From positions 169,427 through 233,426 of the forward strand of contig CAXXSB010000015.1 of assembly GCA_963664885.2 (NCBI GenBank): a stretch of DNA of 64,000 bases, written 5' to 3'. Each line of letters opens with the position of its first letter. Positions within the stretch are counted from its first letter, which is position 1. The notes beneath the pieces were generated by a model. That model searched no databases. It saw nothing but the letters and a program-made list of their open reading frames with translations, and was not told the origin of the DNA. The position numbers and the translations under genes were made by a program. Shown in pieces: positions 1 to 64,000 of the stretch. Origin of the DNA: Sulfurimonadaceae bacterium (GTDB lineage: Bacteria; Campylobacterota; Campylobacteria; Campylobacterales; Sulfurimonadaceae).

Positions 1-46
1 GCTCCTAAAAACAACCTTTCTAAAACGGGACAAAAATATATTTTAA

Positions 47-394
47 GTGAAGTGGTGTATGTCTAAGTACTCTTTGCAAGCCAAGATAGAGTTCATGGTT
101 GAGATGATAGAAAACATGGAAGCTATTACACAGCGTCATGGAGGCATCGTAAAAGCGTTGGAAGATTTTGAAGGTCAAATGGCTCTTTTGATGGGACTTT
201 CTCAGATTGGAGAGACACTTAAAAAACTTGACGATGCGACAATCGAGCGCTATGGTCTCCAAAAAGATAGAGACGGCGCTTACTACACAAGAAACTACAT
301 TGTTCATGATTACGAAGGTGTCGATATGGGCTTGATAGAAAATATCATACGAGAGTACCTGCCTGCACTCAAGAAAAAACTTTTAAAAATCTAA
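47..394 (+). CDS. hepT: HepT-like HEPN/DUF86 toxin of an MntA-HepT toxin-antitoxin pair
   Basis: R-x4-H HEPN motif in TRNYIVHDYEGVD, and DUF86-like size. The start is GTG at 47 or ATG at 59. Bases 1-46 read as the 3' end of an upstream ORF (stop TAA 44-46), probably the cognate MntA cut by the window edge. Confidence 0.8.
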   Translation: MKWCMSKYSLQAKIEFMVEMIENMEAITQRHGGIVKALEDFEGQMALLMGLSQIGETLKKLDDATIERYGLQKDRDGAYYTRNYIVHDYEGVDMGLIENIIREYLPALKKKLLKI

Positions 395-469
395 GATTTA
401 TTTGCTCTGAGAAACTTTCACATGCCATGGCATGTACACATCTTGCACCTGCAACATGGGTATTGTTTT

Positions 470-570
470 GTAACACGGACTTCAGTCCGCAAGTATCTCT
501 TTGTACAGGCTAAAGCCTGTGTTACGGGGTGTGATGATGCTTTTCTCACGTAACACGGACTTTAGTCCGT
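470..570. repeat. Cluster of three GTAACAC-hairpin intergenic palindromic elements
   Basis: The three units are gtaacacggacttcagtccg (470-489), acaggctaaagcctgtgttac (505-525, inverted) and gtaacacggactttagtccgt (550-570). The same architecture recurs at 36637-36694 and 42379-42431. Confidence 0.75.
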
Positions 571-631
571 ACAAAACCTCTCTAAGCTTTTACCTGCTAA
601 AATCTAACAAAAAATTTTAAAAAGAGTTTTC

Positions 632-1108
632 ATGAAAAAAATCCTATTTTCGTTTATGGCATGTACGCTTGTGTTTGGTTCTCTCCACGCCGAGGTGTAT
701 GAGGTGAGTAAAACTTCACCTCATAAGCCTCTCGTACGCGACAACGCCAAAGAGGTGGTCATTGACCCAAAAACAAAGCTGATGTGGCAAGATGATGCAA
801 GTGTAAAGAGTGTGACAAAAAACTGGCAAGGAGCCATAAAACACTGTGAGGCACTTAGCTTTGCAGGTTACGATGACTGGCGATTGCCAAAACGCTTGGA
901 GCTTTTAAGCATAACAGACAAGTCGAAAGTAAAGCCCGCCATCAAAGCGGGGTTTGTAAATGTTGTGTCCGACTTTTATTGGTCGAGTTCACCCTATGTT
1001 TCTGATGCGCACTTTGCAGGGTGCGTCTACTTCGACGACGGCGATGACTACTTCTACAGCAAGTCGAATGAGTATTATGTTCGGTGTGTGCGTGAGAGTA
1101 AACTTTGA
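632..1108 (+). CDS. Secreted DUF1566 (Lcl C-terminal-like) domain protein
   Basis: N-terminal signal peptide (MKKILFSFMACTLVFGSLHA). DUF1566 signature blocks WQDD, DDWRLP, FYWSSSP and YYVRCVR. Confidence 0.8.
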   Translation: MKKILFSFMACTLVFGSLHAEVYEVSKTSPHKPLVRDNAKEVVIDPKTKLMWQDDASVKSVTKNWQGAIKHCEALSFAGYDDWRLPKRLELLSITDKSKVKPAIKAGFVNVVSDFYWSSSPYVSDAHFAGCVYFDDGDDYFYSKSNEYYVRCVRESKL

Positions 1109-1150
1109 CACTTTATCACTTTCGTATTATACACAATGGAAGGATTTTAG

Positions 1151-2965
1151 ATGAAAAAAATAGTCATGACGGTGGTTTGGACGCTGACTCTTTTAGAGGC
1201 GCAAACTGTAGTTGATTCAACAACCAGCTTAGAGTGGCAAGACGACAAATCTGTGGCAAGTATGAAGAAAAATTGGCAGGATGCCGAGGAGTACTGTGAA
1301 AATCTCACACTTGGTGGCAAAAATGACTGGAGGCTTCCAAGCATCGAGGAGCTTCTAAATATCACGGATGATACAAAGTATAAACCTGCCATCAAAGCAG
1401 GATTTGTAAATGTCGCGTCCGACTTTTATTGGTCGAGTTCGCCCAATGTTTCCTATACAAACGCTATGTGGGGCGTCATTTTTGACAGCGGCTATGACCT
1501 CACCTACCACAAGTCGATTGAGTATTATGTTCGGTGTGTGCGTGACAGTGGTACTTTGAATTTTGATTCTTTTGCAGCACTTTATGAGAAGGTGTTAGAG
1601 GAGCTCATGCAAAATATGCCAAAACCTCCCGTGCAAACCGAGCTGAAGCGGGGGCAGTTTGAAAAGTCGAGCGATTTTGAGAAGCGTGTAGCACAGACTA
1701 AGGTAGATAATGCCAAAGCGCTTGAAAACTACAAAAAAGAGTACCAAGCCTACTTTCCAAAAGCCAAACGGGAGGCGATGCAAAAAGCACTGGAAACATT
1801 TTACGGCAAACCTATAGTGAGCGAGCTGAGTTACGATGCCGACAATGAGCTTTTTGGCGCTAAGGTAAGTTTTGAGAACAATCCTAGCGTAAAACATAAC
1901 TTGCTTATAAAGATGCCGCCGAACGAAGCGGAGGGGTTTTATCACAACTTTAAAAATATTACGCCCGTGGCACTGTTTGAGCATGATGGGCAAAGTGTGC
2001 GTTTGCAAAGCATCAAATTTAACCATGCCAAAAAAGAGTACCTAGCGCAGCTAACAGAACAGCAACTAGGTTCACAAACGCTTCAAGTGGCACAGCTCGA
2101 TGCGCTGACACCTAACATGCCAAGCGTGAGCACGAATGTCGCCATCGCTCAAAGTAAATACGCGAGTTTTGATGCGTCGCAAATGCAAAGCCGCAATGAT
2201 TTAGAGGAGCTTTTAGCCAAGGCAAAAGCTGCGCCAAAAGATAACAAAAAATGGCTCTTTGTTTTAGGCTTGGAGAAATACAAATACACTGACGATATCG
2301 CCTTTGCAACCCGAAGTGCACAGATGTTTGCCAAAGTGGCACAAAAAACTCTGGGCGTGCCTGAGCAAAACAGCTTTGTGGTGATGAACGAAGATGCCAC
2401 CGCGCAAGAGATAAAAACAAAGATGAAACTGATGCTGCGCCGCGTCAAAGCGGGTGACACCATCTACTTCTACTATAACGGACACGGCGTACCTGCGGTA
2501 GACAAAGCAAACGAGCCTTTTATACTCAGCAGCGACATGATGCCCGACTTTGTAAGTGATGAGAGCGCTTTCATGATGAAAAACATCTATAAAGAGCTAA
2601 GTGACTCACAAGCCGCGCATGTTGTAGCGTTTGTCGATAGCTGTTTTAGCGGAAGCACTGATGGCAAGTCGGTACAAAAAGGGGTGGCGGCAACGCGCAT
2701 CAAACCAAAAAACATAGAGTTTGACAAAACAAAAATGGTGGTGCTTAGTGCGGGAAAAGACACCCAGTACTCAAGCGCCTACACCCAAAAAGCGCATAGA
2801 ATGTTTAGCTTTTTCGTGATGCAAGAGCTTTTAAAGGGTGAGAGAAATATCCAAGAGCTTTATGGCAAGGTGTATAAACAAACCAAAGAGACCACAAGGG
2901 AAAACTACGGCGATATGCGCCTGCAAGAACCAACCCTTGATGGTAACGGGAAGATAGAGTTATGA
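1151..2965 (+). CDS. Secreted DUF1566-caspase (peptidase C14-like) fusion protein
   Basis: Signal-like N-terminus. The DUF1566 block is paralogous to 632..1108 and includes near-identical nucleotide stretches. The C-terminal His/Cys dyad contexts are FYYNGHG and FVDSCFSGS. Confidence 0.8.
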   Translation: MKKIVMTVVWTLTLLEAQTVVDSTTSLEWQDDKSVASMKKNWQDAEEYCENLTLGGKNDWRLPSIEELLNITDDTKYKPAIKAGFVNVASDFYWSSSPNVSYTNAMWGVIFDSGYDLTYHKSIEYYVRCVRDSGTLNFDSFAALYEKVLEELMQNMPKPPVQTELKRGQFEKSSDFEKRVAQTKVDNAKALENYKKEYQAYFPKAKREAMQKALETFYGKPIVSELSYDADNELFGAKVSFENNPSVKHNLLIKMPPNEAEGFYHNFKNITPVALFEHDGQSVRLQSIKFNHAKKEYLAQLTEQQLGSQTLQVAQLDALTPNMPSVSTNVAIAQSKYASFDASQMQSRNDLEELLAKAKAAPKDNKKWLFVLGLEKYKYTDDIAFATRSAQMFAKVAQKTLGVPEQNSFVVMNEDATAQEIKTKMKLMLRRVKAGDTIYFYYNGHGVPAVDKANEPFILSSDMMPDFVSDESAFMMKNIYKELSDSQAAHVVAFVDSCFSGSTDGKSVQKGVAATRIKPKNIEFDKTKMVVLSAGKDTQYSSAYTQKAHRMFSFFVMQELLKGERNIQELYGKVYKQTKETTRENYGDMRLQEPTLDGNGKIEL

Positions 2966-3972
2966 AAATCATACAATCTTTACTTCTCACTCTCACGGCA
3001 TTCGTATTCATGGCATGTAGCCCTGATGCCAAGCCGCCGCATGCCATAAAACCGCCGCTTTGGTATGGCGATGAGAGCGCTTTGGCTCTTAACTCTTACG
3101 AGGTTGTGGGGTTTGGCGAGGGGAACAGCTTGGCAGAGGCGCTATCACATGCCAAAGAGATGATCGCCCAAAAACTTCAAAGCCGCGTCGAATCGAGTTT
3201 TGAGAGTGTGAGCACGAATGAAGCGATCATAAGCAAAGCAAAGCTCAAAGTCACAAGCGCGCTCACCCTCGATGCACTTCAAACCCTCAAGCAAGAACCT
3301 GCAAACAACCTCTTTTACGTAGCGCTGAGCTATAAAAATCTTGATTTTGCCCAGCGTGTCAAAGAGCAACTCGGTGCCATGGCATGTGAGGATGCGCCTC
3401 AAAACCCTTACCTAGCGCAAACGCCCCTTTTTAAAAAGCTCAACGACGCTTTGGGGTGCAAAAAAGATTTCCGCCTGATACGCCAAAACAAAGCGTGGTA
3501 TCTCAAACTCGATACCCATCTGTTTTTACTGGGCGATGGGGAGTTTGAGGAGCTTTTTGTTACGACGAAAAACGGAGCATTGCAGTTTATCGCTTCAAAG
3601 CAGTTGCTCCAAGAGGGGGAGAGCTTTCACTTTGTGGCGAGTGCAAACGAAGCGGGGTATGTCACCCTCTTAGATATGTATGAGAGCGGCGTCGTAACCC
3701 TGTTACAGCCTTCTGTAAAACTGGAAAAAACCCTCCGCATCCCCTCGGTAGAGAGCGCGTACGAGTTTGAAGCGGGCGTACTTGAAGCGGGGCGTGATTC
3801 GCATGATCTTTATGTCGCGTTTTTTACGGATGAACCGCTTGATATGAGCCGTTTCACCTACGCAAACGAAGATTTTGCAAGCGATGAAAACGCGTATAAA
3901 TTTGATGAGCTTTTGGAGTTGATGCAGCGATATACACATGCTACCCTCTTGCTGAGAACAGAGGCGAAGTAG
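2962..3972 (+). CDS. Lipoprotein with a DUF4384-like C-terminal domain
   Basis: Lipobox FMAC at residues 16-19. ATGA overlap with the caspase gene stop. GYVTLLDMYESGVVTLLQP resembles DUF4384, a domain that often accompanies bacterial caspase-like proteins. Confidence 0.65.
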   Translation: MKIIQSLLLTLTAFVFMACSPDAKPPHAIKPPLWYGDESALALNSYEVVGFGEGNSLAEALSHAKEMIAQKLQSRVESSFESVSTNEAIISKAKLKVTSALTLDALQTLKQEPANNLFYVALSYKNLDFAQRVKEQLGAMACEDAPQNPYLAQTPLFKKLNDALGCKKDFRLIRQNKAWYLKLDTHLFLLGDGEFEELFVTTKNGALQFIASKQLLQEGESFHFVASANEAGYVTLLDMYESGVVTLLQPSVKLEKTLRIPSVESAYEFEAGVLEAGRDSHDLYVAFFTDEPLDMSRFTYANEDFASDENAYKFDELLELMQRYTHATLLLRTEAK

Positions 3973-4115
3973 GGCAGATATTTACAAAGGTAAATAACAT
4001 TGCTCAGGCAGATTGTTCTTCCGTGAACAACGGCGTCGCAGCGCTTCACCGTACCCTTTGGCATGTACGACTTTATGGTGTAAATGCGCTACAATATCGA
4101 AAGCTTAAATAAAGG

Positions 4116-4331
4116 ATGCCCATGCAAACGATTCATATAGAGGTACAAGATACCTACGCAAAAAAAGTTTTGGCTTTGCTTGAGAGCTTACGCGGTGTTA
4201 TGCTTGAAGATATCAAAATAGAAAAAAAACCGTTGAAGCAAGATACTCCCCACGAACTTATAGAAGCGCAACAAAATGTTATGCAATCTACATGGGACAA
4301 TGAACAAGATAAGGCATGGGATGCATTATAA
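4116..4331 (+). CDS. Putative antitoxin of the downstream MazF/PemK-like toxin
   Basis: A 71-aa ORF that overlaps the toxin start by 11 nt. The call rests on position and size, and no family was recognised. Confidence 0.55.
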   Translation: MPMQTIHIEVQDTYAKKVLALLESLRGVMLEDIKIEKKPLKQDTPHELIEAQQNVMQSTWDNEQDKAWDAL

Positions 4332-4647
4332 AAGCGGTGATATTTTACTGATACGGTTCCCTTTTACCGATTTGACGCAAGTCAAAAAAAGACCCGTATT
4401 AGTCATTAAAAGCGATAACGAGTTAGGTGATATCGTTTGTTTTCAGATTACTTCCCAGCCACATGCCAAGAATACTTTGGCGCTTGAAAACGGTTCTTTC
4501 AAAAGCGGAGAACTCAAGCTAAAATCTTTTGTCAAATATGATAAATGTTTTACCCTCAATACTGCCATCGTAGAGAAAAAGTTGGCGACCGTAACGATGG
4601 ATTTTATGGCTAAAACTAAAGAACTTTTTTGTAACGAAAACTTTTAG
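4321..4647 (+). CDS. MazF/PemK-family type II toxin (mRNA interferase-like)
   Basis: N-terminal GDILLIRFPFTDLTQVKKRPVLVI is typical of PemK/MazF. The start was moved to the internal ATG (MHYKSG) of ORF 4276..4647. Confidence 0.75.
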   Translation: MHYKSGDILLIRFPFTDLTQVKKRPVLVIKSDNELGDIVCFQITSQPHAKNTLALENGSFKSGELKLKSFVKYDKCFTLNTAIVEKKLATVTMDFMAKTKELFCNENF

Positions 4648-4694
4648 AGGGTTTTAGAGAACAAAAAAGGTTTGATTGCGGGCTAAAGCCCGCC

Positions 4695-5204
4695 TTACGC
4701 CTCGTGTTTGAGTGCTTTTTTGCTAAACTCTACCGAGCAGAAAAAGAGGGTGACGAAGAGGGGGTTGATGGTTGCGCGGTTGGCTTCAAAATCGATCGTC
4801 TCAAATATATGAAGTTTTAGCTCATCGCCGTGTGCGGTATTTTTGGGTTTGATCGTAAACTCCACGGGTGCTAGGGTTTTGATCATCCCGATCACTCTTT
4901 TTTTCTTCTTTTCGCTGGTAAGATCAAGCAGGTTAAAGTCGTAGTTATCCGCGCTTTTGTGGAGTGAGAGTACCTCTTCGAGGGCTAAGAATTTGTCTTT
5001 AAAGATAATTTTGTTCCATGAAAGTATGGCATGTTCACTTGTAAGCGTGCATTTGGATGAGGTGAGCGGCGTGGGTTTGTTTTGGCGGATCGTTTCGATG
5101 AGTCCCAAAAGAAAGTTTGCGCCCCCGAGTGTTTGCGCGGCTTGTTTGATTATACTGCTTAGAAGCGCTTTTGCCGCGTCGTTTTGGAGGTTGAAATTGC
5201 ACAT
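4695..5204 (-). CDS. Hypothetical protein
   Basis: A 169-aa ORF with AAAGG about 8 nt upstream of its ATG. No recognisable motif. Confidence 0.45.
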   Translation of the reverse strand: MCNFNLQNDAAKALLSSIIKQAAQTLGGANFLLGLIETIRQNKPTPLTSSKCTLTSEHAILSWNKIIFKDKFLALEEVLSLHKSADNYDFNLLDLTSEKKKKRVIGMIKTLAPVEFTIKPKNTAHGDELKLHIFETIDFEANRATINPLFVTLFFCSVEFSKKALKHEA

Positions 5205-5382
5205 AAAGTACCTTTGTGTTTTAGATGTGCAATTATAACTTCTTTGAATCTTAAAACAAATAGAGTGTCAGTTTCATTTAAGCATATCGTAATATCAAAG
5301 GTACTATTATCACGTCACTAAAACAAGACAAAAAGTGTCTTATTTAAAATCGGAGGGGTAAAACCCTCTTTAAAAAAGGTAA

Positions 5383-6606
<1,224 letters not shown>

Positions 6607-6627
6607 GGTAAAGTGATGTGTGATGAG

Positions 6628-6648
6628 ATTCCGTGTCAAGCACGGAAT
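6628..6648. repeat. Small hairpin element attccgtg-tcaag-cacggaat
   Basis: Perfect 8-bp stem in the nifS-nifU spacer. The architecture resembles the TTCCCACGC REP family. Confidence 0.5.
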
Positions 6649-6745
6649 GACAGAAATTTGGCATTGTAAATCTACCGAGTTTCGTCACCATGAACCTTAA
6701 AGAAACATCGTAGTGCTTGCGCTTCGCTTGTTTTGAATCGGGTTG

Positions 6746-6775
6746 TCGTCACCCTGAACTCGATTCAGGGTCTAG
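6746..6775. repeat. 30-nt intergenic repeat tcgtcaccctgaactcgattcagggtctag (copy 1)
   Basis: Identical 30-mer at 19254-19283. It contains the hairpin accctgaa-ctcga-ttcagggt. A partial copy (agtttcgtcaccatgaacc) sits at about 6677-6695. Confidence 0.8.
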
Positions 6776-6820
6776 TTTTTATAAGAATTTATAAAATTGA
6801 AATAAATTAAAGGAAAAGAA

Positions 6821-7795
6821 ATGGCAAAGAATGACTTATTGGGCGCTTCTTTATGGGATGCCTATTCAAATAAAGTAACGACTTTGATGAACAACCCAAA
6901 ACACCAAGGGGAGATCACCGAAGAGGAAGCTTCAGCACACGGCAACAAGCTTATCGTAGCGGATTTCGGTGCGGAGAGCTGCGGGGATGCGGTGCGCCTT
7001 TACTGGGAGATCGATCCAAAAACGGACGTTATCGTTAACTCCAAATTTAAAAGTTTCGGATGCGGTACGGCGATCGCCTCAAGTGATGTTATGACGGAGC
7101 TTTGTATCGGAAAAACGGTTGATGAAGCGGTGAAGATCACTAACATCGACGTAGAGTTTGCGCTTCGCGACGATCCGGAAACTCCTGCCGTGCCGCCGCA
7201 AAAAATGCACTGTTCGGTTATGGCGTACGACGTTATCAAAAAAGCGGCGGGACTCTACAAAGGGGTTGACCCTGAGAGTTTTGAAGAGGAGATCATCGTG
7301 TGTGAATGTGCGCGCGTGAGCCTCGGAACGCTTCGCGAGGTTATTAAACTAAACGACCTTAAAACCGTAGAGCAGATCACCGACTACACCAAAGCGGGCG
7401 GCTTTTGTAAAAGCTGTATTAAACCCGGCGGGCATGAAGCGCGCGAGTGGTATTTGGTAGATATTTTGCGTGATACGCGCCGCGAAATGGATGAAGAGAA
7501 GATGAAAAAAGCCGCAGAAGCGGGTGCGGCGGGCAACTTTGAAGAGATGACGCTTGTACAAAAGATCAAAGCGGTTGATGCGATCATTGATGAAAACATC
7601 CGTCAATTCCTTATCATGGACGGCGGAAACATGGAGATTATCGACATCAAAACGAACGACGACTACATCGATATTTATATCCGCTATCTAGGTGCGTGCA
7701 GCGGTTGTGCAAGCTCCTCTACGGGAACTCTTTATGCGATCGAAGCGACCCTCAAAGAGAAACTCTCGAACAAAATCCGCGTATTGCCTATCTAA
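6821..7795 (+). CDS. nifU: Fe-S cluster scaffold protein NifU
   Basis: Three-domain NifU: an N-terminal IscU-like domain (GAESCGD, GCGTAIAS), a central Cys-rich region (CECA, CKSC) and a C-terminal Nfu domain (GACSGC). Confidence 0.95.
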   Translation: MAKNDLLGASLWDAYSNKVTTLMNNPKHQGEITEEEASAHGNKLIVADFGAESCGDAVRLYWEIDPKTDVIVNSKFKSFGCGTAIASSDVMTELCIGKTVDEAVKITNIDVEFALRDDPETPAVPPQKMHCSVMAYDVIKKAAGLYKGVDPESFEEEIIVCECARVSLGTLREVIKLNDLKTVEQITDYTKAGGFCKSCIKPGGHEAREWYLVDILRDTRREMDEEKMKKAAEAGAAGNFEEMTLVQKIKAVDAIIDENIRQFLIMDGGNMEIIDIKTNDDYIDIYIRYLGACSGCASSSTGTLYAIEATLKEKLSNKIRVLPI

Positions 7796-7801
7796 ATTTT
7801 C

Positions 7802-7832
7802 TTTTCACATGCCAAAGCTTGGCATGTGAAAA
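7802..7832. repeat. Perfect palindrome ttttcacatgccaa-agc-ttggcatgtgaaaa, built from two inverted copies of the abundant 8-mer
   Basis: 14-bp stem with a 3-nt loop, read directly from the sequence. No T-tract follows it on either strand. Confidence 0.85.
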
Positions 7833-7890
7833 TCCTCCGCAAATCCTCAAAAAAACTGCTAAAATGGCACACTTTATTTGAGGCAGGAAA

Positions 7891-8514
7891 ATGTCTTACG
7901 AACCCCTTTATTCACGTATTGCCGACGCTTTGGTCGCGGACGGTTACATCGTGTTGCCCCATGCCGTAAATCCTGAACTTTCCGCGAATCTTTTAACACT
8001 GGCAAAAAAATCGAAACGATTTAAACGCGCGGGGATCTCGACGCTTAAAAAGATTGTCTCCCAAAAGCGTCGCGACAAAATCTCGTGGCTTGATCGCGAC
8101 GGCGGGACGCAAAGCGAATTTTTAGATTTTACCGAGGGTTTGCGGCTCTATTTAAACCGCGAACTCTTTTTGGGGCTTAGTTATTTCGAGGCGCATTTTG
8201 CGTTGTACGAAAAAGGGGATTTTTACGAAACCCATTTCGATGCGTTTAAAAACTCTAAAAACCGCGTCGTGACGGTGGTGTATTATCTCAATGAAGAGTG
8301 GAAAGAGAGTGACGGCGGGGAGCTTGTACTCTACGATGAAGCGCAAAATTTCATCGCAAAAGTGCCCCCTTGTGCCGATACGCTGGCGGTATTTTTGAGC
8401 GAAAAATTTCCCCACGAGGTGCTTGTCGCACATGCCAAGCGCTACTCGATAGCGGGATGGTTCCGCGTCGATATCCGCGAGGGTGTGCCGCTGCCTTTAG
8501 AGAGTTTGGCTTAG
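7891..8514 (+). CDS. 2OG-Fe(II) oxygenase family protein (prolyl-hydroxylase-like)
   Basis: HFD (HxD) metal motif, GGELVLY, distal His in FPHEV, and RYSIAGWF at the C-terminus. Confidence 0.8.
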   Translation: MSYEPLYSRIADALVADGYIVLPHAVNPELSANLLTLAKKSKRFKRAGISTLKKIVSQKRRDKISWLDRDGGTQSEFLDFTEGLRLYLNRELFLGLSYFEAHFALYEKGDFYETHFDAFKNSKNRVVTVVYYLNEEWKESDGGELVLYDEAQNFIAKVPPCADTLAVFLSEKFPHEVLVAHAKRYSIAGWFRVDIREGVPLPLESLA

Positions 8515-8747
8515 TCTTTCTTTGGCATGTGGGTAAACCCCACAAAGCACGTCCAAAGGTGGGGGCTTGATTTCTCGCAGGTGCATCCCACGTTCAGCTC
8601 GACGATATCGTAGTTTGCTTTAGCTTTGTTTTTTGCCTCTTGGCATGCGTCGCGCTGCTCTTGCGCGCTGGCACGCTCAAGTCCCTCTTGAGGAAGTTCT
8701 TCGGCAAAACCGAGGGTGATAAGTATAAATAAAAGAAGTGTTTTCAT
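8511..8747 (-). CDS. Small secreted Cys-containing protein, function unknown
   Basis: Signal peptide MKTLLLFILITLGFA. 78 aa with four Cys. Confidence 0.5.
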   Translation of the reverse strand: MKTLLLFILITLGFAEELPQEGLERASAQEQRDACQEAKNKAKANYDIVELNVGCTCEKSSPHLWTCFVGFTHMPKKD

Positions 8748-8785
8748 GGCGGTGATTTTACAAAAATACGGCTATAATCCTCCTT

Positions 8786-9661
8786 ATGAAAACGATCCAT
8801 CCGCTTGAGCTCGGCGCTACCCTCTTTGTTCCCGCTACCCATAAAGATATAGAAAAAATACTAGGCGGCGAGAAATATCCGCACCTAAAAAGCGTGGTTC
8901 TCGATACCGAAGATGCTCTTTTGCCCTCGCAAACATCGCAAGCGGTTGCGCGCATAGAAGCGGTTTTGGCAGGGCTGCAACAAAAAAGCCCTTTTATTTT
9001 TTTACGCCCTCGCAACCCGGAGGTGCTTCAAAAGTTCTTGGCATGTAAGGATATTCAAAAAATAGACGGGTTTGTTCTGCCGAAATTCTCCCTTGCAAAC
9101 GGTGCCGTTTATCTTGAGATGCTCAAAGAGACGCCGTTTTGTTTTATGCCCTCGATCGAAGGGGAGGAGCTTTTTGCACATGCCAAGCTTGAAGCCCTTA
9201 AGGAGATGTTGCTGCCTTACAAAGAGCGGATCCCTTCGGTGCGTTTTGGTTTGGAGGATCTGCTTAAAATGCTCGGGATGCGGCGCGGTTGCGATGAGAG
9301 CGTATTTGATCGCAGTGCGCCTGCGGCGGTGCTGGGGCATTTTATCGCGCTGTTTAAGAGTGCGGGTTTTAACGTAAGCGGCGGGGTTTTTCCCTGTTTT
9401 AGGGACGATGCGGCTTTTGTGCGCGACGTAGAGCGGGATCTGCGCGAGGGGTTGTTTTCCAAAACGATTATCCATCCGCGTCAGATCGCTTTGGCGCATG
9501 AATGTTACAAGGTCACACCGAGCGATTTTGAAGAGGCGCTGCAATTATGCCAAAGCAGCGAAGCGGTGTTTGCACTGGGCGGAAAAATGGCAGAAAGCGT
9601 GACGATGCAGGCATGGGCGCAAACGATCGTGATGCGCGCCGAAATCTACGGTGTAAGTTAA
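8786..9661 (+). CDS. HpcH/HpaI aldolase / citrate-lyase beta (CitE)-like protein
   Basis: TLFVPATH and VVLDTEDAL blocks are typical of the CitE/HpcH family. Confidence 0.65.
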   Translation: MKTIHPLELGATLFVPATHKDIEKILGGEKYPHLKSVVLDTEDALLPSQTSQAVARIEAVLAGLQQKSPFIFLRPRNPEVLQKFLACKDIQKIDGFVLPKFSLANGAVYLEMLKETPFCFMPSIEGEELFAHAKLEALKEMLLPYKERIPSVRFGLEDLLKMLGMRRGCDESVFDRSAPAAVLGHFIALFKSAGFNVSGGVFPCFRDDAAFVRDVERDLREGLFSKTIIHPRQIALAHECYKVTPSDFEEALQLCQSSEAVFALGGKMAESVTMQAWAQTIVMRAEIYGVS

Positions 9662-9772
9662 TTAAAACTTATAAAAAAAACGATGATTTTATTCCGTTTA
9701 AAGCAAAAAAAATGAGAATTGCACTACAATATCTTCACGAATTGCAACATTGTGATACGACGAGGAGAACTT

Positions 9773-12322
9773 TTGCCTAAGACGCTTAAAAATTTTATCT
9801 TTGCCATCAATATTATTTTACTTTCATCCCTTTTCGTGATCGTATTTATCGTCACGACCTACCTGCACACTTCGTTGGCGCAAAAAAATGCGATCAAACA
9901 TGCCAACGCGGTTTCCAACCAAGTATTCTCTTCGATGTATCAGGTTATGAAGCGGGGATGGAGCAAAGAGGAACTGAATGATTTTATGTTCTCTCTCAAA
10001 GAGAATTTCGACGACAGCGATTACGAGATCAATATCTACCGAAGCGATCTTGTCAAAGAGCTTTTTGGGGAGGTAAACGAAAAAGAGAAAGACCCTCTTG
10101 TGCGCGAGGTGCTCCTAAACGGCGAGAAGATCAATCGCGGCGATATGAAAACGGTGCGCAACCTTTTGCCGCTCAATGCAAAGCAGGAGTGTCTTAGCTG
10201 CCACGTCAACGCCAAAGTGGGCGATACCCTCGGGGTGATCGATGTGGAACAAAACCTTGTCGACATCATTCAAGAGACCTTTTTGGATTACGTCTATTTC
10301 TTCTTTATCGTTATTCCGCTCTTTATGGTGGCGGCGTTTTTGGCTTCGCGCTACACCTCCAAGCATATCACCTCTTCGCTCGATCTCTTCCGTGCAAAAG
10401 TGGAAAATATCAACTCTATCAAAGATTTCAAAGCGTTCGATTCGACCGATATAGACCTGAAATTCGGCGAGGTGAACGCCATTATCTTGCACGTGAACGA
10501 ACTTGCCAACAAACTCAAAGAGGTCGCGGTAGATAAAGACCTGCTCGAGTTTGAGGTACAGCTGCTCGATAAGTTTATCATCACCTCCGACGTCGTCAAA
10601 GATTGGCGCGATTATATCGGGGAGCTTTTGGGGGATATCAACCGTGTTATGCCTACCTATACCCTTATGACGATCTTCCGCGTCGGAGACGATCAGTTTG
10701 AGGTAGATATTTTTTGGCACGGGATACCTTCGGCAGAGGTCAAAGCAAAGTTCGAGGAGTTTGTCGCAACGTCGATCAGAGAGAACGAACACTTTTTGGG
10801 CTATACCGATTACGTAATTAAGCATAACACCTCCAACCATAACGTTTGTATCAATATGCACGACTACGAATCGTTTGCGCACCGTACCAAATCGCTCTTT
10901 TTGGATACCCCGAAAATCGGCGGTATCGTGGGACTGAGCGTACAGTCGGAAGTGGTGACCGACCCTATCCGCCATATCGTGATCGACAGCATTTTGACCA
11001 CTATGGCAAACCTCGTAGGTTCGGTTAAAGCGATCAACCGCTACACGCACGATTTGGAGTATTACGCCAATCACGATCCTCTTACCGACCTTTACAACCG
11101 CCGTATTTTTATCGACTTTTTGGAGTACGAGATCAAACGTTCGACCCAGCACAATTACAGTTTTGCCCTTTTCGTGATCGACTGCGACAACTTTAAACCT
11201 ATTAACGACAGCTACGGGCACGCTTTTGGCGACATGTTTTTACAAAAATTTGCGGATATTTTGCGCTCCATCAAACGTCCCGAGGATATTTTGGCACGCT
11301 ACGGCGGGGACGAGTTTACGATCATTCTCCCGGAATGCGACCTCAAAGCCGCTTTGGCGATTGCGCAAAGGGTGGTGGATGAGACGCGAGGGTTTAAACT
11401 TGAAACTCCCGATGGAAGCTTTGTAGGGATCACGGCGTCGATCGGCGTGAGCATCTTCCCTGACCATGCCCAAACCCAAAAAGAGCTTTTCATCATCGCC
11501 GACGATATGATGTACCGCGCCAAAGAGGAGGGGAAAAACGGCGTGAAAATCCCTTCGGAAGAGGATGTGCTCTCGGTCGTTAAAGAGCAAAAAGAGAAAT
11601 CGGTACTCCTTGTCGATGCGGTGACCAACAACAAGATCGTTCCCTATTTTCAGCCTATTCGCTCTTTGGCAAGCGGGCGCAACGAGATTCACGAACTTCT
11701 TATGCGCATCGAAATGGACGGCAAGATCATCTCGGCAAACGAGTTTATCGAAGTTGCAGAGAGCATGAGCCTTATCAACCGCATGGATTTGATCGTAATC
11801 GAAAATGCGTTTAAAAAAATGGTCGAAGAGGATTACAAAGGGGTTCTCTTTATCAATCTCTCTCCCAAATCGCTAGTGGTGGGCAACTACGCCGACGCGA
11901 TCACGCAGCTGATCTATAAATACAATATTCCGCGCGAACACGTGGTGTTTGAGATCACCGAGCGCGAAACGGTGAAAAACTTCTCCATCTTGGAAAAATT
12001 CGTCCAAAATCTTAAAATGGCGGGATACCAGTTTGCCATTGATGATTTTGGAAGCGGGTTCTCGTCGTTTCATTACATCAAAAAATTCCCGATCGATTAC
12101 CTCAAAATCGACGGAGAGTTTATTATCAATATCAACAAAGACCCCAAAGACAAGGCGTTTGTGCATAGTATCCTCACCCTCGCCAAAGAGCTTGGGGTAC
12201 AAACCGTCGCTGAGTTTGTAGAGGATGAGGCAATTGTCGCGACACTCAGTGAAATGGGTGTCGATTATCTTCAAGGGTACCACATCGGCAAACCCTCAAG
12301 AGATTTTCAGATCAACTACTAA
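9773..12322 (+). CDS. Membrane sensor diguanylate cyclase/phosphodiesterase (GGDEF-EAL) with a CxxCH-containing periplasmic domain
   Basis: CLSCH in the N-terminal extracytoplasmic part, RYGGDEF (GGDEF), and EITERE plus DDFGSG (EAL). The maximal ORF starts at 9719 (TTG). TTG at 9773 has GAGGAG 5 nt upstream, so it is preferred. Confidence 0.85.
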   Translation: MPKTLKNFIFAINIILLSSLFVIVFIVTTYLHTSLAQKNAIKHANAVSNQVFSSMYQVMKRGWSKEELNDFMFSLKENFDDSDYEINIYRSDLVKELFGEVNEKEKDPLVREVLLNGEKINRGDMKTVRNLLPLNAKQECLSCHVNAKVGDTLGVIDVEQNLVDIIQETFLDYVYFFFIVIPLFMVAAFLASRYTSKHITSSLDLFRAKVENINSIKDFKAFDSTDIDLKFGEVNAIILHVNELANKLKEVAVDKDLLEFEVQLLDKFIITSDVVKDWRDYIGELLGDINRVMPTYTLMTIFRVGDDQFEVDIFWHGIPSAEVKAKFEEFVATSIRENEHFLGYTDYVIKHNTSNHNVCINMHDYESFAHRTKSLFLDTPKIGGIVGLSVQSEVVTDPIRHIVIDSILTTMANLVGSVKAINRYTHDLEYYANHDPLTDLYNRRIFIDFLEYEIKRSTQHNYSFALFVIDCDNFKPINDSYGHAFGDMFLQKFADILRSIKRPEDILARYGGDEFTIILPECDLKAALAIAQRVVDETRGFKLETPDGSFVGITASIGVSIFPDHAQTQKELFIIADDMMYRAKEEGKNGVKIPSEEDVLSVVKEQKEKSVLLVDAVTNNKIVPYFQPIRSLASGRNEIHELLMRIEMDGKIISANEFIEVAESMSLINRMDLIVIENAFKKMVEEDYKGVLFINLSPKSLVVGNYADAITQLIYKYNIPREHVVFEITERETVKNFSILEKFVQNLKMAGYQFAIDDFGSGFSSFHYIKKFPIDYLKIDGEFIININKDPKDKAFVHSILTLAKELGVQTVAEFVEDEAIVATLSEMGVDYLQGYHIGKPSRDFQINY

Positions 12323-12334
12323 AGCGGGGAAGAT

Positions 12335-13840
12335 ATGGCAGACGTCAAAGGGTTTCAAGCAGATGCCAAAGAGCTGGAGATCCTCTACGTCGAGGACAAC
12401 GACGCATTGCGCGTCAATGCCGCCAAACTTTTAGGGAAGTTTTTTAAAGACGTTCATACTGCAAGCGACGGAGCGGAGGGGTTTGCTCTGTTTCGCACCT
12501 TCCGCCCGCGCATCGTTATAACCGACATCAAAATGCCCAATCTCACGGGTACCGAACTAAGCCGTAAAATCCGTCGTCTCGATTCCAAAACAAAAATCAT
12601 TTTTATGTCGGCGTTTGATGAGAAAGAGTATCTCTACGAAGCGATCGAAGTGGGGGCGTTTCGCTACCTTAAAAAGCCCGTCAACCTCAATAATCTCATA
12701 GATATTCTCCATTTGGCGGTCAAAGAGATCAAGCGCGAAGCAGACGAAGAGGTTTTTCGGGAGCAGGTGCAAAATATCTTCAACTACCAAAGCGCGATGA
12801 TCGTGATGTACCGCGAGAGCGAGCCTATTTTAGCCAACCAGTCGTTTTTGGATTTTTTTGCTGCGGAGAGCATGGTCGATTTTTGCGACAAGGTGCATGA
12901 TCTTGGGTCGCTTTTTTTGGAGCACGACGGCTTTTTGTACGACCGCGAGGGGGTAGAGTGGTTTAGCGAGATCACGATCTACAGCGAAAAACTTTTTCAC
13001 GTCAAGATGAAAGACACAGAGGATACGGTGCGCCACTTCCTTTTGAAAGTGCAGAAAATCCCCCATCAAGAGGGGATTTTAATGCTCTCTTTCGATGACG
13101 TAACGGAGCTTAACCTCCTCAAGCTTTTTGATGCAAAACAGCTTCTTGCCGATGTCGCAGAACAAGACACTGCGGCGATCTATAAGCTTTTACATGCCAT
13201 CCAAAGAAATGCGGGAAGCGTGAATCTTTATAACTACTACAAAGGTTTAAGCATCACCCACCCCGCCGTTATCAGCGAGATCAAAGAGGAGACGGTGGTA
13301 TTTAAGACCAACTTTATGCAGCAAAAAGCGATTCAGTACGAGCAGAAGATGCTCATCGTCTCCGACGCGCTTCCTTACACGCTCGAATCTTCGGGTATCG
13401 TAAAGATCAGCTTCGAGTCGCAGGCGGTACATGCCAAGAAGATGCGCTTTGTCAAAACATCCCCCATTATCCGCAAAACGATCCGTTTGGTACCCGAAGA
13501 GGAGCACACCGTGAGCCTTTTTTTGAAAAACTCCAAATATCCGGGGGAGGTGCGCATAGAGGATATCTCGGTCGATTCGGTGCGTCTGAGTCTGAGCGCG
13601 CTTCCTGCGGGGTTGGAGGTTGATAGCGAAGTGATTATCGACATGGTGCTCATGGCGGATCGCAAACCGCTTATCATCAACACGGCGGCGACGCTTTTAA
13701 AAAAGATAGAGAACAAATACGATTTCTCTTTGGTGTTTATGTTCCACTATAAAACGGGGCAAAAAACCGAGATGATTCAGTATATTTCCAAACGTCAGAT
13801 GGCGATCATCCGTGAATTTAAAGGACTGCAAAATGGGTAA
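12335..13840 (+). CDS. Response regulator (REC) with a long C-terminal region ending in a PilZ-like domain
   Basis: REC motifs are LYVEDND, ITDIKMP and the lysine in LKKP. C-terminal GEVRIEDISVDSVRLSL is PilZ-like. Confidence 0.8.
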   Translation: MADVKGFQADAKELEILYVEDNDALRVNAAKLLGKFFKDVHTASDGAEGFALFRTFRPRIVITDIKMPNLTGTELSRKIRRLDSKTKIIFMSAFDEKEYLYEAIEVGAFRYLKKPVNLNNLIDILHLAVKEIKREADEEVFREQVQNIFNYQSAMIVMYRESEPILANQSFLDFFAAESMVDFCDKVHDLGSLFLEHDGFLYDREGVEWFSEITIYSEKLFHVKMKDTEDTVRHFLLKVQKIPHQEGILMLSFDDVTELNLLKLFDAKQLLADVAEQDTAAIYKLLHAIQRNAGSVNLYNYYKGLSITHPAVISEIKEETVVFKTNFMQQKAIQYEQKMLIVSDALPYTLESSGIVKISFESQAVHAKKMRFVKTSPIIRKTIRLVPEEEHTVSLFLKNSKYPGEVRIEDISVDSVRLSLSALPAGLEVDSEVIIDMVLMADRKPLIINTAATLLKKIENKYDFSLVFMFHYKTGQKTEMIQYISKRQMAIIREFKGLQNG

Positions 13841-14594
13841 CAACGAACATATTTTATACGACGACGGCGTGCACAAGTGCGTGATGTTTAGTTTTGACGA
13901 CGAGTCGCACGAGGATTCTTACCTTTCGGTGAACCAGTTTTTAATCGTGCAAAAAGGGAGTGCGATCCTTATTGACCCGGGAAGCGAAGCGATCTTCGGC
14001 GACCTGATGGACGCCGTTAGTAAGCACGTGGCGATCGAGAATATCAAATTTATTTTTCTCTCCCACCAAGACCCCGACGTCTCGGGTTCTATTGCACAGT
14101 GGAGCGTGAGTACCAACGCGAAGTTTATCCTCTCATCGCTGTGGGTACGGTTTATGAGCCACTACGGGTTTATGGATATGTCGCGCATCATGGCGCTTCC
14201 CGACCACGGTGCGAAGCTGAACTTCGGGGAGCATTACCTTAAATTCGTCCCCGCCCATTTTCTCCATTCTCCGGGAAATTTCTCTCTTTATGATTCCGCT
14301 TCCAAAATAGTGTTTTCGGGCGATATCGGCGCGGCGATCGTAAACGCGATAAACAACCAAAAATATGTCGAGGATTTTAGCGCACATGCCAAGCATCTGG
14401 AGGGGTTTCATAAACGCTACATGGGCTCAAACAAACTTGCCCGCGCATGGGTAGAGGAGATCGAGAAGCTCGACGTAGAGATGATAGCGCCTCAGCACGG
14501 GTTTGTTTTTAAAAACGAAAACGCAAAGGAGTTCTTGGCATGGTTTAAAGAGCTTCGCTGCGGCAGCGATTACCTAGAAGAGCTTTATAGGTAG
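13833..14594 (+). CDS. Stand-alone metallo-beta-lactamase-fold protein resembling the di-iron domain of flavodiiron proteins
   Basis: SHQDPDVSGS, HFLHSPGN, FSGDIG and APQHG blocks align with flavodiiron (FDP) N-terminal domain ligand positions. No flavodoxin domain. The ATG overlaps the upstream stop by 8 nt. Confidence 0.65.
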   Translation: MGNNEHILYDDGVHKCVMFSFDDESHEDSYLSVNQFLIVQKGSAILIDPGSEAIFGDLMDAVSKHVAIENIKFIFLSHQDPDVSGSIAQWSVSTNAKFILSSLWVRFMSHYGFMDMSRIMALPDHGAKLNFGEHYLKFVPAHFLHSPGNFSLYDSASKIVFSGDIGAAIVNAINNQKYVEDFSAHAKHLEGFHKRYMGSNKLARAWVEEIEKLDVEMIAPQHGFVFKNENAKEFLAWFKELRCGSDYLEELYR

Positions 14595-14597
14595 ATT

Positions 14598-16076
14598 ATG
14601 CAACGTTTAGAACTGATCTTTGATGCAATCCCCAATATTATGATGGTGGCAAACCGCCGCAAACTCTTTAAAGCAAACCGCGCCATGCTCTCTTTTTTCG
14701 GGGTAGAAGATACCGAAGCGTTCCGCGCAAAACACAAATGTATCTGCGAGTTGTTTTTGGAGGAGGAGGGGTGTGTAAAAGATACGATAGAGGGGGTCTA
14801 CTGGCTTGAGTATCTCGCCGCACACCCCCAAAGAAGTTTCAAAGCGGCGTTAGCGAGGGAGGGGAAGAAGTATTATTTTCAGCTCTCGGTGCAGGATCTT
14901 CACTACGAGCTTGATGAAGCCTATTTGATACTTCTTAACGACATTACCGAGATAGAGCTTCAGCGCGAACGGCTGGAGTTTGCGCTTCGCGGCAGCAGCG
15001 ACGGGCTGTGGGATTGGAATCTGCTTACCAACGAGATTTATTTCTCGCCGCGTTGGAAAGAGATGCTCGGCTATAAAGACGACGAACTCCCCTGCACCCT
15101 TGCCGAATGGGAAAAACGGGTGCACCCAGACGATCTGCAAAATGCGCTAAGCGACATTAACCATGCCATAGAACACAAAACCTCTTTTTACCATAATATC
15201 CACCGTCTGCGCCATAAAGAGGGGCATTGGGTATGGATTCTCGATCGGGGGGATACGATCGTCGATAAAGAGGGGCGCGCGGTACGGATGCTCGGGTTTC
15301 ACACCGACATAAGCGATTTGAAAAACTACGAAGCGCAGATGCTTGAAAAAGAGGAGATTATGCTTGCGCAGTCGCGTCATGCGGCGATGGGGGAGATGAT
15401 AAGCATGATCGCCCACCAGTGGCGCCAGCCTATCAGCATCATCGCCATGGAGGCAAATACCGTCCTCGCCGATATCGAGCTTGGCATGTTACAAGAAGAT
15501 GCGCTTAAAGAGACGGCGGAGGGTATCCTCAAACAAACACAGGAACTCTCCAAAACCATAGATGATTTTAGAAACTTTTTTAGACCCGACAAACAAGCGG
15601 AATTTATCCGTTTTGAAGCCCTTTTGGATGAAACATGCGGGGTGATAGAGGGCTCTTTGGCGTACCACAAGATCGAATTTATTCGGGAGTACGACAAAGA
15701 GATCGAGATATTCACCTACTCGCGGGAGCTGATGCAGGTGCTTATCAACATTATCAAAAACGCGCAGGAAGCTTTGGTGGAACAAAAGATAGAGGCAAAA
15801 AAGATAACGCTGCGCGCATATAAAGAGGGGGAGAGGTTTTTTATATCGATCTGCGATAATGCAAAAGGGGTCAAAGAGACCTACAAAGAGAAGATATTCG
15901 AACCCTACTTCACGACAAAAAAGGCACGCGAGGGAACGGGGCTTGGACTTTACATCAGTAAAATTATCGTTCAAAAGCATTTACAGGGTAAAATATCACT
16001 CAATAATGAAAAAGAGGGAGCCTGCTTTATCGTAGAGCTTCCCTTGGTGCTTCAACAAGAGGGCACGACGGAGTAA
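14598..16076 (+). CDS. PAS-domain sensor histidine kinase
   Basis: Two PAS-like regions, H-box SMIAHQWRQP, and N/G boxes (IIKNAQEA, GTGLGLYISK). Confidence 0.85.
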   Translation: MQRLELIFDAIPNIMMVANRRKLFKANRAMLSFFGVEDTEAFRAKHKCICELFLEEEGCVKDTIEGVYWLEYLAAHPQRSFKAALAREGKKYYFQLSVQDLHYELDEAYLILLNDITEIELQRERLEFALRGSSDGLWDWNLLTNEIYFSPRWKEMLGYKDDELPCTLAEWEKRVHPDDLQNALSDINHAIEHKTSFYHNIHRLRHKEGHWVWILDRGDTIVDKEGRAVRMLGFHTDISDLKNYEAQMLEKEEIMLAQSRHAAMGEMISMIAHQWRQPISIIAMEANTVLADIELGMLQEDALKETAEGILKQTQELSKTIDDFRNFFRPDKQAEFIRFEALLDETCGVIEGSLAYHKIEFIREYDKEIEIFTYSRELMQVLINIIKNAQEALVEQKIEAKKITLRAYKEGERFFISICDNAKGVKETYKEKIFEPYFTTKKAREGTGLGLYISKIIVQKHLQGKISLNNEKEGACFIVELPLVLQQEGTTE

Positions 16077-16079
16077 AAG

Positions 16080-17330
16080 ATGGAAAATACTTATATAGCA
16101 CGCCAACCTATCGTCGATAAACAGGAACACATATTCGCCTATGAGCTGCTTTATCGCGATGCGCAAGGGCACGGCGGCGTAGAAAACGGACGCTATGCAA
16201 GCGTTTCGGTGATTACGGGAGTGTTAAACAAGTTCGGTACCCATAAGCTTTTGGGGGGGCGCAAAGCATTTGTGAAGATCGACGAAAAATTTTTGATGAG
16301 CGATATGATTCTCAGCGTGCCCAAGGAATTCTTCGTATTCTCCCTGCTTGATACCATAGAGATGCACGAGAGAGCACTCGAGCGCATAGAAGCACTTGCG
16401 TCGCGCGGGTATGAACTATGCATCAACGATACCCGTTTTACGTACGAAAATTTTAAGCGCTACGAGAGCGTACTTGGGTGTTTTAGCTATGCCAAAGTCA
16501 ATATAGCCGAGTGTGCGGGTTCGAGCGAGGCAAAAGAGGTGATCGGCATGCTGCGCGCGAATAAGATCAAGGTGATCGGAACGCGTATCGAAGAGAAAGA
16601 GCAAAGAGAGAGCGCGATACGACTCGGGTGCGAGTATTTTCAGGGGTACTATTTTGCAAAACCCAATATCATAGAAAATAAAAAGTTCGAACCCAGCCAG
16701 TTGGCGGTGATGAAACTCTATAGACTTTTAATGCAGGATGAGGATATAGATGCGATAGCGGGCGAGTTTGAGAAAAACTACGCGATCTCGGTGCAGCTGC
16801 TGCGTTTTATCAACTCCGGCGCGTTTTCGTTCCGCAATAAAATCTCTTCGATCCGCCACGTAATGGTGCTTGTGGGGCGCAAACCTTTGGCACAGTGGCT
16901 GATGCTGATGATCTACTCCAAATCGGTCTCAAAGCTTGATGAGTTCTCCCCTTTGATGCTCCTTGTCAAATCGCGTACCGAATTGATGGAAGCATTGGTG
17001 CGCTCAGTTGCGCCTAATGCTTCAAACGAACTTTTGAGCGAGGCGTATTTCGTCGCGGTGCTTTCACTGATCGATACGATCTTTGAGGTGCCTCTTGAAG
17101 AGATTTTGGTGCACTTAAACGTCTCCGATGAGATCGTCAATGCGATCTTGAGGGATGAGGGACTGCTGGGGGAGTTGTATGCGCTTATACGCCATATCGA
17201 ATCGTTTGATACGCAAGCGATTACCCAGTTTGTGCAAAAATACAAGGTGCCTCACGAGAAGATAGACGATGCGATCTTTAAAAGTATCGAGAGCGTCAAT
17301 AAGTTTGAAGAAGCCAAACACGAAGCGTAA
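16080..17330 (+). CDS. EAL + HDOD domain signalling protein
   Basis: The N-terminal EAL-like domain has YELLYR and the C-terminal HDOD-like region has LLRFINS. Only 3 nt lie after the kinase gene. Confidence 0.75.
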   Translation: MENTYIARQPIVDKQEHIFAYELLYRDAQGHGGVENGRYASVSVITGVLNKFGTHKLLGGRKAFVKIDEKFLMSDMILSVPKEFFVFSLLDTIEMHERALERIEALASRGYELCINDTRFTYENFKRYESVLGCFSYAKVNIAECAGSSEAKEVIGMLRANKIKVIGTRIEEKEQRESAIRLGCEYFQGYYFAKPNIIENKKFEPSQLAVMKLYRLLMQDEDIDAIAGEFEKNYAISVQLLRFINSGAFSFRNKISSIRHVMVLVGRKPLAQWLMLMIYSKSVSKLDEFSPLMLLVKSRTELMEALVRSVAPNASNELLSEAYFVAVLSLIDTIFEVPLEEILVHLNVSDEIVNAILRDEGLLGELYALIRHIESFDTQAITQFVQKYKVPHEKIDDAIFKSIESVNKFEEAKHEA

Positions 17331-17367
17331 TATTGTTATAATGGCACACTTCTTTTAAGGTGCCCCG

Positions 17368-18738
17368 ATGCAAACGACCCACACGAAATTCTCTACCCTT
17401 TCTCTCTCCCATGCCATGCTCCAAAATTTGGAGCGCATAGGCTACAACGAGATGACCCCCATCCAAGCCGCCGCACTTCCCAGCGTACTTCTTGGCAAAG
17501 ATATCATTGCCCAAGCCAAAACGGGAAGCGGCAAAACCGCAACGTTCGGGATAGGGCTGCTGAGCCGTTTGGATGTAAAAAAGTTTCGCGTCCAGTCGCT
17601 TATTCTCTGCCCTACGCGCGAACTCGCCGATCAGGTGGCGAAAGAGCTGCGGATGTTGGCAAAGTTTGCGCACAACATTAAAATTCTCACCCTCTGCGGA
17701 GGTGCGGCGTTTGGTCCGCAGTACGGTTCGCTCCAACACGGTGCGCATATCGTGGTGGGAACCCCGGGGCGTGTTTTAAAACATTTGCAAAAAAACTCCC
17801 TTAACCTTGAGAACCTTGAGACACTCGTGCTTGATGAAGCCGATCGTATGCTCGATATGGGGTTTATCGAAGAGATCGAAGCGGTTTTGGCATTTGCGCC
17901 CAAAGAGCGCCAAAGCCTTTTGTTTTCGGCGACCTATACCGATGAGGTGCTCGCTATCAGCCGCACGATCCAAAACGACCCCGTAAGTATTCGCATCGCC
18001 GAAGAGGAGAGCAAGAACAAGATACTCGAGAGGTTTTACGAGACCGAGGATAAATTTGCGACGCTTCTAAAAATTCTATCTACCTACAAACCTAAAAACG
18101 CCATTGTTTTTACTAACACAAAAGCAGAGGCGGACGTTTTGGCGCAGGAGATGCAAGGACATGCCATAGATGCGCTCGCACTCCACGGCGATTTGGAGCA
18201 GTATGACCGTAACGACGTGTTAGTGCAGTTTGCTAACAAGAGCTGCCGTGTGTTAGTCGCAACCGACGTTGCCGCGCGCGGACTCGACATAAAAGAGCTT
18301 GCAATGGTCGTAAACTACGATCTGCCCCACACCCAAGAGACCTATACCCACCGCATAGGGCGTACGGCAAGAGCGGGGGAAGAGGGGCTTGCGATGAGCC
18401 TTTACACAAGCTACGAAGCGCAAGATGCCCGTGAATTTGCAGGGGGCGAGCGGGAGTTTTTAGAGGACTCTTCCTTGGCATGTGAGAGAGATTTTAGTAT
18501 GCTCAGCGAGTATATCACCCTCGTGATCGAAGGGGGCAAAAAGGAGAAACTCCGCGCAGGCGACATCCTCGGCGCACTCACGGGCGAGGGGGGTTTGAGC
18601 GGAAGCGAGATCGGCAAGATAGATATTTACGAGCGCCAAAGCTACGCGGCGATCCAAAGCGCCAAGATCGACGATGCGTATGACCGCCTCAAACACGGCA
18701 AAATCAAAGGGAAAAAGTTTTCTATCTGGATCTTGTAG
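17368..18738 (+). CDS. dbpA: DEAD-box ATP-dependent RNA helicase, DbpA-like
   Basis: AKTGSGKT, DEAD, SAT and HRIGRTAR motifs, plus a C-terminal DbpA-type RNA-binding extension. Confidence 0.85.
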   Translation: MQTTHTKFSTLSLSHAMLQNLERIGYNEMTPIQAAALPSVLLGKDIIAQAKTGSGKTATFGIGLLSRLDVKKFRVQSLILCPTRELADQVAKELRMLAKFAHNIKILTLCGGAAFGPQYGSLQHGAHIVVGTPGRVLKHLQKNSLNLENLETLVLDEADRMLDMGFIEEIEAVLAFAPKERQSLLFSATYTDEVLAISRTIQNDPVSIRIAEEESKNKILERFYETEDKFATLLKILSTYKPKNAIVFTNTKAEADVLAQEMQGHAIDALALHGDLEQYDRNDVLVQFANKSCRVLVATDVAARGLDIKELAMVVNYDLPHTQETYTHRIGRTARAGEEGLAMSLYTSYEAQDAREFAGGEREFLEDSSLACERDFSMLSEYITLVIEGGKKEKLRAGDILGALTGEGGLSGSEIGKIDIYERQSYAAIQSAKIDDAYDRLKHGKIKGKKFSIWIL

Positions 18739-19242
18739 ATGCACGAGCTCAAGTATCTTCACCACTACCATGAGAGCACAAAAGAGCAGGTGCGAAAGTT
18801 GATCCAAAGCGGTCGCCTCCAAGAGCATCTGCAAAAAAAATACCCCGCCCCACATGCCATAACCGACGACAAAACCCTTTTTGAGTATGTGCAAAAGCTC
18901 AAAAACGAGCATATGAAAAAAGCGCCGCCGCTTAGTAAAGCACTTTATGATGGCAAGATCAATGTTATTCACAATGCTTTGGGCACCCACCATTTTATCT
19001 TACGCGTGCAAGGGGGCAAGCTCAAAGCCAAAAACGAGATAAAAATTGCCTCGATGTTCAAAAACGTCCCCGAGGAATTTTTACGCATGATCGTCGTGCA
19101 CGAACTCGCCCACTTTAAAGAGAAAGAGCACAACAAAGCGTTTTACAACCTTTGTGTCTACATGGAACCGAACTACCATCAGTACGAATTTGACCTGCGT
19201 CTCTACCTCACCCATCTTGAGAGCGCGCAAAAGATTTGGTAG
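18739..19242 (+). CDS. YgjP-like (DUF45/M48-type) metal-dependent hydrolase
   Basis: HELAH zinc motif in the context MIVVHELAHFKEKEH. Confidence 0.7.
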   Translation: MHELKYLHHYHESTKEQVRKLIQSGRLQEHLQKKYPAPHAITDDKTLFEYVQKLKNEHMKKAPPLSKALYDGKINVIHNALGTHHFILRVQGGKLKAKNEIKIASMFKNVPEEFLRMIVVHELAHFKEKEHNKAFYNLCVYMEPNYHQYEFDLRLYLTHLESAQKIW

Positions 19243-19253
19243 GTTGCAAGATT

Positions 19254-19283
19254 TCGTCACCCTGAACTCGATTCAGGGTCTAG
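19254..19283. repeat. 30-nt intergenic repeat tcgtcaccctgaactcgattcagggtctag (copy 2)
   Basis: Identical to 6746-6775. Confidence 0.8.
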
Positions 19284-19438
19284 GTTCCCTAAGAGGTCTA
19301 TTTAGTAATTTTCTGCATCACGCTTTAGCGTAGAAGCCTCATTTTGGTATGGCATGTAGGTGGATTGAATATAAAATTTCGTTAATACTATTATAAGTTT
19401 TATCCACTACAATATTTGCAAATTTCCAAGGAGTTTCA

Positions 19439-19867
19439 ATGAAAAACTTTATCTCGAAAATCGCTTTGGCGACGCTGTTGCTTTCTCCCGTTTCCCTTTT
19501 TGCCGAGAGCGCGAAAAATCTTATGGTGATCGTAACGACTGATGACGATCTTACGCAGTTCATGTCGATGGTGCTTTCGGTCGAATCGCAGGCTAAGGGT
19601 GCCAAAGTGGGCGTATTGCTTTGCGGCAAAGCGGGTGATTTGGCTATAAAGGGTTCTGAGGAGGTGTTTTTCAAACCCAAAAACGTCTCTCCGCAGATGT
19701 TGCTAAAAAAGCTGATCAAAAACGGAACCGAAGTGGGGATCTGCCCGCCGTATCTGCCTAACAACGGAAAAACAAAAGCAGACCTTATCGAGGGTGTGCA
19801 GGTAGTAAGCCCGCCCGATATCGCCGAGCGTATCTTGGATAAAGACACAAAAATCCTCAGCTACTAA
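19439..19867 (+). CDS. Secreted DsrE/DsrF-like family protein (tentative)
   Basis: Signal peptide. LMVIVTTDD...GAKVGVLLCG resembles the DsrE-type fold. Weak call. Confidence 0.45.
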   Translation: MKNFISKIALATLLLSPVSLFAESAKNLMVIVTTDDDLTQFMSMVLSVESQAKGAKVGVLLCGKAGDLAIKGSEEVFFKPKNVSPQMLLKKLIKNGTEVGICPPYLPNNGKTKADLIEGVQVVSPPDIAERILDKDTKILSY

Positions 19868-19871
19868 AAAT

Positions 19872-19887
19872 CTGCCCAAAAGGGCAG
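19872..19887. terminator. Hairpin ctgccc-aaaa-gggcag between convergent genes
   Basis: 6-bp GC-rich stem. It has an A-run on one side and is followed by a T-run when read on the minus strand. Confidence 0.5.
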
Positions 19888-19890
19888 GTG

Positions 19891-20448
19891 TTAGGCTATT
19901 AGCAACCTTCTCATCGAATCGAAAAATCCGTTTATAATCCCTTTGTGAAACAGCAGCTCTTGGATGTAGCCGTCGTAGTCTTTCCCTTGATTACGCAGAA
20001 ATTTGAGCAGATGCTTTTCGGAGGCTTCGACCCCCTCTTTCTCTTCTATGGCAAGCAGCTCTTTATAAAGCGGCTCTATTTTTTTTATGGCATGTTCGGG
20101 TGCTGCTTTGCGCAGGGCGAGGTACCCTTCGGGCGTTTTATCGAAGGGGTGCAGCTTTGTCTCAAAACTTGTCGTGACCCAGTAGTAGTCGCCGTTTTTG
20201 GTTCTGTTTTTTACCAGAGCGATCATGTTTTGGTTGTTTTTAAGACGTTGCCACATCCATTTGAAAACCACCTTTGGCATGTCGGGATGGCGGATGATGT
20301 TGTGGGATGTATTGAGCAGTTCTGCTTCGCTGTAGCCGCTGATCTCGCTGAAATATTTGTTGCAGTATTTGATATTGCCCTTAAGGTCGGTGCGGCTTAA
20401 AATCGATTTTATGTTGCTGAGTTCTATTTGTTTGGGTGCTTTTTGCAT
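19891..20448 (-). CDS. Stand-alone PAS-domain protein, CetB/Aer-PAS-like
   Basis: YCNKYFSEISGYSEAELLNTSHNIIRHPDMPKVVFKWMW is the Aer/CetB-type PAS signature. Confidence 0.75.
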   Translation of the reverse strand: MQKAPKQIELSNIKSILSRTDLKGNIKYCNKYFSEISGYSEAELLNTSHNIIRHPDMPKVVFKWMWQRLKNNQNMIALVKNRTKNGDYYWVTTSFETKLHPFDKTPEGYLALRKAAPEHAIKKIEPLYKELLAIEEKEGVEASEKHLLKFLRNQGKDYDGYIQELLFHKGIINGFFDSMRRLLIA

Positions 20449-20582
20449 AAAAAACTCCTTGTTTTTGAAATTGTACGGAATGAAGGTTACGTTTTTGTAG
20501 CAGTTTTTTGAGCGTTAGTAACTTCACAAAAGCCTAATGCAATTTTTGTTCGAGAGGTGGGATGCCCCTAAAAAAGGGGAGC

Positions 20583-21086
20583 CTAAGAGAAATGGGGGCG
20601 GATATTGGCGACCCACTCTTTGATCCGATCGGCACTTAGGTCGTCTTGGTTGTTCTCATCCAAAGCAAGTCCTACGAACATCCCATCGACCACCGCGGTA
20701 GAATCGTCGAACTCATACCCGTCCGTAGGCCAGTTTCCTACGATGTTCGCACCGAGTTTAACAAGTTTGGCATGGAGGGTACCCATCGCATTTAAAAAAT
20801 AATCGCCGTAGTCCTCTTGGTCTCCAAGCCCAAAAAGCGCAACCGTTTTGCCCCCGACACCCTCGGCGGTGATATTTTCAAAATACTCCTCCCAGTCGTC
20901 TTGCAAATCGCCGTCCCCCCATGTAGAGATACCCATGATAAGCGCGTCGTAGTTTTGCATAGCGTCGCTTTTTGCATTGCACACGTTCTCTAAAGTGATA
21001 TCCATAGCACCCATTTGTGCTTTGATTTCGTTTGCCATATTTTCGGTGTTGCCCGTCGATGTCGCGTAAAAAAGTCCTATTTTCAT
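20583..21086 (-). CDS. fldA: Long-chain flavodoxin
   Basis: MKIGLFYATSTGNTE FMN-phosphate loop, and STWGDGDLQDDW. Confidence 0.9.
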   Translation of the reverse strand: MKIGLFYATSTGNTENMANEIKAQMGAMDITLENVCNAKSDAMQNYDALIMGISTWGDGDLQDDWEEYFENITAEGVGGKTVALFGLGDQEDYGDYFLNAMGTLHAKLVKLGANIVGNWPTDGYEFDDSTAVVDGMFVGLALDENNQDDLSADRIKEWVANIRPHFS

Positions 21087-21107
21087 ATGTTTCCTTCAGT
21101 GTGAATT

Positions 21108-21887
21108 TTATTTTCTGTTACAAAATGTAAATGAATAGGGGATCAGCTTGATCTCCCTTGCGTCTTTGGCATGTTGAATGCGGATATGTTTTTGGAAGTT
21201 TTGTGTTTTTGGGTAAACCAAGTAGCATTGGTCTATCGGTTTCGTATGCAGGTCGTCTAAACTTTGTGATATCTCCTTTGTTCTTGATGCAAGGCGACTT
21301 GGATCAAGCCGCTTCCATTGGGGGTAGAGTCGGGTTGTAACACCGTTTTGGTTGATGTGGATATAGGGGTAATCGAGGGTGATTTTTTTGTCCCCCTCGC
21401 GCGGGATACGTTTATATACCGTTTGCGCAAACACCATATCAAGATCCATCATCATCTCGATCTCTTTGCCGTTAAAGATCATCGCCATAAGCTGTGCCGC
21501 GGGATGTTTGTACTCTTTTTTCGGTTTAAAACGGCTCCAAAATACGTGTTTGTCGCTAAGGTATCGAAATTTTTCCAAGCTGCTTACTTTGAAAAATCGG
21601 TTAAAAAGCAAAGACTCTTCGATATAGATTTTCCGCACCCTTTGGGGATGCTCTGGGCGGAGCTTGTAGATGGGAAAAAACGATTCGATCTTTTGGATAA
21701 AGATACTCAAAATATCCGCATCAAACACGTCGGCATCTTTGGTGCAGATGCGTGCTTTTGGAGATAAAAACTCGTTGATCATCGTAAAAAACATCTTTCT
21801 TTTGCGTCGTAACGATTCCACTTGGTACGATTTCGGCAGAATCTCTTTGATCTTGTCGTTGCAATGTGCAAAGCCTATCTTTCGCAT
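21108..21887 (-). CDS. Hypothetical protein, co-directional with and 21 nt upstream of fldA
   Basis: A 259-aa ORF with a GGAG RBS 6 nt upstream of its ATG. No family recognised. Confidence 0.6.
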   Translation of the reverse strand: MRKIGFAHCNDKIKEILPKSYQVESLRRKRKMFFTMINEFLSPKARICTKDADVFDADILSIFIQKIESFFPIYKLRPEHPQRVRKIYIEESLLFNRFFKVSSLEKFRYLSDKHVFWSRFKPKKEYKHPAAQLMAMIFNGKEIEMMMDLDMVFAQTVYKRIPREGDKKITLDYPYIHINQNGVTTRLYPQWKRLDPSRLASRTKEISQSLDDLHTKPIDQCYLVYPKTQNFQKHIRIQHAKDAREIKLIPYSFTFCNRK

Positions 21888-21900
21888 AGTGACTCCTTTT

Positions 21901-21970
21901 TAATAATAGTTATCAAATAGTAAGATAAAAAAGCTTAAGATATTATAATAATCGTTATCATTTTATAATT
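21901..21970. promoter_or_regulatory. AT-rich region with two Fur-box-like sequences upstream of the 259-aa gene / fldA
   Basis: taataatagttatca (21901-21915) and ataataatcgttatcatttt (about 21945-21964) resemble GATAATGATAATCATTATC. Confidence 0.4.
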
Positions 21971-22086
21971 TATGACGTATCTCTTTTTGTTTATAACGGC
22001 AAGAGTTTAAGAGTAGACTTTTTTAAAGCGGCAGTTTATGGGAGGAGATCGTCTCAAAAAGAGACGAAATGGAGGAGGAGCGTAGA

Positions 22087-22524
22087 TTATGACAAAGTGG
22101 CTTTAATCATCCAAATATCTTTTTCGAGCGATGCGATTTTTTCATCGGCAAATCCGACGGTTGCTTTGTCTCCCTCTTTGTCTGCGGCATCGGAGAGTTC
22201 TACAAACGCTTTGAGAAGAGTTTTGTAATCAGCTAAAATGCTCTCTAAAACGTATTTAGCGTCAAAATCGCTTTTTGTTTCCTCTTTAATGCGGGTTGCA
22301 CCGGTGATGTCTCCAAAAGTGATATGGGGCTTTTGTCCAAGCTGCAAGACGCGTTCGGCACAATCGTCGTAAAGCCCCGCCATGCTTTCGTAAATCCCTT
22401 CCGTCATGTTGTGTATCGGAGAAAACTGCATCCCTTTGATGTTCCAGTGGTAGTTGTGTACTTTAACAAACAGAGCCAACGCATCTGCTTGAAGCGTTTT
22501 TAGTTGTGTAGTGACTTTTGCCAT
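22087..22524 (-). CDS. dps: Dps family DNA-protection/ferritin-like protein
   Basis: FVKVHNYHWNIKG and the ferroxidase-site context. Start moved to MAKVTTQ (AAAGGA RBS). Confidence 0.9.
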   Translation of the reverse strand: MAKVTTQLKTLQADALALFVKVHNYHWNIKGMQFSPIHNMTEGIYESMAGLYDDCAERVLQLGQKPHITFGDITGATRIKEETKSDFDAKYVLESILADYKTLLKAFVELSDAADKEGDKATVGFADEKIASLEKDIWMIKATLS

Positions 22525-22653
22525 CGTGTATCCTTTGATAGTGTAAATGTATAAACGGATACAGTATAGCACTATTAAAGAAAAAAAATCAATAAACGAT
22601 AGTGAAAGTCTGTATCAAAACAATAAAGCCGCATGCCATGAAGGCAAATGCGG

Positions 22654-24033
22654 TTATAGCAATGTTTTACTTAGACGGTTTTTTGGTTCTTTATTTTGAA
22701 AGAAAAAGTAAAACATTACCCCTAAGCCGATTGTTGCAAGCGCATACAACGCGGCTTGGGGTTTGTTTAGCAGTGAAAAGAGTACGATGCCGCCGTTTGC
22801 AAGCAAAAATAGGATCGGCAAAAGCGGATAGAGCGGTGTTTTGTAGGGGCGTTCTCTCGTTGGTTCTTTGCTTCGTAAACGCATAAGTCCGTAAACACTC
22901 AGCATCGAGGAGAGGGAGAGGGTAAGCCCTATGTAGATTAAAAGCGTCTCAAAGGTCGACGTTACAATCATCACGATTGCCAAAAATGCTTGTAAGATGA
23001 TGGCATGTACGGGGGTTTTACGCTTATCGCATACATGTTCGAACTTTTGAAAAAAGAGCCCGTCTTTTGCCATGGCGTAGTAAACTCTAGGTCCTGCCAT
23101 CACCATAGCGCTTACAACGGAGAGAAGTCCCAAAGCTATTGCAATGCCTATGAGAGAGCCGAGCGTATCGCCGAAAAGGTTTTGTGCCGCACCCGTTGCA
23201 ACTTCAAGCATCCCGGACATCTGCTCTTGGGGGAGTGCATAGATATAGACAAGATTGAGAAGCAGATAGAGCGCGGTGACAAAGAGCGTTCCCAAAAAGA
23301 GCGAGAGGGGAAGATTGCGCTGCGGATTTTTGATTTCGCCGCCGAGATAAGAAGCTGCATTGTAGCCGCTGTAGGCAAAGGAGATAAAAACCAAAGAGAC
23401 GGCTAAAGCTCCGTAGGAAACCGATTGCGCTGAGGTAAAAAATGCCTCTTCAATCCTTAAAAAGTCCCCTTTTCCAAAGAAAAAACCGCCAAAAATCAGG
23501 AAAAGCACAAAAAATATCTTAAATGCCGTGAGAAAGTTTTGGGTGTTTTTACCGAGGCGAACGCTATGGATATGGACGTAAGAGAGAAGCACAACAGTTA
23601 GAATCGCTATAAATGTGATGAGGGAAAAATCCAGTATCGCTACCCCAAAAAGCGAAAAGCTAAACCATGCAACATGTTCTGAACCTAAAAGGTAGGTCGC
23701 AAAAGCAATGGCTGCAGCAGCTATGGGAGCCGAAAAACCTACGATGAGTGAAATCCAACCCGAAACAAAGGCGCTTAAAGGACCGAATATTTCTCGCAAA
23801 TAGACATATTCGCCGCCTGCATGGGGAAACATCGCGCCGAGTTCCCCGTAGCAAAGTGCACCGATGAGCGCAAAGAGCCCGCCTAAGAGCCAACAGAGCA
23901 AAAGAAGCTGAGTATTTTGCAACTCTAAAAGAATGAAGCCTGAAAGGGTGAAAATCCCCGTGCCGACCATATTGGCAATGACCAATACGGTTGCAGAGGG
24001 GAGCCCTATCTCTCTAGAAAGGTTTTGACCCAT
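22654..24033 (-). CDS. APC-family amino acid permease
   Basis: About 12 predicted TM segments. N-terminal block VIANMVGTGIF. Confidence 0.85.
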   Translation of the reverse strand: MGQNLSREIGLPSATVLVIANMVGTGIFTLSGFILLELQNTQLLLLCWLLGGLFALIGALCYGELGAMFPHAGGEYVYLREIFGPLSAFVSGWISLIVGFSAPIAAAAIAFATYLLGSEHVAWFSFSLFGVAILDFSLITFIAILTVVLLSYVHIHSVRLGKNTQNFLTAFKIFFVLFLIFGGFFFGKGDFLRIEEAFFTSAQSVSYGALAVSLVFISFAYSGYNAASYLGGEIKNPQRNLPLSLFLGTLFVTALYLLLNLVYIYALPQEQMSGMLEVATGAAQNLFGDTLGSLIGIAIALGLLSVVSAMVMAGPRVYYAMAKDGLFFQKFEHVCDKRKTPVHAIILQAFLAIVMIVTSTFETLLIYIGLTLSLSSMLSVYGLMRLRSKEPTRERPYKTPLYPLLPILFLLANGGIVLFSLLNKPQAALYALATIGLGVMFYFFFQNKEPKNRLSKTLL

Positions 24034-24863
24034 TAAAGGAAGTTTCCTACGTAAACAAGGTGGTTAAACGGGATTTTCTCTTTGCCCACTTTTGCTTGGA
24101 TGGTTGCTAGCGTCGCAACGATCACCTCCTCTTTTTGGCTCTCGCCCGCGTTGATAACGATAGCAATCGGCGTCTCTTTTGGATAGAGCGTCAAGAGATG
24201 CGTGATGAATTTGTCAAACTCTCTGTCCATAAAAAAGACCATAGTCGATTGGGTCGGAGCGAGTTTGTCGATGATAGCGTTTTTTGTACTTCCAACTGTC
24301 AGCGTTACCCCTTTGGCATCTTCTAATCCTCCTATGACCGATGTTTGCAGTGCTGCATTTGCTGCGTTGAAACTAGAGATACCGGGAATGATTTTTGGTG
24401 CTAAATCTTGAAACTCTTTGACAAAATAGATATGCGGACCGTAAATCGTCGGATCGCCGTTGTCGATGACGACGATATTTTTCCCCTCTTTGATGCTTTT
24501 GCGGATAAGCTGTTTATATTCCGCTTCGATTTTTGCTATCTCCTCGGGTGTCTTTTTTTGCTCTTTTCCGGCTTGGTCTTTGGTTTTTATCCATTTGCTT
24601 TTTGTGCTTTTGCTAAAGAGGGCATGCCCTGCTGCGTAGATAGGTTTGCCTTTGAGAAGTTCTGCAAATTTGCCTGCTTCTCCGTTCATAGTAAAGACGA
24701 TGTCGGCTTCTTGGATAGTTTTATGCGCCTTGAGCGTCATGTTGTCGAGATCGCCTGTGCCTGAACTCACAAGAGAGAGTTTTCCGTCTGCTAAGAGGTT
24801 GCTTGCTCCCAAAAGAGCGCCGAGTGCAAGTGAAAGTGTCACTTTTTTGATGCTACATGCCAT
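24033..24863 (-). CDS. Tetrapyrrole (corrin/porphyrin) methylase-fold protein with an N-terminal signal peptide
   Basis: TP_methylase blocks are LVSSGTGDLDNMTLKA..EADIVF, DNGDPTIYGP and IPGISSFNAANAAL. The N-terminus MACSIKKVTLSLALGALLGASNLLA looks like a secretion signal. Confidence 0.65.
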   Translation of the reverse strand: MACSIKKVTLSLALGALLGASNLLADGKLSLVSSGTGDLDNMTLKAHKTIQEADIVFTMNGEAGKFAELLKGKPIYAAGHALFSKSTKSKWIKTKDQAGKEQKKTPEEIAKIEAEYKQLIRKSIKEGKNIVVIDNGDPTIYGPHIYFVKEFQDLAPKIIPGISSFNAANAALQTSVIGGLEDAKGVTLTVGSTKNAIIDKLAPTQSTMVFFMDREFDKFITHLLTLYPKETPIAIVINAGESQKEEVIVATLATIQAKVGKEKIPFNHLVYVGNFL

Positions 24864-24912
24864 GAATATTCCTTATTGCTGTGTTTTAATAGATGCCCCA
24901 AGGGGCGTCTAA

Positions 24913-24953
24913 GCAAAAACAGCCCCCGCCGAAAAAGGGGAAAACGGCAGGGG
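24913..24953 (-). terminator. Putative Rho-independent terminator downstream of the TonB-dependent receptor gene
   Basis: cccccgccg...cggcagggg stem. It is followed by a T-run on the minus strand (gcaaaaac on plus). Confidence 0.5.
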
Positions 24954-24962
24954 TACTAGGGT

Positions 24963-26921
24963 TTAGAATTGGTACTTTACGCTTAGGCGCACGTCGCGAC
25001 CCGCTTCGTAGACGACGTCGCCACCGCCGTACATAGACGTGTGTTGGGCGTATTTTTTATCGGTGATGTTGTTTAGTGCCAAAGAAAATTCCAAGCCCTC
25101 TATATTTTTTGAACGAAATTGCGCTTGAATATCGTGCAGGGCATAACCGGGGCGCGGTTTTGTCGTCGTGTTTTGGTTATGCAACCCTTTGACACCCGTG
25201 AAAATGTAGCCTAAAGAGAGCTCGGGAGTGAGGAGAAAATCTGTGTTAAGCACCACTTTGTCGCCGACATTGGAAGCTTTTCTGCGTATGACGTCAATCT
25301 CTTCGGCATCACTTGTCGTTTTGACTTTTGTATAGTTGGCTCCAAGGTAGATACGCTCGTTTTCCCAAGAGATTTTCGCTTCGTACCCTTTGGACTCTAT
25401 TTTCTGCGGATTGTTCCAAATTTTAGAAACCGGTCCGCCGCCTCCGCCGACACGTTCTATGGTGTCTTTCATGCTTGTCTTGAAGACACTGAGTGTGATA
25501 TGCAATCTGTCGTCGCTGCTTACAAGGTCGGCATGCGAGAATTTTACGCCCGCTTCTTGCTGCGTTGCGCTTTCGGGTTTAAATGGTTTCTCGTCGTTAA
25601 AGTTGGTCGTAGCTACGATATTGTTCATCCATCCCACGGGGATGATACCGCTTGCACGGATCGACTCCCCGTAATTTCCAAACACCGAGAATCCTTGCAT
25701 TAGGGTGTATTCAAGTCCGCCGTTGGGAGAGAACTCTTCGCCTGAGAGGGTGCGCGGTCCAAACTCTACGTCGTAAGAATCGTAGCGTGCACCATAGTGG
25801 ATATCAAGACCGAAAAGACTCGTGGTGTTTTGTGTAAAAAGGGCAATGTTTTTTGAGACGTTCGATTTTTCGCTTCCGTCGGCATATTTGCTGATCCCCT
25901 CCTCTTTGTAAAAATCGGCTCCGAGAGTGAAGATATTGGCAACAGAGCCGAAAGAGACGAGGGTTTTGTTTTTGATTTTCCCTCCGAAATCTTTACTGAG
26001 GGTCTCAGTGTTTGCGGTTTCGTTTTCAAGAGAGTTCGTGTTATGGTAAAGATTCGTAGTCAGATGCACTAACGAATTTTTTGGATCGTAAATATGTTCG
26101 AGGGTATAGGTGTTGCGCGTAGAGACCTGCATTACAAGGTCACTTCCATCACCCACGTAAGGACCCATATCGCTTCCCGTACTTCCGTATTTTGCATTCC
26201 CTTCGTTGGCGTTTTGTTCGACGCTTATGCGCAATGAATGATCGGCAAGGTCGAGCATAGAGAGTTTTGCAAAGTAGCTTCTATTGCGGTATGCCGAAGC
26301 TTTTGCTATTTCGCCTCCCCCTTGGGTGTAATCATCCCGATTTTCTCCGGAGAGATGCACGTAAAATCCCGTATTGTCGCCTAACATGCCATAAAGGGTC
26401 GTGCTTCCGCGTTCTGCATCGCTTACGCTTGAATAGTTCGCACGAACGATTGCTCCGAGAGTCTCATCGTCTTTGATGAGGTCTTGGGCGTCTTTGGTGG
26501 TCATAGAGATCGCACCGCCGAGTGCTCCGTAGCCGTTTTCTGCATTTGCGGTAGTATGGATATTTACCGCTTTAAGCAGATCGGGGTCAAGCCCCATTAC
26601 ATTGCCCCGATGTTGGTGGAGGTTGGTTCCTTGTTTTGCACCGTCAAGCGTGATGTTGAGGTTGCTTCCTTCAATGCCGCGTAGATAGATCCGTTGTGCA
26701 TTGATTGCTCCTCCGCCGATACTCATAGAGGATTCTTTCGAGAAAACATCCGACAAGTCTTTCGCTTGTATTTTTTCTAAAAGTTCGGTGTCTATCCCTT
26801 TATCGGCTCCGAATGTTTGGGCTTTTTCTTGGATTCCTACTTGTTGGAGGATTACCTCTTGAGCAGTTAAAGCATTCGCGCAGCATGCCAAGAGGAGAAG
26901 AGACGATGAGTGTAATCGCAT
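24963..26921 (-). CDS. TonB-dependent outer-membrane receptor
   Basis: Signal peptide, a plug-domain region, and a beta-barrel ending in the terminal aromatic residue (SVKYQF). Confidence 0.9.
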   Translation of the reverse strand: MRLHSSSLLLLACCANALTAQEVILQQVGIQEKAQTFGADKGIDTELLEKIQAKDLSDVFSKESSMSIGGGAINAQRIYLRGIEGSNLNITLDGAKQGTNLHQHRGNVMGLDPDLLKAVNIHTTANAENGYGALGGAISMTTKDAQDLIKDDETLGAIVRANYSSVSDAERGSTTLYGMLGDNTGFYVHLSGENRDDYTQGGGEIAKASAYRNRSYFAKLSMLDLADHSLRISVEQNANEGNAKYGSTGSDMGPYVGDGSDLVMQVSTRNTYTLEHIYDPKNSLVHLTTNLYHNTNSLENETANTETLSKDFGGKIKNKTLVSFGSVANIFTLGADFYKEEGISKYADGSEKSNVSKNIALFTQNTTSLFGLDIHYGARYDSYDVEFGPRTLSGEEFSPNGGLEYTLMQGFSVFGNYGESIRASGIIPVGWMNNIVATTNFNDEKPFKPESATQQEAGVKFSHADLVSSDDRLHITLSVFKTSMKDTIERVGGGGGPVSKIWNNPQKIESKGYEAKISWENERIYLGANYTKVKTTSDAEEIDVIRRKASNVGDKVVLNTDFLLTPELSLGYIFTGVKGLHNQNTTTKPRPGYALHDIQAQFRSKNIEGLEFSLALNNITDKKYAQHTSMYGGGDVVYEAGRDVRLSVKYQF

Positions 26922-27000
26922 GGTTGTTCCTTTGTAATGAGAAAAAAATTGGGAGGCTGGCTACTAGCGAAGAGTGCATTTGCTGGCTGATAGATATGGT

Positions 27001-27024
27001 ATTGATAACCATCATCAGAATTAT
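27001..27024. promoter_or_regulatory. Fur-box-like operator upstream of the TonB-dependent receptor operon
   Basis: attgataaccatcatcagaattat resembles the Fur consensus. It lies about 80-100 nt upstream of the start at 26921. Confidence 0.5.
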
Positions 27025-27145
27025 AGAATACTATCATTAACGGAATATTAATGTATACAAATTACTTTTATTATAAAATATTATATTATAGAGTTTCTTT
27101 GAAGAATGTGTTATAATTTTCGTATGTTCAAAAAAGGAGGCTATT

Positions 27146-27370
27146 ATGGACGTTTCACGCTATACGTTTCAAACCCCTTACCCTCATCAGGTGCAGATCG
27201 GCAGACCCGATCTGAGCGTAAAACAAGAAGAGGAACAAAACAAACAAAACGCTTCGTTGGTGCAAAATACGAACCAAACGGCGCAGCAGGCACAAAATTT
27301 TCAGGCATCCCAAACCAAAGAGGTGGAGCCGAGTGTTGCGCCGCAGCACGAGTTGGATACTTACGCGTAG
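27146..27370 (+). CDS. Small Q/N-rich hypothetical protein
   Basis: A 74-aa ORF with a strong AAGGAGG RBS. Low-complexity composition. Confidence 0.4.
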   Translation: MDVSRYTFQTPYPHQVQIGRPDLSVKQEEEQNKQNASLVQNTNQTAQQAQNFQASQTKEVEPSVAPQHELDTYA

Positions 27371-27379
27371 AGGGTTCTT

Positions 27380-28327
27380 TTAATCGGTGTTGGTGCCGTG
27401 AACTGCTCGGTCGCGACCCGATTTTTTTGCTATAAAAAGCGCTTTGTCTGCCTCTGCAATGCACTCTTCCATGAATTTGCGGGATGTTTCTTGTATTTCA
27501 CTCGGGTAGGTCGATACGCCGAGACTGACCGTTATTTTGGTTGCAACGATACAAATTTCGGATATGTGTTGCCTGATACGTCGGGCAATCTCCAGAGACT
27601 CCTCCCTGTTTGCTCCGTGGAGCAAAACGATAAACTCCTCACCTCCCCAACGGGCTACAAAGTCGTTCCCCCTGCACCCTTGTCGTATCGCGTCGGCGAC
27701 CGCTTTTAAAACGGCGTCGCCCGTTTGATGACCGTATGTGTCGTTGATGTTTTTAAAAAAATCGATATCCACTATTGCCAAACTAAATACTTCGGGGTTG
27801 CGTACCCTGTTGTGAAGCGTCCATGCAAAATGTTCTTCAAAACAACGTCTATTTTTTAGCCCCGTAAGGGAATCGGTACTCGCCATAAGTCTGAGGTTCT
27901 CTTCTAGCTCTTTGAGTTCCGTCAAATCGTTATGCGCACCTAGCATACGAATAGGTTTTCCCTCGCTATTTCGTATGGCAATACCACGGCAGCGCACCCA
28001 AATCGTTTTGCCGTTTTTATGGCGGTAGCGAACGATTTGATCGTAGGGATGGTCGGGATTTTCACAATGTTTTTGAAAATTTTCTATGGCAACTTTGAGA
28101 TCACCGGGGTTGATCAAATCCTGCCACTCTTTGGCTAAATGTTTCTTCTCGCTCGGATCGTACCCCAAAAGTTCCCAAAACTTTGCATTCATCCATTCGT
28201 TTTCAGGGTTTTCAATATCCCAATACCATAAACCGTCAAGCGAACCGTTTTGTAAAAAGTCGAAAATAGAAGGATCCGTTGCAATCAATGCATAGAGCTC
28301 TTTTTTTAAATAATGCGTCTCATCCAT
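27380..28327 (-). CDS. PAS-GGDEF diguanylate cyclase
   Basis: PAS region, and a GGDEF domain with RWGGEEF and DIDFFKNINDTYGH. Confidence 0.85.
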   Translation of the reverse strand: MDETHYLKKELYALIATDPSIFDFLQNGSLDGLWYWDIENPENEWMNAKFWELLGYDPSEKKHLAKEWQDLINPGDLKVAIENFQKHCENPDHPYDQIVRYRHKNGKTIWVRCRGIAIRNSEGKPIRMLGAHNDLTELKELEENLRLMASTDSLTGLKNRRCFEEHFAWTLHNRVRNPEVFSLAIVDIDFFKNINDTYGHQTGDAVLKAVADAIRQGCRGNDFVARWGGEEFIVLLHGANREESLEIARRIRQHISEICIVATKITVSLGVSTYPSEIQETSRKFMEECIAEADKALFIAKKSGRDRAVHGTNTD

Positions 28328-28406
28328 GTAACTTACCTCCGATTGTTCGACTGCCCATTACAATAGTATATAAAAAGAAAGCTAAATAAAGGATCGCAAA
28401 GCAGAT

Positions 28407-28952
28407 TTAATCCATCCAGCGTCTTGGGTCATACCCCTCGCTCGGTCGCACGAGGGTCGTTCCCTCAAGCGTTTTAAGCAGGGTGAGGGTTTTGGAGCCA
28501 TCCACGACGCTTATGTTTTCCCCTACCGTTTCAAAGCCGAATTTTTCATAGATTTTCTTGGCATGTGAGTCTGCTACGACGCTCACGCACACCTGCTTGT
28601 AGAGCACGCTTGCCTCTTGCAAAAACTGCTCAAGCATGGCGCTAGCGATCCCCTGTTTTTGAAACTTGGGCAAAACCGCCATCGAGATCACGGGGGTCTG
28701 TTCGTCTATAAAAGCTTGGCATCTATGTTCAACCTGCATCTTTCGCGACCAGATCGCTCCTGCCACCTCATGCTCCATCATCGCATAGAGCCCCAAATCT
28801 TTTCGGGTAAATCCGTAGAAATCTTTGTAAATGCCAAGCTGCGGCACATCCTCCAAACTTTTGCCCAAAACGTCCAAACGGTAGGCGTAGGGGAGCATCT
28901 TGTTCACGATATACTGCTCGCTGGAGCGTAAAAAATAGAGTGTCGGTGTCAT
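28407..28952 (-). CDS. GNAT-family N-acetyltransferase
   Basis: Motif A VLPKFQKQGIASAML. Confidence 0.8.
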   Translation of the reverse strand: MTPTLYFLRSSEQYIVNKMLPYAYRLDVLGKSLEDVPQLGIYKDFYGFTRKDLGLYAMMEHEVAGAIWSRKMQVEHRCQAFIDEQTPVISMAVLPKFQKQGIASAMLEQFLQEASVLYKQVCVSVVADSHAKKIYEKFGFETVGENISVVDGSKTLTLLKTLEGTTLVRPSEGYDPRRWMD

Positions 28953-31045
28953 AGTACAAGTCCTAAACTAACTTTTTGTTTCTCTTTGTCCACCCCCAAA
29001 ACCTCGATCTGCGGGAGGTATTGGTTGAGCGAGAGCACCTCTAAGGGGTGGGAGATGCGAGAAGCGCTCATTTTTGAGATGTGGATCATCCCGTCGTTTT
29101 TGAGCCCGATATCCACGAACGCCCCAAAATCGGTGATATTGCGCACCACGCCCGAGACGAAGCTCCCTACTTGGAGAGCGTTGATATCGGTAAGGGAGTC
29201 TTTAAACGGGATAGCGGGGAGTTCGCTTCGCGGGTCAAACCCAGGTTTTTCAAGCTCTTTGGCGATATCTTTGAGGGTTTCTAAACCTACATGCCAAGCC
29301 TCCGCGAGGGCCGCCAAATCGGCATTTTGCAAACCTTGGGCTTGAAGTTTTTTGGCTATTTCGTAGCTTTCGGGGTGTACGCCCGTGTTGTCCAAAATAT
29401 CGCTTCCCTCTTTGATGCGCAAAAATCCCGCCGCCTGCTCGTAGGCTTTTGCACCCAGACCTTTTACTTTTAAAAGCTGTGATTTGGCGCGGAATGCACC
29501 GTTTTTCTCCCGAAATTCGATGATGTTTTTTGCCACGCTTTTGGTGATCCCCGCTACAAATGAGAGGAGCGAAAGGGAGGCGGAGTTGAGATCCACCCCC
29601 ACGCGGTTTACGAGGTCAACGGTCACGTCGCCGAGTTTTTTTTCTAAAAGCTTTTGATCGACGTCGTGCTGGTACTGCCCTATCCCCAAAGATTTCGGGT
29701 CGATTTTCACCAGTGCCGCCATCGGGTCGCGCAGACGCTGGGCGATGGAGATAGCGCCGCGCACGGTGACGTCGAGGTCGGGGTATTCCTCTGAAGCGAT
29801 CTTGGATGCGCTATACACCGACGCGCCCGCTTCGCTCACTACGGTGTAGCTGAGTTTGAGTCCGTCTCGGGAGAGTTTGGCGAAAAACTCCGTGGTTTCT
29901 CTCGAAGCGGTGCCGTTGCCGATGGCGACCGCGCCGATAGCGTATTTTTTGGCGAGTTTTTCAACGGTTTTCTTAGCGCCTTCGTAGTCGTTTTTGGGTT
30001 CGGTAGGGTAGATCACGGCGTGTTCTAAAAAGGTTCCGTTTTCATCGATAAGTGCGAGTTTGCACCCCGTACGAAATGCAGGGTCAACCCCCAAGATCAC
30101 CCGTTTGGTCACGGGCGGGGTGAGAAGCAGCTGCGAGAGGTTTTTCCCGAAAGTGTTGATAGCCCCCAGATCGGCGCGCTCTTTGAGTATGGCATGCACC
30201 TCCCGCTCAAGAGAGGGGAGCAAAAGGCGCTTGAGCCCGTCCTTGTATGCGGCAAATAAAAGCTCTTTGGAACCCTTGGCATGTCGGGGGATTTTGTAGC
30301 TTTGGATGTTGGCTTCGAGCCGCTCGGTGTCTAGGGAGATTTTCACGCTCAGCTGTTTCTCTTTGACGGCGCGCATCAGTGCCAAATAGCGGTGGCTCGG
30401 GATATAAGCGACCTTTTCCGACTTTTCGGCAAACGAGGCGTAGAGACCGTTTTGGTCGAACTCTTTTGCCTTTTTTATCTCGAGGCTGCCGCTGCGTAGC
30501 ATGGCGTTGCGGATCGTTTCGCGCTCCCTTGGCATGTCGGCATAACGTTCGGCTAAAATATCCTGTGCGCCCCCAATCGCTTCTTCAAGCGAGGCGACGC
30601 CGTTTTTGACGAAAGTTTTTGCTTTAGCTTCAAACTCCTGCATCTCAAAACGTCCGCTCTCTAGCATATCCGCAAGCGGCTCAAGCCCTTTGGCGATCGC
30701 GGCACTCGCGCGGGTGTTTTTCTTTTCCTTGAAAGGTCGGTAGATATCTTCGAGTGCGTTGAGGGTTTGCGCCTCCTCTATGGCATGTGTGAGTTCTGTG
30801 GTCAAAACGGCGCGCTCGGCGATAAGACGCGAGATCTCCTCTTTGCGCACAAGAAGCTTTTTGGCGCTCTCGTACACCGTCTCAAACTCCCGAAGGGTCG
30901 CATCGTCGGCACCTCCCGTGAGCTCTTTGCGGTAGCGGGCGATAAAGGGGATGGTGGAACCCTCATCGAGAAGTTTGAGAATATTTTCGATGACGTTTTT
31001 TGAAAGGTTTGTTTTTTGTGTGAGAAGAGTAACGAGATTATTCAT
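28949..31045 (-). CDS. tex: Tex-like transcription accessory protein (YqgF/HhH/S1 domains)
   Basis: N-terminal IPFIARYRKE, a central YqgF-like region and a C-terminal S1 domain (GVVRNITDFGAFVDIG). Confidence 0.9.
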   Translation of the reverse strand: MNNLVTLLTQKTNLSKNVIENILKLLDEGSTIPFIARYRKELTGGADDATLREFETVYESAKKLLVRKEEISRLIAERAVLTTELTHAIEEAQTLNALEDIYRPFKEKKNTRASAAIAKGLEPLADMLESGRFEMQEFEAKAKTFVKNGVASLEEAIGGAQDILAERYADMPRERETIRNAMLRSGSLEIKKAKEFDQNGLYASFAEKSEKVAYIPSHRYLALMRAVKEKQLSVKISLDTERLEANIQSYKIPRHAKGSKELLFAAYKDGLKRLLLPSLEREVHAILKERADLGAINTFGKNLSQLLLTPPVTKRVILGVDPAFRTGCKLALIDENGTFLEHAVIYPTEPKNDYEGAKKTVEKLAKKYAIGAVAIGNGTASRETTEFFAKLSRDGLKLSYTVVSEAGASVYSASKIASEEYPDLDVTVRGAISIAQRLRDPMAALVKIDPKSLGIGQYQHDVDQKLLEKKLGDVTVDLVNRVGVDLNSASLSLLSFVAGITKSVAKNIIEFREKNGAFRAKSQLLKVKGLGAKAYEQAAGFLRIKEGSDILDNTGVHPESYEIAKKLQAQGLQNADLAALAEAWHVGLETLKDIAKELEKPGFDPRSELPAIPFKDSLTDINALQVGSFVSGVVRNITDFGAFVDIGLKNDGMIHISKMSASRISHPLEVLSLNQYLPQIEVLGVDKEKQKVSLGLVL

Positions 31046-31206
31046 GGCATGTACTTTTTTTGCGCAATTATATCTTCATAGGTTTAAGAAGAGTACAAAA
31101 ACGGGATAAAAAAGAGACAATATAACGTATTTAATCGGTTTTAAATATTATTAATTGTATAACTATTGTTTTTAAGCGGAAATTATAATGAACAAAAGGC
31201 ACCCTT

Positions 31207-32757
31207 ATGACAAGATATTTTCAAAATATGGAAATTACGAAAGTTTACAAACTCTCGATGTTTGTTATCGGTTTGAGCGTGGTACTTTCGTTTAGCTATA
31301 TTTTTTCGCTTATGGAGAAGCAAAAAGAGTACGCTTCCCTTGTCGCCAAAAGTGCGCAGCAGAGGTTTTATTTTGAGAGGCTTTATGCTTTGCTTGAGGA
31401 GTATCAAAAAGAGCCGACCACGCGGGGTGCGGGGCATTTACACCTCTTGATGCAGACGATGCGTAAAGAGCACTCTGCCATTGCATCTTCGTTGGAGGCA
31501 CTCGATTTTGAGATCGAGAATATCTACACCCGCGGCTACAAAGGGACGCTTCTCGAGGGTGTGTATGAGAGCACGTCGGCTTTATCGAAGCTTGAAGCGA
31601 CAAGCGTAGCCCATTTTTTGAGGCACCACAAAGAGGGGCTCTTTTTGCTTGATAGCGGCGTGCGCACCATCGAAAAACAAAGCGACAGACTCCAAGATAT
31701 GCTTCTTTACCAAGGGGTGTTCGTTGCGGCGGTTATTCTGGCGGTGGCATGGTTTGTATCTGCATTTATTTTTACCCCGCTTTTGCGCAAACTCACCCAT
31801 AAACATGCCACGATTGCAGGGCTCAATACGATGCTCTCGGAAAAGATCATGCAAAAAACCCGCCACCTTGAAAAAACCCTCGACATCGTCAACCAGTATG
31901 TTTACACCAGTATTACCGACAAGCGGGGCGTTATCACCTACGTGAGCGACGCGTTTTGCGAACTAAGCGGCTACAGCCGCGAGGAGCTTTTGGGAAAAAC
32001 CCACCGCATCATCAAACACCCCGACAACCCCTCCGAGAGTTTCAAACCTTTGTGGGATACCATAACGGCGGGGCAGACCTATAAAGCGGTGGTACAAAAC
32101 CTCCACAAAGACGGAAGCTCCTACTGGATCGAATCTTACATCGTCCCCGACGTTAACGAAGAGGGGAAAATCATAGGCTACCAAGCGTTCCGTCGCAACG
32201 TCACCGATAAAAAGATGCTCGAAGAGCTGAACAACGAACTCGAAGAGCGGGTAGCCGACCGCACCAAAGAGATCGAGAAAATGGCGGTAACAGACCACCT
32301 CACGGGGCTTTATAACCGCCACCGTTTCAGCATCGAGATGCAAGAAGCGCTCGATATCTACAAGCGCTACAAAACACCCGTCTCTCTCGCGGTGATCGAT
32401 ATAGATTTCTTCAAAAAGATCAACGATACCTACGGACATGCCATAGGGGATTACGTGCTCGTTACCTTTGCCAAAATCTTGCGCCAAAAAGTGCGCTCTA
32501 CCGACAAACCCGCACGCTGGGGAGGGGAGGAGTTTGTAGTACTCTTCCCGAGTACCGAACTTGATGAAGCGGTAGTGGCGGTGGAAAACTTTTTAGCTAC
32601 CATCAGAAAATTCCATTTTAGAGATGTGGGCGAAGTGACTTTTAGTGCGGGGGTCACCAAACTCGAAGCGGGCGACGACGCCGAGTCGTTCATGCACCGC
32701 GCCGACCTGCTGCTTTACGATGCGAAAAACAAGGGGCGCAACAGGGTGTGTTACTAA
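31207..32757 (+). CDS. Membrane-anchored PAS-GGDEF diguanylate cyclase
   Basis: Two TM segments, PAS (SGYSREELLGKTHRIIKHPD), and GGDEF (RWGGEEF). Confidence 0.85.
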   Translation: MTRYFQNMEITKVYKLSMFVIGLSVVLSFSYIFSLMEKQKEYASLVAKSAQQRFYFERLYALLEEYQKEPTTRGAGHLHLLMQTMRKEHSAIASSLEALDFEIENIYTRGYKGTLLEGVYESTSALSKLEATSVAHFLRHHKEGLFLLDSGVRTIEKQSDRLQDMLLYQGVFVAAVILAVAWFVSAFIFTPLLRKLTHKHATIAGLNTMLSEKIMQKTRHLEKTLDIVNQYVYTSITDKRGVITYVSDAFCELSGYSREELLGKTHRIIKHPDNPSESFKPLWDTITAGQTYKAVVQNLHKDGSSYWIESYIVPDVNEEGKIIGYQAFRRNVTDKKMLEELNNELEERVADRTKEIEKMAVTDHLTGLYNRHRFSIEMQEALDIYKRYKTPVSLAVIDIDFFKKINDTYGHAIGDYVLVTFAKILRQKVRSTDKPARWGGEEFVVLFPSTELDEAVVAVENFLATIRKFHFRDVGEVTFSAGVTKLEAGDDAESFMHRADLLLYDAKNKGRNRVCY

Positions 32758-32780
32758 GCTATTGCGCGCATTCTTTTACC

Positions 32781-32815
32781 ATCCACTCCCACATGCCATA
32801 GCCGCTTGCGGTGTT
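32781..32815. repeat. Left copy of the 35-nt perfect direct repeat bounding the 2.8-kb insertion
   Basis: atccactcccacatgccatagccgcttgcggtgtt is identical at 35621-35655. The flanking 20-25 nt to the left are also similar and encode an alternative gene 3' end. Confidence 0.9.
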
Positions 32816-32820
32816 TTCTC

Positions 32821-32847
32821 GTTCCCACGCTCTGCGTGGGAATGCAT
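32821..32847. repeat. REP element gttcccacgc-tct-gcgtgggaatgcat
   Basis: 9-bp perfect stem. An inverted counterpart lies at 33476-33502, on the other side of the RAYT gene. Confidence 0.8.
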
Positions 32848-32859
32848 ATATCCAAACCA

Positions 32860-33393
32860 TCAAAAAACCTTCTCTATTTCAATGAGTCCATCACTACCCT
32901 CGTAATTCCTAGCACTACTATACCGCCAATGCTTTGCCTCATCGACATAGCCTCTTTTTACTGGGTTGTTGTGAATATAGTTTATTCTCTCTATCATCAT
33001 CTGCTCACTTTGTATGAGTTTGGGCTGAAATCCTTCTTGCCATAGTTGAAACTCTCTATCAACTTTGTGAGCTTTTTTATAAAACTCCAGTTGGTCTAAA
33101 ATGGTTTTAATATCTCTTTTTTGCAGCAAATTTATAATCTCTCTAGCTGTGTAACTTTTAAACCGTGCTATATCTTTTGCTGTATCGTCACTGCTTGCTA
33201 CAAGGTGCAAATGGTTTTCTAATATCACATAAGCGTAGAGTTTAAAGTTATGATTAATTTGCAAGTATTTTAAACTATCTAGTATGATTTGCACACTCTC
33301 TTGATTTGTAAAAATGGGTATCCAGTGAAGCGCGGTACATGTAATAAAATGTGGATGGGTCGGTTCATACATTTTGTATCTGCTTCTACCCAT
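32860..33393 (-). CDS. REP-associated tyrosine transposase (RAYT, IS200/IS605 Y1-like)
   Basis: The HuH context is ENHLHLV and the C-terminal WRYSSARNY is typical of RAYT/TnpA-REP. Flanked by inverted REPs. Confidence 0.85.
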   Translation of the reverse strand: MGRSRYKMYEPTHPHFITCTALHWIPIFTNQESVQIILDSLKYLQINHNFKLYAYVILENHLHLVASSDDTAKDIARFKSYTAREIINLLQKRDIKTILDQLEFYKKAHKVDREFQLWQEGFQPKLIQSEQMMIERINYIHNNPVKRGYVDEAKHWRYSSARNYEGSDGLIEIEKVF

Positions 33394-33411
33394 TGTCAGC
33401 CCCTCCTACTT

Positions 33412-33502
33412 GTTCCCATGCTCTGCGTGGGAACCGATAGATTTTTTTAGTCATTATCGCTTCTTCTTGTTTCTATGCATTCCCACGCGGAGCGTGGGAA
33501 CA
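33412..33502. repeat. Two REP elements right of the RAYT gene
   Basis: gttcccatgctctgcgtgggaac (33412-33434) and atgcattcccacgcggagcgtgggaac (33476-33502). The latter is the reverse complement of the left REP apart from one loop base. Confidence 0.8.
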
Positions 33503-33525
33503 AGGGAGGGAAGTCTTCTTGTTCT

Positions 33526-35025
33526 TTATTCACTTTTAGTGTCTATCATTTTATTTAATCTATTTTCTAATTCTATAGCTTTATACTTATGTTCTAAAAA
33601 CTCTAAATTTAACTTTTTTTTAATAGTTTCTTTAGTTACACCAATATCAATATTTAATTTTATTTTTCTAATATCTTTTTTGCTATCACAATAATATGCT
33701 TGATAAAACTCAAACTCTGTTCTTTCATTCTCAATACATTTCTTTTTAATTATCTCAATTATTTCACATTTCTTTTCTAAAGGCGTTTTAATACCGAAAA
33801 TCAAACCCTTTAAACTATTAAAGTTGTATTTTAAATTTCTATACTTTTCATGAATCTCAGGATTTATTAATCCATGCCAAGTAATTCTATACTCGTTTTC
33901 ATAGCTCCAGTCTTTAGTTTTAATTAATTTGTTTTTTTCAAACTTATTCCAAAAGCCATCTCTCCATTTTTCTTGATTATTTAAAATTTTATCAAAAAGA
34001 ATACTTTTATTTTTATTTTCATCCATATACCATGAGTTTACAGTTGGTTCAGTCGATAATCCAAATGATTCAAAAAAATTTATCTCTTCAAAATTGCCAT
34101 CATAATTTACCTTTTGAAACCTCATAGATTGTTTTGTTTGTGTATCTCCTGATAAAACATTCAAAAAGTTTAAACTGTTATTTTCATCAGCTTCAAATAT
34201 TAAACAAACTCCGCTATGATTTTCTCCATAATTTCCCCAAACAGATGAGTTATGATAGTCTTCTAAAAAACTTGCAACATAAACTTTTGGATATGCAAGT
34301 TTTTGTAAAGCTTCTAAATAATGTGTATGAAAATTCATTATAAAATATTTATTAGGGGTGTTTTGGTCTAATTTTGTCAAACAAGACAATTCAAGCATAT
34401 TTTTATCAAACCAAGCTACCGAGCTTTGATGAAGTTTATTTACTTTTTCAACACCATACTCATTTTGTAATTCCTCAAGAGCATCTATAGCTTTAATCAT
34501 CTCTTGTATTTTATTTTTATTAATTTCTATAAATTGGTCTCTTTTAGGCATGAGTCCTTTAGCTTCATAAACTTTTTGAATAATCTCCAATAAATCATAA
34601 TTAAAAGTATATAGATAATTAAGAAGTTCATTTTTTGTAATTGCAGTAGTTCTTTTAGAAATTTTATCTATTAAATCTCCATATAAGTTAAAGAATTTTT
34701 TAGGAATATCTTGAAGCTCAATATATGTACTTGATTGCCTAACATCATAAAGATTATCAAAAATAGGAATAATATCGTTAGAAAAAATAAGTTTCTCTCC
34801 AATAATCTTATAATAAAGCATAAAAACACTATTTAAACAATAAATATAGTGTTCAAAAAAATTTCTCCATACTATTTTATCCCCATTAAAAACATAATCC
34901 ATAAAACCTTCCATAGGGTCATTTAGTTTTTCAGGAGTTTGAAAAAATATTTCTTGATTTTCTAACTCTTTATATTCCCCTAATAGACTATTTAAATTTC
35001 TTATTCTATAAAAATTTCTAGACAT
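33526..35025 (-). CDS. DUF2971-family protein with a long helical insertion
   Basis: The three DUF2971 blocks are N-terminal LNDPMEG, central SFLEDYHNSSVWGNYGENHSGVCLIFE and C-terminal KDWSYENEYRI. The gene is markedly AT-rich relative to its neighbours. Confidence 0.7.
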   Translation of the reverse strand: MSRNFYRIRNLNSLLGEYKELENQEIFFQTPEKLNDPMEGFMDYVFNGDKIVWRNFFEHYIYCLNSVFMLYYKIIGEKLIFSNDIIPIFDNLYDVRQSSTYIELQDIPKKFFNLYGDLIDKISKRTTAITKNELLNYLYTFNYDLLEIIQKVYEAKGLMPKRDQFIEINKNKIQEMIKAIDALEELQNEYGVEKVNKLHQSSVAWFDKNMLELSCLTKLDQNTPNKYFIMNFHTHYLEALQKLAYPKVYVASFLEDYHNSSVWGNYGENHSGVCLIFEADENNSLNFLNVLSGDTQTKQSMRFQKVNYDGNFEEINFFESFGLSTEPTVNSWYMDENKNKSILFDKILNNQEKWRDGFWNKFEKNKLIKTKDWSYENEYRITWHGLINPEIHEKYRNLKYNFNSLKGLIFGIKTPLEKKCEIIEIIKKKCIENERTEFEFYQAYYCDSKKDIRKIKLNIDIGVTKETIKKKLNLEFLEHKYKAIELENRLNKMIDTKSE

Positions 35026-35420
35026 TATTTACCCTCTTTGCTCGTCATCTCTTCATACATTTTAAAAAGATATTCAAGTCTCTCTTCATCGCTTTCAAAT
35101 GGTTTGGTTCTGTAGCATTGTTCTATGACTCTGTCTAGTGCGTGGTGGGCTTTTTGTATGCCTTCGGGCATTTTGTCGGGGTCGTAGAGCCCAGCTAGGG
35201 TTTTTTGGCTGTGTTTTTCTCGCTCATTTAATACGACTTTAAAAAAGAGTTTTTTTCTTAAAGTGAGTTCGCCGTTTGGAACAGGCTTATCGTGGTCGCT
35301 TCCCTCTAGCTTACTGATAGTCGACTTTGGAGTGCCGTAGGCTATAAGCAAGTCATAAATAAATGTTTCTTTGTTAAAGTTTGCTACGAGAGTGTGAAGG
35401 TTATTTTCTATAACGGTCAT
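35025..35420 (-). pseudogene. 131-aa in-frame remnant of a large MmeI/YeeA-like DNA methyltransferase / restriction-modification gene
   Basis: The C-terminal LYDPDKMPEGIQKAHHALDRVIEQCYRTKPFESDEERLEYLFKMYEEM resembles the conserved tail of roughly 900-aa MmeI/YeeA-type enzymes. No methyltransferase motifs are present. The stop overlaps the DUF2971 ATG (TAATG). Confidence 0.45.
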
Positions 35421-35578
35421 ACGGAATGTGCCTTGCGATGATTGTTTGTGATTGCAATTTCTGTCTATTTTATCGAAAACTTTCTAAGAAAGTTCTCTTG
35501 TTCCAAACGCTTTTGTTAAGAATAGATAAAAAAGTTTGCAAGTAAAAGATGAGGAGATCAAACAATGGTACAAAGGCA

Positions 35579-35591
35579 GGAGCGTGGGAAC
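35579..35591. repeat. Half REP (gagcgtgggaac) at the right edge of the insertion
   Basis: Matches the right arm of the REP at 33476-33502. No left arm is present. Confidence 0.5.
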
Positions 35592-35601
35592 GAGGGGGTG
35601 C

Positions 35602-36135
35602 TTAAGTGCACTCCTTTACTATCCACTCCCACATGCCATAGCCGCTTGCGGTGTTGATGTGCCCAGCATTTTCTAGCACTTTCATCTCTATCCCCAAGGC
35701 TTTTTGGAGTGTTTGCGCTTCTTCGACGCTCAGGTAATGATCGTCGGTCGAGGTGATGAGAAGCGCTTCTTTGGCATGCAGCTCTTTTGGCGCTTCAAGC
35801 GGGAAAAAAGTGCTTAGTTCCGTGATGGTACAATCAAGCCTCGGGGGTGCGACGAGGTAGAGTTTTTGCACCTTTGGCATGTCAAAAAAACTTCCGTCGT
35901 TGCAGAGGTGAAACCAGAGAATATTTGCCAAAGAGTGGCACACCACGATATCGGGTTTGAAGCTTTGCATCTCCTCTAGCAGCTCTTTTTTCCACATGCC
36001 AAGCTTTGGCATGTCGGGGTCGCTAAGGGGGAGAAAACTGACACAACCGTAGTTTTTGGCGATCTCACATGCCAAGTGGCTTTGCCAGTGGGGGAAGTCG
36101 CTCCCTCCCCAGCCGTGCAGAATCAGGGTGCGCAT
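35602..36135 (-). CDS. YdeN/RBBP9-like serine hydrolase (alpha/beta fold)
   Basis: ILHGWGGS..HWQ N-terminus. The nucleophile context is CHSLA. Confidence 0.75.
   Translation of the reverse strand: MRTLILHGWGGSDFPHWQSHLACEIAKNYGCVSFLPLSDPDMPKLGMWKKELLEEMQSFKPDIVVCHSLANILWFHLCNDGSFFDMPKVQKLYLVAPPRLDCTITELSTFFPLEAPKELHAKEALLITSTDDHYLSVEEAQTLQKALGIEMKVLENAGHINTASGYGMWEWIVKECT
35621..35655. repeat. Right copy of the 35-nt perfect direct repeat (inside the 3' end of the hydrolase gene)
   Basis: Identical to 32781-32815. Confidence 0.9.
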
Positions 36136-36136
36136 T

Positions 36137-36607
36137 TTAGAGGCTTTGGAGGCGTTTGAGCTCTTCTTTGACTTTGGCGACGTGCTCTTTGACCTTCACG
36201 TTATCCCAAATAGCGCGGATAACCCCTTGGGGGTCGATGATAAAGGTGGAGCGCACGATCCCCATATACTCTTTGCCGTAGTTCTTTTTCATGCGCCATA
36301 CGCCGTAGCTTTGCATCATCGTCGTATCTTCATCACTTAGCAAGGTGATCTCGAGGTTTTGCTTTTCTATAAACGCGCGGTGACGCTTGGTGCTGTCGGC
36401 GCTTACTCCCAAAATGATCGCGTCAAGGTCGCTAAAGTCGGGTACGGCAGCGGTGAATTCACACGCTTCGGTGGTACATCCCGGGGTGGAGTCTTTTGGA
36501 TAAAAATAAAGCACGATCCATTTCCCTTTGAGGTCGCGTGAGCAGATCTCTACGTCGTCTTGGTTTGGAAGGCAAAATTCGGGGGCGTTTTGGTTGATCT
36601 CTAGCAT
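36137..36607 (-). CDS. bcp: Thiol peroxidase Bcp (peroxiredoxin)
   Basis: FYPKDSTPGCTTEAC peroxidatic-Cys motif. The start is set at MLEINQNAPEF, because the longer ORF runs through a REP element. Confidence 0.9.
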   Translation of the reverse strand: MLEINQNAPEFCLPNQDDVEICSRDLKGKWIVLYFYPKDSTPGCTTEACEFTAAVPDFSDLDAIILGVSADSTKRHRAFIEKQNLEITLLSDEDTTMMQSYGVWRMKKNYGKEYMGIVRSTFIIDPQGVIRAIWDNVKVKEHVAKVKEELKRLQSL

Positions 36608-36636
36608 AGTTGTTTCCTTGTATTTAGTTGTACGGT

Positions 36637-36694
36637 ACGGACTGAAGTCCGTGTTACGAGGGCTTGGCATGTCGTAACACAGGCTCTAGCCTGT
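36637..36694. repeat. Inverted pair of GTAACAC-hairpin elements
   Basis: acggactgaagtccgtgttac (36637-36657) and gtaacacaggctctagcctgt (36674-36694). Confidence 0.75.
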
Positions 36695-36705
36695 AAAAAA
36701 AGCGA

Positions 36706-37311
36706 TTATACCGATGTTTTTCTTTTTTGATAATAAGCGTACCAACCGCCCAAAACGATTAATACAACGATAAGGCTGAGGGTGATCTGTTTGAGATACT
36801 CTTTGATAAGCTCTTGATTCTCCCCGATGAAATACCCCAGCAAAACGAGTATGAGCGCCCAGATCCCCGCACCCAAAGCGGTGTAGAGAGAAAAGAGCTT
36901 TATATCCATCTTGGCAAGCCCCGCGGGGATCGAGATAAGCTGGCGTATACCGGGGATAAGACGCCCGATAAAGGTGGATATGGGACCGTGTTTTTCAAAG
37001 TATTCGTCCATCTTTTTAAGCGCATTCTCTTTGATAAAGAAGTACTTGCCGTAGCGTGCCAAAAACCTTCTCCCCACAAACAGGGCGAGATAGTAGTTGA
37101 TAAACGCCCCCGCCAAAGAGCCGCCAAGTGCACATGCCATAACCGCCCACAGCGACATCTGCTCTTGCGAGACCAGATAACCCGCGGGGATAAGAACGAT
37201 TTCGCTAGGAAATGGGATAAAGGAGCTCTCAATCGTCATCAAAAGGAAGATCCCAAAATACCCCCAATCAAAAATAAGATCGACTAACGATTGTGCCAAC
37301 TCTTGGATCAT
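36706..37311 (-). CDS. DedA-family membrane protein
   Basis: ESSFIPFPSEIVLIPAGYL and GRLIPGIRQLISIPAG blocks. Confidence 0.85.
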   Translation of the reverse strand: MIQELAQSLVDLIFDWGYFGIFLLMTIESSFIPFPSEIVLIPAGYLVSQEQMSLWAVMACALGGSLAGAFINYYLALFVGRRFLARYGKYFFIKENALKKMDEYFEKHGPISTFIGRLIPGIRQLISIPAGLAKMDIKLFSLYTALGAGIWALILVLLGYFIGENQELIKEYLKQITLSLIVVLIVLGGWYAYYQKRKTSV

Positions 37312-38327
37312 TGCACGATTCTCTCAAGGTCTTGGATCATCAAATCAGCCACGTTGTGGGTGTTGAGTGCCAAAAGCCCTTTGCTTTTAAGTTCCAAAGA
37401 TTCGCCCAGCAGGGCAAGGAGAATCGAGTAGAGATTTTCGCTCTCGCGGTGGCACCATCCGAGGTTATTCTCTACGATAAATTTTGCATTATGGTACTGA
37501 TGATCCCCCGCGGCATAGGGATAGGGGACGTAAAGGGCGGGAAGCCCGTTGGCGCAAAGCTCCCAAAGGGTGCTTGCACCCGCGCGGCTTATCGCCAGAT
37601 CGGCACGGGTGATGAGTCGGTAAAGCTCTTTGGTAAAGCCGTAAAGCTCCGCTTCGACTCCGAGAGACTCATACGCCTCTTTGACCCTTTCAAAATCGTT
37701 CTCGCCGCATTGGTGGATGATGGTTATCCCCTTTTTTTGGAGTTCGGGCGCTGTGCGCAGGGCGAGATCGTTGATCGCTTTTGCCCCTTGGCTCCCCCCT
37801 AGAAAAATGACGGTTCTCACGTTTTTGCGTATGCGCGAATGACCGCTAAAGAGCTGTTTGACGGGATAACCGCGAATGGGAGAGTCTGCATCGTAGGCGG
37901 AGATAAAGCGTTTGGCAAAAGGTTTTAAAAGAGCGTTGAGGCGCCCCGTGATCGCATTTTGTTCGTGGATAAAAAGAGGCAGTCCCAAAGAGATCGCGGC
38001 AAACGACGCGGGAGCCGCAGAGAAGCCGCCGACGCTGTAAAGCGCTTGAATCTTGTGTTTGCGCAAGAGGGTACGGGCGGTGAAAAAGGCTTTGAAAATA
38101 CCCCAAAGCGCCCCTATTTTACCGAACCCTTTTTTGTTGACTACCCCGCTTGTGGGGAGAAAATAGACGTGGGAAAATTTGCTGTTTTCTTTAAAATATT
38201 TTTGGTCTTGACCGCTTGTAGAGCCGATAAAGATCACTTCGTGTTTGCGCATCGCAGCAGCTTGCACGAGTGCCTCGGCGATCATAAGATGCCCCCCAGT
38301 GCCGCCGCCCGTTATACATAATCTCAT
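37308..38327 (-). CDS. murG: Lipid II N-acetylglucosaminyltransferase MurG (UDP-GlcNAc-dependent)
   Basis: GGTGGH N-terminal motif, and a C-terminal GASTLWE-type block. Overlaps ftsW by 4 nt. Confidence 0.9.
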   Translation of the reverse strand: MRLCITGGGTGGHLMIAEALVQAAAMRKHEVIFIGSTSGQDQKYFKENSKFSHVYFLPTSGVVNKKGFGKIGALWGIFKAFFTARTLLRKHKIQALYSVGGFSAAPASFAAISLGLPLFIHEQNAITGRLNALLKPFAKRFISAYDADSPIRGYPVKQLFSGHSRIRKNVRTVIFLGGSQGAKAINDLALRTAPELQKKGITIIHQCGENDFERVKEAYESLGVEAELYGFTKELYRLITRADLAISRAGASTLWELCANGLPALYVPYPYAAGDHQYHNAKFIVENNLGWCHRESENLYSILLALLGESLELKSKGLLALNTHNVADLMIQDLERIVQ

Positions 38328-39508
38328 TTTTTCTCTTTCTCCGTTGCTTTCATATTTACTTTTTTCGATGCCATTAAGATCATCCCTATCCCTATCGATG
38401 CCGCCAAAATGGCAGAACCTCCGTAACTTAAAAAGGGTACCGAGATCCCTTTGATGGGGGTGATACCGCTGATGCCGTAAGCGTTGACCAAAAAGGCGAA
38501 CGAGAGCATCAGCCCGATGCCGAGGCTAAAGAGGTAGATGGTGCTCTCTTCGGTTCGGTTGGCGATTTTAAAGATGCGCTGAAGCATCCACATAAAAATA
38601 ATCACGACGGTCACAACGCCCATAAACCCGAACTCTTCGGCAAGTCCCGCCAAAATGAAGTCGGTATGCACCTCGCTTAAAAATCCAAGCTTAAAGGTAC
38701 CGTTCGCTACGCCCGTGCCGAAAATGCCGCCGTTGTGGATGGCGTTGAGGGAGTGTCCGATCTGGTAGGGTTCCACTTCGGTGGGGACGCGCAGCTGTGC
38801 GGCGATGGAATCGGGAAACATTGCCAAAACGGTGTTTTGTGCGATTGCCCACCACGATTTGATCCGCAAAATCCTATGGTCGGCGGTGAGAATGAACAAG
38901 ATAAAAAAGAGAAAGACCGCCATAAGGATCGAGAAGAAAAACTTAAAACTGCTTCCCGCAAAGACAAGCATAAAAATAAGGGTCATCCCTAAAACCACGA
39001 CCTGTCCCAGATCGTTTTGCACAAAAGCGATAATAAACATCGCACCGACAAACACGACTCCATAGGGTGCAAAGCGGATAAACTCCTGTTTGATCCCCAT
39101 CCCGTCGTGATGCCCTAACTTACGTGAAAAGCTCCATGCCAAGAAGTAGATGAACCCTATTTTAAAAAACTCAACGGGAGCGATGGAGAAGCCGACGATT
39201 TTGATCCAGCGTTTGGCACCCCCCACTTCCGTGACCAAAAAATCGGGTAAAAAAGGCATGGCGATCATCAAAAGGGTCGAGACGATTAAGAGGGTAAAGC
39301 CTATCGGCTTGAGCCATTTGTCGGGGTCAAGCTGTGCGATCGCCCAGATGGTTAGGATGCTCAAAAACCCAAATACAGCCTGACGCGAGGCAAAATGAAA
39401 CTGGTTGACGTCAAAAAGAAGCGTCACGTAGGCTGAGAGGGAATAGGAGAGGATGATGCCGATAGTGATAAGGATCGAAACGAGGGTGAAAAGTTTTCTA
39501 TCTGCCAT
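38324..39508 (-). CDS. ftsW: SEDS-family cell-division protein FtsW
   Basis: About 10 TM segments and the PFLSYGGSA C-terminal motif. Lies in an ftsW-murG arrangement. Confidence 0.85.
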   Translation of the reverse strand: MADRKLFTLVSILITIGIILSYSLSAYVTLLFDVNQFHFASRQAVFGFLSILTIWAIAQLDPDKWLKPIGFTLLIVSTLLMIAMPFLPDFLVTEVGGAKRWIKIVGFSIAPVEFFKIGFIYFLAWSFSRKLGHHDGMGIKQEFIRFAPYGVVFVGAMFIIAFVQNDLGQVVVLGMTLIFMLVFAGSSFKFFFSILMAVFLFFILFILTADHRILRIKSWWAIAQNTVLAMFPDSIAAQLRVPTEVEPYQIGHSLNAIHNGGIFGTGVANGTFKLGFLSEVHTDFILAGLAEEFGFMGVVTVVIIFMWMLQRIFKIANRTEESTIYLFSLGIGLMLSFAFLVNAYGISGITPIKGISVPFLSYGGSAILAASIGIGMILMASKKVNMKATEKEKK

Positions 39509-39523
39509 AAGGGTGCTTTTGTC

Positions 39524-40042
39524 TCATTTGATCTTGTTAATTTTGAGCACGAACTCAACTTCGGGCTTGGAGATATGCAGCTCTTTTGAGATCGTCTCGA
39601 GCGAGACCCCTTGTTTGTAAAGGGAGAGTATTTTCTCATCGTCGTTACCGTGGATAGAGGAGGGGATAGATATCTGCTTGACGCCGTTTTCAAGCATGGA
39701 TATGCGCGCATCTATCTGGGTGTTTATGGCATGTATCGCCTCTTTTGCCTGTTTGAGACCGAGCGAGAGAGGGTGCACCATGTCGTAAACGCTGCGTTCA
39801 ATCTCTTGGTATATCTCCTCATCGCTCAAGCTTCGGGTGTTCTCTTGGGTGCTCTGCTGATGTTTGTCGAGCTTTTTTTTGAGGTAGTAGATTTCGCGGT
39901 TGAGATCCTCTACGACCGAAGCGACCGAGTGGATATTGCGGTTGTACTCCGAATCTTTGGTAAATACGTAGTAAAGCAGGTAGAGGATCACCCCCGCCAT
40001 CGCTACGATAATATATTCAAGGGAAAGGTTTTCAAGATTCAT
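39524..40042 (-). CDS. Membrane-anchored coiled-coil protein with a possible C-terminal HTH, function unknown
   Basis: One N-terminal TM segment. The C-terminus LETISKELHISKPEVEFVL is HTH-like. Confidence 0.55.
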   Translation of the reverse strand: MNLENLSLEYIIVAMAGVILYLLYYVFTKDSEYNRNIHSVASVVEDLNREIYYLKKKLDKHQQSTQENTRSLSDEEIYQEIERSVYDMVHPLSLGLKQAKEAIHAINTQIDARISMLENGVKQISIPSSIHGNDDEKILSLYKQGVSLETISKELHISKPEVEFVLKINKIK

Positions 40043-40557
40043 CGGTTCTCTTTTGCTTCGCGGATAAGAACACGCTCGCGTGCGGTGAGGTAGGCGTTCC
40101 AGTCTTTTTCGTCGCGTTCGTGCATTTTAAGAATCTTTGCAAGCCTCGGCGATACGGCTTCGAAAAATACGGGAACGTCCCGCTTGGGGTGGACGGGCAT
40201 TGCTATGCGTCCGTAGTAGGTTTGCTTCTCCTCTAGCACATCATGGGTGAGGTTAAAATATTCAAAACCGATCGACTCGATATGGGCATCGTGGGTGAGG
40301 AGTACCCGCGAGGGGGTTTCGTTTTTGATAAGCGCCTCAAGATTGTCGAGCTTGCGATGGAGTTCTACGAGAAGATTGAGCACCACGGGGTCGGTATCGG
40401 CGGTTTCGCCGCGCGCTTTTGCGAGTTTGAGCCATTGGTTGATCGGGTCGTCGTCTGCGTCGCTGAGCTGATGAAACTCGCGCAGGTAAAGCTCCTCTTC
40501 CAAAGAGGAGAGGCTAAAAGAGACGTCGATGGGAGCCGGTATAAGACGGACGTTCAC
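40039..40557 (-). CDS. Hypothetical protein
   Basis: A 172-aa ORF that overlaps both neighbours by 4 nt (operon context). No motif recognised. Confidence 0.55.
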   Translation of the reverse strand: MNVRLIPAPIDVSFSLSSLEEELYLREFHQLSDADDDPINQWLKLAKARGETADTDPVVLNLLVELHRKLDNLEALIKNETPSRVLLTHDAHIESIGFEYFNLTHDVLEEKQTYYGRIAMPVHPKRDVPVFFEAVSPRLAKILKMHERDEKDWNAYLTARERVLIREAKENR

Positions 40558-41414
40558 GAAAACACCTTTTCAAGGACGATAAGAAAGAAAAAAACGATCC
40601 CGAGATAGCCGTTGACGGTAAAAAAAGCACGGTCGATTTTCGTGAAGTCTTTGCGCACGAGATAGTGTTCGTAGCCAAGCATAACCGCACTGATTATCAC
40701 CGCTAAAAATGCGAAGAATCCAAGTTCCGCACACCATGCAAAAAGTGCCCAAAAGATGACGGTAAGAAGGTGGGAAAACGCCGAAAGAAAAAGGGTGAAA
40801 TCGCTCCCGTAGCGCGAAGGGATAGAGTAGAGATTGTTCTCTTTGTCAAACTCCATATCTTGGAGCGAATAGAGCAGATCAAACCCTGCAACCCAAAAAA
40901 TAACCCCCAAAGAGAGCATCACCGACCACGGGGTGATCGTCTCGCTCACCGCAACCACCCCCGCAATGGGTGCTAGCCCCAAAGAGATTCCGAGGATAAC
41001 GTGAGCGAGAGAGGAGAAGCGTTTGAAATAGGAATATGCCGCCAAAATAAGCAAAATAGGGAAACTAAGAGCGAATGCCAAAGAGTTTATGAGGTAAGCA
41101 ACGATGATAAAAACAAGGGCATTGACCCCGATAAAGATCAAGATACTCGTGCTATCAAGCCTGCCGTCGACATTGGGGCGGTTTTGGGTTCTGGGGTTTT
41201 GGGCATCGATGTCGCGGTCGGCGTAGCGGTTGACCCCCATGGCAAAGTTGCGAGCACTCAGTGCCGCAAAAACTCCCAAGATCAACAGGGCAAATCCGAA
41301 CCACCCGTCCGCCGCGACGATCATGGCGATAAAAATGAAAGGGAGCGAAAAGATCGAGTGTTCAAACATCACGAGTTCGTTGAAATCTTTGATTTTTTGG
41401 ATAGTTCTTTGCAC
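40554..41414 (-). CDS. UbiA-family polyprenyltransferase (MqnP-like, menaquinone/futalosine context inferred)
   Basis: NRYADRDIDAQNPRT (NxxxDxxxD) and a second Asp-rich motif, YSLQDMEFD. 8-9 TM segments. Confidence 0.8.
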   Translation of the reverse strand: MQRTIQKIKDFNELVMFEHSIFSLPFIFIAMIVAADGWFGFALLILGVFAALSARNFAMGVNRYADRDIDAQNPRTQNRPNVDGRLDSTSILIFIGVNALVFIIVAYLINSLAFALSFPILLILAAYSYFKRFSSLAHVILGISLGLAPIAGVVAVSETITPWSVMLSLGVIFWVAGFDLLYSLQDMEFDKENNLYSIPSRYGSDFTLFLSAFSHLLTVIFWALFAWCAELGFFAFLAVIISAVMLGYEHYLVRKDFTKIDRAFFTVNGYLGIVFFFLIVLEKVFS

Positions 41415-41482
41415 CGGAAACCTTCATGAAATAGATGGTGCTTATTCTATCCAAAGTTGGTTTAAAATGGTATAATCTCGCC

Positions 41483-42382
41483 ATGAAACAGCTTGCTATT
41501 ATCGGTCCTACCGCATCGGGGAAAAGCGATCTTGCACTTAGCGTCGCGCAAAAAATCGGTGCTTACATTCTCTCCATAGACTCCCTTTCCATCTACAAAG
41601 AGATCGACATCGTTGCGGCAAAACCCTCTAAAGAGGAGCTTGCTTCGGTACGCCATTTTGGGATAGATGAGCTGTATGCGAACGAATATTTCAGCGTCGA
41701 TATTTTTATCGATCTGTATAAAAAAGTGGTGCGCACATGCCAAGAGGATGGAAAAAACCTCGTAATCGTCGGGGGAACTTCCTTCTATCTTAAATCGCTC
41801 CTTGAGGGGCTCTCACCCTTGCCTTGCATCACCCAAGAGACGCAAAAAGCGGTAGATGCCAAGCTTGCCGATTTAGAAAGAACGTATGTTCACCTCAAAG
41901 AGATCGACCCGCAGACGATGGAGCGTATAGCGCCCAATGACCGCTACCGTATCGAGAAGATGCTGCTTATCTATGAAGCCTCGAAAATGACCCCTAGCGC
42001 ATGGTTTGCCGCGAACCCTCCCAAGCCCGTTATCACCGATCTGCCTATCTATAACATCGACGTGGAGCGTGAACTGCTGCGCGCAAGGATAGAGAAAAGA
42101 ACCCATAAAATGGTTGCGGCGGGCTTGATTGACGAGGTATGCGCTTTGGAGCAAAAGTACACCCGAGAGCCGCATGCCATGGGAGCGATAGGGATCGTGG
42201 AGGTGTTGGAGTTTCTTGATGGCAAAGTGTGTAAAGAGGAGATGATCCAAAATATTATCACCCACACCGCCCAGCTTGCCAAGCGGCAGCAAACCTTTAA
42301 CAAAACGCAGTTTGAGGGTGTCGTTTCTTTGCCGCTAGAGGCTTTAGAGAAAAGAATTTTAGAAGATTTAGGAGCTTCGTAA
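41483..42382 (+). CDS. miaA: tRNA dimethylallyltransferase MiaA
   Basis: IIGPTASGKS P-loop directly after the start. TGGTATAAT sits just upstream, so the ATG at 41435 remains an alternative start. Confidence 0.88.
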   Translation: MKQLAIIGPTASGKSDLALSVAQKIGAYILSIDSLSIYKEIDIVAAKPSKEELASVRHFGIDELYANEYFSVDIFIDLYKKVVRTCQEDGKNLVIVGGTSFYLKSLLEGLSPLPCITQETQKAVDAKLADLERTYVHLKEIDPQTMERIAPNDRYRIEKMLLIYEASKMTPSAWFAANPPKPVITDLPIYNIDVERELLRARIEKRTHKMVAAGLIDEVCALEQKYTREPHAMGAIGIVEVLEFLDGKVCKEEMIQNIITHTAQLAKRQQTFNKTQFEGVVSLPLEALEKRILEDLGAS

Positions 42383-42431
42383 CACGGCTTTTAAGCCGTA
42401 TCGAGTGCTTTTACGGGCTAAACCGTGTTAC
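42379..42431. repeat. Inverted pair of GTAACAC-hairpin elements
   Basis: gtaacacggcttttaagccgt (42379-42399) and acgggctaaaccgtgttac (42413-42431, imperfect stem). Confidence 0.7.
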
Positions 42432-42442
42432 TATGCAAAAAT

Positions 42443-44230
42443 TTACACCAACTGTCTTTTTATAAACTCCCTGTAATGCCCCTCTTTCTCCTCTAACTCT
42501 TCATGGGTTCCGTGCTGCACGATGCTTCCGTTTTCAAGCACATAGATCATGTCGGCATTTTTTACGGTGCTCAGACGGTGGGCGATGGTGATGACGGTTT
42601 TATGTTCTAAAACCGCTTCAAGCGCGTTTTGCAGAGCCACTTCGGTATGCACGTCAAGCGCGGAGGTGGATTCGTCAAAGATCACCACGCTAGGGTCGGC
42701 GATAAGCATACGGGCGATGCTGATACGCTGGCGTTGTCCCCCCGAGAGGCGGATGCCGTGGCGCCCTACGATCGTGTCAAGCCCTTTTGGCATGGCGGCG
42801 ATCATCTCGGCGAGTTGCGCCATGTGGAGCGCTTTGTGGATGCGGGCATCGTCGATGGAGCTATCCCCCATCGTGATGTTAAAACGCAGCGAGGCGTTAA
42901 ATAAAATAGGCATCTGCAACACGAGAAAAACCTTCTCGCGAAGGGAACGTTTGTTTAGCTCCTCAATCGCGATACCGTTATAGGCAAGAGCGCCCCCCTC
43001 TTTTTCGTAAAACCCCGCAAGCACTTGGGCAAGGGTCGTTTTACCGCTGCCGCTGGCACCGATGAGGGCGATCTTGGCATGTGCGGGGACGGTGAGGGAG
43101 ATGTTTTTGAGTATCGGTTTTTCGGGGTTGTAGGAGAAGGAGAGGTTTTTTGCTTCGATAGTTACCTCTTGACCCTCGAGGGCAAGGGTGCCGCTTCGTT
43201 CGGTTTGAAGCGAGAGGATTTTATTGAGTCTCTCTATCGCCGCTTTCGCCGAAGCGTAGGAGTATTGCATCGAGAGGATATCCTGTACGGGGGTCATAAT
43301 AAACCAGATGTAGCCAAACATCGCAAACATCATCCCGATGCTAAGATCGCTGTAAGCTACGAGTAAAAGCCCTCCCGCGCGCAAAAGCTCGAAAAAGATT
43401 AAAAAAACGGTGTAGGAGAGGCGTTCGTACGCGACGCTTTTATAGCCGTAGGCGTTGGATGTTTTTTGGATCGCGTCTGCCTTTTGGAGCGCCTGAGAGA
43501 AAAAATACCCCTCTTTGTTGCTTGCTTTGATCTGCCCAAAAAGCTCCAAGGTCTCTCCGACGTTTTCTTGAAACTCCTCTATGGCACGGTTTTCCTCTTT
43601 TTTGAGCGCCCCTACGCGGCGCGACATCTTTTTGCTCATAAACATGATAAGGGGTTGGATAAGCAAGATAGAGAGCCCGAGGATAGGATCCATCGCGATC
43701 ATCACGATCCCCACCGCCAAGAGGGTCAAAACCGAAGAGACGAATTTACTGCTGCTTGATAGCAGAAAATTATCGAGGGTGTTGACGTCGGTGATAAGGT
43801 TGGAGGTGATCGCGCCGCTGCCGAGCACTTCATACTCGTTCATCGATGCAATACGCAGATGTTCTAGGAGGCTTTGGCGTATTTTGAAAGTGACGTATTT
43901 GGAGAGACGGGTAAAAATCTTTGTCGTCACCACCCCCAAAAGGTAGTATAAAAACCGCAGAGCAACCACGCCCAGCGTCACCCATGCTATATAATAAAAC
44001 GCGCTAGTGCTCCCGAAAAATGCGTCTATGGAGCTAACGAAAAACGCGGGTTTGTCCAAAAGCACTTCATCGACTAAAAGGGGGAGCATCAAAGGGACGG
44101 GGATCGAAACCAAAATCGCCGCGAGGGTAAGAAGTTGACCGTAAAACAACGCGGGCTTATCGTGAAGCAGAAGGGTAAAAAGGGTTTTGAAGGTTATCTT
44201 TTGCATCGTTTTTTTCCTTGGCATGTACAA
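42443..44230 (-). CDS. ABC transporter, fused permease/ATPase (MsbA-like exporter)
   Basis: Six TM segments, Walker A GASGSGKT, signature LSGGQRQR and Walker B VVIFDE. The start may instead be the internal MQKITFK (44206). Confidence 0.85.
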   Translation of the reverse strand: MYMPRKKTMQKITFKTLFTLLLHDKPALFYGQLLTLAAILVSIPVPLMLPLLVDEVLLDKPAFFVSSIDAFFGSTSAFYYIAWVTLGVVALRFLYYLLGVVTTKIFTRLSKYVTFKIRQSLLEHLRIASMNEYEVLGSGAITSNLITDVNTLDNFLLSSSSKFVSSVLTLLAVGIVMIAMDPILGLSILLIQPLIMFMSKKMSRRVGALKKEENRAIEEFQENVGETLELFGQIKASNKEGYFFSQALQKADAIQKTSNAYGYKSVAYERLSYTVFLIFFELLRAGGLLLVAYSDLSIGMMFAMFGYIWFIMTPVQDILSMQYSYASAKAAIERLNKILSLQTERSGTLALEGQEVTIEAKNLSFSYNPEKPILKNISLTVPAHAKIALIGASGSGKTTLAQVLAGFYEKEGGALAYNGIAIEELNKRSLREKVFLVLQMPILFNASLRFNITMGDSSIDDARIHKALHMAQLAEMIAAMPKGLDTIVGRHGIRLSGGQRQRISIARMLIADPSVVIFDESTSALDVHTEVALQNALEAVLEHKTVITIAHRLSTVKNADMIYVLENGSIVQHGTHEELEEKEGHYREFIKRQLV

Positions 44231-44252
44231 ACTCTTTGGTACATGCCAAAGA
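44216..44252. repeat. Hairpin ttggcatgtac-(10 nt)-gtacatgccaa made of two inverted 8-mer copies
   Basis: 11-bp perfect stem (44218-44228 / 44239-44249) between the gltX stop and the ABC gene start. Confidence 0.8.
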
Positions 44253-44257
44253 GTTCT

Positions 44258-45646
44258 TTAGCAGTTTGCGCGAAGCGCGTTTTCTATCCGTTTGAGGGTC
44301 TCCTCTTTGCCGATGATCGCCATCACGCTATCAAGCCCCGGACCGCTGAGTTTTCCTAAAAGTGCCACACGAAGAGGCTGCCCAATCTTCCCAAAACCGA
44401 TTTGCATCTCTTGGACGGTTGCATCCATGAGCGCGTGGTAATCGCTTGGAAGATGGAGTTCGGAACAATTTTGCACCTTTGAGGCAAAGTTTTCTAAAAT
44501 CGCTTTCGAATCCTCTTTAAACGCTTTTTTTACATCTTTTTCTTCATAAACACTCGGCGTCTCGAGCATCTCTTTCACAAGTTCCGCCATCTCTTTAAGG
44601 GTTTTGGCGCGCTCTTTGAGAGCATCGAGCAAAATCTCTTTTTTATCGTGCGAGGTGAGCACCAAACCGTAATCGCCCAAAAGGTGTGCCAGCTCTTCGT
44701 TTGGCATGTTCTTGATATAGTGCGCACTGAGCCAGTCGAGTTTTTGGGTGTTGTAGATCGAGGCGGATTTATTGATATCTTTTGGGTTGAAAAGTTCGAT
44801 CATCTCCGCCATAGAAAATATCTCCTGATCGCCGTAGCTCCACCCTAGGCGCACCAAAAAGTTTAAAAGCGCCTCGGGGGTGTAACCCATCTCCTTATAC
44901 GCCATAACATCGGTCGCACCGTCGCGTTTGGAGAGTTTTTTCCCCTCGGCGTTGTGGATCATCGGCACGTGGTAAAACTTGGGCACGGCAAACCCCAACG
45001 CCTCGTACACCACCATCTGTTTTGGCGTGTTGGAGAGGTGATCATCCCCGCGGATAACGTCGGTAACCCCCATAAGCGCATCGTCCACCGCTACGACGAA
45101 GTTGTAGGTAGGGCTTCCATCGGCGCGCGCGATAATAAAATCATCGAGGATATCCTCGGCTCTAAATACGACATCCCCTTTGACCCCGTCTTGTACCGTG
45201 ATAGTACCGCTTTGGGGCGCTTTGATGCGCACTACGGGGGCAATGCCCTCAGGCGGCGTGCCGTTAAAATCACGATAGCGCCCGTCATACATGGCGCGCT
45301 GTTTTGCCGCGGTCTGCTCTTCGCGCAGAGCGTCAAGCTCCTCTTTGCTCATGTAGCAGTAGTAAGCTTTGCCCGCATCGAGCAGTTGTTTGATATAGAC
45401 GGCATACACATTGTCGCGTTGCGATTGGTAGGTGATCTCGCCATCGTGCGCTAGACCCAGCCACGAAAACGCGTTAACGATCGCCTCGGCGGCTTCTTGA
45501 GAGTTTCTAGCTTTGTCGGTATCTTCTATACGCAGAAGAAATTTTCCGTTATTTTTTTTTGCCCAAAGGTAAGAAAAGAGTGCAGTTCGCAAACCGCCGA
45601 TATGTAAATACCCCGTAGGGCTCGGAGCAAATCGAGTAACGATCAT
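44258..45646 (-). CDS. gltX: Glutamate--tRNA ligase
   Basis: RFAPSPTGYLHIGG (HIGH) and KLSKR (KMSKS) motifs. Confidence 0.95.
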   Translation of the reverse strand: MIVTRFAPSPTGYLHIGGLRTALFSYLWAKKNNGKFLLRIEDTDKARNSQEAAEAIVNAFSWLGLAHDGEITYQSQRDNVYAVYIKQLLDAGKAYYCYMSKEELDALREEQTAAKQRAMYDGRYRDFNGTPPEGIAPVVRIKAPQSGTITVQDGVKGDVVFRAEDILDDFIIARADGSPTYNFVVAVDDALMGVTDVIRGDDHLSNTPKQMVVYEALGFAVPKFYHVPMIHNAEGKKLSKRDGATDVMAYKEMGYTPEALLNFLVRLGWSYGDQEIFSMAEMIELFNPKDINKSASIYNTQKLDWLSAHYIKNMPNEELAHLLGDYGLVLTSHDKKEILLDALKERAKTLKEMAELVKEMLETPSVYEEKDVKKAFKEDSKAILENFASKVQNCSELHLPSDYHALMDATVQEMQIGFGKIGQPLRVALLGKLSGPGLDSVMAIIGKEETLKRIENALRANC

Positions 45647-45744
45647 AAGAAAAACCTTTTCGTTGAATAATGACGCAATTTTAGGCTACTCTTTGTTAAA
45701 AGCGGGTAAAATCATTTTCAAATTTTTTTAAAAAACGGATAGTT

Positions 45745-46581
45745 ATGGTGCGAATATTTTTACCGATTTTATTGAGCGTTTCCCTCTTTGCAGAGATGAT
45801 CGAAGGGATAGCCGTCGTCGTCAAGGGGGAGCCTATCACTCTTTATGACGTAAAAAAAGAGATGGCACTTGCAAAAACGGATGCAAAAAGAGCATCCGAC
45901 ATGCTCATTAGAAAAAAGCTTGAAGAGCTTGAGATCCAAGAGAGAAAAATCAACGTCACCCCTACCGAGGTGTATGAAGAGATCAAACTAACCGCGGCGC
46001 GCAACAATCTCAGCGTCGATGAGTTTTATGCCGCGGTAAGAGAAACAAACGGACTCAGTTCAAGCGAGCTAAAAGAGAAGATGCGCGAGCGCCTTTTGTC
46101 CCAAAAGCTATATCAGTCGATCGCATATGCGTCGATGTCGCAGCCAAGCGATAGCGAGATAGAGGAGTACTACCGACTCAACAAAGAGAAATTTTTGCTC
46201 CCCAGCGGTTTTAAGGTGATGATTTACGGCGCCCAAAGCCAAGAGCGGCTTCAAGAGAAGATCGCCAACCCGATGCTCTATGCTCCCGACGTATTGACAA
46301 ACGAGCAAGAACTTCCTTACGATCGCATCTCACCCGAATTGGCATCCCTTTTGGCAAAAACGCCGCCGCAAAGTTTTACCCCGGTTATTCCAGACGGTAA
46401 AGGGGGATTTATGAGTTTTTATCTCCAAGAGGTGCTTCAAGCCAAAGAGACGTCGTTCGAGATGCAAAAAGATGCGATCGTAAACGCGCTTATGGCGGAA
46501 AAACGGGAGCAGATACTCGGGGATTATTTTGAAAAATTGCGCCACAATGCCGAGATCGTCCTTGTAAGACTTCCCGAATAA
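45745..46581 (+). CDS. SurA-like periplasmic chaperone / PPIase-family protein
   Basis: Signal peptide, and SurA N-domain-like helical repeats. No clear parvulin motif was seen. Confidence 0.6.
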   Translation: MVRIFLPILLSVSLFAEMIEGIAVVVKGEPITLYDVKKEMALAKTDAKRASDMLIRKKLEELEIQERKINVTPTEVYEEIKLTAARNNLSVDEFYAAVRETNGLSSSELKEKMRERLLSQKLYQSIAYASMSQPSDSEIEEYYRLNKEKFLLPSGFKVMIYGAQSQERLQEKIANPMLYAPDVLTNEQELPYDRISPELASLLAKTPPQSFTPVIPDGKGGFMSFYLQEVLQAKETSFEMQKDAIVNALMAEKREQILGDYFEKLRHNAEIVLVRLPE

Positions 46582-46656
46582 GTTCGAGACGACTCTCATA
46601 TAAACTTTAAGATAAATTGGGGTATCATTTACTTTATATTGCCTAAAGGAAAAGAG

Positions 46657-47046
46657 ATGAAAAAACTTGTATTTAGTTTGAGTGTTTTAGCCGTTCTCGG
46701 ATTGCAAGCGACTGATATCAATACAAATATGCAAACGATGAGAGACGGTCTTTTGGAGATTCAAGACGGGTTTTTGTATAACAATAAAGAAGCCGTAGTA
46801 GCAGGGATCAAAAAGATCGAAAAAGCAAACGAGATTTTTCACAGCAAAGAAGCGGTAGAAAAGTATCTTCCTAAAGAGAAGAAAAAAATGGCTGGCGTAA
46901 CGCTTTTGAGCGCAAAAAGATTAAACTCCGATTTAGAAGCTATGCATGCTTATATCAATGATGGCAAAATGCTTGAAGCAGCAGAGATCCATTCGGACGT
47001 TATGAAAGACTGTACTCGCTGTCATGCAATCGTAAGAGGTTGGTAA
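46657..47046 (+). CDS. Class II (four-helix-bundle, cytochrome c'-like) c-type cytochrome
   Basis: Signal peptide, about 110 helical residues and a single C-terminal CTRCH haem-binding motif. Confidence 0.6.
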   Translation: MKKLVFSLSVLAVLGLQATDINTNMQTMRDGLLEIQDGFLYNNKEAVVAGIKKIEKANEIFHSKEAVEKYLPKEKKKMAGVTLLSAKRLNSDLEAMHAYINDGKMLEAAEIHSDVMKDCTRCHAIVRGW

Positions 47047-47064
47047 AAAGAGTTTAGAAAAGAG

Positions 47065-47096
47065 TCGCCGCAAAGTTTTGCGGGCGGCTTTTTTTG
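47065..47096 (+). terminator. Rho-independent terminator after the cytochrome gene
   Basis: GC-rich stem gtcgccgc...gcgggcggc followed by TTTTTTT. Confidence 0.7.
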
Positions 47097-47151
47097 TTAG
47101 AATTTTTTATAGCATAGCTATAAAAGAGGTGTTCCACGACACAAGGCTTTC

Positions 47152-48492
47152 TTAGCCGTTGTATCGCTCGAGGTATTTTGTGTCGAAGTTGTTTGAGATA
47201 AAATCTTCGTTTTGCATCATTTTCAAATGAAACGGTATCGTCGTTTTAATCCCCGTCACTTTAAATTCGCTTAACGCTCTTCTCATTCTTGCGATCGCAT
47301 CAGCACGGTCACTTCCGCGAACGATCAGTTTTCCGATCATAGAATCATAAGTCGGCGGTACGATATAGCCTGCATGTGCATGGGAATCGATGCGTACGTC
47401 TTTACCTCCTGGAGTGATCCAGTCTTTGATTTTTCCCGGACACGGAAGGAATTTTATAGGATCCTCGGCAGTAATACGGCACTCGATCGAATGCCCTTTA
47501 AGGACGATGCTCTCTTGCGGCGGCAACTCTTTGCCCTCGGCTACTTCGATCATCATCTTGATAAGGTCAAGGTCGCTTACCATTTCAGATACACAGTGCT
47601 CAACCTGAAGACGGGTGTTCATCTCCATGAAGTAGAAGTTCAAATCTGCATCCAAAAGGTACTCGAACGTTCCTGCACCTTCGTATTTGATGTATTTTGC
47701 CGCACGAACCGCAGAATCCCAAAGTCTCTCTCGCACCTCTTGTGTCAGAGCAACCGCAGGAGATTCTTCGATCAGTTTTTGGTGGCGTCTTTGCATCGAA
47801 CAGTCGCGCTCTCCGATATGAAGTACGTTCCCGTGTGCATCGGCAAGTACTTGCACTTCGATATGGCGCGGGTTTTTAATGAACTTTTCCATATAGATGG
47901 TGCCATCGCCAAACGCCGTCATAGCTTCGCTCTCTGCCGCTAAAAATGCGTTTTCAAGGTAGCTTTCCTCTTCGACGACGCGCATACCGCGTCCCCCGCC
48001 CCCTTGTGCGGCTTTGAGGATGATAGGGTACCCTACCTCTTTAGCACGCTTTTTTGCGTCTTCGATGTTTTTGATAGCGCCGTCACTCCCCGGAACTACG
48101 GGAACATCGGCAGCGATCATGACGTCTTTTGCTTTTGATTTATCGCTCATGAGAACCATAACTTCAGGTGTCGGTCCAATGAACTTGATATTGTGGTGGG
48201 TACAAATCTCAACGAAATGCTGGTTTTCACTCAAAAACCCGTAACCCGGGAAAATAGCATCGCAGTGACTGATCTCTGCCGCTGAGATGATAGCGGGGAT
48301 ATTAAGATAACTTTTACTGCTTGGAGCATCTCCGATACAAATTGCGGCATCGGCAAGATTCAAGTATTCGCTCCCCGCATCTGCTTTTGAATACACCGCA
48401 ACAGCCTCTTTGCCCATCTCTTTAATCGTGCGAATCGCGCGAAGAGCGATCTCTCCGCGGTTTGCGACTAAAATTCTTTTGATTTCTGCCAT
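47152..48492 (-). CDS. accC: Acetyl-CoA carboxylase biotin carboxylase subunit
   Basis: ATP-grasp motifs (GGGGRGMR) and strong overall AccC-like sequence. Confidence 0.95.
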   Translation of the reverse strand: MAEIKRILVANRGEIALRAIRTIKEMGKEAVAVYSKADAGSEYLNLADAAICIGDAPSSKSYLNIPAIISAAEISHCDAIFPGYGFLSENQHFVEICTHHNIKFIGPTPEVMVLMSDKSKAKDVMIAADVPVVPGSDGAIKNIEDAKKRAKEVGYPIILKAAQGGGGRGMRVVEEESYLENAFLAAESEAMTAFGDGTIYMEKFIKNPRHIEVQVLADAHGNVLHIGERDCSMQRRHQKLIEESPAVALTQEVRERLWDSAVRAAKYIKYEGAGTFEYLLDADLNFYFMEMNTRLQVEHCVSEMVSDLDLIKMMIEVAEGKELPPQESIVLKGHSIECRITAEDPIKFLPCPGKIKDWITPGGKDVRIDSHAHAGYIVPPTYDSMIGKLIVRGSDRADAIARMRRALSEFKVTGIKTTIPFHLKMMQNEDFISNNFDTKYLERYNG

Positions 48493-48495
48493 GGG

Positions 48496-48945
48496 CTATA
48501 CTTTTTCCACTATAAATAGAGGCATATCGTATTCAACAGCCTGACCGTTTGCTGCTAAAATATCTATAATTTTGCAGTTGAATTCCGCTTCAAGCTCGTT
48601 CATGATTTTCATCGCTTCCAAGATAGCGATCACTTGCCCTTTTTTAACCGTATCGCCTATTTTGACGAAAGAAGGGGAGTCTGGAGATGGAGAGGAGTAG
48701 AACGTTCCTACCATCGGAGAAAGAATCTTATCCCCTTTGAGCTCTTCGGCAGGTGCACATGCCGGCGCAGCAGCAGGTGCGCTCGGTGCAGCCACCGCTA
48801 CGGGTGCAGCCACTGCATGTGCCACGGGTGCGACGGTAATGGTTTTTTCAAATTCAATGGAAAAATCATTTTGTGTCAGTTTCATGCGCGAGAGTCCGCT
48901 TTCGTCAAATTGACTCATAAGCGATTTTATTTGCTTTGTATCCAT
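48496..48945 (-). CDS. accB: Biotin carboxyl carrier protein
   Basis: EAMKIMNE biotinyl-lysine motif and an Ala/Pro-rich linker. Confidence 0.9.
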   Translation of the reverse strand: MDTKQIKSLMSQFDESGLSRMKLTQNDFSIEFEKTITVAPVAHAVAAPVAVAAPSAPAAAPACAPAEELKGDKILSPMVGTFYSSPSPDSPSFVKIGDTVKKGQVIAILEAMKIMNELEAEFNCKIIDILAANGQAVEYDMPLFIVEKV

Positions 48946-49077
48946 AAGTAATACTCCAAAATATATAAAAATTTGCGATATAATACCATAATCTTAATAA
49001 AACTACTTTCAAACCTATCGGAAGTGAGTTTTTGCTCTACTAAACGACAAAAAATCCAAAAAAAAGATCAAAAAGCT

Positions 49078-49521
49078 ATGTTAAGTGATGAAAATTTTAT
49101 CAATATTGCCTTTGAGATAGCCAAAGCTTCCAAGTGTGTTTCCAAACAGGTAGGTGCGGTGATAGTCAAAGACGGCAGGGTGCTAAGTACGGGCTATAAC
49201 GGAACGCCTGCGGGGTATATCAATTGCAGTGAACACTGGGAGGGTGCTTATACAAAAGAGCATCACGAATGGTCGAAAACCTACGAGATTCATGCCGAGA
49301 TGAATGCCATTATTTGGGCGGCACGCAAGGGGATAAGCATTGAGGATGCAACCATCTACGTAACGCTCGAACCCTGCAGCGAATGCAGTAAAAACATCAT
49401 TGCAAGCGGCATCAAGCGCATCGTGTATGCAAAGCCCTATGAACACAACCACTCCGCGATTATTACAAAATTTATCAAAGACAACGGAGTGGTGATCGAG
49501 CGGCTTAAAAACGTGGATTAG
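49078..49521 (+). CDS. dCMP deaminase (ComEB-like cytidine/deoxycytidylate deaminase)
   Basis: HAEMNAI and PCSECSKNI zinc motifs. Start set at MLSDENF. Confidence 0.85.
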   Translation: MLSDENFINIAFEIAKASKCVSKQVGAVIVKDGRVLSTGYNGTPAGYINCSEHWEGAYTKEHHEWSKTYEIHAEMNAIIWAARKGISIEDATIYVTLEPCSECSKNIIASGIKRIVYAKPYEHNHSAIITKFIKDNGVVIERLKNVD

Positions 49522-49871
49522 GCTTTTAAAAAATCCTCTGCAAGACTCGGCGGGCGGGCGATGATCGCTTTGTTCCCTTTTATAATGATGGGGCGCTCAA
49601 TCAGTTTCGGGTGCGCTACCATTGCTTCTATAAGCTTCTCCTCGTTTGTTTCGTTTTTCAAATCAAGCTCTTTGTAGATATCCTCTTTTGTGCGCATCAG
49701 TTCTTTGGCATCTATTCCCAATTTTGAAAGAAGCTCTTTGAGGGTTTCTTTGGTAAGAGGCACCTCGAGATATTTGAACACCTCTTTATCGCATCCGCTT
49801 TGTTCCAAAACAGAGAGCGCTTCGCGCGATTTGGAGCATTTTGGGTTATGCCATATTGCTATTTTTTTCAT
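49518..49871 (-). CDS. ArsC/Spx-family protein (arsenate reductase-like)
   Basis: IWHNPKCSKSR N-terminal Cys motif. 117 aa from MKKIAIW. Confidence 0.8.
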   Translation of the reverse strand: MKKIAIWHNPKCSKSREALSVLEQSGCDKEVFKYLEVPLTKETLKELLSKLGIDAKELMRTKEDIYKELDLKNETNEEKLIEAMVAHPKLIERPIIIKGNKAIIARPPSLAEDFLKA

Positions 49872-49941
49872 CGGCTTTCCTTTTTTTTTGCGACATTTTA
49901 CACTATAATTGTCCCCATCATAAAACACAGAGGCTGACGGT

Positions 49942-50445
49942 ATGAAATATGAAAAAACCTATTCAAAACTTGCCGATTTCGGAAAAGAACTTTTAAGTAA
50001 AACCTCCCTTGAAGAGGGGCTTCCTATGATTGCGAAATATGCAAAAGGGGTGATCGGCGCCGATCGCTGCTCCATTTTTATCAACGATCTCAAAAAAAAC
50101 GAACTTTGGACAACCTTGGCAGACGGCGTGGAGAAGATAGTGGTTCCCTCCGACAAGGGGATTGTGGGGTATACCATTAAAGCCAGAAAACCGATCATTG
50201 CCAACGACGCCTACTCCAACCCCAATTTTTTGTCCGACATCGACAAGCAAACGGGCTATGTGACCGAGAATATCGTAACCGCTCCCGTATTTAACTCCAA
50301 AAGGGATATTATCGGTGTTTTGCAGCTGCTTAACAAAGAGGACGGGTTCGATAACGAAGATGTCAAGTTTATGATCTTTTTTGCACACTACATCAGCGGG
50401 TTTCTTGAGCTTGTCAATCTTTACAATGCGGATGAAAAAAAATAA
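49942..50445 (+). CDS. Stand-alone GAF-domain protein
   Basis: ADRCSIFI...LWT...GIVGY...TENIVTAPVF...IGVLQLLNK GAF pattern. Confidence 0.8.
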   Translation: MKYEKTYSKLADFGKELLSKTSLEEGLPMIAKYAKGVIGADRCSIFINDLKKNELWTTLADGVEKIVVPSDKGIVGYTIKARKPIIANDAYSNPNFLSDIDKQTGYVTENIVTAPVFNSKRDIIGVLQLLNKEDGFDNEDVKFMIFFAHYISGFLELVNLYNADEKK

Positions 50446-50454
50446 GGGAATAAA

Positions 50455-50943
50455 ATGAAGAAAATCAATCAAGTAGCGGAATTCGGAAAAAAGTTGATGG
50501 CGCTCAGCGATATGGAGCAGATCATAGAGCTGATCGGGCAAGAGGCAAAAGAGCTTTGCAATGCGGATAGATGCTCTATATTTATCGTCGATAAAGAGGA
50601 TAACATGCTTTGGACGCGCTTAAGTGACGGGATCGGACGGATAGTGATCTCGATCGATTCGGGGATCGTAGGCGATACGTACCAGAAAAAACAGCCCCAA
50701 ATGGTCAATAAACCTTATGATGACGAGAGGTTTCTTCCTAACATCGATAAAAAAAGCGGCTATACGACGAAAAATATCTTGACGGTTCCCATTTTCGATT
50801 CAAAACGGGAAGTGATCGGCGTGATCCAGCTGCTCAATAAATTCCGTGACGATTTCAACCAAGAGGATCTGGAAACACTCACTTTTTTCTCTAACTACGT
50901 TAGCGGCAGTATAGAACTTGTGCTCTTGAACGATAAAAAATAA
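50455..50943 (+). CDS. Stand-alone GAF-domain protein (paralogue of the upstream gene)
   Basis: Same block order as the upstream gene: ADRCSIFIV, GIVGD, TKNILTVPIF, IGVIQLLNK. Confidence 0.8.
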   Translation: MKKINQVAEFGKKLMALSDMEQIIELIGQEAKELCNADRCSIFIVDKEDNMLWTRLSDGIGRIVISIDSGIVGDTYQKKQPQMVNKPYDDERFLPNIDKKSGYTTKNILTVPIFDSKREVIGVIQLLNKFRDDFNQEDLETLTFFSNYVSGSIELVLLNDKK

Positions 50944-51069
50944 TCAGCTTTTTTGATTCCCGTTTCGGGTTTTATGGTTATTTTTTAATCATACCCGAGA
51001 TTAAATAACATCCAATTTTCTTTATAATGGTCTCTTCAAAACAAAACCGCAAGGTTTGAAGAAGGTACC

Positions 51070-51609
51070 ATGAATCCAAAAAACAGCTACATTACCCAAC
51101 TCAAAAAAGCACATGCCGAACATAAAAAGTGGCTCAATCAGGTGCGTTTGGTGGTTTCTGGAATCGTCGATAAAACAGACACGATCCCCGTGGATGCCAC
51201 GCAAACCCCTTTTGGCATGTGGTTGTATGCAAAAGGGTTGGTATTTACGACGATACGAACTAGCGAGGTTATAGCGGAGATAGAGCAGCTCTATCAAGAG
51301 TGTTACGATATCTATTTAAAAATATACGCTTTGCTCGGCAACAAGAAAAAAGGGCTCCTTGCGTTTTGGGTACAACCCGCATATGCAAATAGTGCAGAAC
51401 TTAATGCCTCGCAGGAGTATTATGAAACACTCGTCGGCATTGCAGATGCGCTGAGTCAAAAACTAAGGGTTCTCGAAGCGCAGATGGCGGCGACAAGTGA
51501 GTCGCAGTTTGAAGCTTTTGGGAATTTGGAAGAGCCCAAAGAAAAGCCCGAAGAGGTAAAAACACCCACAAAGCGGTACTATTATCGCGGTACGATTATA
51601 GAAGAGTAG
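51070..51609 (+). CDS. Hypothetical protein, weakly CZB-like N-terminus
   Basis: HAEHKKWLNQV...FGMWLY resembles chemoreceptor zinc-binding domains but lacks the Cys. Confidence 0.5.
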   Translation: MNPKNSYITQLKKAHAEHKKWLNQVRLVVSGIVDKTDTIPVDATQTPFGMWLYAKGLVFTTIRTSEVIAEIEQLYQECYDIYLKIYALLGNKKKGLLAFWVQPAYANSAELNASQEYYETLVGIADALSQKLRVLEAQMAATSESQFEAFGNLEEPKEKPEEVKTPTKRYYYRGTIIEE

Positions 51610-51627
51610 TCTCTTGGCATGGGGCTG

Positions 51628-53436
51628 TTAAAGAAGATATTTTTGTATCCATACACTCAGCACATAAAGCCCCCAGACATGCTGTTTGAAGTTCCCTTTT
51701 TTGGCAGTCTCAATGTAGCGCTCAAGCACCTCGGGGTAAAAAAGCCCAGTTTGCTCATTCACCTCTCGTATCAGCTCGATTTGCCCCGAAGCAATCAGAT
51801 ACTCCATATAGGGGTTTGAGAACCCTTTTTTCTTGCGTTTGAGAATCTTTACATCGAGTTTATCTTGCATAATCTCTTTTAAAAGTGCTTTGGTCTTGCC
51901 ATCTTCGTAACGCAGTTTCGGGTCGATGCTAAAGATGCACTTTGCCAACTCGTGGTCTAAAAAGGGTGTGCGAGACTCTATGGCATGTGCCATACTTACG
52001 CGGTCGAGTTTGGTGAGAAAATGCTCCGCTTGAAAGAGATTAAGATCGCTGTAGCTGTACCAGATGCTCTCGTCCGTGTGCGCCGAGTTTTCAAACCTTT
52101 TTCTATACTCTTGGAGATAGATAAGTGACTCGTTGTCGCGAACATTGCGCTTCATGAGCACATTTTTTTGCAGGTCGGTAAACTTCTCCCCCGATGTTCT
52201 AAAAAGCAGACTCTCATCAAAAATCCGCTTGTACCACTCCCACTCTCTGTTCATGGAAAAGTTCGCACGAAAATACTTTTTAAGCCAGTTTTTGTGGGCT
52301 AAAGAGGATGCTTTTTCAATGTCGAGATACTCAAAGTATTGTCTATATCCCAAAAAGAGTTCATCACTCCCCTCACCGCTGAGAACCACCTTGTAGCCAT
52401 CCTCTTTGATAGCACCAAAAAGCAGATACAGCGGCACGGCGGCAGGGTCGTTAAGCGGTTCGTCAAGCGCATCAAAAACCGCGTCACATGCCATGATAAA
52501 CTCCTCTTGGTCTATCTCTTTGTGGATGTTTGTAACGCCTAAGAGTGCGGCGCTCTCTGTAGCATTTTGACGTTCGTCATACTTGGCAAACTCTTTGTAA
52601 CCGAGTGTGTATGTCGGGAGGTTTAACCCCTGTTTTTTGGCGTAATAATTCAGCGTAGCGCTGTCGATGCCGCCCGAGAGAAGCGCTGCCATCGGCACGT
52701 CGGCACTAAGCCGCATCGAGATGGACTCCTCTAAAAGATTTTCGAGTTTTGTGAGTGCTTCTTCTTTGTCGGTGATGGCGCAAGGGGGCGCATCAAGCAG
52801 GTCAAAGTAGCGTTTGATTTCATACGAACCATTTGCAAAGTGCAGATACTCCCCCGCGGCAAGCTTAAAAATCCCCTCAAAAAAAGTATGCGGCGGCGTA
52901 GGCGCTAAAAATGAGAGGTAACTCATGAGCGCATCTTGGTTAAGCGTCACCTTGTCTAAAAACGGCACAAGGGCTTTGATCTCCGAAGCAAAATAAAACG
53001 CTTCACCTCTTGGCATGTAAAAAAGAGGTTTCTTCCCCAAACGGTCACGAAAGAGGTAAAGCTCCTCGTCGTCTAAAATGGCAATGGCAAACATGCCACG
53101 AAGATGATGCACAAACTCCACACCCCAAGTTTTATACGCCGCCAAAAGCACTTCGGTGTCGCTTTGAGTCCTAAAATCATGGCATGTTGCAAGCTCGGCG
53201 CGAAGCTCTTTATAGTTGTAGATTTCGCCGTTAAAAGCTAAGAGAATCTGCTCCTCTTGCAAAGGCTGATGGGAGCGCGCATCAAGGTCGATGATGCTTA
53301 AACGCTGATGGGCAAAAAAGAGATTTGGCTTCTCTATGATCCCGCAATAATCAGGCCCGCGATGCGAAAGACGCGCCAAAGCACGCTTGGCATGTAAGCT
53401 CTCATACTCCCCTAAAATACCGAAAATCGCGCACAT
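51628..53436 (-). CDS. asnB: Asparagine synthase (glutamine-hydrolysing)
   Basis: N-terminal MCAIFG nucleophile Cys2, and the SGGIDS PP-loop. Confidence 0.9.
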   Translation of the reverse strand: MCAIFGILGEYESLHAKRALARLSHRGPDYCGIIEKPNLFFAHQRLSIIDLDARSHQPLQEEQILLAFNGEIYNYKELRAELATCHDFRTQSDTEVLLAAYKTWGVEFVHHLRGMFAIAILDDEELYLFRDRLGKKPLFYMPRGEAFYFASEIKALVPFLDKVTLNQDALMSYLSFLAPTPPHTFFEGIFKLAAGEYLHFANGSYEIKRYFDLLDAPPCAITDKEEALTKLENLLEESISMRLSADVPMAALLSGGIDSATLNYYAKKQGLNLPTYTLGYKEFAKYDERQNATESAALLGVTNIHKEIDQEEFIMACDAVFDALDEPLNDPAAVPLYLLFGAIKEDGYKVVLSGEGSDELFLGYRQYFEYLDIEKASSLAHKNWLKKYFRANFSMNREWEWYKRIFDESLLFRTSGEKFTDLQKNVLMKRNVRDNESLIYLQEYRKRFENSAHTDESIWYSYSDLNLFQAEHFLTKLDRVSMAHAIESRTPFLDHELAKCIFSIDPKLRYEDGKTKALLKEIMQDKLDVKILKRKKKGFSNPYMEYLIASGQIELIREVNEQTGLFYPEVLERYIETAKKGNFKQHVWGLYVLSVWIQKYLL

Positions 53437-53439
53437 GAG

Positions 53440-53898
53440 TTAAGAGAGATTTTGAAGTGTTAGTAAATAATTGACAATAGGAAGATTTTCTTGGGCTTGA
53501 TACTCTTTTATCGTACATGCCAAGGCTTCGGAAATATCTAAGGGATGTTTTTTGACGATAACTGCCAAATCTTCTGCCAAGATATCAAGTCGCAGTGTAA
53601 TGATATTCCAAACCTCCTCAACGTCAATCCCGAAATAAGCGTGCACAATCGTATTTCTAAAATTAACGATTTTTCTAAAATAGCTAGGGGCTGACGCATT
53701 AAAAGCTGTATGATGAAGCAATTTGTTGAGAGCCTCCCCGATGATTTCAAGCTGTCTCATGGATGCATCCCAGTGAAGGGAGCTATGTTGAAAATCGTTT
53801 GGACTCGCAAAAGGGGATGAGTAGAGTTTTATCTTTTCGATAGCCACAAAAATATCGACGATAAAAAGTTCAATATTTCTCGTAGTTTGCTTAGACAT
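53440..53898 (-). CDS. hepT: HepT-like HEPN/DUF86 toxin
   Basis: FRNTIVHAYFGID R-x4-H motif. The start is set at the internal ATG, which overlaps the mntA stop by 8 nt. Confidence 0.85.
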   Translation of the reverse strand: MSKQTTRNIELFIVDIFVAIEKIKLYSSPFASPNDFQHSSLHWDASMRQLEIIGEALNKLLHHTAFNASAPSYFRKIVNFRNTIVHAYFGIDVEEVWNIITLRLDILAEDLAVIVKKHPLDISEALACTIKEYQAQENLPIVNYLLTLQNLS

Positions 53899-54178
53899 AA
53901 ATAATATCTTGTTCGATTTTAGTTTTGTAATATTCTCTGATAGAGTCAAGATAACCTACATCTACAGGCGTCTTAAAGTTGGTTTCCAAGTACTCTTTAA
54001 GATCTTCCCGAAGGAAAAAATCTTTCTTTTTGGATTCTATAACGATGTCAATATCGCTGTTTTCAGTAGCCGTATCTTTTGCGTAACTTCCAAAAAGTCC
54101 GATTTTTGTGAGCGAAAATCTGTGTTGTAACTCTTGTTTATGAGTTATTAAAAAATCTAAAATATATTCTTTGTTCAT
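53891..54178 (-). CDS. mntA: MntA-like minimal nucleotidyltransferase antitoxin
   Basis: GLFGSYAKD...SDIDIV (GS-x10-DxD NTase motif). The start is set at MNKEYIL, and the long N-terminal extension in the ORF track is rejected. Confidence 0.85.
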   Translation of the reverse strand: MNKEYILDFLITHKQELQHRFSLTKIGLFGSYAKDTATENSDIDIVIESKKKDFFLREDLKEYLETNFKTPVDVGYLDSIREYYKTKIEQDIIYV

Positions 54179-54404
54179 ATTTCGCCCCCTTTTGGAATAT
54201 TTTTGTGTAAAAGTATAGCGAAATTCAAAAAAATTAAATCTCTCTAAGAGCCGCCTCATGCTCTTTTTTAAAGCGGCGAAAAGCGGTTTTGACGTGTTCG
54301 AGAGTGGGTTTTGAGACATATTGCAACAACGCATCAAAAGTTAAATCGTAGTGATATTTTTGAAGCAAAAATCTCTAGTAGACAAAGCTACATGCCATGA
54401 AAAA

Positions 54405-54470
54405 ATTAAACGACACAATGTACATTTAACACTTTTTTCGACTATTTAAACGACAAAATGTCCAAATAAC
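54405..54470. repeat. Two about 26-nt direct repeats (attaaacgacacaatgtacatttaac / atttaaacgacaaaatgtccaaataac)
   Basis: Read directly. They lie in the non-coding left edge of the AT-rich island, 200-260 nt upstream of the first island gene. Confidence 0.5.
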
Positions 54471-54668
54471 GCCAAAAATATTTTTAAATGCACATTGAAA
54501 TTTTAAAGAATTCAATGGATTTAGCTAGAAAATAACAAATATATTGCATTTGGTCATAGTTTTATCATTTAAAATAACATTTTTTGTGTCGTTTATTTAG
54601 TGAATTTCAAGCTGTTTAACATATAATGTTCGTTGAATAAATAGTTAGCATAAACCAGAGGAGAACTT

Positions 54669-55100
54669 TTGGCAGAACATATCAAACCATTTGATGCACA
54701 GAATTTAGAAGCAATTTGTAAAGTTTTAGCTGATACCAGCAATGGTTTAACGGGTACACAAATTGGATATATTTTACAAGATTGCAAAGTACAAGATACA
54801 GACCCATCTGCGACTAAATGGAAGCGTCTATTCAATGCAATGGCAAATAAACAAAATGAGCGTAAAATTGGTAATTTTTTAATAATGTTTATTACTAGAG
54901 CGATGAATCCAGTAAATTATTCAAGAGACAAAGAAATATTTGAATGGCGTAGAACAGAATTGAATATTGTTTTGTCTTTCTCTGGCTTTGAAATTAGAGA
55001 AGATGGAAAAGTTATTAAAAGTTCAAAGGAAACAACATTAAGAGGAGCAAGAGAACGAGCTGGTGCACTCAGGTTAAAACTAGAGGTATACTGCCACTAA
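54669..55100 (+). CDS. Protein resembling the N-terminal region of TIGR02391-family proteins. The last 3 codons and the stop are supplied by the IS.
   Basis: LEAICKVLADTSNGLTGTQIGYIL...DPSATKWKRLFNAMA matches my recollection of that N-terminal module. The TIGR02391 (Hypoth_Ymh) domain itself is absent. GAGGAG RBS. Confidence 0.5.
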   Translation: MAEHIKPFDAQNLEAICKVLADTSNGLTGTQIGYILQDCKVQDTDPSATKWKRLFNAMANKQNERKIGNFLIMFITRAMNPVNYSRDKEIFEWRRTELNIVLSFSGFEIREDGKVIKSSKETTLRGARERAGALRLKLEVYCH

Positions 55101-56387
55101 AATATCAGACAGCAATTTGAGAGGAGATCTTCCTAAATGGTACAATTAAACAGACATTTAGGAGAGCGGATTATGAGTAAAAAGCGTAAGCAATATTCTG
55201 CGGAGTACAAGACGAAAGTGGTGCTTGAACTTTTGCAGGGAGATTTAACAGTGGCACAGGTGGCAAGCAAATATGAGATCACAGCCAAGAGTCTGACCGA
55301 CTGGAAGAAGCAGTTTTTAGAGAATGCATCGTTGGCGTTCGATTTGAGCGGAGCGACCAAATCATACAAAGATGAGATCGAAACCCTTAAAGAAGAGAAC
55401 GATGCATTAGCAAAAAAACTTGGCAAGACGACCATTGAACGCGATTGGGCAGTGGGAAAGCTAAAGAGCTTGGACTTATCAAATAAAAAAGATCTTGTCG
55501 ATTCCAAGCTCAGTGACATTCCAGTGGCAAGACAATGCGAGATGATCGAGCTGAACCGATCAGCACTCTATTACGAAGCAAAGCCGATTCGTCAGTACGA
55601 TTTGAAGATCATGCGGCGAATTGATGAAATCTACACTGGTATATCCTCGACCTACGGCTATCGTTTCATGCACCGCCAGCTGCTCGAAGACGGCTTTTCA
55701 ATCGGGGTCAATAAGGTAAACCGGCTGATGAATGTGATGGGGATACAGGCAATCTTTCCGAAAAAGCGCAAGCTCACGTCCATCAAGAACCACGAGCACA
55801 AGATTTATCCCTATCTTCTCAAAGAGCTGCAAATTACCAAACCCAATCAGGTCTGGAGCGGCGACATCACCTACATTCGAACCCATGGCGGGTTTATGTA
55901 CCTGGCGGCGATCATCGACTGGCATAGCAGATCCATTCTCGCTTGGAAACTATCCAATACAATGGATACGCTTCTCGCAACCGATGTACTCAAAGAAGCC
56001 ATCGACAAATACGGAACACCGGAGATTTTTAACTCCGATCAAGGGTCACAATATACGAGCTTTGAACATACGAAAATACTCAAGGATCACGGCATAAGAA
56101 TTTCCATGAACGGTAAAGGCAGATCGATCAATAATATCGCCATCGAACGTTTCTTTAGAACGCTAAAATACGATGAAATCTACATTAACGATTACCAAAG
56201 TATCAGCCATCTTCGCAATAGCATTGCAAAGTATATGAACTTTTACAATTTCAATAGGTTTCATTCGGCACTTGGCTATAAAAAACCGATGAACGTATAT
56301 CTGGAAGGAGTTAAAAAAGTTGGTTAGGCATTTAGCAGGCGGTGGGAAGATGAACTCTCAAAATCCTGTCTTGACATTTGGTGGCAG
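55091..56387 (+). mobile_element. IS3-family insertion sequence, about 1.3 kb
   Basis: Imperfect terminal inverted repeats of about 45 bp (ctgccactaaaatatcagacagcaatttgagag / reverse complement ctgccaccaaatgtcaagacaggattttgagag). 4-bp target duplication TATA (55087-55090 and 56388-56391). GC content is higher than that of the flanking DNA. Confidence 0.85.
55173..56327 (+). CDS. IS3-family DDE transposase (OrfA-OrfB in one continuous frame)
   Basis: N-terminal HTH (YSAEYKTKVV), leucine-zipper-like region, and a DDE core with WSGDITY, NSDQGSQYTS and the catalytic E in AIERFFRTLK. An A7 run is present at the usual frameshift position. Confidence 0.9.
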   Translation: MSKKRKQYSAEYKTKVVLELLQGDLTVAQVASKYEITAKSLTDWKKQFLENASLAFDLSGATKSYKDEIETLKEENDALAKKLGKTTIERDWAVGKLKSLDLSNKKDLVDSKLSDIPVARQCEMIELNRSALYYEAKPIRQYDLKIMRRIDEIYTGISSTYGYRFMHRQLLEDGFSIGVNKVNRLMNVMGIQAIFPKKRKLTSIKNHEHKIYPYLLKELQITKPNQVWSGDITYIRTHGGFMYLAAIIDWHSRSILAWKLSNTMDTLLATDVLKEAIDKYGTPEIFNSDQGSQYTSFEHTKILKDHGIRISMNGKGRSINNIAIERFFRTLKYDEIYINDYQSISHLRNSIAKYMNFYNFNRFHSALGYKKPMNVYLEGVKKVG

Positions 56388-56934
56388 TATAACTGACAAC
56401 AATACTAGACCTATTTTTAATTGGAATAGTAATGTAAAAAGTGTACTTTATGAAAATGCAACATTCACCTTTTGGAATGAATTTAAATACTCTGATGCTC
56501 TGTGGTTTTTAGACTTATCAAAAGGGTATGATGAACAGAAACACGAGGTATATGAGCTTATTGATATATCAATTAAATTAATTCATGCCAATTCTAAAAG
56601 CAGTAGCAAGGTACTAGAACAACATTTGCAGACATTGAGAATTGGACTACTGAGCTATAGTAAGTTCTTATCCCCAAATACTAACCCCATTCTAACCAAA
56701 ATAATAGAAGAGTTTGAAGATGATAAATATTGGCTTGTATGGCTCACTTTATTTGAAATGGTAATGCAATCACCTGATAATTGGGCTTTCTCTTCTAATG
56801 AGGAACTAATTAATTTTTATAAAAATATTAGTTTAAAAAAGTCTTGGGCAAATGTCATAAAAGAAATCAATACACCAAGAAATGAATATTTAAGAGATTT
56901 ACTTAATACTTTTGTTCAAGAGTTATCTATTTGA
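56350..56934 (+). CDS. Hypothetical helical protein whose only ATG lies inside the IS right end
   Basis: The frame is open from 56320. No ATG/GTG/TTG start exists downstream of the IS boundary (56387) for well over 100 codons. No family recognised. Confidence 0.4.
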   Translation: MNSQNPVLTFGGSITDNNTRPIFNWNSNVKSVLYENATFTFWNEFKYSDALWFLDLSKGYDEQKHEVYELIDISIKLIHANSKSSSKVLEQHLQTLRIGLLSYSKFLSPNTNPILTKIIEEFEDDKYWLVWLTLFEMVMQSPDNWAFSSNEELINFYKNISLKKSWANVIKEINTPRNEYLRDLLNTFVQELSI

Positions 56935-56964
56935 TAAAATCTATAACAAATCAGAGGAGTTAAT

Positions 56965-57324
56965 TTGAAAGACACCGTAGTCATTTTTATTATAATTGTT
57001 GGGGTTGCGAATATAGCATTAAATATTTTTATCAGCAAAGCAGCGACTTTACACACATCTTATTTCGAAGCAATGAAATCAACTACATTTATGATTGCAT
57101 TTCTTATTGGAACTTTTTCTATTTTATCTATGCTTTACTTATATTACAGCAAGGTAGACTTAGGCAGAGCAATATTGTTGATGGGGGCTACTTCAATAAT
57201 AGGCGGAAGCTTATACGGTATCTTATTTCATGGTAATAAATTCGATTGGGCGGAAATTGTAATTTTAGTGTTTATTGGTAGTCTATATTCTTACCGTCTT
57301 TTTATCAAACCGTACTTTTCATAA
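56965..57324 (+). CDS. Small 4-TM membrane protein, SMR/EamA-half-like
   Basis: Four hydrophobic segments in 119 aa. TTG start with GAGGAG 5 nt upstream. Confidence 0.6.
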   Translation: MKDTVVIFIIIVGVANIALNIFISKAATLHTSYFEAMKSTTFMIAFLIGTFSILSMLYLYYSKVDLGRAILLMGATSIIGGSLYGILFHGNKFDWAEIVILVFIGSLYSYRLFIKPYFS

Positions 57325-57408
57325 TTACAAAGCAAATAAACATCCTTTGGAACACCGCACACCAATATGAAAAAATAGTTATATAAAAACCACAGGAGAC
57401 CAATTAAA

Positions 57409-57449
57409 AACCCTCGGGCAGCTTTTTGATTGGTCATTTTAAACGTTAT
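57409..57449. repeat. About 40-nt repeat, copy 1 (accctcgggcagctttttgattggtcattttaaacgttat)
   Basis: Second copy at 58424-58461. Each lies just downstream of an island gene and upstream of the next one. Confidence 0.6.
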
Positions 57450-57470
57450 ACAAATTAAAAGGAACTTTAT

Positions 57471-58391
57471 TTGAAACAAGAAAAACTTTATCCATATACA
57501 TTGTTTATTGATATTTTAGGGTATTCAGATAAAATAAAAAATATATCTAATAGTTGTGAATCTTCAGAAATCTTTGATTTATTAAATTATATAGAATTAT
57601 CTATAACTGACTACTTTAAATTAGCGAAAGACTCTAAATCTCATAAAGAGTACAACATGCACTATACATTTTTTTCCGATTGTATTGTTTTATCTTTTGT
57701 ACCCAAAGAAAATTTAACTATTTCCAATAATGAAATTATATACTTCAATGAGACTACTTTAGAGTTTATTTTTACTTGGATAATGAACATACAATTTATA
57801 TCTTTATTGAAAACAGGGTTTTTATTAAGAGGTGGTATTTCCATTAAAGATATATATTGGGATAAAAAGAACAGAGTTGTTGGACCAGCCTTAATTGAAG
57901 CATATAACTTAGAATCAAAAAAAGCCGACTGGCCTAGAATTGTTTTATCTGAAGATATTACTAAAGATAAAAAACTTGTCCATTTGCTTAATAGTATTTC
58001 TATGAATTCTGACTCCACATACTTACCTCACATCTTAATATATCAAGAAAGTAATGAGTCTGTTGGTTATTACAACTACATAGGTAGAATGTTGGCTAGA
58101 TTAAATCCTAATGTATTAAATGAAATTGATAAGAATATATTGCCACACCTTAGTGGAAATGTTATAAATATTAACAATAATCTAACTAAAGAGCAATATT
58201 TAGAAATTGCTGAAATGACCGACGCTTTTTTAGAACAGCATCAAAAAATAATTGAAAATAATTTACATAACAATGATAAAAAAATAAAAAATAAATATAT
58301 TAAATTGAAAAAATATCATAACAATGCTTTAGAGGATTTTGTAAAATACAATCATGAGTGGGCGATACTACTAGAACTACAGGTAACTTAA
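57471..58391 (+). CDS. Protein with an N-terminal nucleotidyl-cyclase (class III / GGDEF-like palm)-like region and a helical C-terminal extension
   Basis: The motif order is YTLFIDILGYSD (first Asp), FFSDCIVLSF (second Asp), LLRGGISIKDIYW, then VVGPALIEAYNLES..WPRIVLS. This mirrors FxDIxGFT ... GD ... RIGIHxG ... GxxVNxAARLE. TTG start with AAAGGA upstream. The ORF itself is solid, but the domain call is tentative. Confidence 0.5.
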   Translation: MKQEKLYPYTLFIDILGYSDKIKNISNSCESSEIFDLLNYIELSITDYFKLAKDSKSHKEYNMHYTFFSDCIVLSFVPKENLTISNNEIIYFNETTLEFIFTWIMNIQFISLLKTGFLLRGGISIKDIYWDKKNRVVGPALIEAYNLESKKADWPRIVLSEDITKDKKLVHLLNSISMNSDSTYLPHILIYQESNESVGYYNYIGRMLARLNPNVLNEIDKNILPHLSGNVININNNLTKEQYLEIAEMTDAFLEQHQKIIENNLHNNDKKIKNKYIKLKKYHNNALEDFVKYNHEWAILLELQVT

Positions 58392-58423
58392 ATATATAAC
58401 AAGTACGAAGAACGCAATAATTT

Positions 58424-58461
58424 ACCCTGCGGGCAATTCATTGGCTCATTTTAAACGTTAT
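58424..58461. repeat. About 40-nt repeat, copy 2 (accctgcgggcaattcattggctcattttaaacgttat)
   Basis: The 3' 22 nt match copy 1 with one mismatch. The 5' part keeps a ccc-N2/3-ggg mini-hairpin. Confidence 0.6.
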
Positions 58462-58525
58462 CTTAACAAATGAATTGACACTGTAATGTAATTACAATAT
58501 AATTACGTAATCGAAAGGAGTTCAT

Positions 58526-58786
58526 ATGGCATCTTTAATCAAAATCGGTAATTCGCAAGGTATCAGACTCCCCAAAGCGATCATAAAACAGGCACATCTT
58601 GAAAATGCAGAGTTGGAATTCGAAGTTCTTGAAAACGGCCTATTGATCAAACCGTCGAACAATGTCGGCAGAGAAGTCTGGAAAAAAAATATTCAAAATG
58701 TTATGATGGCCAATCAAGGCAAGGTCGATGAAGCACTTTTGGACGATATGCTAAACGACAGTGATCTGGATGATTACGAATGGTAG
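58526..58786 (+). CDS. mazE: MazE/AbrB (SpoVT-AbrB)-family antitoxin
   Basis: IKIGNSQGIRLPKAII swapped-hairpin motif and an acidic C-terminus. Confidence 0.8.
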   Translation: MASLIKIGNSQGIRLPKAIIKQAHLENAELEFEVLENGLLIKPSNNVGREVWKKNIQNVMMANQGKVDEALLDDMLNDSDLDDYEW

Positions 58787-59106
58787 TCGATATTCAAAGG
58801 TACGAAATTTACCTTGTGAAACTGAACCCGACAGTTGGATCTGAAATTCAGAAAACACGCCCCTGCATCGTCATCTCTCCCAATGAAATGAATGTCTTGA
58901 AAACCGTCATCGTAGCGCCTATGACCAGCAAAGGGTTTGACTTTATATTCAGACCTAAGATCAAATTTGAAAACAAAAATGGATTGGTGTTGCTAGACCA
59001 GATCAGAACCGTCGATAAGACAAGATTGATCAAAAAAATCGGCGATGTTGACGAACGCGTATCTAAAAATATTTCCGACATGCTGGTAAAAATGTTCGAA
59101 TACTAA
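58780..59106 (+). CDS. mazF: MazF/PemK-family endoribonuclease toxin
   Basis: YLVKLNPTVGSEIQKTRPCIVISP and LLDQIRTVDKTRL blocks. 7-nt overlap with mazE. Confidence 0.85.
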   Translation: MVVDIQRYEIYLVKLNPTVGSEIQKTRPCIVISPNEMNVLKTVIVAPMTSKGFDFIFRPKIKFENKNGLVLLDQIRTVDKTRLIKKIGDVDERVSKNISDMLVKMFEY

Positions 59107-59177
59107 GTAGAAGTGTGATGAGCGAAAGATTATCGCTATAGTTAAAGCGCAGCAACAAAAACTTATAGGAGCTTGGC

Positions 59178-59420
59178 ATGAATACTTCGATAACTAGAAT
59201 TGATTTTGGAGATAAAATTTATGTCTATCTCAAAAGCAACGATATCTTGACCCTTCCTTACAGCTATACAAAAAAAATTCAAAAAGCTACAAAAGAGCAG
59301 CTCCTTAACTACCGTCTTATCGGCGGTGGGGTCGGTGTTCATTTTGAAGATATAGACGAAGATATCTCACTCAGTGGCATTATTGCGTATAAAACTTCCC
59401 ATGAGCTTAGAGCTTCTTAG
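59178..59420 (+). CDS. DUF2442-family small protein
   Basis: GGGVGVHFEDIDEDISLSGI matches the DUF2442 signature (xWPxLDEDISVxGL). Confidence 0.7.
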   Translation: MNTSITRIDFGDKIYVYLKSNDILTLPYSYTKKIQKATKEQLLNYRLIGGGVGVHFEDIDEDISLSGIIAYKTSHELRAS

Positions 59421-59436
59421 CTGACATCTCTCTCTT

Positions 59437-59515
59437 GTCCCCACGGTCTCCATGGGGATGCATAGTAACCTAACAAGCAACATATATCTCTTCCAACGCA
59501 AAGCATTGGAACAAG
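59437..59515. repeat. Two variant REP elements
   Basis: gtccccacggtctccatggggatgcat (59437-59463) and cttccaacgcaaagcattggaacaagag (about 59489-59515). The architecture matches the RAYT-flanking REPs but the stem sequences are altered. Confidence 0.65.
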
Positions 59516-59649
59516 AGTGAAAAATCATTAAACTCTACATGCCATGAAGTTTGAGCGCACTTAGATAAAACTTCTCGTTGTTTATGCGTGGCATGTTGCT
59601 TCTTTGCATGGTGTCTATTATATAGTATTGCAAATAAAGGAGCTATGGC

Positions 59650-60313
59650 ATGAGAGTAGCAGTGGTTGGTTTAGGTGGCGTGGGAGGATATATCGCCGCA
59701 TCTTTGGCAAAAACAGAGCATGAAGTTGTAGGATTTGTTAGAGGCGCACACTTGGAGGCAATCCAAAAGAGTGGTTTGCAAATCATCGAAGATACAGCTT
59801 CATGGCATGTAAGCAGTTTAGGGAACATGTGCATAAAGATTCGATTGTAAAAAAGCAAGGTTTTTTCTGCTGTTTTTGGTGGAAAGAGCGATGCGACACA
59901 AACTTTGGCACAACTCTTTGATGCCGCTTCTTTGCGCTACAAAACCCCTGAAGATATACGCACGGCTGTCTGGAAAAAATACATTTTCATCTCTGCTTTT
60001 GCAACACTTACAAGTTACTACGACACTTCCATCGGAGCGATTTATGAAAAACATTTTGACGAGGCAAAAGTACTTTTACAAGAGATAGCAAATATTGCAT
60101 ATGCCATGAATATTGATATTTACGATGAGGTGGAAAAAGCCCTTGAGACGGCAAAAAATCTCCCCTATGATTCAAGTACTTCGATGCATCTCGATTTTAC
60201 GAACTACAAAGCCACAGAGCTTGAGTGGCACTATTGTTTCTAAAGGGTTAGAATATAGCGTTGATGTCTCTTTGATGCAGCAGTTCTACCAAGGGCTCAA
60301 ACAAAGAGGCTAA
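59650..60313 (+). pseudogene. Degenerate paralogue of 2-dehydropantoate 2-reductase (panE)
   Basis: Aligns with the intact copy at 62064..62939. It has an internal deletion of about 95 codons, an in-frame TAA at 59848-59850 and a frameshift near 60225. Confidence 0.8.
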
Positions 60314-60325
60314 AAGGAGGCAAAG

Positions 60326-61240
60326 ATGAAAATTTTATGGGTAGTAGTGGCACTTTTTTTGAGCTTGGCTGCCGAGCAAAATCCTTATGCAAATCTCAAG
60401 GAACTTAAACTCAACCCTCTGAGTGAAGATGAGGCACGTGTTATTTTACACAAAGGAACCGAGCGACCTTTTAGTGGAAAATACTATAAACATAAAGCCG
60501 ATGGTATGTATGTTTGCAAACAGTGCGGTGCACCTCTGTATGCTTCAGATACGAAGTTTGATAGCGGATGCGGCTGGCCGAGTTTTGATGATGCCCTGCC
60601 ACATGCCATCAAACGCACACTTGATGCCGATGGAAGACGCGTGGAGATCACCTGTGCAAAATGTGGTGCACATTTGGGACATGTCTTTGAGGGCGAAGGG
60701 TTTACAAAGAAAAATACCCGTTACTGCGTCAACTCCATCTCTTTGGATTTTGTGCCAAAAGAGAGTGTTGCCTACTTTGCAGGTGGATGTTTTTGGGGCG
60801 TGGAGTACTATTTTGAACAGCTCAAAGGTGTTTTACATGTTGAGTCTGGCTTTATGGGCGGGCATCTGAAAAATCCTTCGTATAAACAAGTAGTGCGTGG
60901 CGATACTGGACACTATGAAGTAGTTGCGGTCTATTATGACCCAAAGGTAGTTTCGTATGAAGCACTTGCAAAACTCTTTTTCGAGATTCACGATGCAACA
61001 CAAAAAAATGGGCAAGGACCTGACATTGGCGAGCGTTATCTTTCAGCTGTTTTTACTTCTGATACAAAAGAGCAAGAGATTGCCAAAAAACTCATAATAA
61101 TTTTGCAACAAAAAGGGCTGGATATCGCAACAAAAATCTATCCTGCTTCAGAGTTTTACAAAGCCGAAGAGTATCACCAAGATTATTATAAACGCCACAA
61201 TAAAAAGCCTTATTGCCATGCTTATAAGAAGTTGTTTTAA
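60326..61240 (+). CDS. msrAB: Exported bifunctional methionine sulfoxide reductase MsrB-MsrA
   Basis: Signal peptide, MsrB zinc CxxC pairs with catalytic RYCVNS, and MsrA GGCFWG. Confidence 0.9.
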   Translation: MKILWVVVALFLSLAAEQNPYANLKELKLNPLSEDEARVILHKGTERPFSGKYYKHKADGMYVCKQCGAPLYASDTKFDSGCGWPSFDDALPHAIKRTLDADGRRVEITCAKCGAHLGHVFEGEGFTKKNTRYCVNSISLDFVPKESVAYFAGGCFWGVEYYFEQLKGVLHVESGFMGGHLKNPSYKQVVRGDTGHYEVVAVYYDPKVVSYEALAKLFFEIHDATQKNGQGPDIGERYLSAVFTSDTKEQEIAKKLIIILQQKGLDIATKIYPASEFYKAEEYHQDYYKRHNKKPYCHAYKKLF

Positions 61241-61334
61241 GAGAAGGAGATTTTTAAAAGTGTTTGGTTGTGTTTTATAAAACGAAGTGTTGAACACTCA
61301 GGGATTCGAACCTTTTTAAAGGTTCCTTTGTTTT

Positions 61335-61946
61335 TCATTTCTCAAAAAATACGCTGATATCGTGCGGCAGGTACCCTTCTTGAAAGCGCACTTTTGTTAC
61401 TCCTATCTCTTTGGCTACCTGCTCGATCTTTTCTCGCATCATGTAGTTGTAGGTTTTGCTCTCTTTGGTGCCGTGAAGCACATTAAATACAAACCCTACT
61501 CTACATGCCATGAAACAGTTGCGTAAAAACAGCATGCTTTCAAACTCGGTGAGGATGTTGAGTGCGCCGCTGCAGACGTAAAAGTCGGCGCTGGGAAGGG
61601 TGTCGCGGCAGATGTCGGCGCAAAGGGCTTGGCATGCGGTGCGCTCTTGCGTAATGGCGCACATATTTGCAACCACATCGATGCCGAGGTAAGATTTTGG
61701 CGTCTTGGCATGTGTGCGTAAAAAAAGGTAAAGATCCCCGAATCCGCACCCCGCATCGGCGATGTCGTAGTTGTGCAGATCCTGCGGCAGCATCCCCAGA
61801 AGCACCTCGAACCTTTTTTGCTGCGAACGTTTTGAACTCCAATGCACCCCTTTGGCGCTGATGCCGTAGCGTTTGTAAGAGGCGGCGTAAAATGTTTCGT
61901 TGTCGATGCGTGCCATTACGTTCCTTTTTGAGTGTTCTTGCTTCAA
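61335..61946 (-). CDS. Class I SAM-dependent methyltransferase
   Basis: Motif I DAGCGFGDL. Confidence 0.75.
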   Translation of the reverse strand: MKQEHSKRNVMARIDNETFYAASYKRYGISAKGVHWSSKRSQQKRFEVLLGMLPQDLHNYDIADAGCGFGDLYLFLRTHAKTPKSYLGIDVVANMCAITQERTACQALCADICRDTLPSADFYVCSGALNILTEFESMLFLRNCFMACRVGFVFNVLHGTKESKTYNYMMREKIEQVAKEIGVTKVRFQEGYLPHDISVFFEK

Positions 61947-62063
61947 AGAAGCAAAGCTTTAGTCGCCATAGCGGCGCAAGCGTAGCTTAACGGACTTGTT
62001 CGTTAAGCGTTTTTGAATTAGTAACTCTATTATATAATACGCCAAAACATACGAGGATAAAAA

Positions 62064-62939
62064 ATGAGAATTGCAGTCGTGGGGCTCGGCGGGGTCGGGG
62101 GATATTTGGCGGCTTCTTTGGCATGCAGCACGCATGAGGTGGTGGGATTTGCCCGCGGTGCGCATCTGGAAGCGATACAAAAAAACGGCATCACCGTCGT
62201 AGAGGATACAAAAACATGGCATGCCACATGCCAAGCCCAAGAGCTAAAAAACCCGAGCGGGGTGTTCGATCTTGTGCTCTTTTGCGTCAAGGGGTACGAT
62301 CTGCTCCCTTCGCTTGAAGCCCTCCGACATGCCATAACGCCCGATACGATTCTGCTCAGCTTTGCAAACGGCATCGAGAACGGCGAACTCTTGCGTCAAA
62401 ATATACATGCCAAGGTTTTGGACGGGTGCGTGTATATCCTCTCCCATATCGAAAAAGCAGGCGTGATCCGTAAAAAAGGGGAGGTTTTTGCGGCGGTTTT
62501 CGGCGGTGACAAAGAGGCGACGCACAAGGTTGCCGAGCTTTTTAAAGAGGCTCACTTACGCTATAAGACTCCCGAAAACATCCAAGAAGCGATATGGAAA
62601 AAGTATATTTTTATCGCCGCTTTTGCGACCCTTACAAGCACCTACGACGCCCCGATAGGCGCGATCTACAAAGAGCACTACGATGAGGCAAAAGCACTTT
62701 TGGAGGAGATCGCCGCGGTGGCACATGCCAAGGGGATAGAGATAGCCGATGAGGTACAAAAAGCGCTCGATACCGCATCCAAAGTTCCCTATGATTCAAG
62801 CACTTCGATGCATCTCGATTTTCAAAACCATAAGCCCACGGAGGTCGAGACCCTCAGCGGCACTATCGTGCGCGAAGGGGTGAAATACGGCATCAAAACA
62901 CCGCTTATGCAGAAGTTTTACGAGAAACTTCGCGGGTAG
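62064..62939 (+). CDS. panE: 2-dehydropantoate 2-reductase (ketopantoate reductase)
   Basis: N-terminal VVGLGGVGG Rossmann motif and C-terminal SSTSMHLDF, EVETLSG blocks. Confidence 0.85.
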   Translation: MRIAVVGLGGVGGYLAASLACSTHEVVGFARGAHLEAIQKNGITVVEDTKTWHATCQAQELKNPSGVFDLVLFCVKGYDLLPSLEALRHAITPDTILLSFANGIENGELLRQNIHAKVLDGCVYILSHIEKAGVIRKKGEVFAAVFGGDKEATHKVAELFKEAHLRYKTPENIQEAIWKKYIFIAAFATLTSTYDAPIGAIYKEHYDEAKALLEEIAAVAHAKGIEIADEVQKALDTASKVPYDSSTSMHLDFQNHKPTEVETLSGTIVREGVKYGIKTPLMQKFYEKLRG

Positions 62940-64000
62940 CTTTGCGTATCTCCTCTTGCAATGTTTTGAGGGAACTCTCTTTTGTATCGCCCCCGTATTT
63001 AAGGGTGTGGTAGAGGCGGTTAAGCTCACTAAACGAGACCCCCGAGCCCTTTTCTGCACGCCTTAAAAAGTGCTCCATCGTTTCGCTCTCTTGCTTATGC
63101 AGCCCTCTTTTTTCCAAAACACGAAGCAGTTTTTTCATGGCATGTACAATAGGGTCGCCCTTTTTTGTGGTATGGATCATCCAAAAAATCAAAAGCGAGA
63201 GGGCGATCAAAGCCGCAAACGCACCCACAAACTGCAAAAGGTAAAGGGTGTCGCTGAGGAGATTTTTAAGGATCGCAACCTGTTTGAGACGGTTATAGTC
63301 CAAAACCCATTTGGTGATGAGGTACCTTACGTACATAAATTGGAGATTGACCTTTTCAAACATGGTTTTTTGCGCTCTTGCCGCCTCTTGGGTTTGCGGC
63401 ATGTCGAGATTTTTGATCGCCGTGGCGGTAGGTTCAAACCGCACCCATCCCTCTTTGCCCAGATACAGCTCCACCCATGCATGGGCATCGGCGCTTGTGA
63501 TGAGAAGATAGTTCTCGATGCGATTCTCTTTTGAGCCTTTAAACCCCGTGACGACCCGCGAAGGGATCCCCAAAAACCTTGCACTTTGCGCAAATGCCGA
63601 TGCGAAATGGACGCAGTAGCCGTTTTTTGCCTCAAAGAGAAACGAATCGAGGAAATTTTCAAAATCTATATTTTTGGGTTTGGTGGTGTAGGAGAGGTTT
63701 TGATCGGCAAAAAATTGTACGAGCATTGCCGCTTTTGTCGCAGGGTCTGCCTCTAATGCTTGCAAAGGAGCGAGGCGTGCGGCGGTTTGCGGGCTTTTTG
63801 CAAGATCAAACGCCGTGTTTTTTGAAACGTCGCTAGAGAGAAGCCGATAGGAGAGCACCGAGGTGAGCGTGTAGCGCTTTTTCTCGTATAAAGGGCGCTG
63901 GGAGGTGATGGTGTGGTCGTTTGCAAGGGTCGTTTTGAGCGGCGAGGCGGTGGGAAGATCGAGTGCATAGACCCAGTGTTTGGCATGGGGGTAGATGGTT
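62905..64000 (-). CDS. Transglutaminase-like (TgpA-type) membrane protein, 5' end outside the window
   Basis: GYCVHFASAF (Cys nucleophile) and AHAWVELY (His) core. The reading frame stays open to the window edge upstream of the GTG at 63858. Confidence 0.75.
   Translation of the reverse strand, partial: TIYPHAKHWVYALDLPTASPLKTTLANDHTITSQRPLYEKKRYTLTSVLSYRLLSSDVSKNTAFDLAKSPQTAARLAPLQALEADPATKAAMLVQFFADQNLSYTTKPKNIDFENFLDSFLFEAKNGYCVHFASAFAQSARFLGIPSRVVTGFKGSKENRIENYLLITSADAHAWVELYLGKEGWVRFEPTATAIKNLDMPQTQEAARAQKTMFEKVNLQFMYVRYLITKWVLDYNRLKQVAILKNLLSDTLYLLQFVGAFAALIALSLLIFWMIHTTKKGDPIVHAMKKLLRVLEKRGLHKQESETMEHFLRRAEKGSGVSFSELNRLYHTLKYGGDTKESSLKTLQEEIRKATREVSRKTSA

Follow-up and report, generated by a model that had tools for sequence, protein, structure and literature searches.

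DUS (GCCGTCTGAA, in the Neisseriaceae) and USS (AAGTGCGGT / ACAAGCGGT, in the Pasteurellaceae) are specific words of 9–12 bp that occur at a density of roughly one per kb. The dialects of DUS within the Neisseriaceae share a conserved core, and for USS one-mismatch variants of the core are common. Pairs of either word usually sit in predicted terminators. Cyanobacteria carry the octamer HIP1 (GCGATCGC), for which a role in methylation-dependent (DmtC) transformation has recently been proposed. Among the Campylobacterota, where CATG is a common methylation target, Helicobacter and Campylobacter are naturally transformable, and in Campylobacter jejuni a short methylated sequence (CtsM/RAATTY) marks self DNA for natural transformation. 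In the literature searched, we found no report of DNA-uptake self tags for this phylum and no description of the words ACATGCCA or TTACATGTAA treated below.

Here we describe ACATGCCA/TGGCATGT, a hyper-abundant word in 64,000 nt of DNA (the whole stretch analysed, hereafter the window) from an uncultured Sulfurimonadaceae bacterium of the Campylobacterota. The Sulfurimonadaceae are free-living sulfur oxidizers. By analogy with the above systems, ACATGCCA may serve natural transformation as a self-recognition word of the DUS/USS or HIP1 type, a reading that we favour tentatively and at somewhat less than even chance.

Abundance and shape of the word

Exact search of both strands finds 73 copies, while in shuffles that preserve dinucleotides the mean is 1.51 (sd 1.2, maximum 4); the word outnumbers every other 8-mer of the window. 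The excess is ∼50 times chance and the density ∼1 per kb in native DNA, with 1.30 copies per kb outside the AT-rich islands described below. A first-pass annotation by hand scan had put the word at ∼70 copies against ∼2 expected, with near-equal tallies for the two orientations (∼34 and ∼37); the recount bears this out (73 against 1.5; on the + strand, 36 ACATGCCA and 37 TGGCATGT), and the eleven positions cited there (428, 7807, 7820, 32791, 35631, 35994, 36007, 44219, 44241, 54390 and 59537) every one match the word. The excess also withstands a higher-order background: Markov models of order 1–4 predict 1.4–5.9 copies. Models of order 5–6 predict 30–66, a circular figure, since the sub-words of 6 and 7 nt (window totals: ACATGCC 76, CATGCCA 98) owe their abundance solely to the 8-mer.

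GC skew is positive across the entire 64 kb, which appears to be a single replichore, and under it the strand balance of 36:37 agrees with the absence of skew noted earlier.

The motif logo gives ACATGCCA-W-R-V as the full motif, with a strict 8-bp core and a weaker 3′ flank (W in 70/73 copies, R in 69/73, not T in 72/73); the W-R flank is retained in non-coding copies too. The frequent extension seen at first reading is thus real, and its form ACATGCCAAG occurs 27 times. One-mismatch variants at core positions 3–8 are unenriched and close to chance level (16 copies over 18 variants); another estimate sets these 16 against ∼27 expected, a possible depletion that is statistically unresolvable on 64 kb. 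ACATGCCA is non-palindromic, differing from its own reverse complement. Elsewhere than in the word, CATG (186 copies) shows neither enrichment nor avoidance, and restriction-modification pressure on the genome is heavy (observed/expected 0.06 for GGCC and 0.20 for CCGG). It had been considered that all copies might lie inside one dispersed repeat. This did not hold: information content is flat beyond positions −3 to +10, the 73 copies have no common flanking sequence or larger repeat around them, and a single pair (32791/35631) shares flanks.

Genes, hairpins and word-free DNA

Genes hold 81% of the copies: 41 lie in coding sequences in sense, 18 in antisense, 12 are intergenic and 2 fall at gene edges. 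The 59 coding copies compare with 1.2 expected. All six reading frames are used, each enriched 7–84-fold over a codon-usage model, and their ranking roughly tracks the ease of encoding the word in each. Intergenic DNA, 8.7% of the total, has 12–14 of the 73 copies, a twofold enrichment. The earlier claim that codon or amino-acid usage cannot explain the word is upheld by both results; the force acts at the DNA level. Its mark on coding is visible in His-Ala dipeptides: CATGCC encodes 46 of 63, against a share of ∼13% predicted from codon usage. At two genes the word coincides with the start (Table 1).

The occasional inverted pairs mentioned in the first-pass annotation number four, of which three are intergenic and just downstream of genes; two of the latter (7807/7820 and 44219/44241) fold very stably (z about −5). 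That at 7802..7832 begins 7 nt past the stop (7795) of a nifU-like gene, and that at 44213..44250 lies between the gltX stop (44258) and an ABC exporter start (44230), both on the − strand. A U-tract is absent at all four pairs.

Table 1. Positions of the word copies and of associated features in the window
Feature	Position	Strand	Remarks
ACATGCCA starts	420, 2115, 3147, 4461, 7807, 8430, 9178, 9898, 13192, 13429, 14384, 18159, 18852, 24855, 26384, 29289, 31803, 32436, 32791, 35631, 35994, 36067, 37132, 41735, 44241, 52486, 53091, 53515, 54390, 59537, 60601, 61503, 62226, 62327, 62405, 62723	+	
Starts of − strand copies (TGGCATGT on +)	428, 657, 3011, 3380, 4059, 5027, 7820, 8523, 9039, 15482, 18476, 19350, 20088, 20275, 21167, 23001, 28559, 30277, 30530, 30781, 31045, 35875, 36007, 36665, 39727, 43075, 44219, 44702, 51213, 51981, 53011, 53180, 53388, 59589, 59803, 61706, 63138	-	
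Inverted pair, zero spacer, ACATGCCATGGCATGT	420..435	.	Intergenic, 26 nt past HepT-like gene (47-394); weak hairpin, -9.1 kcal/mol, z = -0.1
Inverted pair 7807/7820, hairpin TTTTCACATGCCAA-AGC-TTGGCATGTGAAAA	7802..7832	.	14-bp stem; -18.8 kcal/mol, z = -5.7
Inverted pair in Ser_hydrolase-like CDS (35602-36135, -)	35994..36014	.	-15.3 kcal/mol, z = -3.1
Inverted pair 44219/44241	44213..44250	.	Hairpin with 14-bp stem; -21.8 kcal/mol, z = -5.2
Gene with word at start, on opposite strand to the Tex case	24033-24863	-	Begins ATG GCA TGT
Copy sharing Tex start codon	31045..31052	-	Last A is the A of ATG (ACATGCC-ATG)
AT-rich island 1	32816..35607	.	GC about 28-34%; zero copies
48-bp direct repeats bounding island 1	32768-32815, 35608-35655		One word copy in each (32791, 35631)
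RAYT gene, island 1	32860-33393		
DUF2971 gene, island 1	33526-35025		
MmeI C-terminal fragment, island 1	35025-35420		
AT-rich island 2	54398..59536	.	GC 30-38%; zero copies
IS3-family transposase, island 2	55137-56327		Other island ORFs without family matches
Word-free stretch of native GC, 6.5 kb	44710..51212	.	Maximum gap, P = 0.009

Two AT-rich islands interrupt the distribution. No copy was found in the 7.9 kb of 32799-35630 and 54398-59536, where the density elsewhere predicts 10.3 (P = 3.3e-5), in line with the reported absence from the RAYT and DUF2971 genes, the IS element and the second island. The first account named only acquired DNA as lacking the word; to this we add the native stretch at 44710-51212, which carries conserved housekeeping genes (gltX, SurA-like, accC, accB, dCMP-deaminase-like and ArsC-family). 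Since this stretch also lacks the word, the spacing of copies is over-dispersed (clumped; CV 1.3, P = 0.005).

Related lineages and their words

Looking for the word in sister lineages, as had been proposed, finds it dense, with the same W-R-V flank, in three related lineages (L082, L169 and L083; GC 34–45%; 0.6–2 copies per kb), whose Tex proteins are 93%, 80% and 79% identical to that of the window. It is absent from the samples of a relative with 77% Tex identity and of Sulfurimonas crateris; all comparative samples are short (3–22 kb). Orthologous sites are kept in 5 of 13 cases, where the rate for 8-mers in general is 5.8% (P = 5.6e-4); a second comparison gives 6 of 8 against a background of 38% (P = 0.04). 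Of the pair at 35994/36007, the 36007 copy alone is kept in L083, the 79% relative. The majority of copies are genic, and comparison with orthologues shows no indels at them. In Tex, word-bearing lineages gained sites where K-S was replaced by H-A and N by H, and also through synonymous codon choice at D-M-P, which is conserved.

Elsewhere in the family, other words reach similar densities: the palindrome TTACATGTAA, with a CATG core like that of ACATGCCA, in L091, L092 and L172; TACATGTAG in L002; AAACGCAG in L003 and L001; and AAACGCCA(C) in L086 and L089. Of 15 Sulfurimonadaceae-like loci, 9 have a hyper-abundant 8-mer in dispersed copies, compared with 6 of 135 unrelated loci. This use of different words by different lineages resembles the DUS dialects of the Neisseriaceae.

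Candidate explanations and comparison with known systems

The word is abundant, strand-symmetric, frame-independent, conserved at its sites and restricted to one clade, with other words elsewhere. Its tie to transformation we infer. The likeness to uptake sequences drawn in the first-pass annotation held for every testable sequence-level prediction (no skew, ∼1 per kb, absence from islands, hairpin pairs, presence in sister lineages, kept sites and dialects), leaving transformation itself as the inferred part. With confidence short of even, we propose that ACATGCCA(W)(R)(V) could be the self-identification word of one uncultured Sulfurimonadaceae clade, analogous to DUS and USS. A component of the transformation machinery would bind word-bearing DNA, with or without prior word-specific methylation of the CATG-containing core; the methylation route would be akin to CtsM/RAATTY in Campylobacter and to the DmtC dependence of HIP1. 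Word-bearing fragments would be preferentially taken up or recombined; uptake bias and homologous recombination, possibly with selection, would fix new copies where the protein code tolerates them, and the same process would maintain old ones. Recently acquired DNA would lack the word, and shifts in receptor specificity could give new words by lineage. Counted against the uptake reading are the inverted pairs without the U-tract of canonical terminators, the unenriched one-mismatch core variants, the clumped spacing and the perfect palindrome of the sister word TTACATGTAA; no competence gene (comEC, dprA, comEA, cts/pilin or comB) was present among the ∼60 genes scanned in the window.

Other explanations must be weighed. 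An iterated word like HIP1, selected for a chromosome-level role as the site of an abundant nucleoid or structural protein and unrelated to uptake, would account for site conservation between lineages, as reported for HIP1, for a sister lineage with a true highly iterated palindrome (TTACATGTAA), and for the strict core, which fits a sequence-specific binding protein. We know of no nucleoid protein with a specific site of 8–11 bp at about one per kb, however; frequent word switching between close lineages ill fits a conserved architectural role, and recent work recasts HIP1 itself as a word tied to transformation, so that we consider this role unlikely, though worth keeping in view. We likewise doubt, a shade more strongly, a non-adaptive by-product, in which a word-specific methyltransferase with a nuclease and biased mismatch repair (a Vsr/Elhai-type ratchet) would convert near-cognate to cognate sites. 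The CATG within the word, the strong restriction-modification pressure, and the lineage specificity of the words, like that of restriction-modification repertoires, are all consistent with such a ratchet, as is the possible depletion of one-mismatch neighbours, but this last is beyond statistical resolution on 64 kb and CATG outside the word shows no bias. To our knowledge, moreover, an asymmetric 8-bp core followed by three degenerate positions is unusual among Vsr-type or Type II methyltransferase specificities, and Campylobacterota have neither MutL nor MutH; the window encodes no DNA methyltransferase or Vsr, the sole related item being the MmeI C-terminal fragment in island 1.

The remaining candidates fare worse. 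A polar motif, Chi-like (AddAB/RecBCD) or KOPS-like (FtsK), would share the length and the over-representation in the host, but every Chi and KOPS motif known to us is strongly aligned with the direction of replication, and in E. coli Chi occurs several-fold less densely than this word; the 36:37 balance under uniformly positive GC skew led us to reject it as very improbable, as the first-pass annotation had also judged. A dispersed miniature mobile element, or a REP sequence serviced by the RAYT of the window, is suggested by that gene's presence, but the gene lies in an island lacking the word and is flanked by a separate REP-like hairpin (GTTCCCACGC..GCGTGGGAAC), unlike the word. REP elements are imperfect palindromes of 20–40 bp that lie mostly outside genes and keep their flanks. 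Given the lack of flank conservation and the mostly genic, indel-free copies, we reject a REP/BIME origin, the chances of which are negligible. Equally negligible are the chances that selection acts on a peptide (His-Ala-Lys/Ile), codon usage or an RNA motif: 30 of the 59 coding copies read xxA-CAT-GCC-Axx and sense is favoured 41:18 (P = 0.004), but the six enriched frames, the intergenic enrichment and the flank kept in non-coding copies speak against it, and the word has no Rfam match. Codon bias in particular was rejected against a control word, CAAAGAG, which is abundant in one frame only, the pattern of ordinary codon bias.

Should the uptake reading be right, the Sulfurimonadaceae might be a third bacterial group, distant in phylogeny, to take up DNA by its sequence, with fast-evolving lineage-specific words, a broader proposal that we advance with somewhat less confidence. 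Its putative uptake words, offered with the same reserve, would be ACATGCCAWR, TTACATGTAA, TACATGTAG, AAACGCAG and AAACGCCAC, with a putative receptor or methylation-reader non-homologous to ComP. The palindromic TTACATGTAA points to a reader that acts as a dimer, such as a Type II methyltransferase, instead of a receptor of the DUS type. This palindrome, with its shared CATG core, also makes a HIP1-like reading more credible than first assumed. Since the set has asymmetric and palindromic members, it would join DUS/USS-type and HIP1-type words as a single phenomenon.

Compared with the known systems, ACATGCCA is like DUS, which is read by the minor pilin ComP, in being short, asymmetric and present about once per kb in balanced orientations, found within genes in several frames and enriched between them, forming inverted-pair hairpins after genes, missing from mobile or acquired DNA, common to related species and replaced by dialects in other clades, and shaped in its placement by coding constraints. 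Unlike DUS, it belongs to another phylum, has an unrelated sequence and has hairpins without U-tracts; its dialects diverge more (ACATGCCA, TTACATGTAA, AAACGCAG), one being a perfect palindrome. With USS it shares a strict core with weaker flanking positions, tolerated amino-acid replacements that fit the word into genes and a preference for easier frames, but its spacing is clumped and its one-mismatch core variants are unenriched. Like HIP1, it is a hyper-abundant octamer spread by substitution rather than insertion, kept across genomes both inside and outside coding DNA, varying by lineage and containing a common methylation tetramer (GATC in HIP1, CATG here); unlike HIP1, it is non-palindromic, although its sister word TTACATGTAA is palindromic, and it occurs in another phylum. 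CtsM/RAATTY is from the same phylum, but RAATTY is a degenerate, methylation-requiring 6-mer that is not hyper-abundant, whereas ACATGCCA is an 8–11-mer about 50-fold over-represented. Chi and KOPS/AIMS are likewise over-represented host-specific octamers, but they are sparser and skewed to the leading strand, and ACATGCCA is unskewed.

Abundance and anatomy of the word

The word ACATGCCA occurs 73 times on the two strands of the 64-kb window by exact search, against 1.5 copies (maximum 4) in dinucleotide-preserving shuffles, and is the most frequent 8-mer, above every A-rich word. Markov models of order 1–4 predict 1.4–5.9 copies. Their expectation nears the observed count only at order 5–6, because the 6- and 7-mer sub-words (ACATGCC, 76 copies; CATGCCA, 98) are abundant solely within the 8-mer, so that the enrichment claimed by the first-pass annotation survives the higher-order background. 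CATG is in general neither avoided nor enriched (259 sites, 73 of these within the word; ∼245 expected).

Positions 3–8 (ATGCCA) are essentially invariant, the 18 single-mismatch variants there totalling 16 copies, about chance level. A greatly outnumbers C and G at position 1 (73/11/11/3), and G is partly tolerated at position 2. On its 3′ side the word continues with W (70/73), R (69/73) and not-T (72/73), and information content is about zero outside positions −3 to +10. Only one pair of copies (32791 and 35631) shares flanks, and it lies inside the 48-bp direct repeat bounding an island; each copy is thus a point occurrence independent of the others, not part of a mobile repeat. The same annotation had raised the case of all copies lying within one larger dispersed repeat; this is not so, and a dispersed repeat or REP is rejected.

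Gene calls in the window (68, crude) cover 91% of it and place 59 copies in coding DNA, 12 between genes and 2 on gene edges, with roughly twofold enrichment between genes. Under a codon-usage model 1.17 coding copies are expected rather than 59, and all six frames are enriched, 7- to 84-fold, in a ranking that roughly tracks the ease of encoding the word in each. Half of the coding copies use the frame xxA-CAT-GCC-Axx (His-Ala-Lys/Ile). The dominance of this frame, with antisense frames needing Cys, Trp or Met, explains a sense:antisense ratio of 41:18 (P = 0.004). His-Ala dipeptides are encoded CATGCC in 46 of 63 cases (73%), where codon usage gives ∼13%, and the dipeptide itself is, by an estimate from the same counts, ∼1.7-fold in excess. 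In the Tex protein alignment, K-S or N of other Sulfurimonas is replaced in word-bearing lineages by a derived H-A or H, and synonymous codon choice builds the word into a conserved D-M-P. As an internal contrast, CAAAGAG, the second most frequent 7-mer of the window (98 copies, 37 expected), has 69 copies in the single sense frame xxC-AAA-GAG (Lys-Glu) and therefore reflects ordinary codon and dipeptide bias. The force behind ACATGCCA acts on DNA, not protein. A codon, peptide or RNA motif is rejected as its cause, given the six enriched frames, the contrast with CAAAGAG and the lack of any Rfam match to the word, in agreement with the earlier claim that codon or amino-acid usage cannot explain it. 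Words related to CAAAGAG (AAAGAGCT, AAAGAGTT) are also common in the comparison loci L083 and L089.

Strand balance, word-free stretches and inverted pairs

On the plus strand 36 copies read ACATGCCA and 37 read TGGCATGT, its opposite-strand form, and the word is absent from both AT-rich islands, where together 10.3 copies are expected (P = 3.3e-5); both features had been described in the first-pass annotation and are borne out. GC skew is positive throughout, from which we infer that the window is a single replichore, without polarity of the word. This skew and the 36:37 balance together exclude Chi- or KOPS-like motifs. Spacing of the copies is over-dispersed (CV 1.3, P = 0.005). A further word-free stretch of 6.5 kb (P ∼0.009) has normal GC and carries conserved housekeeping genes; tight constraint on the proteins may account for it, or else this DNA may have been replaced from a lineage lacking the word.

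The RAYT gene of island 1 carries its own REP-like flanking hairpin (GTTCCCACGC..GCGTGGGAAC), and ACATGCCA is therefore not its REP. The direct repeats bounding this 2.8-kb island are 94% identical and duplicate the 3′ end of a Ser_hydrolase-like gene. The MmeI-like ORF within is probably a remnant truncated on arrival of the DUF2971/RAYT DNA. Elsewhere the window holds toxin-antitoxin-type genes and numerous c-di-GMP signalling genes (GGDEF, EAL, PAS).

Features of the window by position
Feature	Position	Content	ACATGCCA
Toxin-antitoxin-type genes	47–394; 4276–4647; 53440–54337	Two HepT-like RNases (one adjoining a nucleotidyltransferase, MNT-like, partner) and a MazF/PemK-like toxin	
Island 1 including repeats	32768–35655	48-bp direct repeats at the bounds	
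AT-rich island 1	32816–35607	RAYT gene, DUF2971 gene, MmeI C-terminal fragment	none
REP-like hairpins around RAYT gene	32818–32851; 33409–33442; partial near 35580–35596		
ORF (−), 131 aa	35025–35420	Match to C-terminal domain only of MmeI-type (Type IIG) restriction-modification enzymes	
Word-free stretch of normal GC	44710–51212	gltX, SurA-like, accC, accB, dCMP-deaminase-like, ArsC-family	none
AT-rich island 2	54398–59536	IS3 transposase	none

Four inverted pairs of the word occur in the window. Two intergenic pairs, each directly downstream of a gene (nifU and gltX), fold into hairpins (−18.8 and −21.8 kcal/mol; z ∼−5) that lack U-tracts, so a canonical terminator role is unsupported. A scan of viral contigs for inverted pairs returned only chance matches and unrelated operator or tandem repeats, and no phage with host-like word density.

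Words in related lineages

Our data are one 64-kb window and comparison loci of 3–22 kb, from uncultured organisms and with crude gene calls. Judged by its genes the window belongs to Sulfurimonadaceae (Campylobacterota); its Tex shares 93% identity with the protein from a ‘Sulfurimonadaceae/Thiovulaceae bacterium’ MAG and ∼74% with those of Sulfurimonas species. The W-R-not-T flank is common to all three word-bearing relatives, and the word is kept over a 12-point GC range, which rules out base composition as its cause. Alignment of orthologous DNA shows window sites intact at 5/13 positions in L083 (5.8% of all 8-mers; P = 5.6e-4) and at 6/8 in L082 (background 38%; P = 0.04). In L171, a 22-kb locus from a Campylobacterales MAG (Tex 73% to the window), CACATGCC is weakly in excess (5 copies, 0.3 expected), with three full copies of ACATGCCA; a lineage further removed may here be losing or gaining the word.

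Words in comparison loci
Locus	Tex identity to window	GC	Word	Copies
L082	93%	45%	ACATGCCA	9 in 6.9 kb
L169	80%	40%	ACATGCCA	7 in 3.4 kb
L083	79%	34%	ACATGCCA	10 in 17.7 kb
L086	77%	37%	ACATGCCA	0 in 22 kb
L170 (Sulfurimonas crateris)	73%	41%	ACATGCCA	0 in 22 kb
L089; L086			(T/A)AACGCCA(C)	16 in 16.7 kb; 10 in 22 kb
L091 (5.8 kb), L092 (5.4 kb), L172 (15 kb)	66%	43–51%	TTACATGTAA, perfect 10-bp palindrome	5–7 per locus
L002			TACATGTAG	4 sites in 7.4 kb
L003; L001			AAACGCAG	11; 6 (11.9 kb each)

Other lineages carry other words, all dispersed and with unrelated flanks; none of these foreign words is enriched in the window. The palindrome TTACATGTAA, from a lineage of uncultured Sulfurimonadaceae, has an expectation below 0.1 per locus and lies both within and between genes, and a conserved tandem pair of it folds into a long hairpin (1432/1447 in L172; 73/87 in L092). 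ACATGCCA has ACATG in common with the palindromic words and A.A.GCCA in common with AAACGCCA, the word of the nearest outgroup. One uniform test (corrected P < 0.01) detects a dispersed 8-mer in 9/15 Sulfurimonadaceae-like loci vs 6/135 unrelated loci. Because the asparagine synthase gene sits in accessory DNA, a contig scan starting from it gave almost only distant taxa among its 80 loci, kept as negative controls; the exceptions are L001–L003, which carry other words. A metagenome scan seeded with Tex found no relative above 74%, yet uncovered the TTACATGTAA lineage. In L097 and L098 (22 kb each, Tex ∼50% to the window) AAATCTGA occurs 18 and 20 times, with 3–5 expected, and is possibly one more lineage-specific word, carried by relatives that are further removed. 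The Sulfuricurvum kujiense plasmid pSULKU01 has none of the words, a result uninformative for the chromosome.

Candidate functions and known uptake systems

We tentatively suggest that ACATGCCA may be a self-recognition word for natural transformation, possibly read via methylation of its CATG-containing core. Natural transformability is a trait of Campylobacter and Helicobacter, which belong to this phylum, and C. jejuni uses RAATTY methylation to discriminate between DNAs; no competence genes were found within the 64-kb window. That the word is instead a site with an architectural or protein-binding role appears unlikely. We consider it quite improbable that it is the product of a methylation-coupled biased-repair ratchet, which finds some support in the lack of one-mismatch neighbours of the core and in heavy restriction-modification pressure in the genome. 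GGCC (8 sites, O/E 0.06) and CCGG (30 sites, O/E 0.20) are strongly avoided in the window, and CTAG has an O/E of 0.54, a pattern suggesting that HaeIII-like and HpaII-like restriction has long exerted pressure on its lineage.

Full-text searches for ACATGCCA, ACATGCCAAG, TTACATGTAA or uptake sequences in Campylobacterota/Sulfurimonas returned nothing relevant, and these taxa go unmentioned in a published survey of abundant oligonucleotides. Genomic self-tag words as such are known; on the reading favoured here, the phylum and the sequences would be new. If dialect-structured words are real in environmental Campylobacterota, genome self-tagging would be a recurrent solution and not a curiosity of host-associated pathogens, and co-variation among close lineages with different words would offer a route to the receptor, much as ComP co-varies with the DNA uptake sequence of Neisseriaceae. 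The words could serve as practical markers for metagenome binning and for spotting horizontally acquired DNA, and would help in building transformable constructs for sulfur oxidisers that resist genetic work. Even without an uptake mechanism, a force that rewrites proteins so that an 11-bp word appears once per kb calls for explanation.

According to a 2025 preprint, against which we checked several features of these systems, sequence-specific DNA uptake is known in two families, Neisseriaceae (DNA uptake sequence, DUS) and Pasteurellaceae (uptake signal sequence, USS). ACATGCCA is like both in being a strict short word, about one per kb and strand-symmetric, with gene placement limited by tolerance, paired copies as hairpins downstream of genes, none in imported DNA, conserved sites and clade-specific dialects. 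The uptake-sequence analogy first proposed for this word is thus partly supported, as a sequence-level signature (density, strand symmetry, island absence, site conservation and dialects). There is also overlap with HIP1 of cyanobacteria. Its sites are conserved and include methylation targets, and it has lately been put forward as an uptake sequence that depends on methylation, which would be a third case. It is for this match to DUS and USS, with the overlap with HIP1, that we favour the self-recognition reading.

Follow-up and report, generated by a model that had tools for sequence, protein, structure and literature searches.

Pycsar systems reportedly combine a PycC cyclase with a cNMP-activated transmembrane (TM) or TIR effector. 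PanAT is a type II toxin-antitoxin (TA) pair with a PanA/Panacea (DUF4065) antitoxin (PMC8832971), and its toxin PanT, gp8 of Burkholderia prophage phi52237 (YP_293707.1), was described as a "putative nucleotide cyclase" that is neutralized by the PanA (Panacea) protein gp9 (Kurata et al., 2022; PMC8832971). HHpred gave gp8 a 97% probability for adenylate/guanylate cyclase, and the toxin arrests growth, inhibits transcription more than translation, and causes a RelA-dependent rise in ppGpp; no product was identified for it, and ATP and GTP pools were barely altered (PMC8832971). Phage-defense genes have furthermore been reported on integron cassettes (bioRxiv 10.1101/2024.07.02.601719; PMC12614218).

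We analyzed a 64-kb stretch of DNA, hereafter the window, which probably stems from a Sulfurimonadaceae bacterium and in which a sequence-only reading had described a 306-aa ORF and, upstream on the same strand, a 119-aa ORF encoding a protein with four TM segments (4-TM protein), both of which were present as described (Table 1). With moderate confidence, we propose that the 306-aa gene is a PanT-like toxin cassette with neither antitoxin nor promoter, and possibly serves abortive infection. Its product would stand alone and would not generate the signal for a two-component system.

Table 1. Coordinates of features in and around the cassette that carries the 306-aa gene (window positions).
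Feature	Position	Strand	Remarks
HepT	53440-53949	-	Pfam
MntA	53891-54337	-	Pfam
119-aa ORF, 4-TM protein	56965..57324	+	Upstream of the 306-aa gene, same strand
attC of the preceding cassette	57378..57455	+	Covariance model R1, 78.2 bits, E 1.5e-12
306-aa ORF	57471..58391	+	TTG start; lone member of the cyclase-fold family of PanT (Burkholderia prophage phi52237), as placed by sequence comparison
N-terminal palm domain, ~residues 1-165	57471..57965	+	Predicted class III nucleotidyl-cyclase-like fold; D14 and D70 putative metal ligands; R120 conserved
C-terminal family-specific domain, ~residues 166-306	57966..58388	+	Mixed α/β, then three helices (predicted)
attC of the 306-aa cassette	58391..58467	+	Covariance model R1, 83.7 bits, E 1.2e-13
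MazE	58526-58786		Pfam
MazF	58780-59106		Pfam

Relationship to PanT and family distribution

Sequence comparisons place the 306-aa protein in the same cyclase-fold family as PanT. gp8 was found as a family member by tblastn, and the family profile A4 matched it with 139 bits (E 8.5e-45, profile positions 14-254). Compared directly with gp8 by BLASTP, the 306-aa protein gave an E-value of 2e-11 with 29% identity over 164 aa, and it also matched phrog_23933 (4.6e-18) as well as gp8's own phrog_21097 (1e-6). The sequence-only reading could not match the locus to any described system, a statement that needs to be revised, since the PanT toxin of phi52237, which has been validated by experiment, belongs to the family. 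Both proteins are of similar length, share the motifs FxDILGF, FSDxIV, RGGI, and GPAxxxAYxxES..A..PR, and are encoded on mobile DNA beside other TA genes. They differ in that their identity is confined to the palm, in that gp8 carries an N-terminal extension of ~45 residues relative to the 306-aa protein, and in their genetic setting, gp8 being prophage cargo whereas the 306-aa gene is an integron cassette.

We found 28 close and 14,777 distant homolog clusters (50% identity) of the 306-aa protein, typically ~250-300 aa in length. They come from numerous bacterial phyla and from at least one archaeal metagenome-assembled genome, and members are also present on 77 plasmid records and within P2-like prophages. 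This very large fold family is unnamed, and neither Pfam, NCBIfam, nor PADLOC offers a model for it, its members being labeled "hypothetical protein" throughout; when the 306-aa protein was scanned against these three collections, only noise was returned (BORCS6, JetA, and EF-G fragments). Papers on DefensePredictor and on domain-centric defense discovery mention diadenylate cyclases and Pycsar only, and not this family. PanT is the single member that has been studied, and the sole experimental data point for the family is thus a potent transcription-blocking toxin.

The antitoxin that defines PanAT did not accompany the gene here. Pfam revealed no DUF4065/PanA in the flanking ORFs, and phmmer with gp9 found no match among the ORFs of window positions 50-64 kb or of 41 further loci, so that, in contrast to PanAT, an adjacent PanA gene is lacking from the window and from 41/41 chromosomal or metagenomic loci. 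An all-vs-all BLAST of the ORFs of at least 60 aa in these 41 loci yielded no conserved neighbor, and no neighbor family occurred in more than 2 of the 41; shorter protein antitoxins, or RNA antitoxins, may exist. In each of four plasmid records that we inspected, the family gene was monocistronic, 2 of 117 scanned neighboring genes matched DISARM or type IIG restriction-modification models, and many family neighborhoods hold ordinary metabolic genes. The consistent lack of PanA raises the question of how an antitoxin-less cyclase-fold toxin is restrained and what it makes.

The 306-aa gene as an integron cassette

Two structured repeats of ~77 nt each flank the 306-aa gene. Covariance model R1 gave 208 matches to such repeats in 76 loci, where they form same-strand arrays, and 199 of these matches lie in 74 metagenomic contigs. 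Integron integrases (TIGR02249, 405-414 bits, cut-off 265) are encoded divergently beside such arrays in three loci (L052, L056, and L085). Pairing was retained in 87.7% of the stem cells, as compared to 18-44% for slid versions of the pairing, and double changes were seen at 9 of 12 pairs among 133 distinct copies. Given the same-strand arrays, the adjoining integrases, and the stem covariation, the flanking repeats are attC sites. In the downstream site, R'' (ATAAC) and R' (GTTAT) enclose an imperfect hairpin whose apex is CCCTGCGG, and the predicted recombination point lies between positions 58457 and 58458, while the G/TT recombination point of the upstream site, between 57445 and 57446, probably marks the 5' boundary of the cassette. 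Together, the 306-aa ORF and its attC form a self-contained integron gene cassette at about 57446-58457. An AAGGA ribosome-binding site lies 7-8 nt 5' of the start codon. No sigma-70-like promoter was found between the upstream attC and this codon, and the sole perfect promoter, at 58475-58503, serves mazE.

The 4-TM gene lies in a separate cassette, with an attC between it and the 306-aa gene. This arrangement bears on the pairing suggested by the sequence-only reading, in which the 306-aa protein would be the cyclase of a Pycsar-like signaling system and the 4-TM protein its membrane effector. The two genes are adjacent and on the same strand, the palm is cyclase-like, and the cyclase-fold protein is found in a defense or mobile context, as in Pycsar, with the uridylate cyclase 8jsz among its fold matches, albeit at rank 44. 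However, an attC with a predicted recombination point separates the genes. In a second copy of the 306-aa gene, at locus L009, the DNA is 97.2% identical from window position 57441 (AAACGTTATAC) onward, starting only at the attC core, and HNH and TIR cassettes precede the gene in place of the 4-TM gene. No conserved neighbor was seen in the 41 loci that might take the role of an operon partner.

The 4-TM protein itself argues against such a partnership as well. Its four TM segments were confirmed as hydrophobic stretches at residues 1-29, 39-62, 69-88, and 96-114 (Kyte-Doolittle), and its proposed likeness to SMR proteins was recovered as a similarity to PF00893, although below threshold (E 0.002, 19.1 bits, cut-off 23.7). 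Pfam detected no cNMP-binding domain in it, in contrast to Pycsar effectors. Only five homologs of the 4-TM protein were found in 5.8 billion clusters, none adjoining a member of the 306-aa family. In locus L126, a 4-TM homolog lies 3 bp downstream of a gene for a protein with an "AFSDC" motif, which can be aligned to the family only weakly (hhalign probability 29%). On the side of the presumed cyclase, 2 of 38 family members matched the PADLOC PycC model, at E 0.0019 only, and neither the 306-aa protein nor any other family member gave a significant PycC or AGS-C match. A Pycsar-like pairing is thus largely refuted and, in our view, highly improbable, and the data favor the fallback of the sequence-only reading, namely that the cyclase-like protein acts alone.

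The cassette resembles the toxin and defense cassettes described previously from sedentary chromosomal integrons or from integrase-less attC clusters (bioRxiv 10.1101/2024.07.02.601719; PMC12614218) in consisting of a single promoterless ORF followed by attC, in its position among TA cassettes (MazEF and HepT-MntA), and in its occurrence in different arrays. It differs from these in that the number of full attC sites is limited to two and no integron integrase was detected in the 64-kb window (tblastn with IntI from L052, best E 0.97); given the lack of an integrase, the cassette may neither move nor be expressed there. The family has not been reported as integron cargo in the literature searched, cyclases do not feature in the preprint on integron cassette recovery, and a search of the 74 metagenomic attC contigs turned up no additional members of the family. 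The distinct attC family, and the integron arrays with TIR, HNH, and toxin cassettes in environmental metagenomes, extend the picture of integrons as reservoirs of conflict genes.

An ordinary signaling cyclase of the cAMP/cGMP type, or inert cargo without a role in conflict or addiction, would be in keeping with a promoterless cassette in a window without integrase, with the purely metabolic genes of some family neighborhoods, and with the L009 copy, which is disrupted after codon 205. However, the ORF is intact in the window and has an identical copy in a second sample, the distribution of the family is sporadic and mobile (integron cassette, plasmids, and P2-like prophages), and a homolog, PanT, is a proven toxin. 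Furthermore, the 306-aa protein is devoid of sensor and regulatory domains and does not reach the gathering threshold of PF00211. We therefore assign a low probability to this explanation.

Palm fold and conserved residues

All motifs quoted in the sequence-only reading (YTLFIDILGYSD, FFSDCIVLSF, LLRGGISIKDIYW, VVGPALIEAYNLES, and WPRIVLSE) occur in the translation of the 306-aa ORF, and a GG(D/E)EF motif is absent, as had been stated. Across 148 homologs, D14, G17, D70, and G121 are invariant (148/148), and conservation is 90% or higher at R120, G138, A144, E148, P155, and R156, R120 being kept in 144 of 148, while mean column identity is otherwise ~19%. Given this residue conservation, the motifs did not arise by chance, and D14 and D70, the two Asp residues to which metal binding had been ascribed, are retained without exception.

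The AlphaFold2 model of the 306-aa protein (pLDDT 86.8, pTM 0.86) matched class III adenylyl, guanylyl, or uridylyl cyclases in all of the top 50 Foldseek hits against the PDB, with a best match at E 3.1e-5 and probability 1.00, E-values of at most 1e-3 for 27 of these 50, and TM-scores on target of 0.43-0.62 within the top 25. The best matches in a viral structure library were likewise cyclase-domain proteins, and a viral GGDEF protein ranked 6th (E 0.097). In the model, β1 spans residues 9-16 with D14 at its end, and the β2-β3 hairpin spans residues 61-78 with D70 in its turn; D14 aligns with the first metal Asp of Rv1625c-type cyclases, and D70 falls within two residues of the second. The family member P0088, for which the full-length comparison with the PDB was swamped by TPR repeats and only the trimmed N-terminal domain gave a usable match, resembled mycobacterial Rv1625c-type adenylate cyclases over residues 20-148 (E 2.8e-4). 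P0088 was also the best family member against PF00211, with E 9e-4 and 19.3 bits at a cut-off of 21.9, and phmmer with the 306-aa protein and the family profiles A1 and A4 against PDB sequences retrieved adenylate/guanylate cyclases at E ~0.2-1, together with coiled-coil noise. Judging from the predicted structure and from this weak but consistent sequence evidence, the cyclase-homology-like palm is real, and the structural and profile searches bore out what the sequence-only reading had proposed in this respect.

In common with the class III cyclase CHD (PF00211; Rv1625c, CyaC, and soluble guanylate cyclase), the 306-aa protein is predicted to have a palm fold with the first metal Asp in an F-x-D-I-x-G-F strand and the second at the β2-β3 hairpin, followed by an R-x-G strand and a G-x-A-x-x-x-A-x-x-x-E-S helix. 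In its family, the hairpin reads F-S/T-D-(N/S/C), and, in contrast to GGDEF and mCpol (Cas10-like) palms, the hairpin of the 306-aa protein carries neither GG(D/E)EF nor GGDD. It departs from the class III CHD in its unique C-terminal domain, in the lack of regulatory domains, in failing to match PF00211, and in a β4-β5 "arm" that is ~7 residues shorter than in Rv1625c-type cyclases. A further difference concerns the transition-state Asn and Arg on helix α4 (N372 and R376 in Rv1625c). The aligned positions are I142 and N146 in the 306-aa protein, and the canonical Asn and Arg occur there in only 7 and 10 of 148 family sequences, respectively. Given that both residues are replaced and rare in the family, cyclase chemistry of the 306-aa protein stays putative.

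These differences would suit a palm nucleotidyltransferase other than a cyclase, which would add nucleotides to, or polymerize them on, tRNA, another RNA, or protein, and whose toxicity would result from target damage and not from a diffusible cyclic nucleotide. The Asn and Arg that are missing stabilize the transition state of cyclization, the β4-β5 arm is shortened, and substrate binding is a conceivable role for the conserved C-terminal domain. PanT barely shifts ATP and GTP pools yet induces RelA-dependent ppGpp (PMC8832971), a combination that fits a build-up of uncharged tRNA along with blocked transcription and translation. However, the closest structures are all cyclases, with no polymerases and no GGDEF or Cas10 structures in the Foldseek PDB top 50, and no nucleic-acid-binding domain was detected in the 306-aa protein; any macromolecular target is putative. 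We consider this alternative unlikely, though worth bearing in mind.

The loss of the canonical Asn and Arg, together with the lack of a product found for PanT (PMC8832971), could also point to a pseudo-cyclase devoid of catalytic activity, which would exert its effect through binding and might, for instance, titrate out a nucleotide or a host protein (RNA polymerase being one example). However, both metal Asp residues, G17, and G121 are invariant in the 148 sequences amid the low mean column identity, a pattern typical of a preserved active site, which makes a dead enzyme improbable.

C-terminal domain and proposed mode of action

The palm is followed by a domain that had been described as a helical extension. 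Three helices were indeed modeled at residues 240-303, but the AlphaFold2 model does not show a plain helical tail, given that these helices are preceded by a mixed α/β part at residues 161-209 and a disordered loop at residues 218-235. The domain matched nothing in Pfam, including AGS-C. Its motif reads K275-Y276-x-(W, replaced by K in the 306-aa protein)-x3-Y-H-N284, with K275 kept in 146, W278 in 144, and N284 in 137 of the 148 homologs. The 306-aa protein deviates at two near-invariant family positions (W278 to K and D193 to E), and this, together with the 29% identity to PanT over the palm only, may weigh against a PanT-like toxin.

We infer that the 306-aa protein works like PanT. Its palm keeps the two putative metal-binding Asp residues and the conserved Arg, in a family that has mostly lost the transition-state Asn and Arg, and two-metal nucleotidyl transfer could convert NTPs into a harmful product or could be directed onto a macromolecular target. 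Either the product or the modification of the target might then shut down macromolecular synthesis. Such NTP chemistry would make the protein a stand-alone toxin or abortive-infection effector. Neither a PanA antitoxin nor a conserved partner accompanies it, and the toxin is probably tolerated because the cassette is promoterless and poorly expressed, and/or because the C-terminal domain holds the enzyme inactive until a trigger appears.

A more far-reaching proposal is that most family members, including the 306-aa protein, are single-protein abortive-infection enzymes that require no antitoxin. In these, the C-terminal domain with its K-Y-x-W...Y-H-N motif would take the place of the second subunit in the classical cyclase dimer, contribute the catalytic residues that are missing, and keep the active site gated pending a cue from a phage, and the product would be a nucleotide new to bacterial immunity that stops transcription. 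We regard this proposal as speculative and rather unlikely.

Surroundings of the cassette

The 306-aa gene is located in a mobile island rich in TA and defense genes. GC content is 25-32% over 56.5-58.5 kb, as compared to 43-52% in the flanks, and Pfam matches identified MntA-HepT and MazEF on either side, so that the AT-rich setting between these two modules, as perceived in the sequence-only reading, is correct. An exact-sequence look-up of the MsrAB protein and the 4-TM protein matched no database record. A 204-aa ORF located between MntA-HepT and the 4-TM and 306-aa genes showed no relationship by hhalign to the family of the 306-aa protein or to the upstream protein of L126. An IS3-family element in the same interval was considered as having truncated the PD-Lambda-3_B-like gene also found there, or as having split a longer gene. 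This was rejected, given that excision in silico restores a stop codon at the insertion site, which precludes an in-frame fusion with the 204-aa ORF. TA genes, an insertion sequence, and a PD-Lambda-3_B-like gene are all found near the 306-aa gene.

A cyclase-fold protein of the PanT family

The 306-aa protein matched no Pfam, NCBIfam or PADLOC model. A word-indexed search recovered 28 homologues, mostly from Aliarcobacter, and a profile built from these retrieved 14,777 of 1.84 billion cluster representatives at E <= 1e-3 (2,182 at E <= 1e-30), most of the matches being 240-300 aa long. In tblastn searches of phage genomes, P2-like Burkholderia prophages matched, and the match in phi52237 was gp8 (YP_293707.1), encoded directly downstream of the DUF4065 protein gp9. 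The family profile covered nearly the whole length of gp8 (139 bits), BLASTP of the 306-aa protein against gp8 gave E 2e-11, and both proteins matched phrog_23933 and phrog_21097. These two phage genes are the experimentally validated PanT/PanA pair, in which PanT is toxic and is complexed with and neutralised by PanA; HHpred related PanT to adenylate/guanylate cyclases with 97% probability, and the toxin inhibited transcription most and translation next, left ATP and GTP pools nearly unchanged and induced ppGpp in a RelA-dependent manner, its reaction product not being identified (Kurata et al., 2022; PMC8832971). A search for subsequent work on this toxin found none. The sequence-only reading, which could match the locus to no described system, is corrected in this respect: for one member of a large, unannotated and biochemically unsolved family, the literature already contains both the fold assignment and the toxicity.

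The cyclase-like fold that had been proposed from motifs, all of which are present in the translation, was borne out by structure prediction. On the family alignment, AlphaFold2 gave a confident model (pLDDT 86.8, pTM 0.86) ordered beta1 - helix - beta2/beta3 hairpin - helix - beta4, placing D14 at the end of strand beta1 and D70 in the turn of the hairpin. The top 50 Foldseek matches in the PDB were exclusively class III adenylyl, guanylyl or uridylyl cyclases (best E 3.1e-5, probability 1.00; target-normalised TM-scores of 0.43-0.62 in the top 25), and the viral library agreed. Sequence comparisons pointed weakly in the same direction: the N-terminal domain of the family member P0088 (627 aa, with C-terminal TPR repeats) matched Rv1625c-type adenylate cyclases (E 2.8e-4) and P0088 matched PF00211 (E 9e-4), two family members matched the PADLOC PycC model marginally, and in the alignment to cyclases 'aFiDILGF' stands opposite 'lFADIVGF' and 'FGPAlieAYxLES' opposite 'WGDAVNVASRMES'.

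Both putative catalytic Asp residues, D14 and D70, are invariant among 148 diverse family members, as are G17 and G121; conservation is 90% or higher at R120, G138, A144, E148, P155, R156, K275 and N284. The transition-state residues of Rv1625c, which we take to be N372 and R376, correspond to I142 and N146 in the 306-aa protein; the first position is Asn in only 7 and the second Arg in only 10 of the 148 members. The family has thus kept the palm and its metal site, but its active site differs from that of canonical cyclases. The remainder of the protein (residues 166-306) is a domain specific to this family, which ends in three helices and carries a K-Y-x-W...Y-H-N motif; here the 306-aa protein has K at the W position, and it has E where 137 of 148 members have D. 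With the canonical Asn and Arg lost, the arm shortened and the PanT phenotype as described, a reaction other than cyclisation is a real possibility. By analogy with PanT, the 306-aa protein would be a growth-arresting two-metal nucleotidyl-transfer enzyme.

A gene cassette without a conserved partner

Both open reading frames (ORFs) of the proposed pair were found exactly where the sequence-only reading had placed them, in an AT-rich region (25-32% GC vs 43-52% in the flanks), and Pfam verified the MntA-HepT and MazEF pairs on either side.

Features of the AT-rich island around the 306-aa gene (window positions)
Feature	Position	Strand	Basis or remark
HepT	53440-53949	-	Pfam
MntA-type nucleotidyltransferase	53891-54337	-	Pfam
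143-aa ORF, PD-Lambda-3_B-like	54669-55100	+	PADLOC, E 4.9e-60
IS3-family insertion sequence	55091-56387		Transposase ORF 55137-56327; rve, HTH_21, HTH_Tnp_1 domains
204-aa ORF	56320-56934	+	No database model matched
Half attC (5' half)	56938-56996		Covariance model
119-aa ORF, 4-TM protein	56965-57324	+	
attC of preceding cassette	57378-57455		Covariance model
306-aa ORF, cyclase-fold protein	57471-58391	+	
attC of 306-aa cassette	58391-58467		Covariance model
MazE	58526-58786		Pfam; downstream of 306-aa gene
MazF	58780-59106		Pfam; downstream of 306-aa gene
DUF2442 protein	59178-59420		Pfam; after mazE-mazF

In a contig with a 97%-identical copy of the 306-aa gene (L009), DNA identity to the window starts only at 57441 (AAACGTTATAC); upstream of this point, HNH and TIR genes replace the 4-TM gene. 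This copy (L009:3157-3824) is disrupted by an insertion or assembly join: past codon 205 the similarity ends abruptly, with …NYIG followed by a stop and unrelated sequence. A repeat of ~77 nt borders the HNH and TIR genes, which lie on cassettes, and the 306-aa gene on both sides; it reads ...ATAAC, an imperfect hairpin with apex CCCTGCGG and a stem that varies between copies, then CATTTTAAAC|GTTAT. An exact-pattern scan of metagenomes found it in 74 environmental contigs (L052-L125), which hold a coherent family (apex CCCTGCGG, 3' end CATTTTAAACGTTAT) in long cassette arrays with integron integrases, and a covariance model found 208 copies in 76 loci and just two full-length ones in the window. 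Copies lie in same-strand arrays at 0.4-1.5 kb spacing (12 in L125); stem columns pair in 87.7% of cells, vs 18-44% with the partner column slid, and nine of 12 pairs change on both sides. In three contigs, a divergent gene beside the array matches the integron-integrase model TIGR02249 (405-414 bits; cut-off 265). Given the same-strand arrays, real stem covariation and adjoining divergent integrases, these repeats are attC sites, and 57446-58457 is one gene cassette carrying the 306-aa gene. The window holds no integron integrase, so this is a locally small attC cluster without one. Integron cassettes have been reported with phage-defence genes (bioRxiv 10.1101/2024.07.02.601719; PMC12614218).

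The 4-TM gene, previously suggested as a partner, belongs to the preceding cassette. Its product does have four hydrophobic stretches, with an SMR match below the Pfam threshold, and only five homologues were found, none beside a family member. Only the half attC separates it from the 204-aa ORF, and these two may therefore share one cassette. Across 41 non-redundant loci with a family member (Campylobacterota, Proteobacteria, Bacteroidota, Planctomycetota, Spirochaetota, Firmicutes, Actinobacteriota, Nitrospirota and an archaeal MAG), all-vs-all BLAST of ORFs found no neighbour family common to more than two loci, and a PanA homologue occurred in none. Neighbours included integrases, relaxases, DISARM/type IIG restriction-modification proteins, an ABC-3C domain and toxin-antitoxin (TA) genes, as well as ordinary metabolic genes, and in four plasmid records inspected the family gene was monocistronic and annotated 'hypothetical protein'. 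The earlier interpretation stands for the fold and the conflict context and falls for the 4-TM partner.

Whereas PanA is encoded next to PanT in phi52237, the 306-aa gene, with its PanT-family membership, cyclase-like palm, invariant Asp pair, cassette structure and lack of a conserved partner, is an antitoxin-less, cassette-borne form of a known, barely characterised toxin family, and this form is new. The protein would need no partner to act as a toxin or abortive-infection effector; poor expression of a promoterless cassette, autoinhibition by the C-terminal domain, or both may keep its toxicity in check. Between the upstream attC and the start codon of the 306-aa ORF there is nothing resembling a promoter. 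A perfect sigma-70 site (TTGACA-17-TATAAT, 58475-58503) occurs just once, directly after the downstream attC, where it serves mazE; in integron arrays, it is typical for TA cassettes to bring their own promoter.

Flanking genes and other family loci

Three further items, absent from the earlier description, lie between MntA-HepT and the ORF pair. The 143-aa ORF matches the N-terminal half of PD-Lambda-3_B (profile positions 3-138 of 270), with no PD-Lambda-3_A gene detected nearby, and seems to be a free-standing or naturally short version of this domain. The IS3-family element has imperfect terminal inverted repeats of ~50 nt and a 4-bp target duplication (TATA); its insertion point coincides exactly with the stop codon of this ORF, and conceptual excision restores ...LKLEV-TAA. 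The 204-aa ORF, which bears no relation to the cyclase-fold family, has its annotated start codon within the right end of the element; after excision the frame of this ORF is open back to 55019, without an obvious start. Upstream of the MntA-HepT operon, two intergenic 25-nt direct repeats (TTAAACGACA.AATGT.CA..TAAC; 54406-54470, starts 40 nt apart) may be an operator. At the right-hand edge of the island, two decayed ORF fragments of 66 and 112 aa (59650-60243) form a pseudogene of ketopantoate reductase, for which an intact gene lies 2 kb downstream (62064-62939). Homologues with at least 90% identity to the ketopantoate reductase of the window occur in Sulfurimonadaceae MAGs, which makes a member of the Sulfurimonadaceae the likely host.

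Elsewhere, the TPR repeats of P0088, a C-terminal multi-TM region in P0028 (458 aa) and unannotated N-terminal extensions of 150-270 aa in P0030, P0152 and P0157, each fused to the family domain, may be sensor or effector modules. In two loci (L020:1759-10161 and L044:135-9011), the family member has very large genes on either side, of 1,122-1,419 aa. Among 117 scanned neighbour genes, two matched DISARM DrmMI/DrmD and type IIG restriction-modification models, and these are most likely the large genes of L020 and L044, in which case the cyclase-fold gene would sit inside DISARM-like loci. Two family paralogues lie ~0.8 kb apart in L011 (4322-5218 and 6001-6765) around a 190-aa ORF, near a MazE-PIN pair, a Fic gene and transposases. 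In L126 (2-1398), a 4-TM homologue (39% identity) follows, after 3 bp, a >340-aa protein with 'YAFSDCAFLG' and 'FFKAAVDVGNL' motifs, which hhalign relates weakly to the cyclase-fold family (probability 29%). These two may represent a pair of a distant palm protein and a 4-TM protein; an ORC/CDC6-like ATPase comes next.
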